Shown here: piece by piece, positions 1-64,000 of the stretch
How the letters are laid out: each line of letters opens with the position of its first letter
Numbering within the stretch: the stretch's first letter is position 1
Virus record (IMG/VR): IMGVR_UViG_3300026077_000001
Source of the DNA: a virus
Taxonomy: Duplodnaviria > Caudoviricetes
Length of the DNA: 64,000 nt
Strand: one strand, 5' to 3'
The notes under the pieces: model-generated
Told to the model about the DNA's origin: nothing
Database searches by the model: none
Seen by the model: the letters and a program-made list of their open reading frames with translations, nothing else
Position numbers and translations under genes: made by a program

Positions 1-11
1 GTTACGATGAT

Positions 12-1334
12 ATGATCTCTATGAAGAGAGTCTTAGCAAACGACTCTGTTCAAGTTATACGTCGTATCGACTGGATACCCCCAGAACAAACCACTGGTGG
101 TTTGGGTTATGTGTACGATATGTATCGTCACGATTACTCATCCAGTAAGACTGCATCTTCTGGTGCTACCAAGCTATATGATGCTGACTTCTATGTTGTC
201 AACTCATCGTATCAAGCTTACAAATGTATCTACAATGGTACCTCACCCTCTGACCCTAACGGAAAACCTTCAACGGTTGAACCTACTGGAACTAGTACTT
301 CTATTATTACTACCGCCGATGGTTATCGCTGGAAGTATATGTTTACTATCCCCGTCGGACAAGTATTGAAGTTCTTCTCAGGCGATTATATGCCTGTGTT
401 GCAAGATACTGCTGTTCAATCTGACGCTGTTGGCGGTGAGATAGATACAGTGGTTATACAATCATCTGGTTCTGGTTATAACAATGGAACGTACGAAAAT
501 ATCCCGATCAAGGGAGATGGCACGGGCGGTAGGATTAGTGTCGTGGTGGACGGTGGTCGCATTGTTAGTGCTACTGTAACCTCTGGAGGATCTAATTACT
601 CCTTTGGTAAAGTTATCATTGATGAAATCAATGGTATTGGTGCAGGTACTGGTAGTGGTGGTGCTATTGACGTTATCATCCCTCCTAAAGGTGGTCACGG
701 ATCTAACCCTGCAATCGAACTTGGAGGTTTCCGAGTGATGATTAACACGAAGTTTACCTACGATGAAGGATCAGGTGACTTCCCAACTGATAATGATTAC
801 CGTCGTATTGGATTAGTATTAAATCCAAGTAAGTACGGTACCGAAGAATTGGCAGACGCTATTACTTTGTCTGCTGCTAATGCTGTGATTTTCTCTCCAG
901 ATTTCACAGGTTCATTTAATACTGATGAAATTATTACACAAACACGTACTATTGGTGGTCAACAGGTGACTGCTAGAGGACGTGTTGTTTCTTGGAATAC
1001 AACTACTAAAGTTCTGAAATATTTCCAGAACAGAGTGGATGGTATCTTCCCAGAAATTTCTGGTAATAAGACCGTGTTTGATGGAGGTAATACTGTTGTT
1101 GGATCTGGATCTGGTACCTCTGCCGACCCAGACATTAACTTCCCAATCGTACCTGGCGAAGCAACACGTGTTATTAACAACACTGAATATGATCTTGGTA
1201 TGTCATTTACATCTGGTTACGCCAAGCCAGAAGTGAAAAAGGACTCTGGAAAAGTCATCTACATAGACAATAGGAGAGCAATCTCCCGTGCTGGCGACCA
1301 AATTGAGGACATTAAGATCGTAGTAGAGTTCTAA
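12..1334 (+). CDS. gp8: Baseplate wedge subunit gp8 (5' end lies upstream of the window)
   Basis: RRIDW...YDMYRHDYS, FYVVNSSYQAYKCIYNG, DGYRWKYMFTIP and the C-terminal SGKVIYIDNRRAISRAGDQIEDIKIVVEF are typical T4-like gp8 motifs. The frame is open to the window start. Confidence 0.9.
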   Translation: MISMKRVLANDSVQVIRRIDWIPPEQTTGGLGYVYDMYRHDYSSSKTASSGATKLYDADFYVVNSSYQAYKCIYNGTSPSDPNGKPSTVEPTGTSTSIITTADGYRWKYMFTIPVGQVLKFFSGDYMPVLQDTAVQSDAVGGEIDTVVIQSSGSGYNNGTYENIPIKGDGTGGRISVVVDGGRIVSATVTSGGSNYSFGKVIIDEINGIGAGTGSGGAIDVIIPPKGGHGSNPAIELGGFRVMINTKFTYDEGSGDFPTDNDYRRIGLVLNPSKYGTEELADAITLSAANAVIFSPDFTGSFNTDEIITQTRTIGGQQVTARGRVVSWNTTTKVLKYFQNRVDGIFPEISGNKTVFDGGNTVVGSGSGTSADPDINFPIVPGEATRVINNTEYDLGMSFTSGYAKPEVKKDSGKVIYIDNRRAISRAGDQIEDIKIVVEF

Positions 1335-1338
1335 AACA

Positions 1339-4300
1339 ATGCCACAGAATACCAATCTGAATATATCGCCATATTTCGACGATTTCGATAAGGCGAATAA
1401 CTTTTATAGAGTACTGTTCCGTCCTGGATATCCTATCCAAGCGAGAGAACTTACTACTATGCAATCCCTGATGCAGAATCAGGTTGAATCGTTTGGTTCG
1501 CATATGTTTAAAGATGGCTCTATGGTCATCCCAGGTCAAATAGGTTATGACCTAGACGCTAAAGCAGTTATATTACAGGGTTCATTCTTAGGTGCAGACG
1601 TTGAACAATATAGAGAACAGTTAGATGGAAAGATTATCAGTGGTTTGACTACTGGTGTTAAGGCAAAAATTCTATTCTCCATCCCTGCTACTACTTCTGA
1701 GCGTGGTTATATTACATTATATGTTAAGTATTTGACTTCTGGTGGTACAGATTCTACAGAATCAACCTTTGTTGATAATGAACAGTTGATTTGTGAGTCT
1801 GAAATAACTTATGGTAGTTCTTTGATTGAGATTGGAACTCCATTTTCACAGTTACTTCCTACCAACTCTACTGCTGTAGGTTCTACTGCATCAATTACAC
1901 AAGGTGTATATTTCATTCGTGGTTATTTTGTTGACGTTGTTGATCAAACAATCATACTTGATCAATATGCAAATTCACCATCTTATAGGGTTGGTCTAGA
2001 AATCTTCGAATCTATTGTAACTCCAGAAGATGATCCTGGTCTAAATGACAATGCAACTGGTACTTCTAACTACTCTGCTCCAGGTGGACACAGATTTAGA
2101 ATTAGAACTAGTCTTGTTAAGAAAGTTATTGACGATGATACAGATAAGAACTTCATAGAACTATTAAGAATCAATAATTCTCAGATTGAAACATTTGTAG
2201 AGAGAACTGCATATAATGAGATGGCAAGGGAACTTGCTCGTAGAACATTTGATGAGTCTGGTGACTATACTGTAAGGGATTTTGATATTCGTATAAGAGA
2301 GCATAGAAATGATGGTATAAATGGTGGTGTATATCTACCAGGTCAAACATCTCCTGATGGTATAGCATCATCTGAAGCTCATTTTGTAACTGAAGTTGGT
2401 CCAGGTAAAGCATACGTTAGAGGATATGAGTCTGAAACTCTTGTTCCTACCTATGTTGATCTAGAAAAATCAAGGAGTACTGTTGCATTACAGAACTCTA
2501 TTATTCCATTTGAAATTGGTAACTTCTTCTTAGGTAACAATGTTAAGGGTTCACCTATTATTAATGGTAATAATATTACTGAGAACTATCAGGTTATTGA
2601 GTTTAGGGATATAGCTCCTGCATATAACCTAACTGCATCTGGTAATATCATTGGATATGGTCGTGTTGCAGCATTTGAGTATCATAATGGTACAACAGTT
2701 AATGCTCAAGCTACTATATTTAAGGCGTATGTGTTTGATTTACAACCACTAACTTTGATGAAGTTTAGTAGCAATGTAACTCTTGCACAAGGACACGTTA
2801 TTAGAGGACGTAGTTCAAGAGCAAAAGCATTTGTAGAAGCAGATTATAACGGTGTAGATCTTATTAAGGTGTATCAAGTTTATGGTACTTTCCGTGATGG
2901 TGAAGTTATCGAGAGAGATGGTGTAGAAATTGGTACTCTTACTGATTACTATAAGTATGAGATTACTGATGCTAAAGGTATAACTGGTAAAGATCCTGAT
3001 ACTAATGCCATCATTTTTGCGATGGACTTATTGCTGGATCAGGAGACAGTTATTTCTGGTACTAACTTTAATGTTAATGGTAATCCTGGTGGTACTCTAA
3101 CAGGTACACAATCTAATTTCACGTTAGATATAAGACCAGGTGATGTTCTTACTGTTAATGGTGTTGATGAACTTCAAATTACACCTATTAGTATAGTATC
3201 AACAAACATTGACAACCAAATAACAAGTGCTACTAGTGCTAACTATGGTGGTAATGCTGGTCCTATTTCTAATGCTGACTATGGATTTATAGTTAGACGT
3301 AGACCTCAACTTTATAATTCAGAACTTGCTGACCTTATGATTGAGATGCCTAAAGCATCTATCAAATCAATCGCTGATGAATCAGCAATCGTTGCACGTA
3401 CATTTGATGATATAACTGTTACTGGTGCTAATGACTTTACGATCTCATTACCAGCAGACGAACAGTTCCTTGCATATGATAAGGATCATTATCAATTAGT
3501 GTCACTTGCTCCTACAGCAGGTACAGTTATTGATATGGAAGCATCACATTCATTCAACACTACTGGTACTCCTAGAACTTCTCTAACTGTAACAGGTTTG
3601 ACTGGTGTAACAACTGCTAGATTAATTACTTCAGTATCTAAAAACCAAGCAGAGAAGAAACTGAAGAATGCTACTGAAATGGAAGTGATGAAGGTTGAGC
3701 GTACTGCCAACTCTTCTGACAATATTAAGTATGGTTTAACTTATGGTTCATTATATGGTACACGTATTGAAGACGAAGAGATCTCTCTAGGTTCTACTGA
3801 TGTATATCACATTCACGCAGTATATGAATCTAACGATGATCAAGCTGCTGTTATTCCTCATTTAACTATGCAAGATGCTACCATCTTCAATAATGGTACT
3901 ATCATTGAGGGACAAACATCTAAGGCAAAGGCACGTGTTGTAGAATTTAACTCTGTCTCATATGTCTGTCATTTTGTTTATGAGAACGATAATAGGTTCA
4001 CACTTGGTGAAACTATCAGTGGTTTTGATGCTAACAATAATGTAATAACAGGTCTTGTTAATGATGCTGATAACTCTATAAACAATGGTTCACGTAACAT
4101 TACTGACAATTTCTATCTTGATCCTAATCAGTTAGGTCACTACTATGACATTGGTAAACTAATAAGATATAGTTCTGCTAATGCACCTCTTCGTAAAGTA
4201 AAGATTGTATTCAACAGGTTCACCCACGAAGCAACGGGTGACTACTTTGCTGCACAGTCTTATGTTGGTATAGATTATTCTGCCATTCCAAGTATTAAAT

Positions 4301-7300
4301 TTAATGGTGAAACTAGAGAACTTAGAGATGTTCTTGACTTCAGACCTGCTGTAACTCCAGTTCTATCTGGTTCAGGTACTGTTGGATCACCATACTATGT
4401 TAACTGTGCTAGTTTAGACTTTAAAGATAGAGGATTCTCATCTGGTGGTGTTGCAAATAACGCTACTATTATTGACATTCCTAAGCCAGAGTCTGACTTC
4501 CGTTGTGATTATGACTATTATGTCGGTAGAATTGATAAAGTATTCTTAAGTGATCAACAACAATTTAAGGTAATAAAAGGTATTCCTGGTGAGGGTGATG
4601 ATATTCCTGCAAATATTGATAATGCAATGTTACTTGCAACTCTGTATCACGAACCTTATGGTTATGGTCCAGAAGGAGTACACATTGTAAGAGAGAATAA
4701 CAGACGATTCACTATGCGTGATATCGGTTTGATGGAAAGAAGGATTGATAATTTAGAATATTATACTGCATTGAACTTACTTGAAATGGAAACTGCATCT
4801 CTATCTGTTAAAGATAGTGATGGATTTGATAAGTTTAAGAATGGTTTCCTTGTAGATGACTTTACTTCGTTTGATTCAGCAGCAACAACTCACGAAGACT
4901 TTGCTTGTGCTGTATCTTTCTCAGAAGGTAAGTTACGTGCTTCTCATTATACTACTAACGTAGCACTACAATATACTGAGAGTGGATCTAGTGGAGTTAA
5001 ATATCACGAGGTAGGTACTCTAACTCTTCCATATGAGGAGATTACATTTATTGTTCAACCATATTGTTCACGTGTTGAGAATGTAAACCCATTCAACGTG
5101 TTTGCTTATATTGGTAGATTGGATCTATATCCATCATCTGATGACTGGGTAGATACACGTCGTGCACCTGATAAAGTTGTAAACCTAGAAGGTGACTTTA
5201 CTGCACAGGTTCAACGTTTTGGAGGAGATACAAACACAGGTTTAGTTCCAACTCAATGGAACTCTTGGAGAACTAACTGGACTTCTAGTTCTAGTAGAAC
5301 TGATAGTCAGACTATGAGAAGAGGTCACTGGCCATATATTAGAAGAATTACTACAACTACTACTAACAATACTAGGTCACAGACACGTTCTGGTATTAGA
5401 ACTGTAATTACTCCACGTATTGACCGTCAGTCATTGGGAGATAAGACGATTGAAAGAACAGTAGTTCCATTCATTCGTTCTAGAAACATTGCATTTAAGA
5501 TCCAACGTCTTAAGCCTAATACAAGATTCTATGCTTTCATCGATAACGTAGATGTAAACTTCTACACTACACCAAGATTGATTGAGGTTATTAAGGATCC
5601 AGTTGATGATAATCGTACTAACAATACACCATTTGTTACTGGTGAGCAGGTTATTGGTCAGACATCTGGTTGTAGATTAAAACTTGTAAGTCCTGAAACA
5701 GGATTTGATGATGGACTATCACCTTATGATCAGAGTGAACTACCAACATCTTATGCATCTACCACACCATTACTCAACATTGATACTCAAACAATGTCTG
5801 AGACAGTTGCTGGTGAATATTATGGTAACCCATTAGAGACTGAAATCCTTGTAGGACAAACCTCTGGTGCTCGTGCAGTTGTTAAGACTAAGCGTTTGAT
5901 TGCAAATACTAACGGTGATATGGAAGGTATTATGTGGATACCGAATCCTGCTGTATCTACCAACCCAAGGTTTGCTACAGGTACACGTGTTGTACGTTTA
6001 ACAACATCTGAAAATGACTCTAGGATTCCTGGTCAGGTTGATTCTTCTGCATCAAATACTTACGTTGCATCTGGTGTTATTGAAACTAAGCAACAAACAA
6101 TCCTTGCTGTTAGAAATGCTGATGTTGTAAGAGACACAGTTGTATCTGACAGGATTGTTAATGACAACTCTACATCAACCAGAGACACAGGTTGGTATGA
6201 CCCTCTTGCTCAGTCATTCTTGGTTGAGTCTAAAGGTGGTGCATTCTTAACAAGTGCTGATCTATTCTTTAACACAAAAGATAACAGAATTCCTGTATCG
6301 ATACAGGTTAGGGAGATGGCAAATGGATATCCAACTACTAAGGTTCTTGCTTTCTCTGACGTTACTCTTCTACCTTCACAGATTAATCTATCTGAGAATG
6401 GTACAGTTCTTACTAAGTTCTCATTCCCATCACCAATTTATGTTAGAGAAAACAGAGAATATTGTTTAGTTGTTCTTTCTGACTCTAATGAATATAAACT
6501 CTGGATCTCCAGAATGGGTGAAGATGATGTTACTAACGATAGAACGATCTCTGAACAGCCATATGCAGGTGTTCTATTCAAATCACAGAACGCATCTACT
6601 TGGACTGCTGACCAGTATGAGGATCTTAAGTTCAATCTTTATAAAGCAGAGTTTGCTCAGAATACATCTGGTACTGCTGTCTTTAATAATACAGAATTAG
6701 CAATAGGTAACGGTGGTATTGCTGAACTACGTAGCAACCCAATTAAGACTTTAAAACCTGAAATTAAAATCATTCTTTCCGATCACCAAGCAAACTTTAC
6801 TATCGGTGCTGAACTTCAACAGACTGATACTTCACCTGTTCCTTCTGCTATTATCAGACAGGTTGTACAAGGTGTACAGGGTTCATCTAACGCATACATC
6901 ATTGTTGATGACGTAAATGGAACCTTCAGAGAAGGTGTACAGTCTGGTGCTAACTGGATTTACAGATTAGTATCTTCAAGATCACTTGCTGATCTAACAC
7001 TAACTGGTGTTACAGGTACATTCAATCCTGATGACACATTAACAAACGGTACTGGTGCAACTGCTATGGTTACCGCTTGGAACTCAGGTACTGGTGTTGT
7101 TGGTGTTAAGTCTGTAACAGGAACATTTGCTGTTGGTGATGCTATTACTCAGGATACTGATGGATCTACAACTGGTTCTGGTACTATCGCATCTGGTGGT
7201 GTAACTCTAAGTGGAGATGATATTAACGATTATCCTGCTGCTCCTATCTCATACTTCAACCAAGCAACTGAGATTACAGTTGCACACGCAAACCATTGTA

Positions 7301-8553
7301 TGCACGATACAGGTAACAACGTTAAGATTGATGGTGTAACTTCAGAAGTTGCTCCTACAATTATTGACTCTGCATATCATACAAATGGTATCACTGCATC
7401 TGATGGTGTATCAGGTACATTCTCATTACACGTTAACGATGCTTCAGCATTCCATACAACTATTAATGGTGCTATTGTAGGAACAAGTAATCCAGGTTAT
7501 TTAATTATTCGTGACCCTGAAGTTGGTCAAAGACATTATGAAATCATTGAATATAGTGCAGTATCTGCTGATGGTAAGATCATTACACTACCTTCTGGAT
7601 CTCGTGGTAAAGCAGGTACATCTGCTTTAGTACATAGTTCACTCAGTTATATTGAGTGCTATAACCTTGATGGTATTCCTCTTGTAGAAATTAACAAGTT
7701 ACATACTGCAATTGGTTCACCAACCTTAGATTCTTATAAGGTTGCAGTTACATCTGTATCTACTAATGGTATTACCAGTGGTGGAAGTAATGTTACTGCA
7801 ACTCAGAACGTTCAATTCGAACAGTTCTATCCTCAGTTACAGATGAATATCTTCCCAGAAACAGATATCATTCCTCGTTTGAATGCTGTTTCTGCTACAT
7901 CCATTAAGGATGGTAATAATATTGATGAAGCATCATTCATTAATGATGGTGTTTATCTTGACTGTATCGCTAATGAAGATAACTATCTAACCTTCCCTAA
8001 ACTTGTTTGTTCTAAGGTTAATGAAGATGCTAAGTTAAGTGGTTCTAAATCACTTACTATGAGACTCTTGTTATCAACAGCGAATAAGAACATCAGTCCT
8101 ATTGTTGATACTGATCGTTGTTCAATCATTACAACATCTAATAGAATTAACCAGATTTCTGCTGCCAATTCTGGTGCAGAGAAGAATACAGGTGATCTAA
8201 ATGATGCTGTTTATATTACTAAGGTCGTCAATCTTCTACAACCTGCTAATACATTGAAGGTTATGTTTGAAGGTTGGAGACATCCTGATACAGAGATTCA
8301 CGTTATGTACCGTATTCAACCAATAGGTACCTCTCTCGCATTTGATGAGATAGGTTATACATATTTTAACGGTAATGGATTGGAAGATAAGTCAGTTCAA
8401 AAGACTGAAGCATTCTTACTAAGAGATCTAGAATACACTTATAGCGGTGCTGAGTTTAACGTAGCACAGGTTAAAGTTATTATGACCTCTAGGAATCAAT
8501 CTTATGTTCCTGAAATTAAGAACCTTCGAGTAATGGCATTAAGTGACCTCTAA
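1339..8553 (+). CDS. Large virion structural protein, DUF4815 / VrlC-like (baseplate-tail associated), 2404 aa
   Basis: N-terminus MPQNTNLNISPYFDDFD...FYRVLFRPGYPIQARELTTMQS and DPLAQSFLV...YCLVVLSDSNEY match the conserved cyanomyophage family that follows gp8. Confidence 0.8.
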   Translation: MPQNTNLNISPYFDDFDKANNFYRVLFRPGYPIQARELTTMQSLMQNQVESFGSHMFKDGSMVIPGQIGYDLDAKAVILQGSFLGADVEQYREQLDGKIISGLTTGVKAKILFSIPATTSERGYITLYVKYLTSGGTDSTESTFVDNEQLICESEITYGSSLIEIGTPFSQLLPTNSTAVGSTASITQGVYFIRGYFVDVVDQTIILDQYANSPSYRVGLEIFESIVTPEDDPGLNDNATGTSNYSAPGGHRFRIRTSLVKKVIDDDTDKNFIELLRINNSQIETFVERTAYNEMARELARRTFDESGDYTVRDFDIRIREHRNDGINGGVYLPGQTSPDGIASSEAHFVTEVGPGKAYVRGYESETLVPTYVDLEKSRSTVALQNSIIPFEIGNFFLGNNVKGSPIINGNNITENYQVIEFRDIAPAYNLTASGNIIGYGRVAAFEYHNGTTVNAQATIFKAYVFDLQPLTLMKFSSNVTLAQGHVIRGRSSRAKAFVEADYNGVDLIKVYQVYGTFRDGEVIERDGVEIGTLTDYYKYEITDAKGITGKDPDTNAIIFAMDLLLDQETVISGTNFNVNGNPGGTLTGTQSNFTLDIRPGDVLTVNGVDELQITPISIVSTNIDNQITSATSANYGGNAGPISNADYGFIVRRRPQLYNSELADLMIEMPKASIKSIADESAIVARTFDDITVTGANDFTISLPADEQFLAYDKDHYQLVSLAPTAGTVIDMEASHSFNTTGTPRTSLTVTGLTGVTTARLITSVSKNQAEKKLKNATEMEVMKVERTANSSDNIKYGLTYGSLYGTRIEDEEISLGSTDVYHIHAVYESNDDQAAVIPHLTMQDATIFNNGTIIEGQTSKAKARVVEFNSVSYVCHFVYENDNRFTLGETISGFDANNNVITGLVNDADNSINNGSRNITDNFYLDPNQLGHYYDIGKLIRYSSANAPLRKVKIVFNRFTHEATGDYFAAQSYVGIDYSAIPSIKFNGETRELRDVLDFRPAVTPVLSGSGTVGSPYYVNCASLDFKDRGFSSGGVANNATIIDIPKPESDFRCDYDYYVGRIDKVFLSDQQQFKVIKGIPGEGDDIPANIDNAMLLATLYHEPYGYGPEGVHIVRENNRRFTMRDIGLMERRIDNLEYYTALNLLEMETASLSVKDSDGFDKFKNGFLVDDFTSFDSAATTHEDFACAVSFSEGKLRASHYTTNVALQYTESGSSGVKYHEVGTLTLPYEEITFIVQPYCSRVENVNPFNVFAYIGRLDLYPSSDDWVDTRRAPDKVVNLEGDFTAQVQRFGGDTNTGLVPTQWNSWRTNWTSSSSRTDSQTMRRGHWPYIRRITTTTTNNTRSQTRSGIRTVITPRIDRQSLGDKTIERTVVPFIRSRNIAFKIQRLKPNTRFYAFIDNVDVNFYTTPRLIEVIKDPVDDNRTNNTPFVTGEQVIGQTSGCRLKLVSPETGFDDGLSPYDQSELPTSYASTTPLLNIDTQTMSETVAGEYYGNPLETEILVGQTSGARAVVKTKRLIANTNGDMEGIMWIPNPAVSTNPRFATGTRVVRLTTSENDSRIPGQVDSSASNTYVASGVIETKQQTILAVRNADVVRDTVVSDRIVNDNSTSTRDTGWYDPLAQSFLVESKGGAFLTSADLFFNTKDNRIPVSIQVREMANGYPTTKVLAFSDVTLLPSQINLSENGTVLTKFSFPSPIYVRENREYCLVVLSDSNEYKLWISRMGEDDVTNDRTISEQPYAGVLFKSQNASTWTADQYEDLKFNLYKAEFAQNTSGTAVFNNTELAIGNGGIAELRSNPIKTLKPEIKIILSDHQANFTIGAELQQTDTSPVPSAIIRQVVQGVQGSSNAYIIVDDVNGTFREGVQSGANWIYRLVSSRSLADLTLTGVTGTFNPDDTLTNGTGATAMVTAWNSGTGVVGVKSVTGTFAVGDAITQDTDGSTTGSGTIASGGVTLSGDDINDYPAAPISYFNQATEITVAHANHCMHDTGNNVKIDGVTSEVAPTIIDSAYHTNGITASDGVSGTFSLHVNDASAFHTTINGAIVGTSNPGYLIIRDPEVGQRHYEIIEYSAVSADGKIITLPSGSRGKAGTSALVHSSLSYIECYNLDGIPLVEINKLHTAIGSPTLDSYKVAVTSVSTNGITSGGSNVTATQNVQFEQFYPQLQMNIFPETDIIPRLNAVSATSIKDGNNIDEASFINDGVYLDCIANEDNYLTFPKLVCSKVNEDAKLSGSKSLTMRLLLSTANKNISPIVDTDRCSIITTSNRINQISAANSGAEKNTGDLNDAVYITKVVNLLQPANTLKVMFEGWRHPDTEIHVMYRIQPIGTSLAFDEIGYTYFNGNGLEDKSVQKTEAFLLRDLEYTYSGAEFNVAQVKVIMTSRNQSYVPEIKNLRVMALSDL

Positions 8554-8767
8554 TAGATACCTACACGTAAAGAATAGACCTGATTTAGTTCGGGATACAC
8601 GCTCTGGTGCGGTACTAAATACAAAGGAGACACCCCCTGGCACTGCTGCTAAAGCACGTAGGAAAAGGGATGCATCATTAGACACTATGAAAAGTGAACT
8701 TGATGTGCTAAAATCTGAGATATCAGAGATTAAATCCTTACTTATTAACTTGGAGAACAAATTATGA
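8543..8767 (+). CDS. Conserved hypothetical protein with C-terminal coiled coil (74 aa)
   Basis: Overlap-coupled to both neighbours. Heptad tail LKSEISEIKSLLINL. Confidence 0.7.
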   Translation: MTSNRYLHVKNRPDLVRDTRSGAVLNTKETPPGTAAKARRKRDASLDTMKSELDVLKSEISEIKSLLINLENKL

Positions 8768-8973
8768 CTGCCGATGTACCTGAAACTGTCGATCAGGAGA
8801 AACTCTTGCAAGACTTTAAGGATCGCTTGAGCAAAATGGTCGAAGAGAACCAACAAATGGCTCAACAGATCAGAAAGAATGAACAACAAGCATTAAAACT
8901 GCAAGGAGCAATTGAAACTCTAGAGTATATACTCAAACCAAACGAAACAGTGGACGAGGTTTCAACTGAATAA
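8764..8973 (+). CDS. Hypothetical coiled-coil protein (69 aa)
   Basis: ATGA overlap, SD-like ggag upstream, followed by a terminator. Confidence 0.7.
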   Translation: MTADVPETVDQEKLLQDFKDRLSKMVEENQQMAQQIRKNEQQALKLQGAIETLEYILKPNETVDEVSTE

Positions 8974-8978
8974 TATTC

Positions 8979-9006
8979 AAAGAGACCGCAAGGTCTCTTT
9001 TTATTT
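8979..9006 (+). terminator. Rho-independent terminator
   Basis: aaagagacc-gcaa-ggtctcttt stem-loop followed by a T-run. Confidence 0.85.
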
Positions 9007-9010
9007 GGGT

Positions 9011-9018
9011 TATAAATA
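9011..9018 (+). promoter_or_regulatory. T4-type late (gp55) promoter TATAAATA
   Basis: Exact T4 late consensus between the terminator and the tail fibre start. Confidence 0.85.
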
Positions 9019-9060
9019 TCTTGAGAGGCTTATTGTCCGTGCAGATTAGAGACCTAACCA

Positions 9061-12000
9061 ATGGCAAATAGATTACAATTACGACGTGATGGAGCTCAGC
9101 AGTGGGCTAACATCAACCCAATTCTTGCCCAGGGTGAACTTGGTATTGAGATCGATACTTCACGTATCAAAATTGGTGATGGAGTTACCCCTTGGAATAG
9201 TTTAAGATATGAACGACCGCTAGAGACAGAATCAAACGCTGCTAATACACTTGTTAAAAGAGACGCTGATGGTAACTTCCAAGCAGGTGCTGTCACTGCG
9301 ACTCTTATCGGTAATGCCTCTACCTCTACACGTCTTGCTAATGCACGTCAGATTCAACTCTCTGGACAAGTAACTGGATCAGGATCTTTTGATGGATCTC
9401 AGAACTTAGATCTTACTACTGATCTATCTCTAATCACAACTCTTCCACATTATGATCCCAATAATCCAAATGCTGATGCACTCTATACTAGAGTCAGAGT
9501 TAACTCTCAAGGTAGGGTTATTGGTGCTGAGCTTGCATCTACTCTGGCAAACTATGGTATTACTGATGCCCAGCCCCTTGACGATGAATTATCCGCAATT
9601 GCTGGCTTAACAACTCTAGGTCTTCTTACACGTACCTCTGTTGGTAATGTACAGACTAGACAGTTAACTGGTGGTGCAGGAAGAATTATATTTACAGTAC
9701 CTGATGGTAGTACACAGAACCCATTCATTGACCTTGCTGATACTCAGGTTGTTGTTGGTTCATATAACGTACCTTCATTAACTTCTATTGCTGGTGCTGG
9801 TAGTAATGGTGAACCATACAGTACAGAGACTGTTAATGCTACTAGAATTGATGTTGATAGATACGGTCGTATAACAACATTAGAAAACCTTCCTATTGCT
9901 ACTGCAACAGAAGGATCTAAGTATGCTAGTTATGATGCTGCTACAGTATATCCTAGATATTCTATCTTAGAAGCAAACTCTAAGGTATATCAATCAATCC
10001 AAGAAGTTGCTGCTGGTGGTGGAGAACCATCACATACATCTGGTACTGTAGGTGGATGGAGATTCTGCAATAATACTTCTGTAGAGCAGAAAGGTCTTGC
10101 ATCATTCGCACAAGAAGATTTTGACGTTGACGCAAATGGTCACGTAACCATTGCTGCAATGGGTGTTGATAACACTCAATTACAGAATAATCAAATTAAG
10201 TTTACTGATCGTACTTCAGTACAAACTTTTGAATTAGACAACGAACATACTGCTGCTACTGCACACAATGGTCTTGACTATCTAAATTATATTCATATCA
10301 ATGACAGCTCTGGCAATCTTCTCTTTAGTGCTAATAACACCGATAATACTAATGCTGGTGGAGTTGACATTAATGTTGACACTAATATTAGTGGTGCGTC
10401 TATCAAGTTAGATAGACCTGGTAGTAGTCCATTACAAACTATTGAAAGGACTGCTGGTTCACTTAAGATCCATCACAATGTAAACTCTGCTACTGATAGG
10501 ACTCTGGATATTGTTTCAGAGAACGCAGGTGCAGGTACTGCTTCTATTAACATCACAGCAGACGAAGATATTACAATCTCTGCTACTAATGTAGCTAATA
10601 GAGTTAATATCGAAGGATTCCAATTCCAAGATGATACTTTAAGTAGCACTGCTGCTACTATGATCTTGGATCCAGGTGATGATGACACTGCATCTGGTAC
10701 ACTTCAAGTTCGTGGTAACTTGCAAGTAGATGGTACTACAACTACCGTCAATTCAACAATTGTAACAATCGACGATCCTATATTTGTACTTGGTGGGGAC
10801 ACAGCTCCAGGTTCAGATGATAGTAAGGATCGTGGTATAGAATTTTCCTATTATGACACACAAGCACGAGTCGGGTTCTTCGGATGGGACGAGGATTACG
10901 CAAACGCTAACCTATGGTCTGGCACTGGTGGGTTTAGGTTCCTCTTCAACGCCACTAACACCAATGAAGTTTTCACTGGTACTGACGCTGCTCTCATTGC
11001 TGGCAACCTCAGCCTCACAACCAACACAGGATCAACGTCCACGACTACTGGGACTCTGGTAGTAACTGGTGGTGTTGGTGTTTCTGAAAATGTATTTGTA
11101 GGTGGTACTACAACTATTTCAGGACAAACAGAAGTTAATAATAATGTAATTATAAAAGCAGACAATAAAGAGTTTGCAATACAAAATAATGCAGGTGTCG
11201 ATAAGTTTACAGTAGATACTGATAACGGTAATACAGTTATTGAAGGTACTGCTGATATTCAATTAGAGACTACTGTTACTGATAATTTATTTGTACAAGC
11301 CGATGCTAAAGAATTTGCAGTTAAGAACGCTAGTGGGAGCACTCAGTTTGTTGTCGATTCCGACAATGGCAATACAGTTACTGAGGGGACGCTTAACGTT
11401 AAGCAAGGCGTTGATTTTGACACGACACTCAATGTTGATGGTAAAACAGACCTTAACGCAAACGTTGAAATAGATGGTGTCACAACATCACATAATGATA
11501 TTATCATTGATACAACTGGTAAGACACTTAAGTTAAATAATGGATCTGCTGACAGGTTCGTTGTTTCAAGTACATCTGGTAACACAGATATTGAAGGTAC
11601 TTTAAATGTAGCAAGTCTTATTCACTTTGAATCATCAGACACACCTACAATTACCACTGATGGTAGTAACAACTATGTAATTGGTTCTACTGACTACGGT
11701 GCTTTACGAGTAGATGGTGGTGGTTATGTTGCAGGTGATGTTTTATTTGCTAGTGACTTATATGTTAACGGTACTATTAATGAGAGAGACTTAGGTGCTA
11801 CTGAAACATTCAACACACAGAACTACTTAAGAGTAAGATATAAATTCAGAACTGGTGTTACATCAGCTAAGACACCATCATTCGCACAGGATAATGATTC
11901 TAACTTCAGATCATTTGGTGGTGCAGGTATTGCTACTGATCTTCATATTGGTGACAACCTATACGTTGGTAAGAAAGCTACCACAGATAACATTGAGTTC

Positions 12001-15000
12001 CGTGTTAACAACGTAGGTAACACTGAGATTGGACGTAATGGTGCTGGTACTAATGCTGCTGGTACATTAACCGTTCACGGTGATGCAACATTTAATCGTG
12101 AAGTTAATATCACTGGATCTCAAACCACTATTGGTGACGCTACAGGCGATGCTTTAACCGTTGAAGCAACATCTCAATTTAATTCCCCTGTAACTCTTGC
12201 TGCTGGACAAGATTTGAATGTAGGTGGATCCGCTACTGTAGAAGGAGACCTCACAGTTAACGGTACTACAACAACATTTAATACAACTGTTACTCAGTTA
12301 GATGACCCTGTGATGACACTGGGTGGAGATACTGCTCCAGTATCAGATGACAATAAAGACCGTGGTATAGAATTCAGATACTATAGTGGTTCTGCTAAGA
12401 TTGGATTCTTTGGATGGGATGATTCAGCATCTAGATTCGCTGTTTATGACAATGCTACTAATAGTTCTGAAGTATTCTCTGGTACTCGCTCAGGTATTGA
12501 TGCAGGTAGCGTTAAGCTTTTTGATACAACTAATGCAACTACTGCTTCAAGTGGTGCTCTCATCGTTGGGGGTGGTGCTGGTATTGGTCTTGATCTTTAT
12601 GTAGGTGATGATCTCGTAGTAACCGATGATGGATCATTTGGTGGTGACGTAGATATCACAGGTACTTTAGATGTAACAAATGATTTTGCAGTTAATAATA
12701 ATAAGTTTAACGTTACTGCTGCCACAGGTAACACTGCAGTAGCAGGTACTTTAGGTGTCTCTGGTATTTCAACACTATCTTCTTCAGTCAATATAACTGG
12801 ATCTGGATCTAATTTAACAGTTAGTGGTACTGGTACCATCCTTGGAGATTTTGATATTAACGCTACTAAGTTTACAGTTGCTGCTGCCACAGGTAACACA
12901 GTAATTGATGGAACCTTAGACGTAGATGAAGCAACAAATGTCACATCAACACTTGGTGTTACTGGAAATATTACTAACACAAGCACAACACAGGCAGGAG
13001 TTACAGGCACCTTTGCTAATGATGGTGCATTAAGACTATCTGGTGGTGCTTCTATTACTAAGAACGCTGCTGTTGGTGGAATACTTAGAGTTTATGGTAA
13101 CTCACAATTAGATGGAACTCTTGATGTAGAAGGTGTAACTAACTTCGTTGAAGTTGTTCGTGCAAATAGTACTGAAGATTCTGTCAGTGCTTCAGACAAT
13201 ACTGCATCTCTATACACTGCTGGTGGTTTAGCAGTAACTAAGAAAATTTGGATTGGAGATGATCTTGATGTAGGTGCTGGAACATTTACAGTTGATGGTC
13301 CTACAGGTAACACTGCAGTCTCAGGAACACTTAATGTAACTCAAGCATCTAACTTTGCTGGTATAACAGCATCTGGTGTTGCTGCACTTCAATCAACCTT
13401 GAACCTAACTGGTTCATTGAACATTAATAGTACTAAGTTCAACGTTGCTGCTGCAACTGGTAACGTTACCACTGCTGGTACTCTAGGAGTAACTAACGCA
13501 GTTGACTTCGATTCAACTCTAAACGTTGATGGTAATGCAGACTTCAATGCTGGTATTGATGTAACAGCAGGTAATGCAACCTTTGCTGGTCTTGTACAAG
13601 CAGATAACGTAACTGATTCTACTGGGTACACTGATGCTTCTGCATCTATATCCACAGATGGTGGTCTATCAGTTGCTAAGAAAGCATACGTTGGTGGTGA
13701 CTTATCTGTTGGTGGTGCTGCTGGAATTAAAGCATCTATCACTGCTGCATCTGGTAACACAGATATCAAAGGAACACTTAATGTTGATGACGCTGTAACC
13801 TTCGGTGGAACTCTTGGAGTCACAGGTCAAATCACAGGTGATGTAACTGGTGATCTAACAGGTAATGCTGATACTGCAACTCAGGTAGCAGTTACTAACA
13901 CTAACAATAACACTCTGTTCTACCCTGCATTTATGGGTGCGAACACTGGTAATACTGGTGTATTTACTGACTCTGCTAACCTTACCTACAACCCATTCTC
14001 TAACACTCTATCTGTAACTAACTTCCTATCTACCACGAACTTTGAAGTTCAAGGTAATATGAACATTACTGGAACCATCACTTATGGTCAGTCACAGGTT
14101 GGTAGTATTGCTAACCACGATACTGATGATCTAACAGAAGGTTCTACTAATCTTTACTACACTGATGAGCGTGTAGATGACAGAGTTAATAATCTATTCG
14201 TTGCTGGTGCAGGACTTACAAAGACTTATGATGACGCTGCTAATTCATATACCCTTGCTCTTGACTTCAGTGAGTATGACACAGATGATGTAACTGAAGG
14301 ATCATCAAATCTGTTCACCACTGCAGCTCGAACGAGAACTCACTTTACCTACGGAACGGGTATAGAGTTATCGGGTGGTGGACAACTATCTGTCACACAG
14401 GCAGATATAGACACAGATAATGTAACCGAAGGTTCAACTAATCTGTTTACCACTGCTGCTAGAACACGTACTCATTTTACATATGGAACAGGTATTACAC
14501 ATTCTAGTGGTACTCTTTCTGTTACTCAATCAGACATTGACACAGATAATATCACAGAAGGATCAACAAACCTCTTCACCACTGCTGCAAGAACTCGTGG
14601 ACACATTTCAGTCGATGGATCACTAGGTTATAATTCTTCCACTGGTGTTATTTCATACACTACACCAACTACTATTGCATCTCTATCTAATCACGATACG
14701 GATGATGTAGCAGAAGGATCAAATCTATATTATACAGATGCTAGAGCAGACGCACGTATCGCTGCTGCTGACACTGGAGATCTTACAGAAGGATCTAATC
14801 TGTATTACACAGATGCTAGAGCACGTGCTGCTATCTCTGAGAACAGCACACAACTAGCATACAACTCCACCACTGGTGTATTGACATATACTCAGGGTGA
14901 TACTGATACAGTTGGAGAAGGATCAACCAATTTATACTTCACTAACGCTCGTGCTGATGCTCGTGTGGTAGCAGGTATAACTGGAAAACTTGATGCTTCT

Positions 15001-15402
15001 GCTGTTAGTGCTTTCGGTCTAACACTTGTTGATGATGCAGATGCTGCTACTGCCAGAACCACTCTTGGACTTGGCACTGCTGCTGTTGCTGCAACTGGTG
15101 ACTTCGCTACTGCTGCACAGGGTACAACTGCTGACAACGCACTCGCTGCGTCTGCTGTAAGCACCTTCGGTGCCACTCTGATTGATGACACATCAGCATC
15201 TGCTGCAAGAACAACTCTTGGACTTGGATCTGCTGCTACCACTGCAAGCACTGCATATGCAACTGCTGCACAAGGTACTCAGGCAGGTACTAACGATACT
15301 GACATTGATTCAATTTACACTGAATTGAATGCTATTGGTAATGACGCTTCTATAACAACCGTCGCACAACTTAAGGCTGCACTAGCCGCTCTCGCAAGAT
15401 AA
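9061..15402 (+). CDS. Long tail fibre protein, 2113 aa, with N-terminal Mtd_N/hyaluronidase-like domain
   Basis: RLQLRRD...W...NPILAQGELGIEIDTSRIKIGDGVTPWNSLRY N-terminus. G/T/N/D-rich beta-repeat body with several internal repeats. Confidence 0.85.
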   Translation: MANRLQLRRDGAQQWANINPILAQGELGIEIDTSRIKIGDGVTPWNSLRYERPLETESNAANTLVKRDADGNFQAGAVTATLIGNASTSTRLANARQIQLSGQVTGSGSFDGSQNLDLTTDLSLITTLPHYDPNNPNADALYTRVRVNSQGRVIGAELASTLANYGITDAQPLDDELSAIAGLTTLGLLTRTSVGNVQTRQLTGGAGRIIFTVPDGSTQNPFIDLADTQVVVGSYNVPSLTSIAGAGSNGEPYSTETVNATRIDVDRYGRITTLENLPIATATEGSKYASYDAATVYPRYSILEANSKVYQSIQEVAAGGGEPSHTSGTVGGWRFCNNTSVEQKGLASFAQEDFDVDANGHVTIAAMGVDNTQLQNNQIKFTDRTSVQTFELDNEHTAATAHNGLDYLNYIHINDSSGNLLFSANNTDNTNAGGVDINVDTNISGASIKLDRPGSSPLQTIERTAGSLKIHHNVNSATDRTLDIVSENAGAGTASINITADEDITISATNVANRVNIEGFQFQDDTLSSTAATMILDPGDDDTASGTLQVRGNLQVDGTTTTVNSTIVTIDDPIFVLGGDTAPGSDDSKDRGIEFSYYDTQARVGFFGWDEDYANANLWSGTGGFRFLFNATNTNEVFTGTDAALIAGNLSLTTNTGSTSTTTGTLVVTGGVGVSENVFVGGTTTISGQTEVNNNVIIKADNKEFAIQNNAGVDKFTVDTDNGNTVIEGTADIQLETTVTDNLFVQADAKEFAVKNASGSTQFVVDSDNGNTVTEGTLNVKQGVDFDTTLNVDGKTDLNANVEIDGVTTSHNDIIIDTTGKTLKLNNGSADRFVVSSTSGNTDIEGTLNVASLIHFESSDTPTITTDGSNNYVIGSTDYGALRVDGGGYVAGDVLFASDLYVNGTINERDLGATETFNTQNYLRVRYKFRTGVTSAKTPSFAQDNDSNFRSFGGAGIATDLHIGDNLYVGKKATTDNIEFRVNNVGNTEIGRNGAGTNAAGTLTVHGDATFNREVNITGSQTTIGDATGDALTVEATSQFNSPVTLAAGQDLNVGGSATVEGDLTVNGTTTTFNTTVTQLDDPVMTLGGDTAPVSDDNKDRGIEFRYYSGSAKIGFFGWDDSASRFAVYDNATNSSEVFSGTRSGIDAGSVKLFDTTNATTASSGALIVGGGAGIGLDLYVGDDLVVTDDGSFGGDVDITGTLDVTNDFAVNNNKFNVTAATGNTAVAGTLGVSGISTLSSSVNITGSGSNLTVSGTGTILGDFDINATKFTVAAATGNTVIDGTLDVDEATNVTSTLGVTGNITNTSTTQAGVTGTFANDGALRLSGGASITKNAAVGGILRVYGNSQLDGTLDVEGVTNFVEVVRANSTEDSVSASDNTASLYTAGGLAVTKKIWIGDDLDVGAGTFTVDGPTGNTAVSGTLNVTQASNFAGITASGVAALQSTLNLTGSLNINSTKFNVAAATGNVTTAGTLGVTNAVDFDSTLNVDGNADFNAGIDVTAGNATFAGLVQADNVTDSTGYTDASASISTDGGLSVAKKAYVGGDLSVGGAAGIKASITAASGNTDIKGTLNVDDAVTFGGTLGVTGQITGDVTGDLTGNADTATQVAVTNTNNNTLFYPAFMGANTGNTGVFTDSANLTYNPFSNTLSVTNFLSTTNFEVQGNMNITGTITYGQSQVGSIANHDTDDLTEGSTNLYYTDERVDDRVNNLFVAGAGLTKTYDDAANSYTLALDFSEYDTDDVTEGSSNLFTTAARTRTHFTYGTGIELSGGGQLSVTQADIDTDNVTEGSTNLFTTAARTRTHFTYGTGITHSSGTLSVTQSDIDTDNITEGSTNLFTTAARTRGHISVDGSLGYNSSTGVISYTTPTTIASLSNHDTDDVAEGSNLYYTDARADARIAAADTGDLTEGSNLYYTDARARAAISENSTQLAYNSTTGVLTYTQGDTDTVGEGSTNLYFTNARADARVVAGITGKLDASAVSAFGLTLVDDADAATARTTLGLGTAAVAATGDFATAAQGTTADNALAASAVSTFGATLIDDTSASAARTTLGLGSAATTASTAYATAAQGTQAGTNDTDIDSIYTELNAIGNDASITTVAQLKAALAALAR
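10771..12420 (+). repeat. Duplicated ~40-aa module in the tail fibre (10771-10890 and 12301-12420)
   Basis: DDPIFVLGGDTAPGSDDSKDRGIEFSYYDTQARVGFFGWD versus DDPVMTLGGDTAPVSDDNKDRGIEFRYYSGSAKIGFFGWD. Confidence 0.9.
14116..14964 (+). repeat. Seven degenerate DTDxxxEGS(x)NL(Y/F)xTxxR repeats in the tail fibre
   Basis: For example HDTDDLTEGSTNLYYTDER, IDTDNVTEGSTNLFTTAARTRTHFTYGTG, ADTGDLTEGSNLYYTDAR, GDTDTVGEGSTNLYFTNAR. Confidence 0.9.
14998..15279 (+). repeat. Tandem 51-aa repeat (x2) near the tail fibre C-terminus
   Basis: SAVSAFGLTLVDDADAATARTTLGLGTAA...FATAAQGT and SAVSTFGATLIDDTSASAARTTLGLGSAA...YATAAQGT, period 153 nt. Confidence 0.9.
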
Positions 15403-15403
15403 A

Positions 15404-16222
15404 ATGGCACAACCTAATTCAAAAGCAACACTTAAAGAGTACGCTCTACGCAGACTCGGCAAACCTGTATTGGAAATCAACGTATCAGATGATCAGGTTG
15501 ATGATGCATTGGATTATACTCTTGAGAAATTTCAGGAGTACCATTACGGTGGATCTGAAAAGGTTTTTATGAAGCACCAGTTTACTGCTGAGGATCTAAC
15601 AAGGTTCCAAGCAGATAGTGAAGAGACTGGTACTGATACATTACAAGCTGGTGATACTGGTACTGTATTTAAAATGCAGAAGAATTATCTACCAATGCCT
15701 GATCATATCAGAGCTGTGAATGGTATCTTTACCTTCCAAGATAAGGGTACTGCCAATATGTTTGATATTAGATATCAGTTGCGTTTGAATGATCTGTTTG
15801 ATTTTACATCAACACAGTTTCATCATTACTATATGATTCAGACACACCTTCAAACTATTAACTTCTTACTAGAAGGAATGAAACCTACTAGGTTTAATGC
15901 CTCTAACGGAAAACTTTGGATTGACTTTGACACATTAACTGATGTCAGAGAAGGTGAGTATGTTGTTATGGAATGTGTTAGTGCTATAGATGCTGCTAAC
16001 TGGACAAAAATTTATAATACTATGTGGGTCAAAGATTATGCAACTTCTTTGATCAAGAAGCAGTGGGGACAGAATATGTCTAAATTCCAGAACGTCCAAC
16101 TTCCTGGTGGAGTTACTCTTAATGGTGAGAAGATTTATTCTGATGCTATTGAAGAGATTGAAAAACTGGAAGAACAGTTGAGACTTACTTATGAAGAACC
16201 ACCTATGGATATGATAGGATAA
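15404..16222 (+). CDS. gp13: Neck protein gp13
   Basis: LKEYALRRLGKPVLEINV, KKQWGQNMSKFQNVQLPGGVTLNG, YEEPPMDMIG. Confidence 0.95.
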   Translation: MAQPNSKATLKEYALRRLGKPVLEINVSDDQVDDALDYTLEKFQEYHYGGSEKVFMKHQFTAEDLTRFQADSEETGTDTLQAGDTGTVFKMQKNYLPMPDHIRAVNGIFTFQDKGTANMFDIRYQLRLNDLFDFTSTQFHHYYMIQTHLQTINFLLEGMKPTRFNASNGKLWIDFDTLTDVREGEYVVMECVSAIDAANWTKIYNTMWVKDYATSLIKKQWGQNMSKFQNVQLPGGVTLNGEKIYSDAIEEIEKLEEQLRLTYEEPPMDMIG

Positions 16223-17088
16223 TGCCTACTAATTCTTACTTCACACACGGAACCTCTGGGGAACAGAACCTAGTTGGTGAACTTGTAAAAGAACAAATTA
16301 AGATGTTTGGTACGGATGTTTATTACATCCCACGTGTCATAGTTGATGAAGATCCTACCTTCGGTGAGGATTCTTTATCTAAGTTTGATGATGCTTATTT
16401 GATAGAAGCATACTTAGAGAACGTTCAAGGATTTGGTGGAGATGGAGATCTATACAGTAAGTTTGGTGTAAGGATATCTGATCAAGTTAATTTTGTTATC
16501 TCACGAGATAGGTTCACAGAACTAGTTGATGATAATACAACACTCATTGTAGAGGGTAGACCTAATGAAGGAGACTTGGTTTACTTCCCTCTAGCAAGCA
16601 AGTTATTTCAAATACAATACGTAGAGTACGAAACACCTTTCTTCCAGTTAGGTAAAATCCATACTTGGGGTCTGAAGTGTGAACTATATGAGTACAGCGA
16701 CGAGGACTTCGATACAGGTGTTGATGCTATCGATAAAGTGGAGAGGAACTTTGCTACTACAATTACTCTTAACTTTTCTACAGGTGGTACAGGAACCTTT
16801 ACTGTTGGTGAAACAATTGCAGGTGGTACATCTAACGTAACTGCTGAAGTTAAGTCTTGGGATGCAACCAACAGACAACTTCAGATATACAATAGATCGG
16901 GTATCTTTACAATACCAGAAACCTGTACTGGACAGACATCTGGAGCAGCGTGGACAACTGCTAGTTATAATACCCTAAATAATACTAACTCTGAGTTCGA
17001 TCAGAACCAGTTCTTTGAGACTCAAGCTGATGGAATACTTGACTTTAGTCAAGGTAATCCATTCGGTGAATTTGGACAGGCAGACTAA
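16222..17088 (+). CDS. gp14: Neck protein gp14
   Basis: EQIKMFGTDVYYIPR, YSKFGVRISD, RPNEGDLVYFP, FSQGNPFGEFG. Confidence 0.95.
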   Translation: MPTNSYFTHGTSGEQNLVGELVKEQIKMFGTDVYYIPRVIVDEDPTFGEDSLSKFDDAYLIEAYLENVQGFGGDGDLYSKFGVRISDQVNFVISRDRFTELVDDNTTLIVEGRPNEGDLVYFPLASKLFQIQYVEYETPFFQLGKIHTWGLKCELYEYSDEDFDTGVDAIDKVERNFATTITLNFSTGGTGTFTVGETIAGGTSNVTAEVKSWDATNRQLQIYNRSGIFTIPETCTGQTSGAAWTTASYNTLNNTNSEFDQNQFFETQADGILDFSQGNPFGEFGQAD

Positions 17089-17888
17089 TGTTAGGAACTT
17101 ACTCATACAACGAAATCTTCAGGAAGACTGTTATAGCCTTTGGTACTATCTTCAATAATATTGAACTGAAACGTACTGCTGGATCTAAAACAGAAGTGAT
17201 GAAGGTACCTTTGGCATATGGTCCAAAGGATAAATTCCTGGCTCGTTTAGCACAGTCAGCTACTGCTGATAACAAACAAGTTCAAATTACTTTACCTCGT
17301 ATATCATTTGAGATCAGTGGATTCTCATACGATAGTTCAAGGAAGGTATCACCAACTCAAGTCATTAGACACGTAGGTACAGACGATAAAACTCGTAGAG
17401 CATTTATGCCAGTACCATACAATGTTGATTTTGAGTTAGCAATATTATCAAAGAATCAGGATGATGGACTTCAGATCCTTGAACAGATCCTTCCTATATT
17501 TCAACCAATGTTTAACATCACTATTAACTTAGTTGATGCTATTGGTGAGAAGAAGGACTTCCCAATATCTCTTAACTCAGTTAGTTACGAGGATGATTAT
17601 GAAGGTGATTACACAACACGTAGAACATTAATCTATACGTTGTCATTTACCGCTAAGACTTATCTATATGGTCCTGTCACTGACACGACTGATAAGTTAA
17701 TCAAGAAGTCTATTGTTGACACCCATCTTAAGGTTGATACAACGGCTGCTCGTGAAGTTAGATACACAGTCACACCAGATCCTATTACTGCTGAGGCTGA
17801 TGATAACTTCGGATTTAATGAAATTTACAGTGAGTTCACAGATGCAAAAGCCAGAGATCCCGTCACAGGAACCGATGTCGATGTATAA
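17088..17888 (+). CDS. gp15: Tail sheath stabiliser / tail terminator gp15
   Basis: IAFGTIFNNI, KVPLAYGPKDKFLARL, LPRISFE, EQILPIFQP. Confidence 0.95.
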   Translation: MLGTYSYNEIFRKTVIAFGTIFNNIELKRTAGSKTEVMKVPLAYGPKDKFLARLAQSATADNKQVQITLPRISFEISGFSYDSSRKVSPTQVIRHVGTDDKTRRAFMPVPYNVDFELAILSKNQDDGLQILEQILPIFQPMFNITINLVDAIGEKKDFPISLNSVSYEDDYEGDYTTRRTLIYTLSFTAKTYLYGPVTDTTDKLIKKSIVDTHLKVDTTAAREVRYTVTPDPITAEADDNFGFNEIYSEFTDAKARDPVTGTDVDV

Positions 17889-18276
17889 TGGCATTGAGGA
17901 TGCCCTCGATGTTGAAACAGCAATCGTACCTAAAGAGAAAACAGAAGTCGTTAAACCTGCTATGTTTGAGCAGATTACTAAGGACTATGAGTATACTCGT
18001 GGAAACTTATATTCACTTATTGAGAAGGGACAAGAGGCTGTTGACGGTATATTAGAACTTGCTCAGGAATCAGATAGTCCTAGAGCATATGAAGTTGCTG
18101 GTAATATGATTAAGAATATAGCAGACACCACAGACAAGTTAATGGATCTGCAAAAGAAATTGCAAGAAGTAGAAGAAGGTCCAGCGAACCCTCAGAAGAA
18201 CGTTACTAACAATACTATGTTTGTTGGTTCTACTGCTGATCTTGCTAAATTCCTGAAGTCGCAACAGGATAAATAG
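17875..18276 (+). CDS. gp16: Terminase small subunit gp16 (start at 17875 or 17881, not 17713)
   Basis: DYEYTRGNLYSLIEKGQEAVDGILELAQESDSPRAYEV, NVTNNTMFVGSTADL. The SD agga at 17867-17870 supports the later start. Confidence 0.9.
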   Translation: MSMYNGIEDALDVETAIVPKEKTEVVKPAMFEQITKDYEYTRGNLYSLIEKGQEAVDGILELAQESDSPRAYEVAGNMIKNIADTTDKLMDLQKKLQEVEEGPANPQKNVTNNTMFVGSTADLAKFLKSQQDK

Positions 18277-18300
18277 TCTAGTAAAAGGAATCAAGTCACA

Positions 18301-18840
18301 ATGTCAGTCTTAAATGTATTAGATACTCAGACAGTGAGTGGTTCAGGAACTGCATACATTGTGGTCAAGTCTGGTGTAGTTCGTGCTTACGCTGCATCTG
18401 CATCTTCAATACAATTCGATGCTGGTCCTGCTGTAACTCTCGCTGCTGGAGAAGCAATTCTCCTCTCCGTTGGAAAGTCAAAGAACGTATCAATAACTGG
18501 TGCTTCAGATGCTGCTACCTGTGTATTCACAGTTGGTGGTGTAGGTGCTGGTCAACGTCATAACTTTGCAGTAGGAGATTACATTCAAACTATAGATGGT
18601 GGTGACACCGATGGATTTGTTGCAGCATTTGAAACTGCTGCTTCTGCTGGAAAGAAAGTCACTGCTGTTACAAACACCACAGTAACAACTGATTATGATT
18701 CATCTTCTGCTTCTGCAGCATATGCAATCAGTGAAGCAGATGTTATTGCAAACAACGTTCCTCAACTTCAAAGAACAGTGAAACTCACTGCAGGATCTGC
18801 TGATGTTGTAGTTGAGCAAGTACAAATTGTTGGTGGCTAA
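18301..18840 (+). CDS. Conserved hypothetical, probable virion protein (179 aa)
   Basis: Follows late promoter TAAATA at 18270-18275. A/S/T/G/V-rich, beta-strand-like sequence. Confidence 0.65.
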   Translation: MSVLNVLDTQTVSGSGTAYIVVKSGVVRAYAASASSIQFDAGPAVTLAAGEAILLSVGKSKNVSITGASDAATCVFTVGGVGAGQRHNFAVGDYIQTIDGGDTDGFVAAFETAASAGKKVTAVTNTTVTTDYDSSSASAAYAISEADVIANNVPQLQRTVKLTAGSADVVVEQVQIVGG

Positions 18841-19496
18841 TGGAAACTACTGGTCAAACCGATCCTGTATTAAAGAAGAAAAAGCAGTTGTTAGATAAGA
18901 AGCAACTACAGTTAAATCTTCGTAAGATACAACTTCAACGCAAAACAGTTCAAGCTGGAGGTGAAACCGATATGCGTACAGAGAAACGTGTAATGTCCTT
19001 TAAGCAGTTCATAGCTGAAGGTGGATTGGCACGTGCTATCAGTAAATCTAATACAAAGGTTACTGGACACATCAGTGCTGACAGGGGTTCTGACGAAAAG
19101 AAGAACCGTGAGAAGCGTAAAGGATTAGAGAAAGACCTTAAGAAGAAGGGTATTGGATATAAGAAGGGAGTGGGACAGTACAAGTATGACGATGGGAAAA
19201 CTGGCACAGAGGTGTCCTACCATACGTCAAAACCTGATAAAATGTCTAAGCGACGCTTTGGTAAGCTAAGTCGTAGGCTCGGTCGTAAACACGGTCAAGA
19301 GTCTGTTATTACAAAAGATAAAGACAAATCTGCCAAATTACATTATACTGATAAGAGTGGTAAGAAATCCGAGTCTCTCGGTAAGACAAAAGCTGGTAAG
19401 CATCCTGGTGGATATGGTGAAACATCTTCTACCAACGTGCGATCTGGTAAACTACCCAAAAAGGTCAAAGACCAAAAACTACACTATGACAAATAA
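18840..19496 (+). CDS. Lys-rich hypothetical protein (218 aa)
   Basis: TAATG coupling to the upstream gene. Contains SFKQFIAE and GHISADRG...KGLEKDLKKKGIGYKKGVG, resembling motifs in T4-like cyanophage late hypotheticals. Confidence 0.7.
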   Translation: METTGQTDPVLKKKKQLLDKKQLQLNLRKIQLQRKTVQAGGETDMRTEKRVMSFKQFIAEGGLARAISKSNTKVTGHISADRGSDEKKNREKRKGLEKDLKKKGIGYKKGVGQYKYDDGKTGTEVSYHTSKPDKMSKRRFGKLSRRLGRKHGQESVITKDKDKSAKLHYTDKSGKKSESLGKTKAGKHPGGYGETSSTNVRSGKLPKKVKDQKLHYDK

Positions 19497-19710
19497 AGAT
19501 TACGATGATTCCAACTGGCGAGAGGAAATGCAATCCTACGCTAGTGGACCTGAGTTAACACTCTTGATAGATGGACCTAAAAGCCTTGCACAGTCTTGGC
19601 ATATGGGTGCATTGTATAACAAATGGAAAAAAATGAAGGGTTATAAAGACCCTGAACCACCAGACTGTCAATCATCTTTTAAGGAGTGGAACGATGGAGT
19701 TAAAATGTAA
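19486..19710 (+). CDS. Hypothetical protein (74 aa; start revised from 19357)
   Basis: MTNKDYDDSNWREE...GPKSLAQSW...YKDPEPPDCQSSFKEW. The short overlap with the upstream gene fits the internal ATG. Confidence 0.65.
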   Translation: MTNKDYDDSNWREEMQSYASGPELTLLIDGPKSLAQSWHMGALYNKWKKMKGYKDPEPPDCQSSFKEWNDGVKM

Positions 19711-19834
19711 ATACTGTGGACTTATTGTTCCTAGTACAAAACCTAATCCTCAAAAGTGGTTACAAAAGCACGAGATGAATTGTGCTCGTAACCCTAATAA
19801 CAATAAAAGAAACGGACCTATAGGAACAGAGTAA
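19694..19834 (+). CDS. 46-aa C2HC zinc-finger microprotein (not in ORF track)
   Basis: MELKCKYCGLIVPSTKPNPQKWLQKHEMNCARNPNNNKRNGPIGTE*. SD aaggag at 19681-19686. TAATG overlap with the next gene. Confidence 0.75.
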   Translation: MELKCKYCGLIVPSTKPNPQKWLQKHEMNCARNPNNNKRNGPIGTE

Positions 19835-19983
19835 TGAACAAAGTAAAGGAGATCGCAGTCAAGATTAAGGACTGGGATAAAGCACTTGCTAAAAAAATTC
19901 AAACCAAATTTAATTTGACTGATTACCAGATGTTATGCCTTGCTTTTGGTAAGGGTTTCATCATAGGTGCTATTCTTCTGTAG
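19834..19983 (+). CDS. 49-aa microprotein with C-terminal hydrophobic helix (not in ORF track)
   Basis: MNKVKEIAVKIKDWDKALAKKIQTKFNLTDYQMLCLAFGKGFIIGAILL*. Translationally coupled to the upstream gene. Confidence 0.75.
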   Translation: MNKVKEIAVKIKDWDKALAKKIQTKFNLTDYQMLCLAFGKGFIIGAILL

Positions 19984-20008
19984 CACTATGAACTAAATAT
20001 TCTTTATT

Positions 20009-20323
20009 ATGAGTCCAGACAAAAATCCAGAAAGGTTCTATAACAAGGAACAAGTCGATATGCTCATCCAAGCTGCTGTTGCTGAAGCACACGAAATGGA
20101 TGAAGCTATTATGGCAAAGCATAACCGAGAAGCAACTATCATTAGTATGATTCTCGGTTTTACTTGTCTTGCACTATTCATTGATGGTCTATTAAGGATC
20201 CTTGGTATCATCCCACCCTTTATGGATTTGGATGTTAACGTCATTGATGATATAATAGAGAAAGTTGAACAAGACATTTTACCCATAGTTCAACAAGCTA
20301 AAGGGTACATACCAAAAATTTGA
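20009..20323 (+). CDS. Membrane-anchored hypothetical protein (104 aa)
   Basis: TM segment IISMILGFTCLALFIDGLLRILGIIPPF. Late promoter TAAATA at 19994-19999. Confidence 0.75.
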   Translation: MSPDKNPERFYNKEQVDMLIQAAVAEAHEMDEAIMAKHNREATIISMILGFTCLALFIDGLLRILGIIPPFMDLDVNVIDDIIEKVEQDILPIVQQAKGYIPKI

Positions 20324-20538
20324 TTATGACTTATCAATCACCACCACCTTCTTGGGATAAAAAGAGAAACCAAGTGAAGAGTAAATTCTATTACATATTC
20401 TGGGGTATAGCTACCTTCTCTGTTGTAGCAGGTCAATTGTATGTTGGATCTGGATATAGAGACTATGCTAAATCACTCAATAGGTTGTTCGATACTATAG
20501 AATTAGAGGTTACAACACCTGGTCCTAGATTCTATTAA
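20320..20538 (+). CDS. Single-TM hypothetical protein (72 aa)
   Basis: FYYIFWGIATFSVVAGQLYVG hydrophobic helix. Short overlap with the upstream gene. Confidence 0.7.
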   Translation: MIMTYQSPPPSWDKKRNQVKSKFYYIFWGIATFSVVAGQLYVGSGYRDYAKSLNRLFDTIELEVTTPGPRFY

Positions 20539-20569
20539 GAGAATCTTAAATAGGTAAATAACTATATCG

Positions 20570-20791
20570 GTGCCTACTATGGCGTTCGAAGAAGTAAAAT
20601 CATTATACGAACTTACTGAAGAGAACTACAAACTCCAAGATATGATTCAAATCTACCAAGAAGAGATCGTAAAACTTGAACAAGAGAAGGACGTACTCAA
20701 AGCAGAAGTTGTTTTTTTGCGTCAACAACTTGAATACAAGACTTTAGGTCCACCAATACATTCACAAGACATTAAAAAAGACCCTAGATAG
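20570..20791 (+). CDS. Coiled-coil hypothetical protein (start GTG 20570 or ATG 20579)
   Basis: Heptad-rich. Tandem TAAATA at 20547 and 20555 upstream, terminator downstream. Confidence 0.65.
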   Translation: MPTMAFEEVKSLYELTEENYKLQDMIQIYQEEIVKLEQEKDVLKAEVVFLRQQLEYKTLGPPIHSQDIKKDPR

Positions 20792-20804
20792 GGTCTTTTA
20801 TTTT
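20774..20804. terminator. Bidirectional rho-independent terminator between convergent genes
   Basis: aaaagaccct-agat-agggtctttt with an A-run before and a T-run after. Confidence 0.85.
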
Positions 20805-20822
20805 GTAAATTTTTAAAGAGAT

Positions 20823-20978
20823 CTATGCAAGGACTTCCCTGCAGATACGTTTACAGCTAGCGTGTTCATCCTCACACTCAATCAAACAGTCAAAGTAGTC
20901 GTCTATATTCTCCTGGGTTGAGTTTTCTCTGTGATTCCATTCTGCCATTTGATTAAAATTAAGGATACTGTGTGACAT
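20823..20978 (-). CDS. 51-aa acidic Cys-rich microprotein (CX3C-X6-CX3C); start revised from 21047
   Basis: MSHSILNFNQMAEWNHRENSTQENIDDYFDCLIECEDEHASCKRICREVLA*. SD ggag precedes ATG 20978. Minus-strand TAAATA at 21053-21048. Confidence 0.75.
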   Translation of the reverse strand: MSHSILNFNQMAEWNHRENSTQENIDDYFDCLIECEDEHASCKRICREVLA

Positions 20979-21008
20979 TTTTGACTCCAAACTGGACAAC
21001 ATAACAAA

Positions 21009-21082
21009 GTAACTTTGGTTACATCTTGTTCTCTCCAAGTCTACCATTATTTAGACAAAAAGTGTCTGTATTTACTGATACA
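21009..21082. promoter_or_regulatory. Two NtcA-like GTA-N8-TAC palindromes (21009-21022 and 21068-21081) in the divergent intergenic region
   Basis: GTAactttggtTAC and tGTAtttactgaTACa. NtcA consensus is GTA-N8-TAC. Confidence 0.4.
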
Positions 21083-21136
21083 ATTTAATAAAAATTTATG
21101 CCTACGAATAAATACCTACACACTGCATAGGTTCGT

Positions 21137-21220
21137 ATGGTCTGGGTTATCCGTCTATACGTATGGACGGCTATTTTTATTGGCTTAATAAATCTTTCAA
21201 CCTTCGCATATATAGAATGA
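21137..21220 (+). CDS. 27-aa transmembrane microprotein (not in ORF track)
   Basis: MVWVIRLYVWTAIFIGLINLSTFAYIE*. Follows aataaata at ~21107-21114. ATGA overlap with the next ORF. Confidence 0.6.
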   Translation: MVWVIRLYVWTAIFIGLINLSTFAYIE

Positions 21221-21357
21221 TCGTCTGGTCAGTAATTTGGATGGTTGGAATCCTTATCGTAGCGGTAGGGGTGGTTCTCGTATACATATTTCAGTACGAT
21301 AATTGGTATCCTAATTATGGGCAAGATGACACCACCAAGCAGAAAGAGCTGCTATAA
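21217..21357 (+). CDS. 46-aa single-TM microprotein (start revised from 21163)
   Basis: MIVWSVIWMVGILIVAVGVVLVYIFQYDNWYPNY... ATGA coupling. Confidence 0.65.
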   Translation: MIVWSVIWMVGILIVAVGVVLVYIFQYDNWYPNYGQDDTTKQKELL

Positions 21358-21862
21358 CTTTAGAGTAACGGAGATTAATCGTGTTGTTGACGGCGATACT
21401 ATTGATGTCACCATTGATCTTGGGTTTGACTTATACAAGAAAGAAAGAGTTAGAGTTGCAGGAATTGATACGCCAGAAAAAAGAACAAGAGACTTGGAAG
21501 AGAAGGCACTGGGAATAGATGCAACTAATTGGCTCAAAGGAACGTTAGAGGATACTATTAATGGAGATGATGAACTTACTATACGAACCGAACTTAAAGG
21601 TGGTATGGGTAAGTACGGTAGGCTTCTTGGCTGGTTATATGTTGGCGAAGACGATGTATCATTGAATGAACAGATGATCGAAGAAGGTTATGCTTGGGAG
21701 TATGATGGTGGTACAAAGAATAAGAACTTCGAAGAATTAAGAGAGATACGTAAAAAATTAGGTACACTCGTTGAAGAACCGACAGAAGGTGATCCACTTC
21801 CTGAAGTTGGTGATGGATTTGTGGGTGGTACAGGTACATCTAACATTGCAGGTCCATTCTAA
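21317..21862 (+). CDS. Thermonuclease / staphylococcal-nuclease (SNase) family endonuclease
   Basis: RVVDGDTIDV, RVRVAGIDTPE, GKYGRLLG, SLNEQMIEEGYAWEY are SNase catalytic motifs. Confidence 0.9.
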   Translation: MGKMTPPSRKSCYNFRVTEINRVVDGDTIDVTIDLGFDLYKKERVRVAGIDTPEKRTRDLEEKALGIDATNWLKGTLEDTINGDDELTIRTELKGGMGKYGRLLGWLYVGEDDVSLNEQMIEEGYAWEYDGGTKNKNFEELREIRKKLGTLVEEPTEGDPLPEVGDGFVGGTGTSNIAGPF

Positions 21863-21865
21863 TTT

Positions 21866-23515
21866 ATGGCAGAGAACCAGATATATCTTGGTAACCCGAA
21901 TCTAAAGAAAGCAAACGTTGCCACAAACTTCACACCTAAACAGGTGAAGGAGTTTATTAAGTGCAGCAAAGATCCAATCTACTTTATTAAGAAGTATATT
22001 AAGATCGTTTCTTTGGATGAGGGTGTTATCCCATTTAACCTCTATGATTTCCAAGAGGATATGGTGAATCGTTTTCATACCAAACGATTCAATATTGCTA
22101 AGCTTCCAAGACAGTCTGGTAAATCAACGGTTGTAACATCGTATCTACTTTGGTATGTAATTTTTAATCCTAATGTCAACGTCGCAATCCTCGCAAACAA
22201 AGCAGCCACTGCAAGAGAAATGTTGGGTCGCCTACAACTTTCTTATGAGAATCTTCCTAAATGGATGCAGCAAGGTATTATTGGCTGGAACAAAGGGTCA
22301 GTGGAATTGGAGAACGGAAGCCGTCTCTTGGCTGCAAGTACTAGTGCTAGTGCTGTTAGGGGTATGTCCTTTAACGTTATATTTTTGGACGAATTCGCAT
22401 TCGTTCCGAATAATATTGCAGAGCAGTTTTTTAGTTCTGTGTATCCTACTATATCTTCTGGTAAGTCCACAAAGGTTATTATCATTTCTACCCCTCACGG
22501 GATGAATATGTTCTATAAACTCTGGCACGATGCAGAGCGTGGTACAAATGAATACACACATACTGAGGTACATTGGTCTCAGGTTCCAGGCAGAGATGCT
22601 GAATGGAAAGAACAAACCATACGTAATACATCAGAGCAACAGTTCAGAGTTGAGTTCGAATGTGAATTCCTAGGATCTGTTGACACATTAATATCAGCAT
22701 CTAAACTAAGAGCATTAGCTTATGATGATCCTATAACCAGTAGTAAAGGACTTGACGTTTATGAAGACCCTATCCCTGAACATAATTACACAATTACGGT
22801 TGATGTGGCACGAGGTATCGATGGAGATTATAGTGCTTTCACTGTATTTGATACTACTACAATTCCTTATAAATTAGTTGCCAAATATAGAAACAATACA
22901 ATTAAACCCCTTATCTTCCCAGATATTATTGTTGAAGTTGCTAAGGGATATAATGAAGCTTACATATTAATTGAAGTTAATGACGTTGGTGCACAGGTAG
23001 CAGACATCGTTCAGTACGATTTAGAATATGAAAATTTATTGATGTGTGCTATGAGAGGACGTGCTGGTCAGGTAGTAGGTCAAGGGTTCTCAGGTGGTAA
23101 GGTACAACTTGGTGTTAAAATGAGTTCTACCGTGAAGAAGGTAGGGTGTTCTAACCTTAAAGGATTAGTAGAAGACGATAAAATACTTATTAATGATTAC
23201 GATACTATCGCTGAACTAACCACCTTCATTCAAAAGGGTCAATCTTGGCAAGCAGAAGAAGGGTGTCACGATGACATAGCAATGTGTTTGGTTATGTTTG
23301 CGTGGTTATCTGTACAAGATTATTTTAAAGAACTTCACGACAATGATGTTCGTAAGAGAATGTATGAAGAACAGAGAGAAGCAATAGATGCTGATATGGC
23401 TCCATTTGGTTTTATTAGTGACGGTATGGATGATGAATCATTTGTGGATGGAGAAGGAGATCGTTGGCACGTAGATGAATATGGGGATAGAGCATTTATG
23501 TGGGAGTACCGTTGA
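21866..23515 (+). CDS. gp17: Terminase large subunit gp17
   Basis: IYLGNPNLKKAN, Walker A LPRQSGKST, Walker B VIFLDEFAF, TVDVARG, HDDIAMCLV. Confidence 0.98.
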   Translation: MAENQIYLGNPNLKKANVATNFTPKQVKEFIKCSKDPIYFIKKYIKIVSLDEGVIPFNLYDFQEDMVNRFHTKRFNIAKLPRQSGKSTVVTSYLLWYVIFNPNVNVAILANKAATAREMLGRLQLSYENLPKWMQQGIIGWNKGSVELENGSRLLAASTSASAVRGMSFNVIFLDEFAFVPNNIAEQFFSSVYPTISSGKSTKVIIISTPHGMNMFYKLWHDAERGTNEYTHTEVHWSQVPGRDAEWKEQTIRNTSEQQFRVEFECEFLGSVDTLISASKLRALAYDDPITSSKGLDVYEDPIPEHNYTITVDVARGIDGDYSAFTVFDTTTIPYKLVAKYRNNTIKPLIFPDIIVEVAKGYNEAYILIEVNDVGAQVADIVQYDLEYENLLMCAMRGRAGQVVGQGFSGGKVQLGVKMSSTVKKVGCSNLKGLVEDDKILINDYDTIAELTTFIQKGQSWQAEEGCHDDIAMCLVMFAWLSVQDYFKELHDNDVRKRMYEEQREAIDADMAPFGFISDGMDDESFVDGEGDRWHVDEYGDRAFMWEYR

Positions 23516-23527
23516 AACAGAGGGAAT

Positions 23528-23535
23528 CATAAATA
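23528..23535 (+). promoter_or_regulatory. Late promoter (cATAAATA) for gp18
   Basis: TAAATA core in the intergenic region before SD aaggag and the gp18 ATG. Confidence 0.75.
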
Positions 23536-23578
23536 ATTTCAAGACTAATTGATAGAATTTTTCAAGGAGATTTAAACA

Positions 23579-26359
23579 ATGGCATCCACCCAACTTTCGC
23601 CAGGGGTTGTTGTACTTGAAAAGGATCTCACTACAGTGGCTAACGCCACACTTGATAATGTTGCGGTGGTAGTAGGTTCCTTTGAAAAAGGTCCAGTAAA
23701 TAAGATAGTAGATATAACTTCTGAGAAGGAGTTGCTATCTGTATTTGGTAGACCTAACGATTACAACTACGAGTACTGGTACAACGCTGCTCAGTTCCTA
23801 TTGTACGGCGGTACATTAAAAGTTATTCGTGCGAACTCAACCTCGCTTAAGAACGGAATTGATACTGCTCAGACTACATCTTCAACCTTCAGTGCTAGTG
23901 ATACTACACTGACTGTTTCAAGTGCAGCTGATATAGCAGTTGATGATTACCTCTTAATTGACGCTGAGATTGTTAAGGTAACAGTGATTTCTTCACTAGA
24001 CCTAACAGTACAACGTGGACAGCTATCAACTTCTGCAGTTAGTCACGCTGCTTCTTCCTCAATTACATTGATTGAAGATGCTGGCACTTCTACCACAATG
24101 AACCAAGGAGGAACCTTGGCTGCTGGTGGAACAACTCTAACCGTTACATCTGTTGCTTCACTTGGTGTTAGTACAAACGATTACATCAAGATCGCTGATG
24201 AAATTCTAAGAATTTCTGGAATTTCTGGAAACGACTTGACTGTTGCTCGTGGTGCACTAGAGACCACTGCTGCATCTCAAACAGATGGACAGACAGTTAC
24301 TAGATTAGCAGTAACTGCTGCTAAGACCACAATCAACGAGACAACTTCTACAGGTGTTACCGTACCTATCATACGTAACCTTGAAGAGTACGAAGCAAAC
24401 GTTGAGTCTGGTTCTAACGCTTGGAAGTGGGGTTCTAGACATCCAGGTACATACGGTAATTCACTCCGTGTTGTTACTACTGATGCTGGTCCTGATCAAA
24501 TTCTTTCTCTTGCTCAACCAACTAGTGCTGAGTGGGAATTCCAAACAACTGATGCGGTAGCATACAGTGCAGCAAATGCAACTGCTAAGATCTATCGTTA
24601 CACAGTCGTAGCAACTCTTGATGCTCCTTCAATTTCTGGTGATTTTAATACTGGAGAATTTTGGAGAGCAGAGACTGATGCAGCATCACCTGTAGGTATT
24701 GCAGTACAAGGTACTGTAACTGCATATGATCCTATCACTCGCAAGATTGAACTTGCTGTCAATTACTCTCTATCATCTGACGTTCTTGAAGTCGGTGATG
24801 TTATTGCTCTTTGGACTGCTGCTTCTGGTGGATCTAAGACTGGAGACAAGGCAAAGGTAAGTGTCATCAACCGTCAGCTACACATTATTAAAGATTCAAA
24901 CGCTAATAGATTCGAACCAAACTACACCATCGAAGATGACAATGGTGGTGGTTCACCAAATATAACTGTTGCTGCTGTACGCTCTGAGTATGATGAGCGT
25001 TATTTCGGTGGTAGTCAGAAATGGAACGCAGTTGCTCCACGTCCTACAACCTCACCTTGGGTTGCTGATCGTGGTGGTGCTGATGACCAAATGCATATCA
25101 TCATCCTCGATGGAGATGGAAAACTAACTGGTACTCCTGGATCTGTTCTTGAGAAGTTCCTCTTTGTATCTAAAGCATCTGATGCTAAAGGTGTTCAAGG
25201 AGAGACAATCTACTATAAGGATGTCATTAAGAACAATTCACAGTACATATACTGGGGATCACACGAGACCTCAGAGTTGTATGATGTAAATGGATCTGCT
25301 AACGGAGATTGGGGACAATCAGGTATTGGTACCCAGTTCGATTTGATTAAGCAACAATTACCAATCAAAACGAATGAAACATCTCTAGGTAGAGAAATCA
25401 TCGGTACAACAAATGGTTCAACTGTCAAGCACACCATACAAGGTGGTGTTGATGGTTATACCTTAGCACGTGGAGAGATCCTAGCTGCATTTGACCTTGT
25501 TGCTGACAAAGAAACTATTGATGTTGACTACATCCTAATGGGTCCATCATTGGCAGACACCAGCGACACTGTTGCAAAAGCACAAAAGATCATTGACATC
25601 GCTGCTACACGTAAAGATTGTATGGCATTTATCTCTCCATCACGTGCAGATGTGATTGGACAGAGCGATACCAACGTCATAGTAAATCGTACGATTGATT
25701 TCTTCGATCAGTTATCTTCTACTTCTTACGCTGTATTTGATAACAACTACAAGTACATCTATGACAAGTACAACGACAAGTATCGTTATATTGCTTGTAA
25801 CGCTGACCTTGCAGGACTAACATTAAGCACAACTCTGAATTCAGAAGCTTGGTTCTCACCTGCAGGATTCAATAGAGGTCAGTTAAGGAACGCAATTAAA
25901 TTAGCATATTCTCCTCTAAAAGATCATAGAGATCGCTTGTATGCTGCACGTATTAACCCAGTAGTAGCATTCCCTGGTGAGGGTATCGTACTATTCGGTG
26001 ATAAGACTGCACTATCTTACCAGTCTGCATTCGACAGAATTAACGTTCGTCGTTTGTTCTTGGTACTAGAAGATGCTATCTCAGAAGCAGCTAAGACACA
26101 ACTATTCGAATTGAATGACGAGTTCACTCGTGCTTCATTCAAGAATATTGTGGAACCATTCCTACGTAGTGTTCAGTCACGTCGTGGTGTAGTGGACTTC
26201 CTAGTTGTTTGCGACAGCAGCAACAACCCACCCGAAGCAATTGATCGTGGGGAATTCTTTGCGGAGATATTCGTGAAGCCTACGAGGTCGATCAATTACA
26301 TCACACTTACCTTCACTGCTACTAGAACTGGTTCTAGTTTCGCTGAAGTAACTAGCTGA
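23579..26359 (+). CDS. gp18: Tail sheath protein gp18 (926 aa, enlarged by insertion domains)
   Basis: LSPGVVVLEKDLT, FSPAGFNRGQLRN, FGDKTAL...FDRINVRRLF, FVKPTRSINYITLTF. Confidence 0.97.
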   Translation: MASTQLSPGVVVLEKDLTTVANATLDNVAVVVGSFEKGPVNKIVDITSEKELLSVFGRPNDYNYEYWYNAAQFLLYGGTLKVIRANSTSLKNGIDTAQTTSSTFSASDTTLTVSSAADIAVDDYLLIDAEIVKVTVISSLDLTVQRGQLSTSAVSHAASSSITLIEDAGTSTTMNQGGTLAAGGTTLTVTSVASLGVSTNDYIKIADEILRISGISGNDLTVARGALETTAASQTDGQTVTRLAVTAAKTTINETTSTGVTVPIIRNLEEYEANVESGSNAWKWGSRHPGTYGNSLRVVTTDAGPDQILSLAQPTSAEWEFQTTDAVAYSAANATAKIYRYTVVATLDAPSISGDFNTGEFWRAETDAASPVGIAVQGTVTAYDPITRKIELAVNYSLSSDVLEVGDVIALWTAASGGSKTGDKAKVSVINRQLHIIKDSNANRFEPNYTIEDDNGGGSPNITVAAVRSEYDERYFGGSQKWNAVAPRPTTSPWVADRGGADDQMHIIILDGDGKLTGTPGSVLEKFLFVSKASDAKGVQGETIYYKDVIKNNSQYIYWGSHETSELYDVNGSANGDWGQSGIGTQFDLIKQQLPIKTNETSLGREIIGTTNGSTVKHTIQGGVDGYTLARGEILAAFDLVADKETIDVDYILMGPSLADTSDTVAKAQKIIDIAATRKDCMAFISPSRADVIGQSDTNVIVNRTIDFFDQLSSTSYAVFDNNYKYIYDKYNDKYRYIACNADLAGLTLSTTLNSEAWFSPAGFNRGQLRNAIKLAYSPLKDHRDRLYAARINPVVAFPGEGIVLFGDKTALSYQSAFDRINVRRLFLVLEDAISEAAKTQLFELNDEFTRASFKNIVEPFLRSVQSRRGVVDFLVVCDSSNNPPEAIDRGEFFAEIFVKPTRSINYITLTFTATRTGSSFAEVTS

Positions 26360-26390
26360 TTTCAAGAGAACTAATTAAGGAGACACACAA

Positions 26391-27062
26391 ATGGCAGAAT
26401 CACAACCAGGACAGGTAGAACAATCGGCGGTCAGAGCCCCGATTTTCTCCTTCCGTGACCAAGTAAGGGACTTTGCTCGTCCCAATCTGTTCCAATGTGA
26501 GATCTATGCACCTCCTGTCCTACAGGATGGAGTAACACCACAGTCAGGTGGTGTATCAGGATCATCATCAGAAGGAGTAGAGAACGCAGCAGGAGGATCA
26601 CAACTCAATGCATCAGAAGCATCTGCTTTTGGTACCTTCCTTGTGAAGGCAGCAAACATTCCAGCATCTACTGTTGGAGTTGTTGAGGTTCCCTATCGTG
26701 GACGTATGCTTAAGATTGCTGGAGACCGTAACTTTGAACCTTGGACTGTAACCGTACTTAACGACCAGTCATTTAAGTTCAGAGCATTCTTCGAATCTTG
26801 GTCAACAAACATCCAAGCATTGCAACAGAATTTCCAGAACTCTAACACCATCGCTGATTATCAGGCAATGGCAAAGGTTAGACAGATGGATAGAAAAGGA
26901 AAGATCATTCGTACCTATAGGTTCGAAGGTATTTGGCCATCTAATATCAGTGCTATTGATTTAGATTGGGGTAACAATGACACACCAGAAGAGTATACTG
27001 TAGAGTTCCAAGTTCAGTACTGGACATACGATACAGACATCAACACTGGTAACGCTGGATAA
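26391..27062 (+). CDS. gp19: Tail tube protein gp19
   Basis: ARPNLFQCEI, VPYRGRMLKIAGDRNFEPWTVTVLND, WPSNISAIDLDW, EFQVQYW. Confidence 0.96.
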   Translation: MAESQPGQVEQSAVRAPIFSFRDQVRDFARPNLFQCEIYAPPVLQDGVTPQSGGVSGSSSEGVENAAGGSQLNASEASAFGTFLVKAANIPASTVGVVEVPYRGRMLKIAGDRNFEPWTVTVLNDQSFKFRAFFESWSTNIQALQQNFQNSNTIADYQAMAKVRQMDRKGKIIRTYRFEGIWPSNISAIDLDWGNNDTPEEYTVEFQVQYWTYDTDINTGNAG

Positions 27063-27108
27063 GCGGTTCACAACCCTGCTAAATAGTAGGTCAGACAAAA
27101 CGAGATAG

Positions 27109-28734
27109 ATGTCACAACTTTTTGGTTATTCTCTTGAACGAGCGAAGAAGGGTCAGGCTACTGGCCCTTCTTTCGTGCGTAAAGAGTCAGATGATGCGGC
27201 TACACCAGTCGCAGGTGGAGGGTACTTTGGTACCGCCATTGATCTTGATGGAACATTTAAAGATGAGAATGATCTCATCCGTCGTTATCGCTCTATGTCA
27301 ATTCATCCTGAATGTGACAGAGCAATCGATGATGTGGTCAATGAAGCAATTGCAGGTGATGTAGATGATACACCTGTAGAAGTAGAACTAAGTAATTTAA
27401 AAGTCGGTGCTGGAATTAAGAAGCAAATCAGAGAAGAGTTTGTAAACTGTCTGAGACTTCTTGATTTTGACAAGATGGCATATGATATTTTTAGACGTTG
27501 GTATATTGATGGGAAGTTATACTATCATAAAGTAATTGATGTTAAGAATCCCCGTGGTGGAATCACGGAACTTAGGTATGTGGATCCTCGTAAGATTCGC
27601 AAAGTCGTGGAGATGGAGAACAAGAAGGATAAACAACATCTTGATCCACGTACACTAGAAGCTAACTTAGCTCCTAAGACTGCAGAGTACTACGTGTACA
27701 ATCCCAAGGGGATGCGTGCAGGTATGGAGACTTCTGGTATGAAGATTGCACCTGATGCAATTTCTTTCTGCCACAGTGGTTTGAAAGATATGAATAAGAA
27801 TGTGATTATGTCACATTTGCACAAGGCAATTAAAGCACTTAACCAGCTGAGGATGATTGAAGACTCGCTGGTTATCTATCGTTTGAGCCGTGCACCAGAA
27901 CGTCGTATTTTCTACATTGATGTAGGAAATCTTCCAAAGCAAAAAGCAGAACAGTACCTCCGTGAGGTAATGTCTCGCTATAGAAACAAGTTAGTATACA
28001 ACGCAGATACAGGAGAAATAAGAGATGACAGAAAATTTATGTCAATGCTCGAAGACTTCTGGTTACCCAGAAGAGAAGGAGGACGAGGTACTGAAATCAC
28101 TACGCTCCCAGGTGGACAAAATCTTGGAGAACTTGAGGATGTCAAGTACTTCCAAAAGAAACTATACCGTGCATTAAACGTTCCAGAGTCACGGTTAGAA
28201 TCTGATTCAACATTTAATTTAGGTCGTGCTGCTGAGATCACACGAGATGAAATTAAATTCCAAAAGTTTGTCACAAGATTGAGGAAGAAGTTCAGTTATC
28301 TATTCCACGATCTACTTAAGACACAATTAGTTCTGAAAGGTATCATCAGTCTTGAGGACTGGGATGATATGTCAGAACACATCCAGTACAACTTCATTGC
28401 TGACAACTACTTCGCTGAACTGAAGGAGAAAGAGATGCTTACTGAGCGTCTAAACCTAGTCACTGCAATGGATCCATTTGCTGGCCGTTACTTCTCACTT
28501 GAATATATCCGTCGTCATATTCTTAGACATACTGACGCAGAGATCAATGAGATTGACGAACAGATTGAGGATGAAATCGAGAAGGGTGTCTTACCAGATC
28601 CCGCAACGATTGACCCTGCCACTGGTATGCCTATCGAAGATCCTGCAGCTATGGAAGGCGAAGGGATGGAAGAAGAGGCTCCAATTGGCATAGATAATGT
28701 AGAACCTGCGGACTATAAACGTGGGGAATTCTAA
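27109..28734 (+). CDS. gp20: Portal vertex protein gp20
   Basis: FRRWYIDG, IYRLSRAPERRIFYIDVGNLPK, EDFWLPRREGGRGTEITTLPGGQNLG. Late promoter at 27080. Confidence 0.98.
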   Translation: MSQLFGYSLERAKKGQATGPSFVRKESDDAATPVAGGGYFGTAIDLDGTFKDENDLIRRYRSMSIHPECDRAIDDVVNEAIAGDVDDTPVEVELSNLKVGAGIKKQIREEFVNCLRLLDFDKMAYDIFRRWYIDGKLYYHKVIDVKNPRGGITELRYVDPRKIRKVVEMENKKDKQHLDPRTLEANLAPKTAEYYVYNPKGMRAGMETSGMKIAPDAISFCHSGLKDMNKNVIMSHLHKAIKALNQLRMIEDSLVIYRLSRAPERRIFYIDVGNLPKQKAEQYLREVMSRYRNKLVYNADTGEIRDDRKFMSMLEDFWLPRREGGRGTEITTLPGGQNLGELEDVKYFQKKLYRALNVPESRLESDSTFNLGRAAEITRDEIKFQKFVTRLRKKFSYLFHDLLKTQLVLKGIISLEDWDDMSEHIQYNFIADNYFAELKEKEMLTERLNLVTAMDPFAGRYFSLEYIRRHILRHTDAEINEIDEQIEDEIEKGVLPDPATIDPATGMPIEDPAAMEGEGMEEEAPIGIDNVEPADYKRGEF

Positions 28735-28756
28735 ATAATACTGATGAGGACTTATT

Positions 28757-28972
28757 ATGCCTAGCATTCCAGCTACTGAAATTGTTGACAAACTGTTTTC
28801 CGATAAAAAGGATTTAAGCGGTGAAGTTAATGATGCAATGATGGCACTCTCTCAAGATGCTCTAGATCAGAGAAGACAAGAGATTGCAAAAGATTGGTTA
28901 AAAGATTCTGAACCTGAAACTGAAGTAACACCAGAGGAGACACCTAATGAAACTGATAACGGAACAGATTGA
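28757..28972 (+). CDS. Small acidic protein between gp20 and gp21 (position of T4 prohead core proteins)
   Basis: Late promoter at 28732, SD gagg. Acidic helical sequence. Assignment by synteny only. Confidence 0.65.
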   Translation: MPSIPATEIVDKLFSDKKDLSGEVNDAMMALSQDALDQRRQEIAKDWLKDSEPETEVTPEETPNETDNGTD

Positions 28973-29600
28973 AGACATTCAAGTACTTGAAGAGAGTACA
29001 AAGAGTGGTAAGAAAAATCTGTATATCGAAGGCACGTTTCTCCAAGGCGAGATTAAAAATCGCAATGGAAGGATGTATCCTATGGCTACTCTCCGAAGAG
29101 AAGTTGGTAAATACAACGAAAGCTTCGTTAAGTCAGGTAGAGCACTTGGAGAACTCGGTCACCCCGAAGGTCCAACAGTTAACCTAGATAGAGTATCTCA
29201 TCTAATCACATCTTTGCAAGAAGATGGAACAAACTTCAAAGGAAGAGCACGTATCCTTGAGACCCCTATGGGTAACATTGCTAGGTCTCTTTTAGGAGAA
29301 GGAGTCAAATTAGGGGTATCCTCACGCGGGATTGGATCCCTAAGAAGGACTAGTGAAGGTGTAAATGTTGTCGCTGATGACTTTATGCTTGCCACTGCTG
29401 CTGATATTGTGGCAGATCCCAGTGCACCAGACGCTTTTGTGTCTGGAATAATGGAAGGAAAGGAGTGGGTCTGGGAGAATAATCTTCTCAAAGAACGTGA
29501 ACTCCGCACAATTAAGCAAGGTTTGGACAATGCTCCAAACGCAAAAGTAATCGAAGAGATGAAAGTTTCCGCATTCGCAAAACTTATGAACTCTCTATAG
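28947..29600 (+). CDS. gp21: Prohead protease gp21
   Basis: MKLITE, NRNGRMYP, ALGELGHP, LGVSSRGIGSL, DIVADPSAPDAFV. Confidence 0.97.
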   Translation: MKLITEQIEDIQVLEESTKSGKKNLYIEGTFLQGEIKNRNGRMYPMATLRREVGKYNESFVKSGRALGELGHPEGPTVNLDRVSHLITSLQEDGTNFKGRARILETPMGNIARSLLGEGVKLGVSSRGIGSLRRTSEGVNVVADDFMLATAADIVADPSAPDAFVSGIMEGKEWVWENNLLKERELRTIKQGLDNAPNAKVIEEMKVSAFAKLMNSL

Positions 29601-29602
29601 AT

Positions 29603-29610
29603 TATAAATA
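29603..29610 (+). promoter_or_regulatory. Late promoter TATAAATA for gp22-gp23
   Basis: Exact T4 late consensus. Confidence 0.85.
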
Positions 29611-29656
29611 TTTTTTAGATTAATTCCAGTAAGAATTTATTAAGGAGACAAAACTA

Positions 29657-30652
29657 ATGTCGGATGAAACAGTAAAGGCATCTGAAGAACAAACCCAAGA
29701 GGTCACCGAAGCTAAGTTCGACGGTGCCGTTGCTGATGGTTCTTCACTCGGATCAGTCGAAGTTCTCGGTGGACCTACACCTCAGAACTCAAAGCCTGAT
29801 GATGAGAGCAACAAGATTAAGACACCAACTCAGACTCAAGCGTCTGCACCTAAGACAAAACCATCTGCTGCAAGCAGCAAGAAGGCTGAGTCTGTAGAAG
29901 CAGAGAATGCTGATGGTGAACAGTTAATCGAGATCGATGTATCTCAAGATGTTGCAGCATTAACCGAAGGAGAAGAACTCTCCGAAGAGTTCAAGACTAA
30001 AGCAGCAACAATCTTCGAAGCTGCAGTCGTCTCTCGCCTCAATGAGGAACTTGAGAAAGTACACGAAGAGTACACCAAGTCCTTAACAGAGGAAATCCAA
30101 ATTGTTAAGACTGAATTGGCCGAGAAGGTCGATGAATATCTAACCTATGCAGTTCAAGGTTGGATGGACAATAACAAACTCGCAGTTGATACTGGTCTCA
30201 AAGCAGAGATCGCTGAGAGTGTTGTAGACGGTCTTAAAAAAGTTTTCGTCGAGAACCATATTGAGGTTCCCGAAGAAAAGGCAGATGTTCTTCAATCGAT
30301 GGCATCTGAACTTGATTCAATGGAAGCAAAACTCAACGAGCAAATTGAAAAGAATGTAAGCCTCAACTCTACAGTTGCAGGTTTCGTTAAGAATGGGATT
30401 GTGAGCGAGGTTTCTGAGGGACTAGCATCTACCGAAAAGGAGAAGCTAGCATCTTTATCAGAAGGGGTTGAGTTTGAAGATGAAGAGTCATTCCGCAGCA
30501 AGGTAGAAACTCTGAAGGAGTCGTACTTCTCCAGCAAGCCAGCGAAAGCTGACAGTGAAACCGTTGCAGAAGACGTACAACCAGTTGTGGACAGCGAAAT
30601 CACAGAGTCTATGTCACGTTACGTAGATGCTCTGAAGCGTTTCAAAGCCTAA
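29657..30652 (+). CDS. gp22: Prohead core scaffold gp22
   Basis: LSEEFKTKAATIFEAAV, KVETLKESYF, MSRYVDAL. Confidence 0.95.
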   Translation: MSDETVKASEEQTQEVTEAKFDGAVADGSSLGSVEVLGGPTPQNSKPDDESNKIKTPTQTQASAPKTKPSAASSKKAESVEAENADGEQLIEIDVSQDVAALTEGEELSEEFKTKAATIFEAAVVSRLNEELEKVHEEYTKSLTEEIQIVKTELAEKVDEYLTYAVQGWMDNNKLAVDTGLKAEIAESVVDGLKKVFVENHIEVPEEKADVLQSMASELDSMEAKLNEQIEKNVSLNSTVAGFVKNGIVSEVSEGLASTEKEKLASLSEGVEFEDEESFRSKVETLKESYFSSKPAKADSETVAEDVQPVVDSEITESMSRYVDALKRFKA

Positions 30653-30697
30653 ATGACTAATTGATTAAAACTACTATTTCCAAGGAGAAAAAAAGCA

Positions 30698-32056
30698 ATG
30701 TTCAATTCTGAACAGTTGCAGGAAAAGTGGAACCCCGTACTTGATTGTGATGGACTTGATAGTATCAAGGACAATTACAAGAAAGCGGTCACCGCAGTCC
30801 TGCTCGAAAACCAAGAAAAATTTTTAAGAGAAGAAGCTGGAGTTCTTACAGAAGCAGCTCCAACAGTTAGCACAGCATCAACCTCATCCGTTGCAGGTTT
30901 CAGTGCCACCGCTACTGCCACAGGTCCAAGTGCAGGTTTCGATCCTGTTCTCATTAGCTTGATCAGAAGGTCAATGCCTAAGCTTATTGCTTATGACATT
31001 GCTGGTGTTCAGCCAATGACTGGTCCTACTGGACTTATCTTCGCAATGCGTTCACGTTACGGTACTAACCGTACTGCTGGAACTGAAGCATTCTTCAATG
31101 AAGCAGATTCAGAGTTCTCTGCAGAGAACGCAGCATCAGATCTAGGAAGAACAGCACAAGCTGGATCTAACCCAGGTCTACTTAACGACAGTGGTACTTA
31201 CAATACCTCAACAGGTATGACTACTGCCGAGTCAGAAGCATTAGGTGATGCTGCTGGCAACCAGTTCGCTGAGATGAACTTCAGTATTGAGAAAGTTACT
31301 GTGACTGCTAAGTCCAGAGCCCTCAAAGCTGAGTACTCACTAGAACTAGCTCAAGACCTCAAAGCCGTTCACGGTTTAGACGCTGAGTCAGAACTAGCAA
31401 ACATCCTCTCAACAGAGGTTCTTGCTGAGATCAACAGAGAAGTTGTTCGTACTGTATACAAGGTTGCAAGACCTGGTTCTCAGAACAACACAGCAACTGC
31501 TGGTATCTTCGACTTAGACGTTGACTCCAACGGTAGATGGTCAGTTGAAAAGTTCAAAGGTTTACTTTTCAACATTGAAAGAGATATGAACGCCATCGGG
31601 CACGAAACTCGTCGTGGAAAAGGGAACATACTAATATGTTCTGCTGACGTTGCTTCTGCACTATCAATGGCTGGTGTACTAGATTACACACCTGCTCTTT
31701 CTGGAAACAGCAATCTACTTCCTGATGACAACAGCAGCACACTTGCTGGTACTCTTAACGGAAGAATCAAGGTTTATGTTGACCCTTATTCTGCAAACGT
31801 AAGTGACAGACACTTCTACGTTGCTGGATACAAAGGTGGTTCTGCATATGATGCTGGTTTATTCTACTGCCCATACGTTCCTCTACAGATGGTTCGTGCG
31901 GTTGGTCAGGATACATTCCAACCAAAAATTGGCTTTAAGACCAGATATGGTCTAGTTGCTAACCCATTCGCTGAGGGTACTACTCAAGGTGAAGGTGCAC
32001 TTACTGCCAATGCAAACCGCTACTACAGACGTAGTTTGGTTGACAACCTAATGTAA
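30698..32056 (+). CDS. gp23: Major capsid protein gp23
   Basis: LQEKWNPVL, GVQPMTGPTGLIFAMRS, AKSRALKAEYSLELAQDLKAVHGLDAE, FYCPYVPLQM, FQPKIGFKTRYG. Confidence 0.99.
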   Translation: MFNSEQLQEKWNPVLDCDGLDSIKDNYKKAVTAVLLENQEKFLREEAGVLTEAAPTVSTASTSSVAGFSATATATGPSAGFDPVLISLIRRSMPKLIAYDIAGVQPMTGPTGLIFAMRSRYGTNRTAGTEAFFNEADSEFSAENAASDLGRTAQAGSNPGLLNDSGTYNTSTGMTTAESEALGDAAGNQFAEMNFSIEKVTVTAKSRALKAEYSLELAQDLKAVHGLDAESELANILSTEVLAEINREVVRTVYKVARPGSQNNTATAGIFDLDVDSNGRWSVEKFKGLLFNIERDMNAIGHETRRGKGNILICSADVASALSMAGVLDYTPALSGNSNLLPDDNSSTLAGTLNGRIKVYVDPYSANVSDRHFYVAGYKGGSAYDAGLFYCPYVPLQMVRAVGQDTFQPKIGFKTRYGLVANPFAEGTTQGEGALTANANRYYRRSLVDNLM

Positions 32057-32079
32057 ATCGAAGTTTCGATATACACACA

Positions 32080-32107
32080 AGAGAGACCCTTCGGGGTCTC
32101 TTTTTTT
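32080..32107 (+). terminator. Rho-independent terminator after gp23
   Basis: gagaccc-TTCG-gggtctc followed by T7. Confidence 0.92.
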
Positions 32108-32150
32108 ATGTCATAGCCTAAATATTTGCACTATAATACGGAGTGTGCCA

Positions 32151-32315
32151 ATGACCCATTACAATGTCGGGTATATGGACAACTCACACAATCATCAGGA
32201 AATCTGTGTGACTGCAAGCGATTCCTATGATGCACGAAGCATTGTTCTAGAAGACGTACCATATATCCACGACCACCCGAACTCAATAGATTACATACAG
32301 ACAAATGAACGGTAG
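32151..32315 (+). CDS. 54-aa His-rich microprotein (not in ORF track)
   Basis: MTHYNVGYMDNSHNHQEICVTASDSYDARSIVLEDVPYIHDHPNSIDYIQTNER*. SD ggag at 32140. TAAATA at 32119 and TATAAT at 32132 upstream. Confidence 0.7.
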   Translation: MTHYNVGYMDNSHNHQEICVTASDSYDARSIVLEDVPYIHDHPNSIDYIQTNER

Positions 32316-32469
32316 ATTAGACAAAGTAGCAATGACAAATAGATTAATGCAACTCAAAAGAGAGTTGGATTATAAGTGTGAAATAGGAGAGAAAGGAGAA
32401 TGGGAATGCGTTGGTGCTAACCAAACTCTTAATAGAGTGTTTGATGTTTTAGACGAGTATTGGCAGTGA
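32305..32469 (+). CDS. 54-aa microprotein (not in ORF track)
   Basis: MNGRLDKVAMTNRLMQLKRELDYKCEIGEKGEWECVGANQTLNRVFDVLDEYWQ*. Overlaps the end of the upstream gene and fills the gap to gp3. Confidence 0.7.
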   Translation: MNGRLDKVAMTNRLMQLKRELDYKCEIGEKGEWECVGANQTLNRVFDVLDEYWQ

Positions 32470-32506
32470 CTAAATAGTGGTACGAAGCTGACCACTAATA
32501 TAGTAA

Positions 32507-33076
32507 ATGTCTTTCACTAGTCAAATCTCAAATAGGAATTTCTTATCACCAGGTGGTTTCCGTTTCGTGCTGGCAAAGTTTCCCAAGGTGGCATACTTTG
32601 CACAGTCTGCTAATGTACCAGAAATGTCCGTTAGTTTGGTAGATCAACCAACTCCCTATCGTAGTATCAATTTAGAAGGCACCGTATCCTACGGTGAATT
32701 TAGTCTAACCTTCTTGGTTGATGAAAATATGGAAAACTTTCTCATACTTCATAACTGGATGAGAGCATTGGGTGTACCAGATAACTTTAAAGAGAGACAA
32801 GACTTCATAGAGAATCAACCTATGAATCTTAAAACTAACTACGGTCAGTCTCTAGGTGATCTCAGGTATGCTGATGGTACTCTAGCAATTTTAAATTCAA
32901 ATTTCCAACCACTATATAATGTGAACTTCAAAGACTTAAAACCAACTGCACTAAGTACTTTGGAATTTGATGCTACATTATCTGACCAGGAATACTTCCA
33001 AGCAAGTGTTTCATTTGATTATACATCATACGAGATACAATCACTGGAAGGCACTCGTAAAACTAACTTGAATTAA
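32507..33076 (+). CDS. gp3: Tail tube terminator / tail completion gp3
   Basis: NRNFLSPGGFRF, QSANVP, FLVDENMENFLILHNWM, DLKPTALSTLEFDAT. Late promoter at 32471. Confidence 0.9.
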   Translation: MSFTSQISNRNFLSPGGFRFVLAKFPKVAYFAQSANVPEMSVSLVDQPTPYRSINLEGTVSYGEFSLTFLVDENMENFLILHNWMRALGVPDNFKERQDFIENQPMNLKTNYGQSLGDLRYADGTLAILNSNFQPLYNVNFKDLKPTALSTLEFDATLSDQEYFQASVSFDYTSYEIQSLEGTRKTNLN

Positions 33077-33078
33077 TT

Positions 33079-33273
33079 ATGTTATCTAAGCAAACTGAAG
33101 AGCATCTTAATGATGCTAGTGGCAACGTACGTGCTGCACTTAAATACGCTTCTATTAATGAGAAACCCTTAGTGGTTTCACAACTTGCAAAACTTCTTAG
33201 TGATATAGATCACATCAAGTCGTTCGAACACATTATGGATATTATGGAGGAGCACACAGGTGGCATTACTTGA
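33079..33273 (+). CDS. Hypothetical protein (64 aa)
   Basis: Compact ORF between gp3 and uvsY, in the usual cyanophage position. Confidence 0.65.
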   Translation: MLSKQTEEHLNDASGNVRAALKYASINEKPLVVSQLAKLLSDIDHIKSFEHIMDIMEEHTGGIT

Positions 33274-33682
33274 TGAACTACAAGAGTCTTGGGCAAAAGA
33301 TTGTCTCTTTGATGAACTTGCTTTAGGTGATGAGTCTCTAGTTATACCGAGACTTCATCAAAAATATCACGTGTACTATAATAAGTACAAACTAATTCTT
33401 GAAGAGAAGAAAATAGAACTAGGTATAATCAGGAAACAGAAGTGGTTATATTACAATGGCAAAGGTCCAAACACTAAAGGAGAATATTTTGACCTTAAGG
33501 TTCTTAAGGGAGATCTAAATATCTTCTTGGATAGTGATGAGGATATAGCAAAGCAGACACTAACAATTAAATACTTTGAGACTTGTATAAACTATATTGA
33601 GAACATTCTCAAGATGATAAACAATCGTGGATTCCAAGTGAAGAATGCGATTGATGCAAAGCGGTACGAGTTCCCAGTCTGA
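33260..33682 (+). CDS. uvsY: Recombination mediator UvsY
   Basis: ESLVIPRLHQKY, KWLYYNGK, RGFQVKNAID. Confidence 0.92.
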   Translation: MALLDELQESWAKDCLFDELALGDESLVIPRLHQKYHVYYNKYKLILEEKKIELGIIRKQKWLYYNGKGPNTKGEYFDLKVLKGDLNIFLDSDEDIAKQTLTIKYFETCINYIENILKMINNRGFQVKNAIDAKRYEFPV

Positions 33683-35148
33683 TGACTTCCATTGTTAAAA
33701 AGAATGATGTCTATCTTAGGATAGGTACTGAGCAGCATATTCATCACGAATTGTCTGAATACTTTACCTTCGAAGTTCCTGAAGCAAAGTTCCTACAGCA
33801 ACAGCGTAGGTACAGGAGATGGGATGGTAAGATCCGTCTGTATTCTCCTGGCACTGGTGAATTGTATGTGGGACTATATGGATACCTGGTTGAATGGTTG
33901 GAAAAGATGGGGTACGATTACACCATCGATGATAACGAACAGTTCGGAAAACCAGGAGACACAGATGCAGAAGTTACACCGCAGACAATTGCTCGTTTTG
34001 TTCGATCTCTGGCTATGCCTATCAAGGCAAGAGATTATCAACTCAAAGCAATTTACTCAGCACTTCGTCGATATAGACGGCTTATACTCAGCCCAACTGG
34101 ATCAGGGAAGAGTTTAATAATATATTGTTTGATGAGATGGTACATACAAAGGAACTTAGAAGTCTTAATTATAGTACCAACAACATCATTAGTAGAACAA
34201 TTATATAAAGATTTTCAATCATATGGATTCTATTGTCAAGGGACTGTAGATCAGATCTATGGTGGTAAAGAAAAATATACTAAGTCTCAGGTTATAATTA
34301 GTACGTGGCAGTCAATCTATAAGGAAGACAAGTCATACTTTAAACGTTTCGATGCGGTAATAGGAGATGAAGCACACTTATACAAAGCAAAATCACTTAC
34401 GTCCATTCTTACTAAGTGCCATAACGCTAACTATCGCGTGGGTCTTACTGGTACTCTCGACGGTCTTCAATGCAACCAGTTAGTATTAGAAGGTTTATTT
34501 GGTCCCGTAGAACAAAGTATTAGGACTGCAGACTTACAGAAGTCTTCGTACTTATCAGAATTAAAGATCAACATCCTAGTATGTAAACACGATTACATTG
34601 GATTTGATTCCTATCAGGATGAGATAAATTATATAATAGGAAATAGGAAACGGAATAAAATCATCACTGGATTGGCAAAGGATATCTCTGGAAACACCTT
34701 GATACTATTCAATTTTATCGAGAAGCACGGAGACGTTTTGTGGGAAATGCTAAATAGTAATAACAAATCTAAACATTTGTTTTATATTCACGGTGGTGTA
34801 CCCACTGATGAACGTGAAGAAGTACGACAAATCTGTGAAGCGTCTGACAACGCTATCATCCTTGCTTCGTACGGTACCTTTAGTACGGGTATCAATATCA
34901 AGAACCTACATAATGTTATCTTTGCCTCACCAACTAAATCAAGAGTTCGGAACCTACAATCAATAGGTAGAGCCTTGAGGAAGCACGATTCAAAGGCACG
35001 TGCTACACTTTATGATTTTGCTGATGACATTAGTAATGGTAAGTTTAGAAATTTCACTCTAAACCATTTGACTGAACGGATCCGAATTTATAACGACGAG
35101 AAGTTCACCTACGGCATCACTGAGATTAATTTAGGAGACAAGAAATGA
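33682..35148 (+). CDS. uvsW: SF2 helicase UvsW
   Basis: SPTGSGKS, GDEAH, GLTGT, FSTGINIKNLHN, LQSIGRALR. Confidence 0.97.
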   Translation: MTSIVKKNDVYLRIGTEQHIHHELSEYFTFEVPEAKFLQQQRRYRRWDGKIRLYSPGTGELYVGLYGYLVEWLEKMGYDYTIDDNEQFGKPGDTDAEVTPQTIARFVRSLAMPIKARDYQLKAIYSALRRYRRLILSPTGSGKSLIIYCLMRWYIQRNLEVLIIVPTTSLVEQLYKDFQSYGFYCQGTVDQIYGGKEKYTKSQVIISTWQSIYKEDKSYFKRFDAVIGDEAHLYKAKSLTSILTKCHNANYRVGLTGTLDGLQCNQLVLEGLFGPVEQSIRTADLQKSSYLSELKINILVCKHDYIGFDSYQDEINYIIGNRKRNKIITGLAKDISGNTLILFNFIEKHGDVLWEMLNSNNKSKHLFYIHGGVPTDEREEVRQICEASDNAIILASYGTFSTGINIKNLHNVIFASPTKSRVRNLQSIGRALRKHDSKARATLYDFADDISNGKFRNFTLNHLTERIRIYNDEKFTYGITEINLGDKK

Positions 35149-35594
35149 GTCAATCCCTCAGTTACATTCGACCTGATGAAGAATTCTTCGGAGCTATCAA
35201 GCTTATGAACGGAGAAGAGATCATTGGTAAGATAGTAGTATCTGATGAAGAAGGTGGACATATGGCATTCATTCAAGATCCTGCAAAGGTTCACGCAAAT
35301 GATACTATGTCCGAAGGGAAGAGGGCTGTAGCTGTAGGTCTAAAGAAGTGGATGGTTTTTTCCGCCGAAGATTTTTATATAATACCTGAAGATAGGATCC
35401 TTACAATTGCTCCTCTAAGTACAGAGGCTATAGTAATGTACAAATATTTTATTCAATCTGAATTAAAGTTAAGGCATCCAACAGGTAGATCTACCTCACA
35501 AGAGATCGATCCTGATTTAGGTATGGGACTTATTGGTAAAGTCGATGAGACCCGTAAAAGATTAGAAGATCTATTTAATACAGATAATAGCTAA
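35145..35594 (+). CDS. Conserved hypothetical protein, probable Sm/LSm-like fold
   Basis: AIKLMNGEEIIGKI...LKKWM...IIPEDRILTI pattern. Conserved position before gp55. Confidence 0.65.
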   Translation: MSQSLSYIRPDEEFFGAIKLMNGEEIIGKIVVSDEEGGHMAFIQDPAKVHANDTMSEGKRAVAVGLKKWMVFSAEDFYIIPEDRILTIAPLSTEAIVMYKYFIQSELKLRHPTGRSTSQEIDPDLGMGLIGKVDETRKRLEDLFNTDNS

Positions 35595-35644
35595 GTCTAT
35601 CCCGCCAACCCTGACAGTGTTGAGTCTAACCAAATTTACACAAC

Positions 35645-35673
35645 TTGTCAAGCTACTCCATTTCTGATATAAT
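35645..35673 (+). promoter_or_regulatory. Sigma70-type promoter for gp55
   Basis: TTGTCA (35645-35650), 17 nt, TATAAT (35668-35673). Confidence 0.8.
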
Positions 35674-35698
35674 TCTGTTATGCAACAACCTGTTAAAT

Positions 35699-36184
35699 AT
35701 GGCATTTATGGTGGCGAGAAAAAATACCAAAAATCAACATTACGTCGATAACCAAAAGTTCCTAAAGGCAATAGTGGCTTATCGTGACAAGGTTGAATTG
35801 GCTAAAATTAGGGACAAAAAGAAACCTAGGATAGATGAATACATAGGTGATTGCTTTTTAAAGATAGCAACACATTTGTCTTATCGTCCTAACTTTATCA
35901 ACTATATGTACAAGGAGGATATGATCTCAGACGGTGTAGAGAACTGTGTACAGTACATAGATAACTTCGACCCTGCTAAGTCTAAGAACCCCTTCGCATA
36001 TTTTACACAGATAGTATACTATGCCTTCCTAAGAAGAATTGCTAAAGAGAAAAGACAGATGGATATAAAGGATAAGATTATAGAGAAGAGTGGATTCGAT
36101 CAAGTATTCCATTCAGATGATCCCTCTGCTAATGCAGAACTCAGTGGCATCAAGTCACGTATTGAAATGAACACTCGCTATTAA
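35699..36184 (+). CDS. gp55: Late-transcription sigma factor gp55 (start revised to ATG 35699 or 35708)
   Basis: HYVDNQKFL, IATHLSYRPNFINYMYKEDMISDG, NPFAYFTQIVYYAFLRRI. Confidence 0.96.
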   Translation: MAFMVARKNTKNQHYVDNQKFLKAIVAYRDKVELAKIRDKKKPRIDEYIGDCFLKIATHLSYRPNFINYMYKEDMISDGVENCVQYIDNFDPAKSKNPFAYFTQIVYYAFLRRIAKEKRQMDIKDKIIEKSGFDQVFHSDDPSANAELSGIKSRIEMNTRY

Positions 36185-36255
36185 ACTATGTGGTACACTT
36201 TATTTTGGACGGTGATTATTATGTACGCACTTATAAGAGTGGGGGTCTTTAGAAA

Positions 36256-36435
36256 ATGAGACTAACCCAAGAAGTTATTGACAAGATTGCAGTTGCAATG
36301 CAACACACCAAAATGAATGGTGATGTTAACTGGAAGGACGGTGATGAGATTGATGTGTGTCTTGGTGGCACATTTGCAGGAGATAAGTTTATCTCTATCA
36401 TAAACAGAACACGTAGCAACACTACTAAACGATGA
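36256..36435 (+). CDS. 59-aa hypothetical protein (not in ORF track)
   Basis: MRLTQEVIDKIAVAMQHTKMNGDVNWKDGDEIDVCLGGTFAGDKFISIINRTRSNTTKR*. ATGA overlap with the 36432 gene. Confidence 0.75.
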   Translation: MRLTQEVIDKIAVAMQHTKMNGDVNWKDGDEIDVCLGGTFAGDKFISIINRTRSNTTKR

Positions 36436-36707
36436 GTGAATTTGCAATTGATATTGATAAGGCACTAGAGAATGCCAAGAAGACAGACCTTAATGGATTT
36501 GCAAAGAATACATATCCTGATGGTCTGGGATCTGTTAGAGCAGCAGTAGAGAATGCTGAAATGTTATGTGGATTAGATAAGAATACTATGCAAGAACTAC
36601 TTAAAGGTGAGTGGACACAGTTGACTACTTCCAACTCAACTGGTAGAATGTCTAAGAAGATTGTAATCGAGTATGACATCAAACAAAAAACTGCTGCTGA
36701 TAACTGA
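36432..36707 (+). CDS. Hypothetical protein (91 aa)
   Basis: Coupled to neighbours. Ends SSTGRMSKKIVIEY-like (NSTGRMSKKIVIEYD). Confidence 0.65.
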   Translation: MSEFAIDIDKALENAKKTDLNGFAKNTYPDGLGSVRAAVENAEMLCGLDKNTMQELLKGEWTQLTTSNSTGRMSKKIVIEYDIKQKTAADN

Positions 36708-37731
36708 TCAGCACTTTGGTGTACGCAACGACAATCAAGTATTCATAGAGAAGTACAGGGAGTTCTATACCAATACAGTCATACCATATATCAAGAGACA
36801 CAAGATCACAACTGTGATGTGTCTTGGAGATTCCTTTGATAAGAGAAAGGCTATAAATTTTTTGTCGCTTGAATCTGCTAGAGAGATGTGGTTCGATCCT
36901 CTCAAAGAGATGGGTGTCCAGATGCATATGTTGATAGGCAATCACGACATATACTATAAGAACACACTTAAAATTAATTCACCTCAGCACCTCCTAGGTG
37001 AATATGACAATATAAAAATCTACACAGAACCAGAAGAGATTGAAGTTGAAGGTGTTAGAATATTAATGCTGCCTTGGATTTGTGACGATAATAGAAAGCA
37101 AATAGATCAGATGGTTGAAGAGTCAGATGCACCAGTATGCTTTGGGCATCTAGAACTAACAGGATTTGAAGCTATACCAGGTAGGTTTATGGAGCACGGT
37201 GATGATCCATCACCTTATAATAAGTTTAAGTTATGTTGCTCAGGACACTTCCATATGAAGTCAAAGCAAGGTAACATCAACTATCTCGGCAATCCGTACC
37301 AATTATACTGGAATGATTACGGTCAGAGAAGAGGGTTCCATACACTAAATACTGATACACTTAACTTAACATTTCATCTTAACCCTTATCAAATCTTTAA
37401 CAAATTATATTATGATGATGTTCAGAAGGACTATGAAACCTTACCTGACTTCACTAAGTTAAAGGGATCTTATGTAAAGGTAATCGTACAGAATAGAGAG
37501 AACCAAGTATGGTTTGATCGCTATATTAAATCACTTCAAGATAGTGATGTTGCTGATCTAAAAATCATTGAGGATCTATCATTGGATATGGTTGATGTGG
37601 ATGAAAATCTTGAGACAGAAGATACGATTACTATCTTAGAGAATTATGTACAGGACTTGGAAGATTCTATAGACAAGACTAACGTAGTGAATATTTTGAA
37701 ATCGTTGTACACGGAAGCACTCAATCTTTAA
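36673..37731 (+). CDS. gp47: Recombination endonuclease subunit gp47 (Mre11/SbcD-like)
   Basis: ITDQHFG, LGDSFD, IGNHD, FGHLEL, SGHFH, YLGNPYQL. Confidence 0.96.
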   Translation: MTSNKKLLLITDQHFGVRNDNQVFIEKYREFYTNTVIPYIKRHKITTVMCLGDSFDKRKAINFLSLESAREMWFDPLKEMGVQMHMLIGNHDIYYKNTLKINSPQHLLGEYDNIKIYTEPEEIEVEGVRILMLPWICDDNRKQIDQMVEESDAPVCFGHLELTGFEAIPGRFMEHGDDPSPYNKFKLCCSGHFHMKSKQGNINYLGNPYQLYWNDYGQRRGFHTLNTDTLNLTFHLNPYQIFNKLYYDDVQKDYETLPDFTKLKGSYVKVIVQNRENQVWFDRYIKSLQDSDVADLKIIEDLSLDMVDVDENLETEDTITILENYVQDLEDSIDKTNVVNILKSLYTEALNL

Positions 37732-37988
37732 TGTTCATATTGTTGGATAAATCAACTGGAGGAGTATATGCAGTCACTGATAAAGGTGGAAATAAAGTGG
37801 TGCAAATTTTTGTTGACAAAGATGACGCAGTGCGTTATTATGGTATGCTAGAAGCAGTTGACTATAAACGTCCACTGGAAGTGACTGAAGTAGAAGAGGA
37901 CATTGTTATAGACAATTGTTCTGTTCACAACTACAACTACGCTTTTATCAATCCTGAAGATCTTGTTATTCCTCCTCTGTCATTATGA
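37731..37988 (+). CDS. Conserved hypothetical protein (85 aa; possibly DUF3110-like)
   Basis: FVDKDDAVRYYGMLE...DLVIPP. Sits between gp47 and gp46. Confidence 0.65.
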   Translation: MFILLDKSTGGVYAVTDKGGNKVVQIFVDKDDAVRYYGMLEAVDYKRPLEVTEVEEDIVIDNCSVHNYNYAFINPEDLVIPPLSL

Positions 37989-39703
37989 TCACATTTGAGA
38001 AGATTCGTTGGAGAAACTTCTTAAGTACAGGCAACCAATTCACTGAGATTAATTTCACCCAAACTAGTTCCACTCTTGTTATTGGATCTAACGGTGCAGG
38101 TAAATCTACTATGTTGGATGCTTTGTGCTTTGGATTGTTTAACAAACCTTTCAGGAAGATCACAAAGTCACAGTTAGTTAATACAATCAACGAGAGAGAT
38201 ACTTTAGTTGAGATAGAATTTAAAGTAGGTACAATAGATTATAAGGTAGTACGTGGAATTAAACCAGCTGTATTTGAGATGTATCGTAATGATACTCTGA
38301 TAGATCAGGATGCTGCTAATAGAGACTACCAGAAATACCTTGAGCAAAGTATATTAAAATTAAACTTTAAGTCATTTACACAGGTGGTCATACTAGGGAG
38401 TAGTACGTTTGTTCCCTTTATGCAATTAGGTGCTAGTCATAGAAGAGAAGTTATTGAAGATCTATTGGACATACAAATCTTTTCCCATATGAATATGCTC
38501 CTGAAGGAGCGTGTAAAGGATAACAATGAGATACTTCGTGATTGCAAGCACGAACTAGAAATGGCTACTGCTGCTATCAAAGCACAGGAGAAGACATTAT
38601 CAAAACTTACTATCGTTAATGATGAGAGAATTGCTCATCAGAAGGAAAGGTTTGATAACAATGAAGAACGAATGAAGACTTTAAAAGAAGAGATCGAAGA
38701 GTTTCAAAAGAAGATTAACAAACTCGTTAACAGCACTACAAAGTTAAAGACAAAGGAAGAAGAATATAAAAAGACCTTTGGTATACTGAGTAAGTTGAAC
38801 GGAAGACAGGAGAGAGTTGTTAAAGATATTAAATTCTTTGACGATAATTCATCTTGTCCTGTATGTACTCAGGAGATTGAAGAGAAATTTAGACAAGTCA
38901 AAGTTAAAACTTTAAACGAAAAGGTTGATGAATTAAATGAAGCAGCAGGTACTCTAGAGAAACAAGTACAGAAGACACTTCAAACGATTGAGAAATTAAG
39001 AGAGGATAGTTCTAATGTAACTGAATATCAATTTGAAATTCGTCGTTTAGTAAACGAAGAACAGAAGTTGATGAAACAGAATACTGGTATTTTATCTCAG
39101 ATCAAAAATTTAACTGATGAGTCAGATCTTAATAAGGAACAGTTACTACTTGAGACATTACAACAAGATTATAATGATAAGGAGACTGCTTGTTCAGGTG
39201 TCAGTAAAGAAGCACAGGACTATAAGTTAGTCGGTAATCTTTTAAAGGATGGTGGTATCAAGGCAAGAATTATTTCTAAGTATATTCCTATCATCAATCA
39301 GAGGATCAATAGGTATCTTACATCAATGGATACCTATATTAATTTTACTTTGAATGAAGAGTTTGGTGAGGTTATTAAGTCACGTTATCGTGATAAGTTC
39401 TCTTACTCATCCTTCTCTGAAGGTGAGAAGCAGAAGATTGACTTATCACTTCTCTTTACTTGGAGACACGTTGCTAAATTAAAGAACTCTATCATTACAA
39501 ATCTATTAATACTTGATGAAGTATTTGATAGTTCACTAGATAATACAGCAACAGAAGAATTACTTAAGATTCTTAAAGAGTTATATACTGATACTAATAT
39601 GTTTATCATCTCCCATAAGGGTGATGTACTTCTAGACAAGTTTGATAGAACTATCAAGTTTGAAAAGGTTAATGAGTTCTCAAAGGTATTTGAAGATGTT
39701 TGA
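37985..39703 (+). CDS. gp46: Recombination endonuclease ATPase gp46 (Rad50/SbcC-like)
   Basis: GSNGAGKS, CPVC zinc hook, SFSEGEKQKIDL, LILDEVFD, ISHK. Confidence 0.97.
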   Translation: MITFEKIRWRNFLSTGNQFTEINFTQTSSTLVIGSNGAGKSTMLDALCFGLFNKPFRKITKSQLVNTINERDTLVEIEFKVGTIDYKVVRGIKPAVFEMYRNDTLIDQDAANRDYQKYLEQSILKLNFKSFTQVVILGSSTFVPFMQLGASHRREVIEDLLDIQIFSHMNMLLKERVKDNNEILRDCKHELEMATAAIKAQEKTLSKLTIVNDERIAHQKERFDNNEERMKTLKEEIEEFQKKINKLVNSTTKLKTKEEEYKKTFGILSKLNGRQERVVKDIKFFDDNSSCPVCTQEIEEKFRQVKVKTLNEKVDELNEAAGTLEKQVQKTLQTIEKLREDSSNVTEYQFEIRRLVNEEQKLMKQNTGILSQIKNLTDESDLNKEQLLLETLQQDYNDKETACSGVSKEAQDYKLVGNLLKDGGIKARIISKYIPIINQRINRYLTSMDTYINFTLNEEFGEVIKSRYRDKFSYSSFSEGEKQKIDLSLLFTWRHVAKLKNSIITNLLILDEVFDSSLDNTATEELLKILKELYTDTNMFIISHKGDVLLDKFDRTIKFEKVNEFSKVFEDV

Positions 39704-40274
39704 CATCCCATTTTATACAAGCAATAATGAATATGAGAATCACTGTCAATTCAGAAAAGAATTATTAGCACGTCGTGATGAGTTTTGTACTGAAGAGAAT
39801 AAATTTTATGGTACTGGTTATAGCACCATCCATACTAATGATCAGATACATAAAGAGTATCCTGAGTTTGGTGAGTTACTGTTATCAAAACAAGAACTAT
39901 TTGATCCAGAACTTAAGGTTACCCACTGTTGGGTTAACATCAATCCTAAAGGTGGGTTCCAGATGCGTCACAACCACGCAGAGTGTGATGTTGCAGGAAC
40001 CTATTATTTACAGGTGCCACCTGGCAATACTGGCGATCTTTATCTCTATCATCCTGCACACGCAGTAGAAACTACTTGGAGAATAAGACCTTATTGGCCA
40101 ACAACACATTGTCAGATACCACGTGAAGGTGACCTATACTTCTGGCCAGGTTACCAAGATCACGAGGTTCGTATGAATGAAGAGGAAGACGAGAGATGGT
40201 CGGTTTCCTTTATGATGAGTATTCCTGACCGTGTTAGACTACAAAGATTCCCTAACTTACCGAGACCCAGATGA
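39696..40274 (+). CDS. 2OG-Fe(II) oxygenase, TIGR02466-like (start revised from 39642)
   Basis: WVNINPKGGFQMRHNH, VAGTYY, WPGYQDHEV, RWSVSF. Confidence 0.85.
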   Translation: MFDIPFYTSNNEYENHCQFRKELLARRDEFCTEENKFYGTGYSTIHTNDQIHKEYPEFGELLLSKQELFDPELKVTHCWVNINPKGGFQMRHNHAECDVAGTYYLQVPPGNTGDLYLYHPAHAVETTWRIRPYWPTTHCQIPREGDLYFWPGYQDHEVRMNEEEDERWSVSFMMSIPDRVRLQRFPNLPRPR

Positions 40275-40534
40275 CATTCCTAATTGGTATAATGTCTTTT
40301 GCAAATTTTGTATTCTATCCTCTAGTGATAGCAACAATCATTGCATTTATAATTGAGCAGATATTCAGAGCACAAGATAAAGCACCTGAGATTCTTAGGT
40401 CTATGTCAGTCAGAAAGTATTTCTGGAGACAAGCTTGGTTGTTCAACATCATATGGTTTGTTGGATACTTCATCCTATTGATTGTTAACAGACCAGGTGC
40501 ACAGCAAATGCCTGATTTAATTTGGCAAGGTTAA
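40271..40534 (+). CDS. Two-TM membrane protein (87 aa)
   Basis: Two hydrophobic helices: FANFVFYPLVIATIIAFII and AWLFNIIWFVGYFILLIV. Confidence 0.7.
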   Translation: MTFLIGIMSFANFVFYPLVIATIIAFIIEQIFRAQDKAPEILRSMSVRKYFWRQAWLFNIIWFVGYFILLIVNRPGAQQMPDLIWQG

Positions 40535-40545
40535 TTCAATTCGAT

Positions 40546-41085
40546 ATGGAAATTTTCCCCACACATCTATATGTGTTTAATCATAGTGACGAGAGAATAG
40601 ACGAGGAGATCGATGGAATTCCTGATGATCCAGACATCCTATCTCACCTGAGTGTAGGTGCCAAGGAAGAGATCCTCTATGGGTCTCATACTGGAATAAA
40701 CGATCTCCAGTTGTTTCAAAAATATAACTTACCCCACTTGAGAGCATTTTGTGAAAAGTCATTGGCACATATAGATCCTACCTGTACGATAGCGAACTCT
40801 TGGCTGAATAGGGGACCTAAGGACAGTTTCCAAATTGCACACACCCACGCTGGTTTCAATGTATCTGGTGTATACTATCATAAGGACTGTGTTCCTGAGA
40901 TGGGAGGGATTGTATTCATCAATCCGAATCCTCATTCTAAGATGTGCCTATGGGGTACAGAGGAAGGTCGCCACTTCCCTGCTACACCAAGGACTCTCGT
41001 CTTATTCCCATCTTGGTTAGAGCATAAAACTGAGAAAAATCGTATAGATACTCCTAGAGTATCCATAGCCTTCAATGCAAAATGA
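40546..41085 (+). CDS. 2OG-Fe(II) oxygenase, TIGR02466-like
   Basis: NSWLN, QIAHTH, VSGVYY, FPSWLEH, RVSIAFN. Confidence 0.88.
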   Translation: MEIFPTHLYVFNHSDERIDEEIDGIPDDPDILSHLSVGAKEEILYGSHTGINDLQLFQKYNLPHLRAFCEKSLAHIDPTCTIANSWLNRGPKDSFQIAHTHAGFNVSGVYYHKDCVPEMGGIVFINPNPHSKMCLWGTEEGRHFPATPRTLVLFPSWLEHKTEKNRIDTPRVSIAFNAK

Positions 41086-41291
41086 CAACTCCAAACTGGC
41101 AACACAATTCTGGGAAGCCACCCAAACGTAAATTAAAACCACGTGCACTTAAGAGTGCAAGAGACAGACGCAACCAGTTGATAAAGTGTCTACTAAAGAC
41201 CTCCGACCGCCATCGGGGGTCTTATAATATGTGTATACAAACGAAGGAATTAAATGACAGTCAACAGAGAAGTCAAAGGAACCCTTGCTAA
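41082..41291 (+). CDS. Basic hypothetical protein (up to 69 aa)
   Basis: MTTPNWQHNSGKPPKRKLKPRAL. ATGA overlap. The 3' part runs through a promoter/hairpin. Confidence 0.55.
   Translation: MTTPNWQHNSGKPPKRKLKPRALKSARDRRNQLIKCLLKTSDRHRGSYNMCIQTKELNDSQQRSQRNPC
41173..41228 (+). promoter_or_regulatory. Early-type promoter: 24-bp upstream element, hairpin, -10 TATAAT
   Basis: accagttgataaagtgtctactaa (41173-41196) and TATAAT at 41223-41228. A second copy lies at 43452. Confidence 0.7.
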
Positions 41292-43464
41292 ACTACTAGC
41301 AACAGAGGATCTAATCATCGAGCACAGAAATTGTGAGACTGCTCAGTTTGACGTGGAGAGACGTGTACTAACTCTTCCAATCTGGGATCAGGCAACTGAA
41401 GCAGTATATGATATGCTCGTCAGTCACGAAGTAGGACACGCTCTATACACTCCAAGAGAGTGGGAGTATGGTAAAGTTCCTCAGTCATTCTTGAATGTAG
41501 TAGAAGATGCTCGTATCGAGAAGTTAATGAAGCGTAGATACCAAGGTCTTCCTAAGACATTCTTCGCAGGTTATAAGGAGTTAAGTGAGCAAGATTTCTT
41601 TGAATCAAAAGAAAACGTTGATACGTTCTCTTTAATTGATAAGATCAACCTACAGTACAAGATCGGTAACTTCCAGTACATCGCATTCACAGACGAAGAG
41701 CAAGTATTTGTAGATGCAGTAGGACAGTGTGAAACATTCGAGGATGTAGAGAACGTTTCTAAACAGATCTTCGACTTTATGAAGGAAGAGTATGAGAAGA
41801 AGCAGAAGGAAGAAGCAGAAGAGGAAGCAGATTCAGCATTCGAAATGCCTCAGATGGGTGGTACAAATCCAGATCTAGGTGATGATTCACAAGATCCTTT
41901 CTCACAGGAATCACCAATAGATGCAGATACTGATGGTCAATCAGGTGATGATGGTGATGATACTGAAGCAGAGGGTGGTGATGTAACTCAGGATGCAGAG
42001 ATACCTACTACAACTGAAGGTGGTGTAGAAGGTGGTAATCCATTAGAAGCACAGACAGATAAGATCTTTACAGACAAAGTTAAAGAGTATGTCAAGCACG
42101 GTGGATTCGAGACTGAGTATGTTGAGATTGATAAAGTTGATCCTGATAAGTTAATCATCTCTTGGAAGGAAATACTTCAGATGTCTGAAGAGAGATATAA
42201 GGTTGAGATGCCTATCGATGGTGATGACAGTCAACTCTGGAGATACAATGTTGAGAAAGCAGACCTTGAGAAGAGTGAGTCAGACTATAGAGAGTTCTTT
42301 AAGTCATCACAGAAAGAAGTTAACTATCTTGTTAAAGAGTTTGAGTGTCGCAAAGCAGCATCTAGTTATGCTCGTGCTACTACAAGTCGTACAGGTGTTC
42401 TTGATACTGCTAGATTACACACTTACAAGTACAATGAGGATCTCTTTAAGAAGGTAACTAACTTACCTGAAGGAAAGAATCACGCTATGGTCTTCTTACT
42501 AGACTGGTCTGGTTCAATGGCAAATTGCTTATTTGATACAGTAAAGCAAGTTCTTCAACTAACTTGGTTCTGCCAGAAAGTTGGTATCCCTTATAGAGTA
42601 TATGCATTCAGCAATAGCATCTATTCTGCCAACTACTATGATAGAACAGTAGATAAGTTCGAAGAGAAGTTGGGTAAGATCTCTTTCAATCAAGGATTCG
42701 GTCTACTTGAAATGCTTACTTCAGAAGGAAACAAGAAAGAGAGAGATAGATCTGCTTTAGCACTCTGGAGAAATGCTGGTGTTAACAGCACTCAACCAAA
42801 AACTTGGTCTCGTGTATACTCTATGGGATGTCCTGCAATCTTAGGTCTATCAGGTACACCATTGATGGAAGCAATTGCAGCAATGCACTCAGTACTTCCA
42901 CAGTTCATCAAGCAAACTGGTGCAGAGAAAATATCTCTATCAATCCTAACTGACGGTGAAGCAGCACAACCTTCTTACAACTGCAAGAGATCAGCAGTAA
43001 TGGGTGATAACCTATTCCGTAACTCATTCAACGGACGTTGCCAGTTAAGAGATCGTAAGACTGGAAGAGTATATGCTCGTAAGGATAACCCTCTAGAGCA
43101 GACAAATGTATTCATCCAGAACCTTAAGGATTCATTCAGACAAGTACAAATGCTAGGGTTCCGTCTAATCACACCACGTGACACTAGTGGATACTTCAGA
43201 ATGATTCAGTATATGGGATTCATTAATGAGTTCAGCGAGGAAGCGATCAAGAGATTCAGAAAGCAGAAGTTCTATGAAGTAACTGAGTCACCTTATGACA
43301 AGTTATTTGTTATGCCAACAACTGCATTAGTAGATGACAATCCACTAGATGATCTTAAGGAAGATGCAACAAAGGCACAAGTTGGTGCAGCGTTCAAGAA
43401 GATGTTCAAGAACAAAGCATCCAATAAAAAGATGCTCGCATCATTCGCTGAGACAGTTGGATAA
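41254..43464 (+). CDS. Metallopeptidase-like (HExxH) plus vWA/MIDAS protein, CobT-like partner of the AAA ATPase
   Basis: SHEVGH, NVVEDARIE, acidic linker, LLDWSGSM (DxSxS), SGTPL, ILTDGEA. Confidence 0.85.
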   Translation: MTVNREVKGTLAKLLATEDLIIEHRNCETAQFDVERRVLTLPIWDQATEAVYDMLVSHEVGHALYTPREWEYGKVPQSFLNVVEDARIEKLMKRRYQGLPKTFFAGYKELSEQDFFESKENVDTFSLIDKINLQYKIGNFQYIAFTDEEQVFVDAVGQCETFEDVENVSKQIFDFMKEEYEKKQKEEAEEEADSAFEMPQMGGTNPDLGDDSQDPFSQESPIDADTDGQSGDDGDDTEAEGGDVTQDAEIPTTTEGGVEGGNPLEAQTDKIFTDKVKEYVKHGGFETEYVEIDKVDPDKLIISWKEILQMSEERYKVEMPIDGDDSQLWRYNVEKADLEKSESDYREFFKSSQKEVNYLVKEFECRKAASSYARATTSRTGVLDTARLHTYKYNEDLFKKVTNLPEGKNHAMVFLLDWSGSMANCLFDTVKQVLQLTWFCQKVGIPYRVYAFSNSIYSANYYDRTVDKFEEKLGKISFNQGFGLLEMLTSEGNKKERDRSALALWRNAGVNSTQPKTWSRVYSMGCPAILGLSGTPLMEAIAAMHSVLPQFIKQTGAEKISLSILTDGEAAQPSYNCKRSAVMGDNLFRNSFNGRCQLRDRKTGRVYARKDNPLEQTNVFIQNLKDSFRQVQMLGFRLITPRDTSGYFRMIQYMGFINEFSEEAIKRFRKQKFYEVTESPYDKLFVMPTTALVDDNPLDDLKEDATKAQVGAAFKKMFKNKASNKKMLASFAETVG

Positions 43465-43507
43465 GTGTCTACTAAGGGGTCGCAAGACCCCTTTTTTACA
43501 CTATACT
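43452..43507 (+). promoter_or_regulatory. Second early-type promoter: 24-bp element, hairpin, -10 TATACT
   Basis: gacagttggataagtgtctactaa (43452-43475) and TATACT at 43502-43507. Same spacing as the 41173 copy. Confidence 0.7.
43474..43498 (+). terminator. Terminator-like hairpin embedded in the promoter
   Basis: aaggggtc-gcaa-gacccctt followed by tttt. Confidence 0.75.
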
Positions 43508-43540
43508 TAGTACATACAAAACAAATACGGACAACACATT

Positions 43541-44626
43541 ATGGCATTCCAAACTGAAATCCCTGTAACAACTGAAGGAGTTGTTGAGTACCTTACAAAC
43601 AACTTCGGGACTGAAGTTTCTACACAAGAATTATTGAAAGCAGCAGACGAGTTCAAGTGCTCATACGCAACAATCAAAAAGAGACTTAAGCAGTACAAGA
43701 AGTCCATAGGTAAGTGGAACCTAACCATAGAAGAAGCACGTGAGGTTTTTGAAAAGCAAATCGTTAAGTCAGATCCAAAGGCATCTCTAGTACCTTCTAA
43801 GGATGAACTATATGTTCCATTCGGAAACTTTAACTCTGTTAAGAAGATTATCAAGAGTAAGAAGTTCTATCCTACTTTCATCACTGGTCTATCTGGTAAC
43901 GGTAAAACATTTGGTGTGGAGCAAGCAGCGTCAAGTCTAAATAGAGAGTTGATTAGAGTTAACATTACTGTTGAAACAGACGAAGATGACCTTATTGGTG
44001 GGTTCCGTCTTAATAATGGTAGCACTGTATGGCATAATGGACCAGTTATCGAAGCACTGGAAAGGGGAGCTATCCTCCTTCTAGACGAGATTGATCTAGC
44101 ATCTAATAAGATTCTATGCTTACAGTCAATCCTTGAAGGTAAAGGAGTCTTCCTAAAGAAAATCGGCAAGTACGTAAGACCTGCTGATGGGTTCAATGTT
44201 ATTGCGACAGCGAATACTAAGGGTAAGGGTTCTGACGATGGTAGATTCATCGGGACTAACGTGCTCAACGAAGCGTTCCTTGAGAGATTCGCTATTACTC
44301 TTGAGCAAGAGTATCCATCACCAGCGATAGAAGTTAAAATCCTGAACAAGCAATGTGCTGATTCAGACTTCTGTGCACGTCTTGCTGACTGGGCACAGAT
44401 CATCCGTAAGACCTTCGCTGATGGAGGAATTGATGAGGTGATCTCCACTCGTAGGTTGGTTCACATCGTTAAGGCATTTGAGATCTTCGGTTCTAAAGAA
44501 GATGCTATCCAGTTCAGCATCAACAGATTTGATGATGAGACTAAGCAAGCATTCTTGGAATTATATGACAAGATCGATGCTGAATTTAATATCTCAGATA
44601 ATGACTTGACCGATCAACCAAACTGA
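43541..44626 (+). CDS. cobS: CobS-like / MoxR-type AAA+ ATPase
   Basis: GLSGNGKT, RVNITVETDEDDLIGG, LLLDEIDL, ATANTKGKG, NEAFLERF, STRRL. Confidence 0.9.
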   Translation: MAFQTEIPVTTEGVVEYLTNNFGTEVSTQELLKAADEFKCSYATIKKRLKQYKKSIGKWNLTIEEAREVFEKQIVKSDPKASLVPSKDELYVPFGNFNSVKKIIKSKKFYPTFITGLSGNGKTFGVEQAASSLNRELIRVNITVETDEDDLIGGFRLNNGSTVWHNGPVIEALERGAILLLDEIDLASNKILCLQSILEGKGVFLKKIGKYVRPADGFNVIATANTKGKGSDDGRFIGTNVLNEAFLERFAITLEQEYPSPAIEVKILNKQCADSDFCARLADWAQIIRKTFADGGIDEVISTRRLVHIVKAFEIFGSKEDAIQFSINRFDDETKQAFLELYDKIDAEFNISDNDLTDQPN

Positions 44627-44634
44627 CGTATACT
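44606..44634 (+). promoter_or_regulatory. Sigma70-type promoter upstream of the gp45 operon
   Basis: TTGACC (44606-44611), 17 nt, TATACT (44629-44634). Confidence 0.75.
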
Positions 44635-44642
44635 TAATTCAA

Positions 44643-44807
44643 ATGGATCTTCCACTAGACGACCGAGAATTGAAAACAGTAGTCGCTGCCCTGAAACTGG
44701 GTGGCGATACTGCTCTTCACAACAAGTTAAAACTTGTTATTGAACTCAGAGATCTGGGTTTACCCTATAAGAAGATACTTAAAGAACAGTATGGTTATTC
44801 AGTATGA
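44643..44807 (+). CDS. 54-aa hypothetical protein (not in ORF track)
   Basis: MDLPLDDRELKTVVAALKLGGDTALHNKLKLVIELRDLGLPYKKILKEQYGYSV*. ATGA overlap with 44804. Confidence 0.7.
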   Translation: MDLPLDDRELKTVVAALKLGGDTALHNKLKLVIELRDLGLPYKKILKEQYGYSV

Positions 44808-45121
44808 ACCGAAAGTACAATGAGGAAGAGTATCTCAAAGAGATCTCTGAGTACATTGCAAACACTTACAGAGGTCATTATTCAGTCGGCAACGTACAGA
44901 CTCTTGACCTCATAGATTCAGTAGGTGACGCAGAAGCATTCTGTAGGAGTAATGTCCTTAAGTATGCTTCACGCTATGATAGAAAAGGTACAGCACGTCG
45001 TGATATCATTAAGATTATTCACTACGGTATCTTGCTACTCCACTTTAATGATAAGCGTGAGAAAGCAAACCAAATTAATTCCAATAGTACTACAGCATTT
45101 GCTGTAGACTATGATAAATGA
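44804..45121 (+). CDS. DUF3310-like conserved phage protein
   Basis: YIANTYRGHYS, AFCRSNVLKYASRYDRKG...DIIKIIHY. Confidence 0.75.
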   Translation: MNRKYNEEEYLKEISEYIANTYRGHYSVGNVQTLDLIDSVGDAEAFCRSNVLKYASRYDRKGTARRDIIKIIHYGILLLHFNDKREKANQINSNSTTAFAVDYDK

Positions 45122-45136
45122 TCCTCTAACTACATT

Positions 45137-45817
45137 ATGTCCCTTGTCAAACTCAGTAAAAAAACTCAGAACCTCCTTAAGAACTTTGCCACGATCAACA
45201 AGTCGATTGTTATCGATCCTGGCAACAGCATCAGGACACTATCTGTCAACAAAAACATCTTTGCTTCTGCTATTGTCAGCGAGAACTTCCCTCAAGAAAT
45301 TGCCATTTATGACCTCGGTAATTTCCTATCTACTCTCTCACTCTTTGAGAGTCCAGTCTTCGACTTCTCAAACACTTCGAAACTTATCACAACAGACGAA
45401 GCCTCTAACTCAAGAGGAACGTTCTACTATTCTGACCCTTCTGTAATACAATCAGTACCTAACAAGGGTATACAGATGCCAGATGTAGATGTTCAGTTTA
45501 GTCTTAAGACTGATACATTACAGGATCTTATAAGAGCAGCAAGTGTATATCAGGTACCTGATTTATGTTTGTTTAATAAAGGTGAGGACATTAGATTGCA
45601 AGTATGTGACAAGAAGAACGAGACATCAAATACATATTCAGTTCCAGTTGGTAAGAACACAAGTAGTGAAGACTTCTGTTATTGTTTTAAGGTAGAGAAT
45701 CTTAAGATTCTACCAGGTGATTATGCAGTTAGTGTTGCTAAGAATAAAGTTAGTCACTTTGTATCAGCAGCAAATAATGTAGAGTATTATATTGCTCTTG
45801 AACCTGACACAAAATGA
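45137..45817 (+). CDS. gp45: DNA polymerase sliding clamp gp45
   Basis: LKNFATINKSI, AIYDLGNFL, FKVENLKILPGDY, YYIALEPD. Confidence 0.95.
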   Translation: MSLVKLSKKTQNLLKNFATINKSIVIDPGNSIRTLSVNKNIFASAIVSENFPQEIAIYDLGNFLSTLSLFESPVFDFSNTSKLITTDEASNSRGTFYYSDPSVIQSVPNKGIQMPDVDVQFSLKTDTLQDLIRAASVYQVPDLCLFNKGEDIRLQVCDKKNETSNTYSVPVGKNTSSEDFCYCFKVENLKILPGDYAVSVAKNKVSHFVSAANNVEYYIALEPDTK

Positions 45818-46383
45818 TCCCAACATTTGTATCCCTCCAAGCAGATTTGTTCAGACTACCGTGTCTTATATGTCACGTACCTGACTGGCAAAATGTTAAG
45901 AGGGATTTTTTATCTTCGATTAACTGGGATGATCCTGACTGTAACCTAGAACATTTCTATAGTGATTTCCATAGGTACTTCACTAGAGGTGAGCAACCTC
46001 CATATCATATGGATCTAATGGAAGTTCTTAGAGGACCATTAGAATTCTTTGCTCAAGAGAATCCTGGTTCACAGGTATTGAGTTCTTGGTGTCAGAGATA
46101 TAGTGCTAACCAAATGCATCCTGTACATACACACGGTGTTATAGGTTACTCAGCAGTGTTCTATGCACAGTTGGGTAGAGCACATAAACCAACTTGTTTC
46201 TTCTCACCATTTCCAGATCCTTGGTCTGGATTTATTGACGAGAAGATTCCAAAATGTGAAGAGGGTGATATAATCTTCTTCCCATCACAATGTATGCATC
46301 AGTCGTTGCCACACGCTGCTGCAGAGGATAGAATTATATTCTCATTTAATATTATGCAATCCCCTGAGTCGATCTATGTCTGA
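45814..46383 (+). CDS. 2OG-Fe(II) oxygenase, TIGR02466-like
   Basis: MHPVHTHG, YSAVFY, EEGDIIFFPSQCMH, RIIFSFN. Confidence 0.85.
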   Translation: MIPTFVSLQADLFRLPCLICHVPDWQNVKRDFLSSINWDDPDCNLEHFYSDFHRYFTRGEQPPYHMDLMEVLRGPLEFFAQENPGSQVLSSWCQRYSANQMHPVHTHGVIGYSAVFYAQLGRAHKPTCFFSPFPDPWSGFIDEKIPKCEEGDIIFFPSQCMHQSLPHAAAEDRIIFSFNIMQSPESIYV

Positions 46384-47311
46384 TTTTCTATGGTGTGAAC
46401 AGTACCGTCCTCGTAAGATCGAGGATTGTATTCTTCCTGATAACATCAAAACAGTTCTACAGAAATTTGTAGCAAACAAAAAGATTCCAAATCTATTATT
46501 GTCAGGTCCACCAGGTATAGGTAAGACCACAGTTGCTAAGGCATTGTGTGAAGAATTAGGAGCAGATTATTATGTCATCAACGGATCAGATGAAGGAAGA
46601 TTCCTCGACACAGTTAGAAACCAAGCGAAAAACTTTGCATCAACTGTTTCCCTCGTGGGTGGTGCCAAGATCATCATCATCGATGAAGCAGACAACACCA
46701 CAAATGACGTACAGTTATTGTTACGAGCTACTATCGAGGAATTCTCCTCGAACTGTAGGTTCATATTTACGTGCAATTACAAGAACAGAATAATTGAACC
46801 ATTACATTCACGTTGTTCAGTTGTAGACTTTAGTATCAATGGTAAGGAGAAGCAGGTACTTGCTGCTCAGTTCTTTAAGAGGATCCAAGATATCCTTACA
46901 GAGCAGAAGGTAGAAGCAGAACCAAAAGTATTAGTAGCATTAGTTCAGAAGTATTTCCCTGACTTTAGAAGAACTCTTAATGAGTTACAGAGATATAGTT
47001 CTATTGGTAAGATCGATACAGGTGTACTTGCTGCTGTAACAGATACTAAGTTGCAAGATCTTGTAGGATATCTTAAGAACAAAGAGTTTACCAATATGAA
47101 AAAATGGGTGGTTCAGAACCTAGATAGTGAACCAACTCAGATTATGAGAAAGTTATATGATTCGTTATATAATTATTTGCAATCTCAATCTATTCCTGAA
47201 GCAGTTCTTGTTATTGGTGAGTACCAATACAAGGCAGCATTCGTAGCAGATCAAGAGATTAATTTAGTTGCTTGTATGACAGAACTTATGATGAGGTGTC
47301 AGTTTAAATGA
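46376..47311 (+). CDS. gp44: Clamp loader large subunit gp44
   Basis: WCEQYRP, GPPGIGKT, IDEADN, IIEPLHSRC, FPDFRR. Confidence 0.97.
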   Translation: MSDFLWCEQYRPRKIEDCILPDNIKTVLQKFVANKKIPNLLLSGPPGIGKTTVAKALCEELGADYYVINGSDEGRFLDTVRNQAKNFASTVSLVGGAKIIIIDEADNTTNDVQLLLRATIEEFSSNCRFIFTCNYKNRIIEPLHSRCSVVDFSINGKEKQVLAAQFFKRIQDILTEQKVEAEPKVLVALVQKYFPDFRRTLNELQRYSSIGKIDTGVLAAVTDTKLQDLVGYLKNKEFTNMKKWVVQNLDSEPTQIMRKLYDSLYNYLQSQSIPEAVLVIGEYQYKAAFVADQEINLVACMTELMMRCQFK

Positions 47312-47880
47312 ATTATGACTTTAAAAACTCTCTTACGGATGTACGATCTGTTGTGCATCTTATTGGTATGCACGGTGATAATCTTATTGGTCTCGAACTA
47401 GGGGTAGATCGTGCACAAAGTTTTTGTACTTTGTTACAAGCTTGTCCTAATATTAAACACCTTACTGGTATTGATAACTGGGAACCTTATACAGATTACT
47501 TAAGAGAAGATAATGAACCTGGTCCTTCCAACTCTACTGATTTTGCAGAGATGGAGATCTTTGAATTTATGGCACATCATCATATTAGATTCTCTGGTGA
47601 AGAAGATAGATCAACAATTATCAAAGGTAACATAGAGGATTTAGCTATCACATTTCCTGATGAACATTTTGATTTTATTTTTATGGATGCTTGGATGACA
47701 TATGAACAAGCACTTAAAGAATTAAATGATTGGTATCCTAAGATTAAATATGGTGGATTGTTATGTGGTCACGATTATAAATCACATCTTATTCAGAGAG
47801 CAGTAGCAGAATTTAGAGAACAAAATAATATCACTCAACATATGAGTGTATACGATTCAATGTGTGTTTGGAAGAAATGA
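47308..47880 (+). CDS. Class I SAM-dependent methyltransferase (Methyltransf_24-like)
   Basis: GLELGV, FDFIFMDA, WYPKIKYGGLLCGHDY. Confidence 0.8.
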   Translation: MNYDFKNSLTDVRSVVHLIGMHGDNLIGLELGVDRAQSFCTLLQACPNIKHLTGIDNWEPYTDYLREDNEPGPSNSTDFAEMEIFEFMAHHHIRFSGEEDRSTIIKGNIEDLAITFPDEHFDFIFMDAWMTYEQALKELNDWYPKIKYGGLLCGHDYKSHLIQRAVAEFREQNNITQHMSVYDSMCVWKK

Positions 47881-48566
47881 GAAAGCATCCCATCTTTCCT
47901 GTAGAACTCTTTACATTTGAGAGTAGTCCTGAGTTAGTAGAAGAAACTCTTGACGCTTTAGATCCGATTGAGAGAGGAGCTTTTAATTTACCTAATCTTG
48001 TACAGACTACACAAGGCAATTTACATTGCTTACCACAATTTAAAAATACTTTTAAATGGATTGATCAATGTTTAGATGAAGTTAAGAAAGATCAACAGTT
48101 TGAAATGTGGGGTAAGTTTGAGATCAGTCTTGCTTGGGGGGTTGTATCGCTCCCTAACAGTGGTGGATGCCATCAACCACACAGACATCCTATGTCATAC
48201 TACAGTGGCACCTACTGCCTCACAGATGGGTATCCTACGCTCTTCCAAGACCCTGTGCACGCAAGATCATATAATCAGTTAGAAATAATCTCAGCAGTAT
48301 ATGAGAACGCTGTAGAAGCACCTGTATATAAACCAGGTACCCTAGTAATATTTCCAAGTTGGTTAGTACATTTTACAGCACCACATTTTGCTGACTTCCC
48401 ACGTGCAAATATTTCATTCAATGCATTTCCAACTGGTCCTATTAATCAAGGACCATATGGACAGAATATGATTAACTGTAAGTTGGTACAAGATGATGAG
48501 TTAAGAAGAAGAGGACACGGTGAAGAAGACATTGGTTATGGACACGGACCACAGATGGCATTATGA
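47877..48566 (+). CDS. 2OG-Fe(II) oxygenase, TIGR02466-like (start revised from 47862)
   Basis: HQPHRHP, YSGTYCL, LVIFPSWLVH, RANISFN. Confidence 0.87.
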   Translation: MRKHPIFPVELFTFESSPELVEETLDALDPIERGAFNLPNLVQTTQGNLHCLPQFKNTFKWIDQCLDEVKKDQQFEMWGKFEISLAWGVVSLPNSGGCHQPHRHPMSYYSGTYCLTDGYPTLFQDPVHARSYNQLEIISAVYENAVEAPVYKPGTLVIFPSWLVHFTAPHFADFPRANISFNAFPTGPINQGPYGQNMINCKLVQDDELRRRGHGEEDIGYGHGPQMAL

Positions 48567-49078
48567 TTGAGTATACTGACGATCTATTTGAGTTCACTGA
48601 TGTATGGGAACTGTATCAGTACTTCGAAGCATATACTCAATGGGAAAAATTAGGTGATGCCTTTGGTAATAAGGTACCTAGTCTTGGTAGAGTATTTGAT
48701 TTGGAGTATCGTGAGTTTGAACCTATTGCAGAGAAGTGGTTAAAATTAATTGGTAATCCTAAAGTACGTAGATGCTTATACAATGCATTCACATATATGG
48801 ACTGTCCTAAACCACACACGGATTCACATAGTTCACAGGGCATCACGTATATGATCTATTGTAATCCTGACTGGCACGCAGGTATGGGAGGAGAAACAAT
48901 CTTCCTAGAAGATGGAGAGATTGTTAAGAGTATTGTGCCAAAGTTCGGAAGGATGGTAAAATTTACTAGTGAGCTATGGCACGGTGCACGTCCACCTTTA
49001 AGGGATGCTCCTATGAGATACAGTCTTGTATATCAGACTCATCCAGTTGAACCTGAAACTATGAGGGATTTATTTTGA
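48563..49078 (+). CDS. 2OG-Fe(II) oxygenase, prolyl-hydroxylase-like
   Basis: PHTD, ITYMIYCNPDW...GGET, WHGARPP, RYSLVY. Confidence 0.87.
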   Translation: MIEYTDDLFEFTDVWELYQYFEAYTQWEKLGDAFGNKVPSLGRVFDLEYREFEPIAEKWLKLIGNPKVRRCLYNAFTYMDCPKPHTDSHSSQGITYMIYCNPDWHAGMGGETIFLEDGEIVKSIVPKFGRMVKFTSELWHGARPPLRDAPMRYSLVYQTHPVEPETMRDLF

Positions 49079-49947
49079 CACAACTAAAATCATATAAGAC
49101 ACCACTTAGATATCCTGGTGGTAAGTCTAGGGCAGCGAAGTATCTTATTCGTCAGTTCCCACTCAACATCAAACAGTATCGTGAACCATTCTTAGGTGGT
49201 GGATCTGTTGCTTTAGAATTTACAAAACAGAATCCTCACGTACCTGTGTGGGTTAATGACAAGTATTATTATTTGTATAACTTCTGGTTCCAAGTACAGA
49301 AAGGATCTAATTTATTAACTGAGGATCTCTTACGTCTTAAACAGAAACACAGCACACCTGATAAAGCAAGAGATCTATTCAATAGATGTAAGGAAACTAT
49401 CTCCTCAGTTAATGAGAGAGAACAGGCAGCATACTTCTATGTTCTTAACAAGTGTTCCTTCTCAGGACTAGGAGAGAACTCATCATTCTCACCACAAGCA
49501 TCTGATTCAAACTTTTCTAAGCAAGGTATCTATAAGTTACCAACATATTCTAAGATCATTCAGAACTGGAAGATAACAAACTTAGATTACACTGATCTAC
49601 TTAAGGACACTGAGGATGCTTTTGTCTTTATGGATCCACCATATGATATTAAGTCCTTCCTTTATGGAGAGAAGGGTGGTACGATGCATAGGAACTTCAC
49701 ACACGATACCTTTGCATTAGATTGCTCTACGTCTGGTAAGAAGTGGATGATCACATATAATTCTAACGATACTATTAAAGAGTTGTTTAAAGAGTATAAT
49801 ATGAGAGAGTGGGATCTGACTTATACTATGAGATCAACAGGATCTTATAACGTAGATCAGTCCAAACGTAAGGAATTGCTAATAACAAACTATAGTGTTA
49901 AATCCATTTTAGAAGATCTTTTTAATGAGCAACTACAAACTATCTGA
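49075..49947 (+). CDS. dam: DNA adenine methyltransferase, Dam/D12 class (TTG start)
   Basis: PLRYPGGKS, YREPFLGGGSV, WVNDK, FMDPPY. Confidence 0.92.
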   Translation: MTQLKSYKTPLRYPGGKSRAAKYLIRQFPLNIKQYREPFLGGGSVALEFTKQNPHVPVWVNDKYYYLYNFWFQVQKGSNLLTEDLLRLKQKHSTPDKARDLFNRCKETISSVNEREQAAYFYVLNKCSFSGLGENSSFSPQASDSNFSKQGIYKLPTYSKIIQNWKITNLDYTDLLKDTEDAFVFMDPPYDIKSFLYGEKGGTMHRNFTHDTFALDCSTSGKKWMITYNSNDTIKELFKEYNMREWDLTYTMRSTGSYNVDQSKRKELLITNYSVKSILEDLFNEQLQTI

Positions 49948-50314
49948 TTACCTCAACAGTGTTAACTGGACTAAGGAGGATCTTCGGGATCGTGGTCCTG
50001 ACTGGATGCAGAAGTATCCATCTTATATTATTAATAAATGTTTGTCGGGTCATATAGATTCAGTTTTGTATGCAAATGAAATTAATCAGATGCATCATCT
50101 TGACAGGGATATGCAATATTCATTTTATCTAAATAGTCTCAGAAAGAAGCGTCGTTACAGTCCCTGGCTTAAAAAGGATAAGGCAGAGAACCTTGATCTT
50201 ATTAAGCAATACTTTGGTTATAACAATGACAAAGCTCGGGATGCATTACGAATTCTGACTAAAGATCAGATCGAATTGATCAAATCAAAACTGAATACTG
50301 GAGGAGTGAGATGA
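49925..50314 (+). CDS. gp62: Clamp loader small subunit gp62
   Basis: DYLNSVN, YPSYIINKCLS, LRKKRRYSPW, KQYFGYNNDKA. Confidence 0.93.
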   Translation: MSNYKLSDYLNSVNWTKEDLRDRGPDWMQKYPSYIINKCLSGHIDSVLYANEINQMHHLDRDMQYSFYLNSLRKKRRYSPWLKKDKAENLDLIKQYFGYNNDKARDALRILTKDQIELIKSKLNTGGVR

Positions 50315-50736
50315 GTGAAGAGCAAGACGTGTCTTGGTCTGTGGATATGATGGTCGAGGTTTCCTTAAGGCAACCAGACGATTTCTTAAAGGTCAGAGAG
50401 ACGCTTACTAGGATAGGTGTAGCTTCTCGTAAAGAAAAGAAGTTGTTCCAGTCCTGTCACATACTGCATAAGAAAGGCAAGTATTACATCGTGCATTTCA
50501 AAGAGTTGTTTGCGTTAGATGGTAAACACGCTAACCTAACATCGAATGATATTGAACGACGCAACAGAATTACTAAACTCTTATCTGATTGGGGTCTAGT
50601 GGATATTGTAACTGAGTCTGAACTCGGTGAACTAGCACCACTTAATCAAATCAAAGTTATAGCTTATAAAGATAAGGGTGAATGGAAGTTAGAATCAAAG
50701 TATAATATAGGTAAGAAAAAGCAACCTACTGAGTGA
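50311..50736 (+). CDS. regA: Translational repressor RegA
   Basis: PDDFLKVRETLTRIGVASRK, QSCHILHKKGKYYIVHFKELFALDG. Confidence 0.98.
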   Translation: MSEEQDVSWSVDMMVEVSLRQPDDFLKVRETLTRIGVASRKEKKLFQSCHILHKKGKYYIVHFKELFALDGKHANLTSNDIERRNRITKLLSDWGLVDIVTESELGELAPLNQIKVIAYKDKGEWKLESKYNIGKKKQPTE

Positions 50737-50765
50737 GCTATATAGTAATAGCTTCATAGGTATAA

Positions 50766-51191
50766 ATGGCAAAAGAAGTAAAGGAAGAACTATCAGAGGA
50801 AGAGAAGAAAGGTATCTTTGGTAAAATCAAAGATAAGATACTTCCAGATGAGGATGAGCAAGCTGCTATCATTAGTACATTTGTTCGCCTTGGCGTGTTG
50901 GTTTGGAGTGGCGGAATACTCACATTAAATTACGTTGCCATCCCAGGAGTACCACAACAAAAGATCGACCCGACTTTCATAGCCTCGGTTTTTACGGGGG
51001 TTTTAGCTAGCTTTGGGATTCAAACTGCATCTAAAAAAGGTGACGGTACTATGAAAATGAATGGACAAAATGGTAATGGAAATGGTGTAGGTAAGAACGG
51101 TGGTCCTACTCAAACTCTTGTAATCGAACAAGCTCCTTTAAAAATTATTGCTGTAGATCCTAAGAAAGAGGATAACAATTACAAACTTTAA
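50766..51191 (+). CDS. Two-TM conserved cyanophage membrane protein (141 aa)
   Basis: FVRLGVLVWSGGILTLNYV...DPTFIASVFTGVLASFG. Confidence 0.75.
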   Translation: MAKEVKEELSEEEKKGIFGKIKDKILPDEDEQAAIISTFVRLGVLVWSGGILTLNYVAIPGVPQQKIDPTFIASVFTGVLASFGIQTASKKGDGTMKMNGQNGNGNGVGKNGGPTQTLVIEQAPLKIIAVDPKKEDNNYKL

Positions 51192-51194
51192 GTT

Positions 51195-51752
51195 ATGAAC
51201 AAGTGGTTTATTATTTCCCTAGGAGGTCTCCTAGGTGTGAGTCATATAGGTATGATTGGTATGCTTGCCACTCGTAGTAGACTCCCTCAGCTCAACCTAC
51301 CAGTTGGTCCTTATACATCCTATGCTGTTGAAGCAAGTAAAGAAGGATATAAGATAAACTATAGGTCTAATGATCCTAAGATACTTCGTGTGGAAAGGGA
51401 TGTGAAGAAGAAAGCAGGCTTTCTTGGGTTGGGTAACAACACGTATGAAGGCTTTGAAGAGTACACAATGGACGGTGCAAGGCATCTTCAAGGGAAGAAC
51501 TCAGGAGGTGCAGCAGGAGAAGAAGGAAAAAAGTCTGTCGCCTGTATCAAGGCGGTCGGTGGAGGAGAGCAATCGGGAAGGCTTGTCGGGGCTAGCGTTG
51601 GTGCTGCTGTTGCTCCTAGTCTCTCCTCTGTTCCTTTTGTTGGTTGGGTACTTGCTGGTGCTGCTACGATGATAGGAATGGACGCAGGGAGCGATATAGG
51701 TGGTACAATGGTAGAAGATCTTAATGATAATTGCCAAGAAGAAGTACTATGA
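51195..51752 (+). CDS. Membrane protein with N-terminal anchor and glycine zipper (185 aa)
   Basis: Hydrophobic N-terminus. GASVGAAVAP...VGWVLAGAATMIG...GSDIGG. Confidence 0.7.
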   Translation: MNKWFIISLGGLLGVSHIGMIGMLATRSRLPQLNLPVGPYTSYAVEASKEGYKINYRSNDPKILRVERDVKKKAGFLGLGNNTYEGFEEYTMDGARHLQGKNSGGAAGEEGKKSVACIKAVGGGEQSGRLVGASVGAAVAPSLSSVPFVGWVLAGAATMIGMDAGSDIGGTMVEDLNDNCQEEVL

Positions 51753-52699
51753 ATTACAAAGACTCTGGTGTTGACATCGAAGCAGGTAAAGCATTCGTTG
51801 ACAAGATCAGAGAGTCTGCACCTTCTATAGGTGGATTCAATGGTATGTACAAGATACCTGAAGGATACGAGAAACCTTTATTGGTTTCTGGTGCTGATGG
51901 TGTAGGTACAAAGATTAATATATGTCAGGTAGCAGGTGACTATACTACTATTGGTATAGATCTGGTAGCTATGTGTGTTAATGATGTGATCTGCTGTGGT
52001 GCAGATCCATTGTACTTTTTAGATTACATATCAACACCTAAGTTAGATGAGAACTGTGAAAAGATAGTACAAGGTATAATTGAAGGATGTAAGATAGCAG
52101 GTATAGAACTATTAGGTGGGGAGACTGCTGAACACGGTAGGTTTGCTAAGGACTATGATCTAGCAGGGTTTTGTACAGGTGTTGTAGAAGAAGCAAATGT
52201 AATTGACGGTAGAGATATAAAGAAGGGAGATAAGATCATAGGTATTGGTAGTAGTGGACTGCATAGTAATGGTTATAGTCTTATCAATGATATGCTATGG
52301 AGACAAAAGTTATACTATAAAGACTATCCTAAAGAATTGTTACAACCAACTGAGATCTATTCAAAACTGGTTAAGACACTCGTAGATAACGTTCCCATAC
52401 TTGGTATGGCACATATAACAGGTGGTGGTATACCAGATAACTTACCACGTTGTATTCCTGATGGATTAGAAGCAAGAGTTGATTATAATTCTTGGAAGAT
52501 GCCTGATATCTTTAGTAAGATTATGCTTGCTGGTGAGATACCAGAGGAAGAGATGAAGAAGACATTTAATATGGGTATAGGATTCTGTCTAGTGGTACCA
52601 GAGGAAGCAGTTGAAGATACTCTCCACGTCATTAGAGCAGTTGACTCTCTCATACAGACCACACCCAGTTGGCTTATTGGTGAAGTTGTGGTAAGCTAA
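51749..52699 (+). CDS. purM: Phosphoribosylformylglycinamidine cyclo-ligase (AIR synthetase), auxiliary metabolic gene
   Basis: YKDSGVDIEAG, GADGVGTK, AMCVND, GGETAE, SSGLHSNGYSL, HITGGG, TFNMGIG. Confidence 0.97.
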   Translation: MNYKDSGVDIEAGKAFVDKIRESAPSIGGFNGMYKIPEGYEKPLLVSGADGVGTKINICQVAGDYTTIGIDLVAMCVNDVICCGADPLYFLDYISTPKLDENCEKIVQGIIEGCKIAGIELLGGETAEHGRFAKDYDLAGFCTGVVEEANVIDGRDIKKGDKIIGIGSSGLHSNGYSLINDMLWRQKLYYKDYPKELLQPTEIYSKLVKTLVDNVPILGMAHITGGGIPDNLPRCIPDGLEARVDYNSWKMPDIFSKIMLAGEIPEEEMKKTFNMGIGFCLVVPEEAVEDTLHVIRAVDSLIQTTPSWLIGEVVVS

Positions 52700-52722
52700 A
52701 TACCATTGCTATAAAAACTAAA

Positions 52723-52974
52723 ATGCAAAAGATTATAAATGTACTCGCTATTGCGTCTAGCGTTGTATCTATTACCGTTGTCGGTGTTGGTGGTTACGTG
52801 TATCTTAATAAAGATGCCATCATAAATTCAGTGACTGAGAAAGCACTAGGATCGTTTGGTGGTGGTGCACTTGGTGGTATTGGTGGTGGTGCCCTTAAGG
52901 GAACTGTTCCTGATATGGCTGCTCCTCAAGCACCAATGGAAATAGATCCTGCCAAAGCAGTTCCTGCTTTCTAA
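52723..52974 (+). CDS. Single-TM protein with Gly-rich segment (83 aa)
   Basis: N-terminal TM helix. Late promoter TAAATA at 52697-52702. Confidence 0.7.
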   Translation: MQKIINVLAIASSVVSITVVGVGGYVYLNKDAIINSVTEKALGSFGGGALGGIGGGALKGTVPDMAAPQAPMEIDPAKAVPAF

Positions 52975-53231
52975 TGGATATACAAAAGATTACTTCTACT
53001 GGTACAGCAATTGCTGTAGTCGGAACTGGTACGTTTGTCGGTGGTGGACACATCATCGACCAACAAACTGGTGGTCCTGAGAAACGTGCTAAGGCACAGG
53101 AATCAGAACTCCGTTTGATAATCAGGGAAGAAGTCCAGAAAGCAATCTGGGATAGTTGGCCAGAGACCACTGGTAATGTCAAAGGTCTACCAACCCCACA
53201 AAATTATAAAAATCAAATTCCTCAAAAATGA
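52974..53231 (+). CDS. Hypothetical protein with N-terminal hydrophobic segment (85 aa)
   Basis: TAATG coupling. Confidence 0.65.
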   Translation: MDIQKITSTGTAIAVVGTGTFVGGGHIIDQQTGGPEKRAKAQESELRLIIREEVQKAIWDSWPETTGNVKGLPTPQNYKNQIPQK

Positions 53232-53431
53232 TTAATTTATTAGCAGCAGCATCGCTTGACTTAAATGAAGCGTGGAACCTATCTTGGTCAGAAGGTATTC
53301 AGTTTATACTTGTACTTGCCTTTGTGTATTGGTTAAAGGTTAAGATAGATACAAGAGCAGGTCTTGGTAAGAAGAAACTAAGACAGTTAAAGACTGTAAT
53401 CAAAGAAGCAATAGAAGAAACTCGTGGGTAA
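53228..53431 (+). CDS. Single-TM hypothetical protein (67 aa)
   Basis: IQFILVLAFVYWL followed by basic residues. Confidence 0.65.
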   Translation: MINLLAAASLDLNEAWNLSWSEGIQFILVLAFVYWLKVKIDTRAGLGKKKLRQLKTVIKEAIEETRG

Positions 53432-54323
53432 CATTAACGTACCAAACGTAACCATTAATGGTCCTCGTATCAATGACATAACTGTCAATGGTACGGGGAT
53501 TAATCTTTTAAGGATACGTACACCTTTTGTACGACCTATAGGGACAAATTATATTGCAGATAGATCGTGGATGAATGATACACCTGCTGTTCAGGGATTA
53601 GTACTTCCAGTTACTACAGTGGTTGGTACTCCTGTAGTTGATATGCCTGGTTGTGTCAAAGTACACAAGGAGAATACGAAAGGAAATAATAATAAGATGT
53701 TGGTCAATGATGACCCTAAAGGAAATACGGTATTATGTGATGCAGGTATGCCATATTATGAACCACCTAACTATGATGCTAGATCATTAAGTTGGCAAAC
53801 TATTACAGTAGAAAGTGATGATGAACCAGAAGGTGTTAATACAGAAGTCGATACACCTGATCCACCAGACACACCTGAACCACCTGGTACCCCTGAACAA
53901 GACGGAGACCCTCCCTGTCCAGGTCCGACAGCACCACGTATAGGTGATGTAGCACAGAGCCAGAAAGAGAAGGTCAGTGGATTTGAATTGCAGAGGGATC
54001 CTAAGAACCCTGATGGTGAAAAAATATGTGTAACTTTATATGAGGATATTGGTATGGCAGAAGCGTATCTACCTAGTCCTCAGATTGTGACGACGACTGC
54101 GGTGATAGCATCTGTGGCTGCATCGAGTGCCCTACTTGCCAAACCCCTAGCTGACTTGCTGCTGAGGGTGGTGAAACCTGCTGTGAAGAAGGTTGTAACC
54201 AAGGTAAATTCAATCCTAGGAAAGACAACTTATCGTCCTTCTCGTTCTGAGGTTCTTGCAGATGAGTATCGGAAGAAGAAGGGGTTACTTCCTCTGAAGA
54301 AGAAGGCTCAGAAGAAGAAGTAG
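53424..54323 (+). CDS. Hypothetical protein with paired Cys, Pro/Asp linker and C-terminal TM plus basic tail (299 aa, GTG start)
   Basis: GCVKVH...VLCDAG, CPGP...ICVTLY, TTAVIASVAASSALLA. Confidence 0.7.
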   Translation: MGNINVPNVTINGPRINDITVNGTGINLLRIRTPFVRPIGTNYIADRSWMNDTPAVQGLVLPVTTVVGTPVVDMPGCVKVHKENTKGNNNKMLVNDDPKGNTVLCDAGMPYYEPPNYDARSLSWQTITVESDDEPEGVNTEVDTPDPPDTPEPPGTPEQDGDPPCPGPTAPRIGDVAQSQKEKVSGFELQRDPKNPDGEKICVTLYEDIGMAEAYLPSPQIVTTTAVIASVAASSALLAKPLADLLLRVVKPAVKKVVTKVNSILGKTTYRPSRSEVLADEYRKKKGLLPLKKKAQKKK

Positions 54324-55179
54324 GTTCCTCAAAAGTAGGTCTACTTATGTTATGTGTGTGTGGAATTACTTGTCCACCTGCTGCTGTAACAACTACGTCA
54401 GCACATACTGCGTGATAAGGTGATGCTGGATGGAAAAATATGCCGTTCTTTTTGAGTTCACCACAATTTTTAAGACGAGCTAATTCAAAGTCTAAACGCT
54501 TATTAGATACTAACTGATTCTGCATAGCAATCTGTGCTTGTGCAGCCTCGTGGCATTGCTTAACTAGCTTACGGTTCAGTGGTATTGATAGTGTTGCAGA
54601 TACACCAAGGTTAAGACTTTGATTGGCTCTCATATCAGTTCTTATTGGTTTGTACCACGTAGGATCCATACTGCCATTGGATACTACATCAGGTACACCA
54701 TCTGGACCATCTATATCCATTTCTATCTGCATATCTTCACCATCTGGGAACCATCTAGTTCCATCTGCCTTTGTCCTTGTGTCATACCAAGACTCCCAAG
54801 GATAGTTTTTAACTGTGACTGTCTGTTTGGTAGTCTTACCTGTCAGGTCAGTCATATTATATTGTGGTTCGTTATAAAAATCTTCCCAAGGATCTTTCCT
54901 TGAATCTGCAAACTGTACGTATGGTGTCACGTTGAACGTACTACCTTGACACTGTACACCACCACCATAAGTGTTAGTTATATACGGACCTTGTAAAACC
55001 TGTATTGCCTGGTTGGTGACTGAGCCCGACGAGTTGGCTATAGGATTAGCAGTAGCACTTACACCACCAACACCTTCAGCGAGAGCAGTACCACTAGGAA
55101 GAAAAGTAAAACTACCAAGGATAGCAGCGGCTGTGGTTCTGTATATTCTTCTTGCATTCCCGAAACCCCTTGGTATCAC
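54073..55179 (-). CDS. Exported protein with signal peptide (GTG start at 55179 preferred over 55485)
   Basis: GTGA overlap with the upstream gene. ...AAAILGSFTFLPSGTALA|EGVGGVSATANP. NLGVSATLSIPL followed by a long helix. Confidence 0.7.
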   Translation of the reverse strand: MIPRGFGNARRIYRTTAAAILGSFTFLPSGTALAEGVGGVSATANPIANSSGSVTNQAIQVLQGPYITNTYGGGVQCQGSTFNVTPYVQFADSRKDPWEDFYNEPQYNMTDLTGKTTKQTVTVKNYPWESWYDTRTKADGTRWFPDGEDMQIEMDIDGPDGVPDVVSNGSMDPTWYKPIRTDMRANQSLNLGVSATLSIPLNRKLVKQCHEAAQAQIAMQNQLVSNKRLDFELARLKNCGELKKNGIFFHPASPYHAVCADVVVTAAGGQVIPHTHNISRPTFEEPTSSSEPSSSEEVTPSSSDTHLQEPQNEKDDKLSFLGLNLPWLQPSSQQVSPPSAASQLGVWQVGHSMQPQMLSPQSSSQSED

Positions 55180-55646
55180 TGGGTAAACGTACTTGTTGTG
55201 TCTGTCACACTTTTTATCTGGGTCACTCTCTGGATCAGGGTCTGGTTGGTCATACCTGGTCCTTGATAACTCTGGGTAAATTGAAAGGCTTCTCCTGGAG
55301 TCGTTATTGTGAACGTTCCTTGATTGTTGAAGTCCAAGTTGTCGTATTGAGAGGTGACCGAGCCAGTTAGTGCTCCATCTCCTGATCCCACTTGTGGATT
55401 TATTGTCACGGTTGACGTGTTCACGTTCGGGTTCAAAGCTTCTCCATTGTTGGAAACGCCTACCCCTGTCACTGAGTATTCCCATCCTGTACGATAATCT
55501 ATAGAATTTATGGTCTCCGTAATTGTACTTTCAGTCTCGGTGTGACTCGTCATCGAGCCCTGCTGAAAGTTCGGGACCACAGGCACCGCAAGGGTTCTCA
55601 GTGGTACACCAAAGAAACATAATAGTAGGAGTCCTATACGTCTCAT
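55176..55646 (-). CDS. Exported beta-rich protein with signal peptide (start revised from 55715)
   Basis: MRRIGLLLLCFFGVPLRTLA|VPVVPNFQQGS... T/S-rich. Confidence 0.75.
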   Translation of the reverse strand: MRRIGLLLLCFFGVPLRTLAVPVVPNFQQGSMTSHTETESTITETINSIDYRTGWEYSVTGVGVSNNGEALNPNVNTSTVTINPQVGSGDGALTGSVTSQYDNLDFNNQGTFTITTPGEAFQFTQSYQGPGMTNQTLIQRVTQIKSVTDTTSTFTQ

Positions 55647-55659
55647 TTTATATAGCCGA

Positions 55660-56172
55660 TCAACGTATGGTGACTTCTGTGACGAACTGTCCCGTAGCTG
55701 AAGTACCAGCCCCACCAGCTGTTAAACCAATGGCACCAGCAGTACTAAGGGTTCCAGCCAATGCACCAGCACTACCAGGTGCTGTAGAAACTGTGTTACT
55801 GTAACCATTAACGTCACCTACATCAGCAGCAGTAGTTACGATAGCGTCACCAGTAGTTATATTCTGTGTAAAGCTGTATGAATTACCTTGGGTTGTCTGT
55901 GCTACATCAGGAAGTGCAAAAGTTGCTACACCTGCAGTGCTTATAGCAGAGATACCACCTAGGTCACTAGCAGCACTACCACCAGACGGTGTAATAGTTG
56001 TGCTGACACCAGAGCCACTGGTGCTATAAGAATTTCCTGCACGTGATACTGATGTGTATCCTGAGTCAACCTGTAGTTGAACTGAGCTAGTCAATCTATG
56101 CGTCAAATCTGCACGTGCTGGTAATGTAAACCCTAGCAATGCCATACCGAAAAGTAAGGATGCTTTTTTCAT
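55660..56172 (-). CDS. Exported Gly/Ser/Thr/Ala-rich protein with signal peptide (170 aa)
   Basis: MKKASLLFGMALLGFTLPARA|DLTHRLTSSVQLQVD. Minus-strand late promoter TAAATA at 56201-56196. Confidence 0.8.
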   Translation of the reverse strand: MKKASLLFGMALLGFTLPARADLTHRLTSSVQLQVDSGYTSVSRAGNSYSTSGSGVSTTITPSGGSAASDLGGISAISTAGVATFALPDVAQTTQGNSYSFTQNITTGDAIVTTAADVGDVNGYSNTVSTAPGSAGALAGTLSTAGAIGLTAGGAGTSATGQFVTEVTIR

Positions 56173-56280
56173 AATTCCACGATACCTTTCACCCCTATTT
56201 AGCCAAACTTAGCTTTGAAATTAGGTATCAATACGGACATTTCTACTCCAACCGAACTTGTATATTTGTACTATAAACGC

Positions 56281-56343
56281 TAAATATAGGTGGTTGCCTT
56301 CGGGGACCACAAAATCAAACCTCGCTTTTAAAGGAGAAAAACA
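56281..56343 (+). promoter_or_regulatory. hsp20 leader: late promoter, UUCG hairpin and ROSE-like SD-occluding hairpin
   Basis: TAAATA at 56281. gtggt..cc-TTCG-gg..accac at 56290-56310. UCGCU at 56322-56326 facing SD AAGGAG at 56331-56336. Confidence 0.55.
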
Positions 56344-56799
56344 ATGACTGGACTTACAAGGTTCTCAAATTTTGCATCCAAAGATATGGATGTTCTTGTT
56401 GACGCAATCAACAAGTATAGTGTCGGACTAGATGACACACTAACAAGATTACACGCATTTGGATTGAACCCCCAAAGCACATCTTACCCACCGTATAACA
56501 TCGTCAAAGAGAGTGACGATAAGTGGAAGATCGAGATGGCATTAGCAGGATGGAGTAAGGAGGATGTCGAAGTTTCTACAGAGAGACATCAACTTCATAT
56601 CAAATCCACTAAAGTCCAAGAGGATAAGCAAGGAGAATATAATTTCAGAGGGATAGCAGCACGTTCATTTGACAAGTCATTCAACCTGTCAGATGATGTT
56701 GAGGTTACTGACGTTAAACTAAACAACGGATTACTTAATGTAACCCTGACTCGTGTGTTGCCTGAAGCACAGAAGAAAAAGGTGTATGATATAGTATGA
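56344..56799 (+). CDS. hsp20: Small heat-shock protein Hsp20
   Basis: SYPPYNIVK, IEMALAG, RGIAARSF, NNGLLNVTL...PEAQK. Confidence 0.96.
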   Translation: MTGLTRFSNFASKDMDVLVDAINKYSVGLDDTLTRLHAFGLNPQSTSYPPYNIVKESDDKWKIEMALAGWSKEDVEVSTERHQLHIKSTKVQEDKQGEYNFRGIAARSFDKSFNLSDDVEVTDVKLNNGLLNVTLTRVLPEAQKKKVYDIV

Positions 56800-56984
56800 A
56801 ACGAACACCAGGTGAAATAATTATGCACCCCTTATGGATAGGACCTGTGCTGACATTAGGTATGATGTTTATGATACAGACCCTCCATACCGTCACCCAC
56901 TGGCATATGGAAATAGATGCTGATGCATACTGTAGAAACAATGCTGAGTGGGTGGAGTCACAAACAAGTGACGATGATTACTAA
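56796..56984 (+). CDS. Single-TM hypothetical protein (62 aa)
   Basis: ATGA overlap. LWIGPVLTLGMMFMI. Followed by a terminator. Confidence 0.65.
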   Translation: MKRTPGEIIMHPLWIGPVLTLGMMFMIQTLHTVTHWHMEIDADAYCRNNAEWVESQTSDDDY

Positions 56985-57003
56985 CATATATAATGTACAA
57001 CTG

Positions 57004-57030
57004 AAGAGACCCCCAAGGGTCTCTTTTTAT
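57004..57030 (+). terminator. Rho-independent terminator
   Basis: aagagaccc-ccaa-gggtctctt followed by a T-run. Confidence 0.85.
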
Positions 57031-57043
57031 TTGGAGACCCAAT

Positions 57044-57286
57044 GTGAATTACTACATTAACTGTGCACCAAGGGGTACAGATGATTACGAGAGTGTCACT
57101 CTTGACATCCCTACCTCTGACGTTGAAGAGATTTTGTACCTAGCACGTACAATATCAGAGGAAAAGAACATAACAGCACGTAAGGCTTTCGGTGATGTCG
57201 TTCGTGGTGTATACTATCAATTAATGGAGAAAAATTATGACCGTAAAAATCGTAAGAATGCTCAACGGAGAGGACGTAATAGGTGA
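57044..57286 (+). CDS. Hypothetical protein (80 aa, GTG start)
   Basis: SD ggag at 57032-57035. Confidence 0.6.
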   Translation: MNYYINCAPRGTDDYESVTLDIPTSDVEEILYLARTISEEKNITARKAFGDVVRGVYYQLMEKNYDRKNRKNAQRRGRNR

Positions 57287-57620
57287 GGTACAGGAAGCAT
57301 ATCCTAATCAAGAGACCTATAGTCCTATTGGGTATATGGTCACTAATCCTTACCAAGTTCAACTAGATGCTACTGCTGAGATGTTATTCGAGGAGAATAT
57401 ATCCTCTGAACCTCAGAAAATTAATGATTTGAATCTACAATTATTCCCTTGGATTCCTTTATCACTTAATAATAAGACTCTAGTAGTCCTTTCAAACGTA
57501 GCAACAGTCTACACACCACATCCAGAAGTCGTAGCGAAGTGGGAAACCTTAGTTAAAGCACATCACAATGAATCCATTGAAAATAATAGTCCTGAAGGAT
57601 CACAATCACTTGATGGGTGA
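57237..57620 (+). CDS. Probable Sm/LSm-like fold protein (127 aa)
   Basis: VKIVRMLNGEDVIGEV...TNPY...LFPWIPLS...VATVYTP. Confidence 0.65.
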   Translation: MTVKIVRMLNGEDVIGEVQEAYPNQETYSPIGYMVTNPYQVQLDATAEMLFEENISSEPQKINDLNLQLFPWIPLSLNNKTLVVLSNVATVYTPHPEVVAKWETLVKAHHNESIENNSPEGSQSLDG

Positions 57621-57804
57621 GGTCACTGAACTGGATGAAGAACCCAGTTACTTGATCTCCAACTGTTATAAGATTGATGATGGACAGTTCACAAAGTATC
57701 CACTCTACACAGATCAACGAGATATTTTCTTGACATCTGACGTAGTTTTGACTATAGTGGATCCATCGGAAGACACCGTGACCAATTACAAGAAGGCACT
57801 TTGA
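57568..57804 (+). CDS. Probable Sm/LSm-like fold protein (78 aa)
   Basis: LKIIVLKDHNHLMGEV...VLTIVDP...Y, paralogous to the upstream gene pattern. Confidence 0.55.
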   Translation: MNPLKIIVLKDHNHLMGEVTELDEEPSYLISNCYKIDDGQFTKYPLYTDQRDIFLTSDVVLTIVDPSEDTVTNYKKAL

Positions 57805-60275
57805 GTTCAATCTATACAAATGTGACCCTGTTAGGGGACTCCATCCTGTGCCGAGGGTATGAGGATGGAGAACCTGTATCATATAGAGAGATTATAAAAC
57901 CAACGTTGTTTGTTCCATCACCGAAAGGTAAGTGGAGGACTCTTGATGGTAAACCTATGGCACCTGTCAAACAGGATGGTGCCAAACGTGCCAGAGAATT
58001 TATAGAACAGTATAAAGGTGTAGAAGGATTTGAAGTACACGGATATGAGAGGTTTATATACCAGTGGATTAGTGAGAAGTATCCTCACGATATGCGTGCA
58101 CAGATGGATCTGATGAAGATCTATACTATTGACATCGAGGTTGAATGTGAGAATGGATTCCCTGATGTAGATGCGTGTTCTGAGAGAATGCTCCTTATTA
58201 CTATTAAGGATCTTGCTAGTGGCAAGTTTATGACTTGGGGTACTAGAGATTTTAATAGTCAGAATTATAGATCATTCTCTAATGAACAGGATATGCTTGC
58301 TGACTTCCACAGTTGGTGGGTACAGAATACTCCTGACATCATTACAGGATGGAACTGTAACCTATATGATATACCTTATATCTGTCGTAGGATCGAGAAG
58401 ATCCTAGGTGTTAAGTTTCAGAGGAGTCTATCTCCTTGGAACAAGGTAAATATGAGAGAGGTCTACATCCAAGGACGTAGGAACCTTTCATATGATATTT
58501 TAGGGGTATCAATTCTAGACTATCTTGATCTTTATAGGAAATTCACCTATACTAATCAAGAGTCCTATCGACTAGAGCATATTGCTACAGTTGAATTAGG
58601 TGAAGGTAAGTTAGATCATTCACAGTATGAGAACTTTAAAGCGTTCTATACTAATGACTGGGATAAGTTTGTAGAGTACAACATCAAAGACGTTGACCTC
58701 GTACACAGACTAGAGAAGAAGATGAAACTACTGGAACTAGCAGTGGTTATGTCTTATGATGCTAAAGTTAACTTCCAAGACGTGTATTCACAGGTGCGAG
58801 TCTGGGATACACTTATATACAATTATCTAAAGGAGCGTAAAATCTGTGTCCCGCCGAAGATCGAAGCGAAGAAAGATGACAAGTATGCTGGTGCGTATGT
58901 CAAGGAGCCAAAACCTGGTTTATATAACTGGGTTGCTAGCTTTGACCTCAACAGCCTCTACCCTCATCTTATTATGCAGTATAATATATCTCCAGAAACC
59001 CTCGTCGAGAGAAGACATCCAACCGCAACTGTTGAAGGATTGCTTAATCAACAAGTCGGGATCTCTGGAGATTATTCCGTGTGTGCCAATGGAGCACAAT
59101 ATCGCAGGGACATTCACGGCTTCCTCCCTGAAATGATGCAGAAGATCTACGATGAACGTGTGATCTTCAAGAAAAAAATGTTGGCAGCGAAGCAGAAGTA
59201 TGAGGAAACTGGTGAAACAAAACTTCAAGATGATATTTCTGCATATAATAATATACAGATGGCTCGTAAGATCCAACTGAACTCTGCCTATGGTGCTATT
59301 GGCAACCAGTATTTCAGGTACTATAACCTTGCTAACGCTGAAGCAATTACATTATCAGGTCAGGTCTCTATCAGGTGGATAGAGAACAAGGTTAACTCTT
59401 ATCTAAACAAAATTTTAAAAACTACGGAGACTGATTATGTTATTGCTTCTGATACCGATTCCATTTATCTTAACTTGGGTCCTCTGGTTAAAGCTGTATT
59501 CAAGAACGGAGAGAAGAGCGATAAGGACACTCTTAGGTTCCTTGAAAAGGTGTGTGATGTGGAACTTGAAAAGTATATACAAAATTCTTACGAAGAATTG
59601 GCAACCTATGTAAATGCATATGACCAGAAGATGTTTATGAAGCGAGAGAACATCGCTAACAAAGGCATCTGGACAGCAAAGAAGAGATACATCCTTAATG
59701 TATGGAACAGTGAGGGTGTGCAATATAAAGAACCCAAACTAAAAGTTATGGGTGTTGAGTGTGTTAAGTCCTCAACTCCAGGTTCCTGTCGTGATGCGAT
59801 TAGAGGTGCCCTGAGAGTTATTATGAATGGATCAGAAGCAGATGTACAAGAATACATTGCTAAGTTTAGAGAGAAGTTTGAATCACTTCCTCCTGAAGAT
59901 ATTGCTTTCCCTAGAGGTTGCAATAATCTATCTAAATTTAGTGGTACCTCTGGGATATATGTTAAGGGTACTCCAATCCACGTTCGTGGTGCTCTCCTAT
60001 ATAATTTCCACGTTAAGCATAAGAAACTCACACATAAGTACCCTCTTATCCAAGAAGGAGAGAAGGTCAAATTCCTCTATCTCAGGACTCCGAACCGAAT
60101 AGGGGAGAACGTGGTCTCTTTCTTCCAAACTCTTCCACGTGAATTTGACCTTGACAAATCCATAGATTACGATCTACAATTCAAGAAGAGTTTCCTTGAT
60201 CCTTTACAGGTCATCCTTGATACGATCAACTGGAAGGCAGAGAAAGTAGCATCCCTAGAAGAATTTTTCCTATGA
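57801..60275 (+). CDS. gp43: Family B DNA polymerase gp43 (TTG start)
   Basis: [37 protein letters not shown]. Confidence 0.99.
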
Positions 60276-61285
60276 CAACATCCTTTTTAAAAGACATTAT
60301 TAAATCTATTGACAATGAGTATGCTTCAATCGCTGACGACGGACTTGCTGCTGGCGACGTATCTTCTTTTATTGATACTGGAAGTTACATTTTTAATGCT
60401 CTTGTTAGCGGTTCCATATACGGTGGTATACCTTCCAACAAAATTACTGCGTTGGCTGGTGAGTCCTCTACGGGGAAAACGTTCTTCACGATCAGTGTCA
60501 TTAAACACTTCCTCAAGACACACCCAGAAGCAGGTGTAGCATTCTTTGAATCAGAAGGTGCTATCAGTAAAGATTTACTGTCTGATCGTGGTGTGGATAC
60601 CAAACGTGTCGTTATCATACCTGTAGTAACAGTTCAACAGTTCAGACAACAAGCATTGATGGTAGCAGATAACTTATTGAAGGATAAGAATCATCCTCCT
60701 ATGTTATTTGTACTTGATTCTCTTGGTATGTTATCAACAACAAAGGAGATTGAGGATAGTGAAGCAGGTAAAGAGACTAGAGATATGACTAGAGCACAAG
60801 TTGTTAAGTCAATCTTTAGAGTTCTTACACTTAAACTATCAAAATGTAATATTCCCTTAATAGTTACCAACCATACATATGATGTTGTAGGTGCTTATAT
60901 GCCTACGAAAGAAATGGGTGGAGGTAGTGGACTCAAGTACGCTGCATCTACTATCATCTTCCTCAGCAAATCTAAAGAGAAAGATGGTAAGGAAGTGATT
61001 GGTAACATTATTAAATGTGAAACTAAGAAGAGTAGGTTCACAAAAGAGAGTGCCAAGATTGCTACTAGGTTATTCTATGATGAAAGGGGATTAGATCCCT
61101 ACTATGGACTATTAGAATTAGGAGAAAAATATGGAGTCTTTGAGCGTAAAGGAAATCGCATCGTTGTCGGTGATAGTTCTGTATATCCTTCTGCAATGCT
61201 TAAGGATCCAGAGAAATACTTTACCACCGAAGTAATGCAAGCACTAGATGAGTGTGCCAAGAAGGAGTTCGCATATGGAACTTAG
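60272..61285 (+). CDS. uvsX: RecA-like recombinase UvsX
   Basis: [35 protein letters not shown]. Confidence 0.97.
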
Positions 61286-61847
61286 TAAGTTTGTCAAAAC
61301 TTATGATGATGCCATTCCAGTTGAAGTTTGTAAACACGCTATAAAACTATTCGATCAACAAGAAGATCTTGAAGATTGGGATAGGGAAGGGTGTCCTCAG
61401 TTTACTCAGTTTAATATCACAGAGTATCTTGACAAGAAAGAAGATCAAGAGAACCGTGGTGACTGGGATATAATTCAGTATGCTCTCATTAATTCTGCTC
61501 ACGGATTCGTGAAGCAGTATATGGATGAGAATGATTGTAGGAAGTTCTTCCCTAACAGAAGTTCATTAGAACAGTTTAGGATGAAGAAGTATCGTAAAGG
61601 TACTGATGATAGGTTTGAGAAGCACGTTGATGTTGCTGATCACCAGAGTGCTAAAAGGTTCCTGACTATGTTCTGGTATCTGAATGATGTTGAGGAAGGT
61701 GGTGAAACTAAGTTTGATGGATTGACAATCAGTCCTAAGCAAGGTAGACTTCTTATATTCCCTCCGTTGTGGTGCTTTCCACATTCAGGGGAACCAACTA
61801 TTTCTGATGACAAGTACCTAGTAGGCACCTATTCACATTATGTCTGA
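61275..61847 (+). CDS. 2OG-Fe(II) oxygenase (start revised from 61248)
   Basis: [32 protein letters not shown]. Confidence 0.88.
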
Positions 61848-63231
61848 TTCTATTGAAGGACTAGTTATTAATACTCTGGTCTTTAATAAGGAGTATACTA
61901 GACAAGTCCTACCACATTTAAAGAAAGAATATTTTGAACAGTTTAATAACAAGGTTCTCTTTGAAGAGATATCACAGTATATGGTTAAGTACGACCGACT
62001 CCCTTGTAAGGAAGCACTTACGATTGAGTTAGAGAATCGTTCTGACCTAAATGATTCACAGTATAAGGAGATAAAGGATCAGATATCCTTCCTCAATGAG
62101 GAACCACACGAGTCCCAATGGTTAGTTGATACTACAGAAAAGTGGTGTCGTGATCGTGCTATTTACATTGCTCTATTAGAATCGATTCAGATCGCTGATG
62201 GTCAGGCAGATTCTGATATGAGTAGAGATGCTATACCATCTATCTTAAGTAATGCATTAGGTGTTAGTTTCGATAATTCAGTAGGTCACGATTATTTTGA
62301 ACAGTCAGGAGACAGATTCGCTTTCTACCACAGACGTGAGGACAAAATACCTTTCGATCTGGAATTCTTCAACAAGATTACAAAGGGTGGTCTTCCTAAC
62401 AAGACTCTCAACGTTGCTCTTGCAGGTACTGGTGTGGGTAAGTCTCTCTTTATGTGCCACTGTGCTGCTAGTAACTTATCACTCGGTAAGAACGTACTCT
62501 ATATCACGATGGAGATGGCTGAAGAGAAAATTGCAGAGAGGATAGATGCAAATCTATTGAACGTAGACTGTAGGCAGTTAGAGAAACTACCTAAGATTAT
62601 GTTTGATAATAAGATAGAGAAGTTACAGCAGAAAACACAAGGTAGATTGATTGTTAAGGAGTATCCAACTGCGTCAGCACACGTAGGTCATTTCAAAGCA
62701 TTGCTTCAAGAGTTAGCTATTAAAAAGAGTTTCATTCCTGACATAATTTACATTGATTACCTAAATATTTGTGCCAGTTCCAGATATAAAGGAGCGATAG
62801 TTAACTCATACACATATGTGAAAGCAATCGCTGAAGAACTAAGAGGACTTGCTGTAGAAGCAGACCTCCCAATTATATCTGCAACACAAACTACGAGGGC
62901 AGGCTATGGAAACTCAGACGTTGATCTTACCGATACCAGTGAGTCTTTTGGACTCCCTGCTACTGCTGACTTTATGTTTGCACTTATATCCTCTGAAGAT
63001 TTGGAAGCAGAGAATAAAATTATGGTCAAGCAACTGAAGAACCGATACAATGATCCAACTGCTAACAAGAGATTTGCACTAGGCATTGACAGGAACAAGA
63101 TGAGGTTGTATGATTGTAAGGATCAGTCTGATATTGTTGATGCTAATCAGACTAAAGAACAAGTAGAAGCAGGTAATATACTTGCTATACTTCCTGAAAC
63201 TAAAACATCATTCAAAGACTTTAAAGTATGA
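61840..63231 (+). CDS. gp41: Replicative helicase gp41 (DnaB-like)
   Basis: LAGTGVGKS, ITMEMAEE, IDYLNI, SATQTTR, ESFGLPATAD, KNRY. Confidence 0.98.
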   Translation: MSDSIEGLVINTLVFNKEYTRQVLPHLKKEYFEQFNNKVLFEEISQYMVKYDRLPCKEALTIELENRSDLNDSQYKEIKDQISFLNEEPHESQWLVDTTEKWCRDRAIYIALLESIQIADGQADSDMSRDAIPSILSNALGVSFDNSVGHDYFEQSGDRFAFYHRREDKIPFDLEFFNKITKGGLPNKTLNVALAGTGVGKSLFMCHCAASNLSLGKNVLYITMEMAEEKIAERIDANLLNVDCRQLEKLPKIMFDNKIEKLQQKTQGRLIVKEYPTASAHVGHFKALLQELAIKKSFIPDIIYIDYLNICASSRYKGAIVNSYTYVKAIAEELRGLAVEADLPIISATQTTRAGYGNSDVDLTDTSESFGLPATADFMFALISSEDLEAENKIMVKQLKNRYNDPTANKRFALGIDRNKMRLYDCKDQSDIVDANQTKEQVEAGNILAILPETKTSFKDFKV

Positions 63232-63878
63232 CTGAATCTAAAGATGTAAATGAGGTTCTAAAGGATCTCAATAAGGTTGGACTGCCTGATCACGCTTCTC
63301 TGAAGGATCAGATGGACACGGATATGAAGACCAACATTGAAAAGACCAAGGTACCAACTCCTAAAGATGTTGGTAAGACTGTAAAAGGATTCGCTGAACC
63401 ACCTACTGCTAAAGCAAAGGAAGTTAAAGCACGTCAGCAGAAGAAGCACGACAAGAGAAAGAAAGGTGATAAGTTTGAGGTAGATTTAGATAACTATCTT
63501 AAGTTTGTTGATCTTGTCACCAGTGAAGAGTCTAAGAACTATGACAAATTACTTGAGAGGTATGAAGATCTCAAGACTGCAGGTTGTAACATAGCACGTT
63601 TAGATACTGCAGCATCTGGTTTGGTTGCTGAAGCAGGTGAGTTTATGGAAATCGTCAAGAAGATGAAGTTCCAAGGCAAACCATACAATGAAGCAAACAA
63701 AGAACATCTTATTATTGAGTTGGGTGATGTTATGTGGTACGCTGCTAATGCTTGTATGGCATTAGGAGTACGTATGGAAGAGGTTATCATTCGTAACACA
63801 GTCAAACTAGCAGCGAGATATCCTGATGAAGAATTTAGTGTTGAAAAATCTGAAAACCGTGCTGATGGAGACCTTTAA
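63228..63878 (+). CDS. mazG: MazG-like nucleotide pyrophosphohydrolase with ~80-aa N-terminal extension
   Basis: TAASGLVAEAGEFMEIVKK, IELGDVMWY, KLAARYP. Confidence 0.9.
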   Translation: MTESKDVNEVLKDLNKVGLPDHASLKDQMDTDMKTNIEKTKVPTPKDVGKTVKGFAEPPTAKAKEVKARQQKKHDKRKKGDKFEVDLDNYLKFVDLVTSEESKNYDKLLERYEDLKTAGCNIARLDTAASGLVAEAGEFMEIVKKMKFQGKPYNEANKEHLIIELGDVMWYAANACMALGVRMEEVIIRNTVKLAARYPDEEFSVEKSENRADGDL

Positions 63879-63879
63879 A

Positions 63880-64000
63880 ATGGAACAACTTGATCTTGAT
63901 AGAATTGCAACTGCACTTGAAAGAATTGCAGAGAAGCTAGACCATCTTCATATAGATGCTATAGATCACAATCACGTTGAAGGTGATGTTAACACACACG
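63880..64000 (+). CDS. Hypothetical protein, truncated by the window end
   Basis: MEQLDLDRIATALERIAEKLDHLHIDAIDHNHVEGDVNTH... open to the end of the window. SD ggag upstream. Confidence 0.6.
   Translation, partial: MEQLDLDRIATALERIAEKLDHLHIDAIDHNHVEGDVNTH

Follow-up and report, generated by a model that had tools for sequence, protein, structure and literature searches.

The tetranucleotide CATG does not occur on either strand of the window analyzed here (the whole 64-kb stretch of viral DNA, positions 1 to 64,000), in coding or in non-coding sequence, and its absence shows strong, ongoing selection against this word. The window is from a T4-like cyanomyovirus, and it falls in a single CATG-free clade. 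We consider it probable that loss of CATG gives the phage immunity to its own orphan endonuclease, for which CATG is the predicted specificity.

CATG counts and codon context in the window

The number of CATG sites expected in the window is 226 from base composition, 295 from a first-order Markov model, and 204 from a second-order Markov model. When the window was shuffled with its dinucleotides preserved, CATG occurred 296.5 ± 16.8 times versus 0 times in the observed sequence. When synonymous codons were shuffled within genes (n = 300, with protein sequences and codon usage preserved), 106.8 ± 7.8 sites were expected, with a minimum of 83 (z = −13.6), and in the 5.4 kb taken as non-coding, there were 0 sites versus ~11 expected. 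CATG is far below the predictions of composition, Markov, and codon-preserving models, and its depletion persists beyond codon bias. A preliminary description had concluded by eye that the entire window is purged of CATG and had estimated from rough composition that ~200 sites should be present; the purge holds across null models that predict 107–297 sites, of which those based on composition give 204–297. An assembly or sequencing artefact was ruled out because the same purge recurs in many independent metagenome contigs.

Codon choice in the window genes depends on the neighboring codon. Ahead of a codon that starts with G, His is encoded by CAC 76 times and by CAT 0 times, and in other contexts by CAT 142 times and by CAC 71 times. 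NCA precedes TGN in 0 of 64 cases, versus 41% of such codons elsewhere, NNC precedes ATG in 0 of 167 cases, versus 29% with C elsewhere, and C never precedes a start ATG. There is no exception to either of the rules proposed earlier, that His is CAC before a G-starting codon and that NCA is avoided before TGG, and the two examples quoted for them lie in frame at the coordinates originally assigned (Table 1). In the first example, His is CAT before C and CAC before G; in the second, both His codons stand before G and both are CAC.

Table 1. Positions of features discussed in the text
Feature	Position	Strand	Remarks
CATG-free stretch	1..64000		0 CATG vs 204-297 (composition), 107 +/- 8 (codon shuffling)
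Major capsid gene g23	30698..32056	+	phylogenetic marker; 82% DNA identity to P-RSM6 major head gene
CAT-CAC-GAA example	33742..33750	+	reads CATCACGAA; frame 0 of ORF 33682-35148
CAC-GAA-GTA-GGA-CAC-GCT example	41425..41442	+	reads CACGAAGTAGGACACGCT; frame 0 of ORF 41254-43464
Putative D12-class (Dam-like) N6-adenine DNA methyltransferase	49075..49947	+	PF02086, E 1.8e-32; TTG start

At 110 orthologous sites where P-RSM6 and P-TIM40 have CATG, the window has TATG (29 sites), CACG (22), CTTG (8), or AATG (6), among other words. The changes at these sites comprise 64 that are synonymous and 37 that are non-synonymous, and replacement is asymmetric, with 29 cases of TATG versus 2 of CATA. Mutational bias was rejected as a cause because the replacements follow the availability of synonymous codons and not a strand-symmetric mutation pattern. 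When the window was compared with three other clade members (72–73% identity), 362–402 critical-base substitutions were found in words a single step away from CATG, and CATG was involved in none of them; in the same comparison, 26–48% of the critical substitutions for five control palindromes made or removed the word. These data demonstrate that CATG avoidance is upheld by selection and not by mutational bias or artefact.

Other short words are also depleted. CCGG (0 versus ~24 expected) and GCGC (0 versus ~19) are absent from the window, a feature missed in the preliminary description, and CGCG (2 of 13) and GGCC (8 of 19) are low; AGCT, which had been called common, is present at 96 sites versus 230 expected. 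Nearly all cyanomyoviruses lack CCGG, and GCGC, AGCT, GTAC, GATC, and ACGT have been purged by lineage in other cyanomyoviruses. No phage nuclease was identified for the purges of CCGG, GCGC, AGCT, GTAC, or GATC, and therefore such purges arise for other reasons too.

A putative nuclease, its partner methylase, and CATG in related phages

The preliminary description had suggested repeating the count across cyanomyoviruses and mapping it onto phylogeny, and when this was done, the CATG purge was found to define one clade of the capsid tree. This clade comprises the 11 CATG-free rows and has support of 97/97, its sisters have normal CATG, and on this tree the purge traces to a single origin. Observed/expected counts within the clade are 0/584 in G002, 0/620 in the complete genome G005, 0/91 in G001, and 12/666 in G006, where all 12 sites are confined to the last 2.4 kb, a CATG-rich block at the contig end that has no match among the viral loci collected for comparison. 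CATG is at normal levels in the sister phages P-RSM6 (140/175) and P-TIM40 (162/172), which were both isolated on Prochlorococcus NATL2A. Zero CATG holds over genomes of ~180 kb that have diverged to ~72% identity. A literature search for CATG avoidance in cyanophages turned up no paper.

Every clade relative whose region was available carries a gene for a predicted PvuII-fold nuclease. In the genome of the window, this gene is outside the 64 kb analyzed, and a look-alike was found at −43,614 by a sequence word-index match. An AF2 model of the nuclease from the relative G002 (pLDDT 88.9) has PvuII as its top match in both PDB and Swiss-Prot (TM 0.66–0.75), and the catalytic residues D56...E66-x-K68 are invariant, so the modeled protein is predicted to fold as a PD-(D/E)XK restriction endonuclease and has its catalytic motif intact. 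Its score against the PvuII family PF09225 is 16.2 bits, below the gathering cut-off of 25, and some members of the same nuclease family exceed this cut-off (P0138, 30.6 bits); because the fold match is clear, the clade nuclease is a distant relative of the PvuII family. Weaker fold matches were to the methyl-directed enzymes NhoI, Eco15I, and DpnI. A PDB sequence search with the nuclease returned no match, its fold matches in Swiss-Prot and BFVD included no characterised CATG enzyme, and the clade-A and G004 nucleases did not match ICEA (PF05315). All 16 of the clade-A loci with the nuclease have 0 CATG, where 34–83 sites are expected in each.

Of 80 diverse loci from viruses, 68 have the PvuII-fold gene (R) directly upstream of a gene for a small NPPF adenine methylase (M) of ~190 amino acids with an invariant VSNPPF motif, and the same R→M arrangement is present in G004 and P-TIM68. 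The small methylase is absent from the window, from G001, G002, G005, and G006, and from all 16 clade-A loci, and the 64-kb window has no homologue of it or of the PF01555 methylase. Since the cognate methylase is absent beside the clade nuclease, the clade represents a derived form with R only, which falls short of a complete restriction-modification (R-M) system. These data demonstrate that R and M form an operon and that the CATG-free clade has lost M. Two other candidates for the cognate methylase were considered. The D12-class enzyme is encoded by an intact ORF (290 amino acids), and no other DNA methylase was found in the window; it has orthologues in CATG-free and CATG-normal phages alike and is not the cognate of the nuclease. 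The PF01555 methylase was rejected; it adjoins the nuclease in P-TIM68, yet it is also present in P-RSM6, which has no nuclease. The copy of this enzyme in P-SSM2 is only ~33% identical.

Both families are widespread in marine metagenomes, with 1,366 clusters at 90% identity for the nuclease and 4,679 for the small methylase, and are essentially restricted to viruses. A search of ~185,000 cellular genomes gave only 2 matches, both on tiny metagenome-assembled genome contigs, and cellular homologues were discarded as a source of partner methylases. No methylase fusions were found among the nuclease fusion proteins, of which P0157 is fused to a zeta-toxin-like part. The small methylase of cultured Thermus, Flavobacterium, Fusobacterium, and Campylobacter phages has no annotated nuclease as its neighbor, a result that is uninformative.

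CATG content differs with the genes carried. Phages with neither gene have normal CATG, those with both R and M keep some (observed/expected, 73/152 in P-TIM68, 74/147 in P-SSM2, and 199/811 in G004), and those with R only have none; an exact zero was seen only in phages with R and no M. CATG has an observed/expected ratio of 0.20 over the 68 R+M loci, with near-normal exceptions at L220 (24/31) and L244 (20/22). Of the words of 4–6 bases, 79 do not occur in 631 kb of R-only DNA; 31 of them are present in all R+M genomes, and all 31 contain CATG. One further locus, L245, has a methylase that is 78.6% identical to that of G004 and, 3 nucleotides upstream, a full-length Pfam ICEA protein (E 3.9e-28, 98.9 bits) in place of the PvuII-fold nuclease; its contig has 3/27 CATG, a depletion of the same degree as in the PvuII-fold R+M loci. 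IceA1 is a homologue of NlaIII and is described as recognizing CATG. From the pattern of absent words and the IceA-type partner of a methylase 79% identical, we infer that the clade nuclease recognizes CATG. Three other targets were rejected. The window has 4 copies of the PvuII site CAGCTG, with 2 in G001 and 20 in G004, and it has 96 copies of AGCT. A longer site built around CATG found no support in G004, where each of the ten NCATGN contexts is depleted (ACATGT the most, with an observed/expected ratio of 0.04) and none is absent.

Explanations for the purge

We propose that an ancestral virus-borne R→M operon, most likely CATG-specific, encoded the nuclease followed by the small NPPF N6-adenine methylase. 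In the clade of the window, the nuclease would have been retained as a solitary PvuII-fold type II enzyme, encoded ~43.6 kb upstream of the window, the methylase gene would have been lost, and every CATG would have been erased by single-base, mostly synonymous changes. With all CATG removed from the phage genome, its own DNA would therefore offer the nuclease no target, and the putative enzyme could cut the DNA of the host or of a co-infecting phage. Several points stand against this proposal: the purge is a single event in the capsid tree, so that its coincidence with the presence of R and the absence of M has n = 1 there; other words have been purged from these phages with no phage nuclease identified; some R+M loci, such as L220 and L244, have near-normal CATG; G006 has the CATG-rich block at its contig end; and PvuII, the closest solved relative, cuts CAGCTG rather than CATG.

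Avoidance driven by host R-M systems is the established explanation for palindromes missing from phages, and if hosts of the clade had a CATG-specific type II system, it could have eliminated CATG-bearing phages, with the phage nuclease incidental. The other missing words, CCGG and, by lineage, GCGC, AGCT, GTAC, and GATC, are consistent with such an explanation, as no phage nuclease was identified for them, and because the purge has a single origin, its association with the nuclease could reflect shared ancestry. We nevertheless consider host restriction unlikely as the cause, given that the sister phages isolated on NATL2A have normal CATG and that it leaves unexplained both why CATG depletion tracks the phage-borne R→M operon in 68 loci and why an exact zero is found only in carriers that lack the methylase. 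R-M systems are also described in the literature as uncommon among marine picocyanobacteria. The preliminary description had offered selection by a host defence or by a phage-encoded CATG nuclease; selection stands, the phage nuclease is favored by the presence of R without M and by a methylase family with IceA/NlaIII-type partners, and host defence found no support.

We give somewhat less credence to the idea that a CATG-free genome is a shield from the nucleases of co-infecting phages, with the phage's own nuclease an offensive extra or a relic. The abundance of both families in marine metagenomes, their near restriction to viruses, and the depletion of CATG in carriers of either nuclease type are all compatible with this idea, but P-RSM6 and P-TIM40, which have no operon, are undepleted even though NATL2A also yielded the operon carrier P-SSM5, and the exact zero occurs only where the phage itself has the nuclease without the methylase. 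It is quite improbable that the nuclease acts at another word than CATG, lacks activity, or depends on modification, and that the purge has an unrelated cause such as mutational bias: the specificity of PvuII, the weaker matches to methyl-directed enzymes, and the distant family members that adjoin DNA-hypermodification genes in contigs with normal CATG would fit, but CAGCTG persists in the window and in G004 and AGCT in the window, no word lacking CATG is absent from R-only and present in R+M genomes, the replacements follow synonymous availability, and the catalytic D...ExK is invariant.

Self-immunity by site loss may extend beyond this clade, although we regard the extension as doubtful. 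Cyanomyovirus restriction enzymes would then be weapons from which the phage protects itself by deleting the target word and not by methylation. Genomes would go from many sites to few while they still carry R+M and would reach zero with R only, the end-point that the clade of the window represents. The purges of CCGG, AGCT, GTAC, GATC, ACGT, and GCGC would likewise be due to phage nucleases, in a phage-phage and phage-host arms race, and not to host defence.

Missing restriction sites in phages are usually read as scars of host defence, and the evidence here points instead to an operon carried by viruses, which is common in ocean metagenomes and hardly found in cellular genomes. Should the proposal be confirmed, it would offer a clear example from nature of a restriction enzyme that acts alone and tells self from non-self by the lack of a site in its own genome, and an exact-zero palindrome together with an orphan nuclease would be a simple genomic signature for such weapons. 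It would also bear on host-DNA degradation or the exclusion of rivals by cyanophages of Prochlorococcus and Synechococcus, whose populations are of global importance. The proposal predicts a new PvuII-fold enzyme specific for CATG and a very small CATG adenine methylase.

Comparison with known systems

Restriction-site avoidance in phages has reportedly been covered by the general surveys of Sharp (in 1986) and Rocha (in 2001), and Staphylococcus phage K-like viruses lack GATC. As in these cases of avoidance, a type II palindrome is missing here beyond chance through context-dependent synonymous codons; unlike them, the likely agent is the phage's own nuclease and not a host enzyme. Phage T4 degrades host DNA with EndoII and EndoIV and is itself protected by hydroxymethylcytosine. 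The proposed system resembles that of T4 in that a phage nuclease would attack non-phage DNA from which phage DNA is exempt, but in T4 the exemption is a chemical base modification, and here it would be a missing target sequence.

The clade nuclease resembles R.PvuII (PF09225; PDB 1pvi and 1f0o) in its predicted small homodimer-type PD-(D/E)XK fold and in the spacing of D...E-x-K. M.PvuII is an N4-cytosine enzyme, whereas the operon partner here is a 190-amino acid NPPF adenine methylase, and the PvuII site is CAGCTG, which occurs in the phage, whereas the site proposed here is CATG. That word is the one recognized by NlaIII and by Helicobacter pylori IceA1-HpyI (ICEA, PF05315), and the ICEA-family nuclease of L245 sits exactly where the PvuII-fold nuclease does, upstream of the methylase. 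The predicted fold of the clade nuclease is unrelated to that of NlaIII and IceA; it would work like that family but is not a member of it.

The chlorovirus PBCV-1 encodes the CviAII system, comprising R.CviAII (A252R) and M.CviAII (A251R), which is directed at CATG and involves m6A (PMC7248222). R.CviAII was not among the matches seen in the fold search with the clade nuclease. The ancestral operon proposed here would be similar to CviAII as a virus-encoded type II system, presumably for CATG, with a protective adenine methylase. PBCV-1 retains both its methylase and its CATG sites, whereas the cyanophage clade has neither.

CATG in the window and in its relatives

The window derives from a T4-like cyanomyovirus (Kyanoviridae), and its genes include those for proteins of the baseplate, tail, and head, the g23 capsid gene, and genes for UvsW, gp46/47, the clamp with its loader, DNA polymerase, and UvsX. 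Among named phages, it is closest to P-RSM6 and P-TIM40 of Prochlorococcus, whose capsid gene DNA is ∼82% identical to that of the window, compared with only ∼49% identity for the D12 Dam-like methylase.

The preliminary description had reported that CATG is missing from this DNA, and counting confirmed it. At 39.4% G+C, the 64,000-base window contains no CATG on either strand, compared with 226 sites expected from base composition, 295 and 204 from first- and second-order Markov models, respectively, and 296.5 ± 16.8 from 100 dinucleotide-preserving shuffles. We called 68 ORFs (91% coverage, 63 on the plus strand) and permuted synonymous codons within each gene, leaving protein sequences and gene codon usage unchanged; 300 such shuffles gave 106.8 ± 7.8 CATG sites (minimum 83, z = -13.6). 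The non-coding part of the window also has none of the ∼11 sites expected.

The codon rules proposed earlier, and the positions quoted for them (33742-33750 and 41425-41442), were exact on re-examination. Histidine ahead of a G-starting codon is always CAC (76 CAC, 0 CAT; 71 and 142, respectively, in other contexts), and NCA is never used ahead of TGN (0 of 64), compared with 41% of such codons elsewhere. In addition, NNC does not precede ATG (0 of 167; the C share in other contexts is 29%), and the base 5' of a start ATG in the window is never C.

The absence of CATG is not shared by P-RSM6 (140 observed, 175 expected) or P-TIM40 (162 observed, 172 expected), which have normal counts across syntenic 41-kb stretches. 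When 80 metagenomic capsid-gene loci were surveyed, about ten contigs had no CATG, and the 11 CATG-free rows of the capsid-protein tree form one clade (97/97 support) among CATG-normal clades. Within this clade, CATG is absent from G002 (172 kb, 584 expected), G005 (182 kb with terminal repeats, 620 expected), and the 29-kb fragment G001 (91 expected). The 187-kb contig G006 has 12 sites (666 expected), all within its last 2.4 kb; comparison with the fetched loci gave no match for this end block, which is either a recent recombinant or an assembly mis-join.

P-RSM6 or P-TIM40 has CATG at 110 positions with an orthologous counterpart in the window, which carries one-base variants there (including 29 TATG, 22 CACG, 8 CTTG, and 6 AATG), with 64 synonymous and 37 non-synonymous changes. 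The asymmetry between TATG (29) and CATA (2) matches what the reading frame allows, not strand-symmetric mutation. When the window was aligned with G002, G005, and G006 (∼49 kb, 72-73% identity), 362-402 substitutions fell at the deciding base of words a single change away from CATG and none involved CATG, whereas 26-48% of such substitutions made or destroyed the control words GTAC, GATC, CTAG, TGCA, and ACGT; therefore, selection against CATG has acted throughout the divergence of the clade. Together, these sequence comparisons indicate that selection actively maintains a CATG purge that is old and specific to one lineage.

Other palindromes are also missing from these phages. The window has no CCGG or GCGC, which the preliminary description had overlooked, and few CGCG and GGCC sites; AGCT, which that description had called common, is depleted (96 sites, 230 expected), and G002, G005, and G006 have only 11-16 AGCT sites where ∼340-400 are expected. 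CCGG is missing from nearly every cyanomyovirus locus surveyed, with or without the nuclease described below (0 of 111-119 expected in G002, G005, and G006; 1 of 79 in G004). P-RSM6 and P-TIM40 share the total lack of both CCGG and GCGC, the latter being normal in other lineages. The 4-bp palindrome that is missing or nearly missing differs between cyanomyovirus sub-lineages: AGCT (about one site in L014-L016 and L045), GTAC (low in P-TIM40 and many others, including L002, L013, and L023-L035), GATC (nearly absent in L031 and L057, absent or nearly so in L025 and L114), and ACGT (absent in L041 and L067).

Coordinates of features in the window and in related viral loci
Feature	Location	Strand	Description
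D12 Dam-like methylase ORF	window 49075-49947		apparent TTG start, 4 bases before upstream 2OG-Fe(II) oxygenase stop
Minus-strand ORF	window 54073-55485	-	470 aa, no Pfam match
Minus-strand ORF	window 55660-56172	-	170 aa, no Pfam match
CATG-bearing end block	G006 185063-187347 (L148)		rest of contig CATG-free
CATG-poor region	G004 1-50000 (within L149-L160)		2-5 CATG per 10 kb, elsewhere up to 17; contains the nuclease-methylase operon
P0157	L119 3476-5149		557 aa, zeta-toxin/AAA_33-like kinase with C-terminal PvuII-fold nuclease domain of the family
Locus with an IceA/NlaIII-type gene in the slot upstream of the methylase	L245 1888-3004		

A PvuII-fold nuclease and a small methylase

A 167-aa protein of G002 weakly matches PvuII in Pfam. 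Its AF2 model (pLDDT 88.9, from a 20-sequence alignment) has R.PvuII as by far the top structural match in the PDB and Swiss-Prot (TM 0.66-0.75), and the nuclease motif D56...E66-Y-K68 is invariant. CATG is missing from all 16 viral loci whose homologue is 71% or more identical, where 34-83 sites are expected in each. No homologue was found in P-RSM6 or P-TIM40, and the genome from which the window comes has a word-index look-alike 43,614 bases ahead of the window. The family comprises 1,366 clusters in marine metagenomes; ∼185,000 cellular genomes gave two matches, both on tiny MAG contigs. Distant relatives in L122, L123, and L128 adjoin genes of DNA hypermodification (Tet_JBP, ADDT, aGPT-Pplase3, P-loop nucleotide kinase, and GATase); CATG is normal in these three loci, and L128 has no AGCT (20 expected).

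The complete 236-kb genome G004 has an intact member of this family, yet it contains 199 CATG sites (O/E 0.25). The isolates P-SSM2, P-SSM5, and P-TIM68 also encode the nuclease, and CATG O/E is ∼0.5 in P-SSM2 and P-TIM68, the two that were counted. A small methylase (∼190 aa) directly abuts the nuclease in P-TIM68 and G004, and lies 6.6 kb from it in P-SSM2. Its VSNPPF motif is invariant; NPPF-type motifs are the catalytic hallmark of amino-methyltransferases, M.EcoRI (NPPF) being one example. This methylase is present in all five G004-like loci, and none was found in P-RSM6, P-TIM40, the genome G003, the window, G001, G002, G005, G006, or any of the 16 CATG-free loci with close nuclease homologues.

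When IMG/VR was scanned with the small methylase, 80 loci (32-45% G+C) were kept, and 68 of these have a PvuII-fold gene immediately upstream (nuclease identities 29-98%). This gene order indicates that the nuclease-methylase pair is a conserved virus-borne operon. The 68 loci contain 259 CATG sites of 1289 expected (O/E 0.20, median 0.13 per locus); some, such as L220 and L244, are near normal. Three states are thus distinguished: CATG is depleted but still present with both genes (P-TIM68, P-SSM2, G004), normal with neither (P-RSM6, P-TIM40), and absent with the nuclease only (G002, G005, G006, and the 16 loci).

The predicted recognition site

Two independent arguments point to CATG as the predicted site of the nuclease. 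An active nuclease without its methylase needs a site-free genome, and a methylase that is kept needs a substrate. Among words of 4-6 bases, 79 are missing from 631 kb of nuclease-only DNA; 31 of these occur in all three genomes with both genes, and every one of the 31 contains CATG. The site of PvuII itself, CAGCTG, and its core AGCT were rejected as the target, both being present in the window.

The second argument comes from L245 (identical in L247 and L248), where the methylase starts 3 nt beyond the end of a gene that matches Pfam ICEA over its full length (E 3.9e-28, 98.9 bits, cut-off 24) and is not PvuII-like. The adjacent methylase is 78.6% identical to that of G004. IceA1 of Helicobacter pylori and R.NlaIII share 52% identity, and hpyIM, the gene partnered with IceA1, is called "CATG-specific" (PMC2749054); the title of a paper cited by PMC3261200 terms IceA1 a restriction endonuclease that recognizes CATG. 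A methylase family paired with a CATG nuclease would be expected to have CATG specificity of its own, and the same would hold for the PvuII-fold nuclease with which it is paired in other loci. The ICEA-type contig served as a positive control: it has 3 of 27 expected CATG sites, the same depletion as in the PvuII-type loci. The slot upstream of ∼79%-identical NPPF methylases holds either a PvuII-like PD-(D/E)XK gene or an IceA/NlaIII-type gene (L167-L246 compared with L245), which suggests that a conserved operon of marine viral contigs has exchanged its restriction gene.

Probable self-immunity, possible host-driven avoidance, and known systems

The preliminary description had proposed either a host CATG defence or a phage CATG nuclease. 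Judged from the genomic patterns, the purge probably reflects self-immunity to the phage's own predicted CATG nuclease. In this model, an ancestor would have carried the nuclease-methylase operon, and because phage DNA would have been incompletely methylated during replication, selection would have favoured fewer CATG sites, as in present phages with both genes. Once CATG reached zero, the methylase would have become dispensable and been lost, leaving the clade with a solitary endonuclease able to cut any DNA with CATG sites inside the infected cell while sparing that of the phage. Candidate targets are host DNA (for nucleotide salvage or host shut-off) or co-infecting phages. The order may also have been the reverse, with methylase loss coming first and forcing the purge.

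Host-driven avoidance of CATG is a possible alternative, as other palindromes have been purged in these phages without a known phage nuclease and the capsid tree holds a single CATG purge. However, sister phages isolated on Prochlorococcus NATL2A retain CATG, restriction-modification is reportedly uncommon in marine picocyanobacteria (PMC6708340), and the depletion follows the phage operon across diverse loci.

Our literature search found no paper on a CATG purge in cyanophages. Two contexts fit an offensive role for the putative nuclease: the TET/JBP-type hypermodification clusters beside its distant relatives, which would be another route to exempting self DNA, and the viral CATG restriction-modification pair of chlorovirus PBCV-1 (PMC7248222). 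Site avoidance and virus-borne restriction-modification systems are both already known; a nuclease-only derivative made immune by the complete absence of its predicted site would be a new variant.

Follow-up and report, generated by a model that had tools for sequence, protein, structure and literature searches.

Sequence features of the window

The window analysed here, a stretch of 64,000 nucleotides, belongs to a lytic T4-like cyanomyovirus with P-RSM6 and P-TIM40 as its closest named relatives. Its features, including the few GGCC and CGCG sites left in it, are listed in Table 1. The GGCC at 5330–5333 and 26935–26938 and the CGCG at 29325–29328, picked out in the original prediction, lie where they had been placed. 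The first of these sits in the Trp-Pro codon pair TGG-CCA, from which synonymous change cannot erase it.

The only DNA methylase detected in the window is a D12-class enzyme, which best matches the PDB entries 7m6b (E 1.6e-50) and DpnM 2dpm (E 1.6e-11). GATC, its putative target, is not depleted (346 sites against 257–376 expected), in agreement with the expectation of a Dam gene beside abundant GATC. A D12-class methylase with GATC at or above expectation recalls phage Dam methylation as known for T4 Dam and the DpnM family, although the best solved relative of the window enzyme, 7m6b, is named merely a site-specific adenine methyltransferase. Each of 13 marine cyanomyoviruses encodes a member of the family, and neither HTVC008M nor S-CRM01 does.

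Table 1. Features of the window and residual GGCC and CGCG sites
Feature	Position	Strand	Remark
Whole window	1..64000		without CCGG, GCGC and CATG; CGCG, GGCC and RGCY strongly depleted
GGCC in TGG-CCA (Trp-Pro)	5329..5334 (GGCC at 5330)	+	frame from gene 1339–8553
GGCC in TGG-CCA (Trp-Pro), tail-tube gene 26391–27062	26934..26939 (GGCC at 26935)	+	
GGCC, context TGGCCC, portal gene	27163..27166	+	
GGCC, context TGGCCG, portal gene	28483..28486	+	shared with contig G001
CGCG, prohead protease gene	29325..29328	+	conserved in contig G001
GGCC, context TGGCCG, scaffold gene	30118..30121	+	shared with contig G001
CGCG, UvsW-like helicase gene	34435..34438	+	conserved in contig G001
Two GGCC (40096, 40144), both TGGCCA, intergenic	40096..40147	+	shared with contig G001
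D12-class N6-adenine DNA methyltransferase (Dam/DpnM type)	49075..49947	+	Pfam PF02086, E 1.9e-32
GGCC, context TGGCCA	53158..53161	+	

Loss of 4-bp palindromes from the window

CCGG, the HpaII/MspI site, and GCGC, the HhaI/HinP1I site, are both absent from the window, as had been predicted (0 against 24–43 and 0 against 19–35 expected), and so is CATG. For CCGG, a dinucleotide model gives 43 expected sites, a trinucleotide model 23.7 and 200 synonymous-codon shuffles within genes 43.0 ± 5.6 (minimum 29); for GCGC the same three nulls give 34.8, 19.3 and 25.1 ± 4.4 (minimum 16). The Poisson probability of a zero count lies between 2e-19 and 5e-11 for CCGG and between 8e-16 and 4e-9 for GCGC. 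The suggestion that GGCC and CGCG are tolerated did not hold: they occur 8 times (expected 61, 19.5 and 29.6 under the dinucleotide, trinucleotide and codon-shuffle nulls; 20–61 overall) and 2 times (24, 13.5 and 22.4; 13–24 overall), respectively. CATG, CCGG, GCGC, CGCG and GGCC, each palindromic, are the five lowest of the 136 strand-merged tetramers, and among 5- and 6-mers in the window no other clear purge was found except in words that contain the zero tetramers. The GGCC shortfall is part of a broader depletion of RGCY (203 sites in total against about 560 under the dinucleotide model), to which AGCT contributes 96 sites, with 248, 230 and 274 expected under the three nulls. Word loss of this kind is familiar as a mark of phages that evade DNA-cutting enzymes.

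Could such zeros arise from base composition, CpG depletion, codon bias or an assembly artefact, with no selection on the words themselves? At 39% GC and a CpG O/E of 0.56 the expected counts are modest. However, all three nulls are exceeded, so that the absence of CCGG and GCGC goes far past CpG depletion, as originally proposed, and the non-palindromic CpG tetramers CCGC, CGGC, CCCG and ACGG stand at an O/E of about 1 under the trinucleotide model. The same zeros are present in G001, an independent contig with 99.5% identity to positions 28207–57031, and are thus not peculiar to one assembly; they also recur in over 20 other genomes, each sequenced separately. The computed counts refute an explanation by composition only, and its probability is negligible.

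The sites have been removed without altering proteins, by synonymous codon choice together with the choice of the neighbouring codon. In the window genes the codon CCG is used 25 times, never before G, and GCG 54 times, never before C. Summed over the three frames, 0 CCGG sites are found where 46 are expected and 0 GCGC where 27 are expected, leaving 1374 and 1094 potential positions, respectively, without any site. Avoidance is confined to those codon junctions that would form the word, which also speaks against a compositional origin.

Distribution among cyanophages and their hosts

We compared 23 marine cyanomyoviruses, 13 as whole genomes and 10 by a 40-kb sample of each. CCGG occurs 0–1 times in each of the 13 whole genomes (expected 78–165 each) and is absent from 10 of 10 samples, while it is normal in pelagiphage HTVC008M and freshwater S-CRM01 (observed/expected 51/55 and 290/217, respectively). 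Because all sampled marine cyanomyoviruses are without CCGG, the word is uninformative on the host. GCGC behaves differently: all 10 isolates from Prochlorococcus MED4, NATL1A and NATL2A are free of it (P-RSM6, P-SSM3, P-SSM4, P-SSM5, P-TIM40, P-SSM7, P-SSM2, P-HM1, P-HM2 and MED4-213), against 0 of 12 isolates from other hosts (Fisher 1.5e-6, a statistic that ignores phylogeny). P-TIM68, with host MIT9515, is an exception to this association. A six-gene tree divides the GCGC-free phages among at least four clades, with GCGC-bearing phages interspersed between them. CATG, TCGA, GTAC and GATC each drop to zero in some cyanomyovirus lineage.

In cyanomyoviruses AGCT, GGCC and AGCC/GGCT fall together as three classes, and to our knowledge RGCY, cut by CviJI as RG^CY, is the sole described specificity that unites them. 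RGCY depletion is common to the cyanomyoviruses and a SAR11 phage but not seen in podoviruses (AGCT O/E 1.44), a pattern that suits descent within the T4-like lineage better than an effect of the host.

Purges of GCGC, CGCG and GGCC are also seen in many uncultured T7-like cyanophages. Among the 80 T7-like loci taken, zero counts were obtained for GCGC in 17 of 63 informative loci and for CGCG in 10 of 37, while 33 of 72 have GGCC at zero or ≤ 0.2. The podovirus NATL2A-133, isolated on NATL2A, has lost CCGG (0/40) and retains GCGC (30/57), P-SSP7, isolated on MED4, carries both (GCGC 33/51, CCGG 27/37), and both words are likewise retained in Syn5 and P-SS2. Host loci retain the words that are purged in phages. 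That unrelated phages of the same hosts share avoidance, as in the T7-like loci and NATL2A-133, is what an external agent predicts.

The original prediction saw in the avoided sites a fingerprint of host defence. This has support for GCGC, given its distribution over hosts (10/10 against 0/12), its loss in at least four clades and its recurrence in T7-like phages, and fails for CCGG, which is missing from every marine cyanomyovirus sampled. Nor can the fingerprint be read as the isolation strain's own repertoire, since the MED4 and NATL2A podoviruses hold about 30 GCGC each while T4-like phages of the same strains are without it. A full-text search in a partial literature collection returned nothing published on how marine cyanophages avoid CCGG, GCGC or palindromes in general.

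Search for methylases and cutting enzymes

Shielding of the sites by a cytosine methylase was considered and rejected: no C5 motif was found in the window ORFs and no PF00145 match in 13 marine relatives, the only match being in freshwater S-CRM01, which retains CCGG. Cytosine methylation might act in the opposite direction, if methylases of host or phage mark CCGG, GCGC or RGCY and McrBC/Mrr/McrA-type nucleases of the next host then cut the marked DNA. Every purged word does hold a cytosine in a classic m5C/m4C target context, and methylase targets would also be expected to be palindromic. C5 methylases are encoded in 28 of 251 host-family species genomes (11%), some solitary or with Vsr; their neighbourhoods comprise one SinI-type (GGWCC) system and one Dcm-Vsr pair and are otherwise uninformative. 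However, CATG, and in related phages TCGA, GTAC and GATC, are purged in the same all-or-none manner and fit ordinary type II sites, and methylases are rare in the hosts. We regard avoidance of methylation targets as very unlikely.

Restriction enzymes themselves were sought in the host family by Pfam profile. The HpaII family gave no match in 201 species genomes, and the MspI and HinP1I families none in 251 each, in searches that had no positive control. Restriction enzymes are too diverse for absence to follow from these three results, and the libraries used include no profile for R.HhaI. An unannotated candidate is a 335-aa ORF adjoining an M.HhaI-like methylase in host-family DNA. Its predicted model is good (pLDDT 84) and has only non-significant Foldseek matches, which are enriched for PD-(D/E)XK nucleases, and its whole-model VIA structure list is dominated by a helical hairpin.

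Might the cutters instead be encoded by phages? Site-specific nucleases of the phage itself or of co-infecting cyanomyoviruses, with no partner methylase, would serve to break down the DNA of hosts or rivals and make freedom from sites a form of self-protection. CCGG is exactly zero in marine cyanomyoviruses regardless of host, as if each infection exposed the DNA, restriction genes are scarce in the hosts, and RGCY depletion tracks the T4-like lineage including the SAR11 phage, not the hosts. Cyanomyoviruses, moreover, lack denA, denB and ndd, and their route of host DNA degradation is undescribed (PMC2984593). Against this, no ORF family tracks GCGC-free status among 13 genomes (clustering at E < 1e-8 and 50% coverage); the closest show 5/0, 6/1 and 7/2 patterns and are all of 66–102 aa. 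The 14 families restricted to marine cyanomyoviruses are the Dam-type methylase, transaldolase, CpeT and proteins that look membrane-bound or structural; no member is nuclease-like. In five phage records the HinP1I family has no match and the MspI family only a sub-threshold one on RegA (15 bits), which we take as chance. Of 10 further phages, 9 have no PvuII-family match and P-TIM68 has a weak one. A 2OG-Fe(II) oxygenase paralogue is distributed over the phages in the same way as freedom from CGCG, yet is no nuclease. The gene search in the window's own phage covered 64 kb, a third of the genome. The same purges are present in T7-like phages as well. We consider phage-encoded cutters unlikely, albeit less so than avoidance of methylation targets.

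Discussion

We consider it likely that the losses are a case of classical restriction-site avoidance, in which cutters encountered inside host cells favour synonymous codons that leave the sites out. DNA-level purifying selection would keep several 4-bp palindromes out of the cyanomyovirus genome, the purged sites presumably being exposed for want of a cytosine methylase as a shield. An old layer comprises the loss of CCGG and the partial loss of RGCY, including GGCC, common to all sampled marine cyanomyoviruses; a host-linked layer is the loss of GCGC in phages growing on Prochlorococcus of the MED4/NATL type; and the losses of CGCG and CATG form narrower lineage layers. The occurrence of purges in unrelated T7-like cyanophages, and the lack of any phage gene tracking GCGC loss, suggest that the cutters are most likely host-side enzymes circulating in wild picocyanobacteria, where broad-host-range T4-like phages would encounter them repeatedly. 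Several points weigh against host-side restriction: no cognate enzyme was found, C5 methylases are scarce, MED4 and NATL2A podoviruses bear GCGC, and RGCY depletion is lineage-like. The anti-restriction reading of the original prediction thus stands for DNA-level selection against short, type II-like palindromes, and lacks a matching enzyme in the host genomes searched.

How does this compare with known cases? Bacillus phages without GGCC and Staphylococcus phage K without GATC are familiar examples, and Bancroft and Smith reportedly found, in the late 1980s, that host restriction sites are counter-selected in freshwater Anabaena/Nostoc cyanophages. There, too, cyanophages are without the sites of cyanobacterial enzymes. 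Anabaena and Nostoc have well-characterised enzymes (the Ava and Nsp series) with mostly 5–6-bp sites, however, whereas the sites lost from marine picocyanobacterial phages are of 4 bp, and we know of no described enzyme from marine picocyanobacteria that matches them. Chlorella viruses do have 4-bp cutters, such as CviJI, and chlorovirus cutter sites include CATG, GATC, TCGA and GTAC. This likeness is to the purged cyanomyovirus words only: chloroviruses protect themselves by cognate methylases, and in the cyanophages examined neither such a nuclease nor a cytosine methylase was found. A broad survey (Rusinov et al, 2018; PMC6286503) found that roughly one viral genome in ten had eliminated sites completely or almost completely. 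The cyanophage case resembles avoidance by virulent dsDNA phages as described there in the total or near-total loss of orthodox type II palindromes from a non-temperate phage with unchanged proteins. It differs in that the hosts are reputed to be poor in restriction systems, with cognate enzymes not found, and in that several sites are purged in nested layers (family-wide CCGG, host-linked GCGC, lineage-specific CGCG and CATG).

Restriction-modification is uncommon in the marine picocyanobacterial hosts according to the literature (PMC6708340). Zborowsky and Lindell reported that strains resistant to generalist T4-like cyanophages almost always stop them inside the cell, that only about one quarter of the strains used have known defence systems, and that further, unknown defences must exist (PMC6708340). 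It is conceivable, though we think it somewhat improbable, that picocyanobacteria carry widespread unannotated 4-bp cutters (for CCGG, GCGC, CGCG, GGCC/RGCY, CATG and others) as part of this intracellular resistance, with specificities and a host distribution that the patchwork of word losses in phage genomes would reveal and with GCGC-free status predicting a Prochlorococcus host of the MED4/NATL type. If restriction-site avoidance is the cause, the purged words are an evolutionary record of the sequence-specific cutters that acted on cyanophages, and offer concrete specificities to seek: CCGG everywhere, and GCGC and CGCG in Prochlorococcus-associated lineages. The state of GCGC may also serve as a cheap predictor of host genus for thousands of uncultured cyanomyovirus contigs. 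For the window, the GCGC-free state predicts a Prochlorococcus host like those that yielded P-RSM6 and P-TIM40.

Loss of palindromic words from the window

CCGG and GCGC are absent from the window, as the original prediction held, and their absence is real and extends beyond CpG depletion, because it persists under three nulls: a dinucleotide (Markov-1) model, which accounts for the deficit of CpG (O/E, observed/expected, 0.56), a trinucleotide model, and 200 synonymous-codon shuffles within each of 71 ORFs, in which every protein and the per-gene codon usage are kept. Neither word is seen where 24-43 CCGG and 19-35 GCGC are expected, the lowest shuffle values being 29 and 16, and the Poisson probability of a zero count does not exceed 5e-11 for CCGG or 4e-9 for GCGC. 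CATG (also zero), CCGG, GCGC, CGCG and GGCC are the five most depleted of 136 strand-merged tetramers, with AGCT seventh, while the non-palindromic CpG tetramers CCGC, CGGC, CCCG and ACGG stand at their expected level. The GGCC and CGCG sites quoted in the prediction are correctly placed; its view that these two words are tolerated is wrong, with 2 CGCG against 13.5-24 expected and 8 GGCC against 19.5-61.

Observed and expected word counts in the window
Word	Dinucleotide	Trinucleotide	Codon shuffle	Observed
CCGG	43	24	43 ± 5.6	0
GCGC	35	19	25 ± 4.4	0
CGCG	24	13.5	22	2
GGCC	61	19.5	30	8
AGCT	248	230	274	96

Selection acts on the DNA word and is carried out silently, leaving the protein unchanged. 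With amino-acid pairs fixed and codons at genome-wide frequencies, 46 CCGG and 27 GCGC are expected in coding DNA over three frames, and none is observed. G follows none of the 25 CCG proline codons, C follows none of the 54 GCG alanine codons, and the 423 possible xCC-GGx places, 36 of them expected to be filled, are all empty. T precedes all eight residual GGCC, five being TGGCCA; two encode Trp-Pro (TGG-CCA), the sole dipeptide unable to avoid GGCC. Pooled over 13 genomes and the window, TGGCC has an O/E of 0.24 versus 0.05-0.08 for A-, C- or G-GGCC.

Distribution among cyanomyoviruses

The window matches T4-like cyanomyoviruses by megablast, best P-RSM6 at ~80% identity. Its ORFs include a T4-like structural module (terminase, sheath, tube, portal, protease, scaffold, capsid) followed by replication and repair genes (UvsW, gp46/47, clamp and clamp loader, RegA, DNA polymerase). 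In a six-protein tree it is sister to P-RSM6 and P-TIM40, both isolated on Prochlorococcus NATL2A.

CCGG loss is a family-wide trait of marine cyanomyoviruses, as counts are near zero throughout and the word is confined to low-identity loci. The 13 whole genomes hold 0-1 CCGG against 78-165 expected, 40-kb samples of ten more hold none, and all 86 CCGG found over 80 IMG/VR terminase-region loci lie within a dozen low-identity loci. CCGG is normal in the SAR11 myovirus HTVC008M (51/55, observed/expected) and freshwater S-CRM01 (290/217).

GCGC follows the isolation host. It is absent from all ten phages from Prochlorococcus MED4, NATL1A or NATL2A (P-RSM6, P-SSM3, P-SSM4, P-SSM5, P-TIM40, P-SSM7, P-SSM2, P-HM1, P-HM2 and MED4-213; 71-143 expected per whole genome) and kept in 12 of 12 from MIT9303, MIT9515 or Synechococcus (Fisher's exact test 1.5e-6, uncorrected for phylogeny). 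On the six-protein tree, phages without GCGC occupy four or more clades, interleaved with GCGC-bearing ones. Since the window is GCGC-free and kin to P-RSM6 and P-TIM40, its predicted host is a Prochlorococcus of the MED4/NATL kind. Among the marine cyanomyoviruses compared, P-RSM6, P-SSM7 and P-SSM2 alone lack CGCG entirely, and the window comes close to them. Complete loss of CATG is confined to the nearest uncultured kin of the window.

Some relatives show all-or-none purges of other words: GTAC from Syn1 (L358-L359; 0/110), TCGA from P-TIM68 (L348-L349; 0/14), four ACG-2014d-like loci (L044, L046, L049, L052) and nearly so from HTVC008M (W14; 2/182), and GATC from locus L017 (0/15). GTAC is 3-5 fold low in P-HM1, P-RSM4, P-TIM40 and Syn9.

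Depletion of RGCY

The O/E values of AGCT and of AGCC/GGCT move in step in the window (0.39/0.40) and five relatives (P-RSM6 0.29/0.30, MbCM1 0.06/0.08, P-RSM1 0.04/0.07, S-SSM5 0.19/0.20, P-SSM3 0.29/0.22), where GGCC stands at 0.06-0.15 and AGCA is 1.5-1.8 fold enriched. The pressure therefore falls on the degenerate palindrome RGCY as a whole, not on GGCC alone. The depletion is seen in all marine T4-like phages sampled, HTVC008M included, and not in S-CRM01 or T7-like cyanophages (AGCT O/E 1.44 in the latter). To our knowledge, the sole described RGCY cutter is chlorovirus CviJI.

RGCY is spread very unevenly in the window, from no site in the 736-aa peptidase-like gene and a single one in the CobS-like gene to 9-13 per kb in some small genes and in those for capsid and scaffold. 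The minus-strand phrog_848 and phrog_564 genes also hold unusually many, 9-14 per kb. Together with phrog_605, their products are annotated without function and occur in 12 of 13 marine cyanomyoviruses, being missing from HTVC008M and S-CRM01; two of the three appear secreted or membrane-bound (signal-like N-terminus, Gly/Ser-rich).

Coordinates of features in the window and compared loci
Sequence	Position	Strand	Feature
Window	5330, 26935, 27163, 28483, 30118, 40096, 40144, 53158		Residual GGCC
Window	20000-32000		Megablast query
Window	28207-57031		Covered by 28.8-kb contig G001, 99.5% identity
Window	41254-43464		736-aa peptidase-like gene
Window	43541-44626		CobS-like gene
Window	51195-51752	+	phrog_605
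Window	54073-55485	-	phrog_848
Window	55660-56172	-	phrog_564
P-RSM6	L189:12377-12922		PF13759 paralogue
P-RSM1	W03:102171-102455		RegA
MbCM1	W02:130506-130787		RegA
Picocyanobacterial genome G237	L174:465-2415		335-aa ORF, then M.HhaI-like methylase

Origin of the pressure

What purges these words? The mechanism is quite probably restriction-site avoidance, which is already known; a host origin of the cutters is less probable than that. A full-text literature search of partial coverage found no description in marine cyanophages of family-wide CCGG loss, of host-linked, convergent GCGC/CGCG loss or of RGCY depletion.

On the phage side, no C5 methylase was found in the marine cyanomyoviruses examined, and the sole DNA methylase found in the window is a D12-class adenine enzyme. 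When ORFs of the 15 compared genomes and the window were grouped into 1509 clusters, no family followed GCGC-free status (best 5/0, 6/1 and 7/2, all below 105 aa), and none of the 14 families confined to marine cyanomyoviruses was nuclease-like. A 2OG-Fe(II) oxygenase paralogue (PF13759) of P-RSM6, with orthologues in P-SSM7, P-SSM2 and HTVC008M, occurs in exactly the four genomes lacking CGCG (0/60, 0/44, 0/35, 1/34) and none of the other eleven, a match that may reflect shared ancestry or chance among so many clusters. The MspI endonuclease profile gave a sub-threshold match (E 1e-3, 15 bits) to RegA of P-RSM1 and MbCM1, a translational repressor, which we put down to chance.

The purges are shared by two unrelated phage families, and this convergence, to us the most telling result, points to an agent external to the phage. 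The podovirus NATL2A-133 has CCGG at 0/40. Of 80 T7-like IMG/VR loci, 63 are informative for GCGC and 17 of these, all of low GC, lack it; CGCG is missing from 10 of 37, and GGCC is absent or almost absent in 33 of 72. A simple reading is opposed by P-SSP7 (isolated on MED4) and NATL2A-133, each encoding a small DNA methylase and keeping about 30 GCGC, and by Syn5 and P-SS2, which avoid no word; the cutter need not reside in the isolation strains themselves. T7-like loci free of GCGC carry CCGG at two to three times the expected level. In seven that also lack CGCG (L370, L373, L390, L404, L415, L420, L425) it reaches 2-4 times expectation (e.g. 38 versus 13), the opposite of cyanomyoviruses.

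Restriction systems are reported to be uncommon in these hosts, which nevertheless resist generalist T4-like cyanophages inside the cell by means not yet explained (PMC6708340), and cyanomyoviruses are reported to be without the T4 host-DNA nucleases (PMC2984593). Host DNA lacks the pattern: over 36 loci of Prochlorococcus and several of Synechococcus, the O/E is ~0.5-1.0 for CCGG and GCGC and ~1 for GGCC and AGCT. The HpaII, MspI and HinP1I Pfam families match none of 201-251 host-family species genomes, the latter two negatives being weak because control genomes are also silent. A C5 methylase is present in 28 of 251 such genomes; inspection of six placed one in a SinI-type system and another in a Dcm-Vsr pair. 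One 30%-GC genome (G237) has an unannotated 335-aa ORF and, directly after it, a methylase whose catalytic domain shares ~50% identity with that of M.HhaI and whose target-recognition region is very short. This ORF has 27 homologue clusters, none named, and a confident model (pLDDT 84) with a small sheet core; its Foldseek matches are all non-significant, those of the core being mostly PD-(D/E)XK nucleases. The ORF is at most a candidate restriction enzyme, and with its methylase it possibly forms an unrecognised host restriction system.
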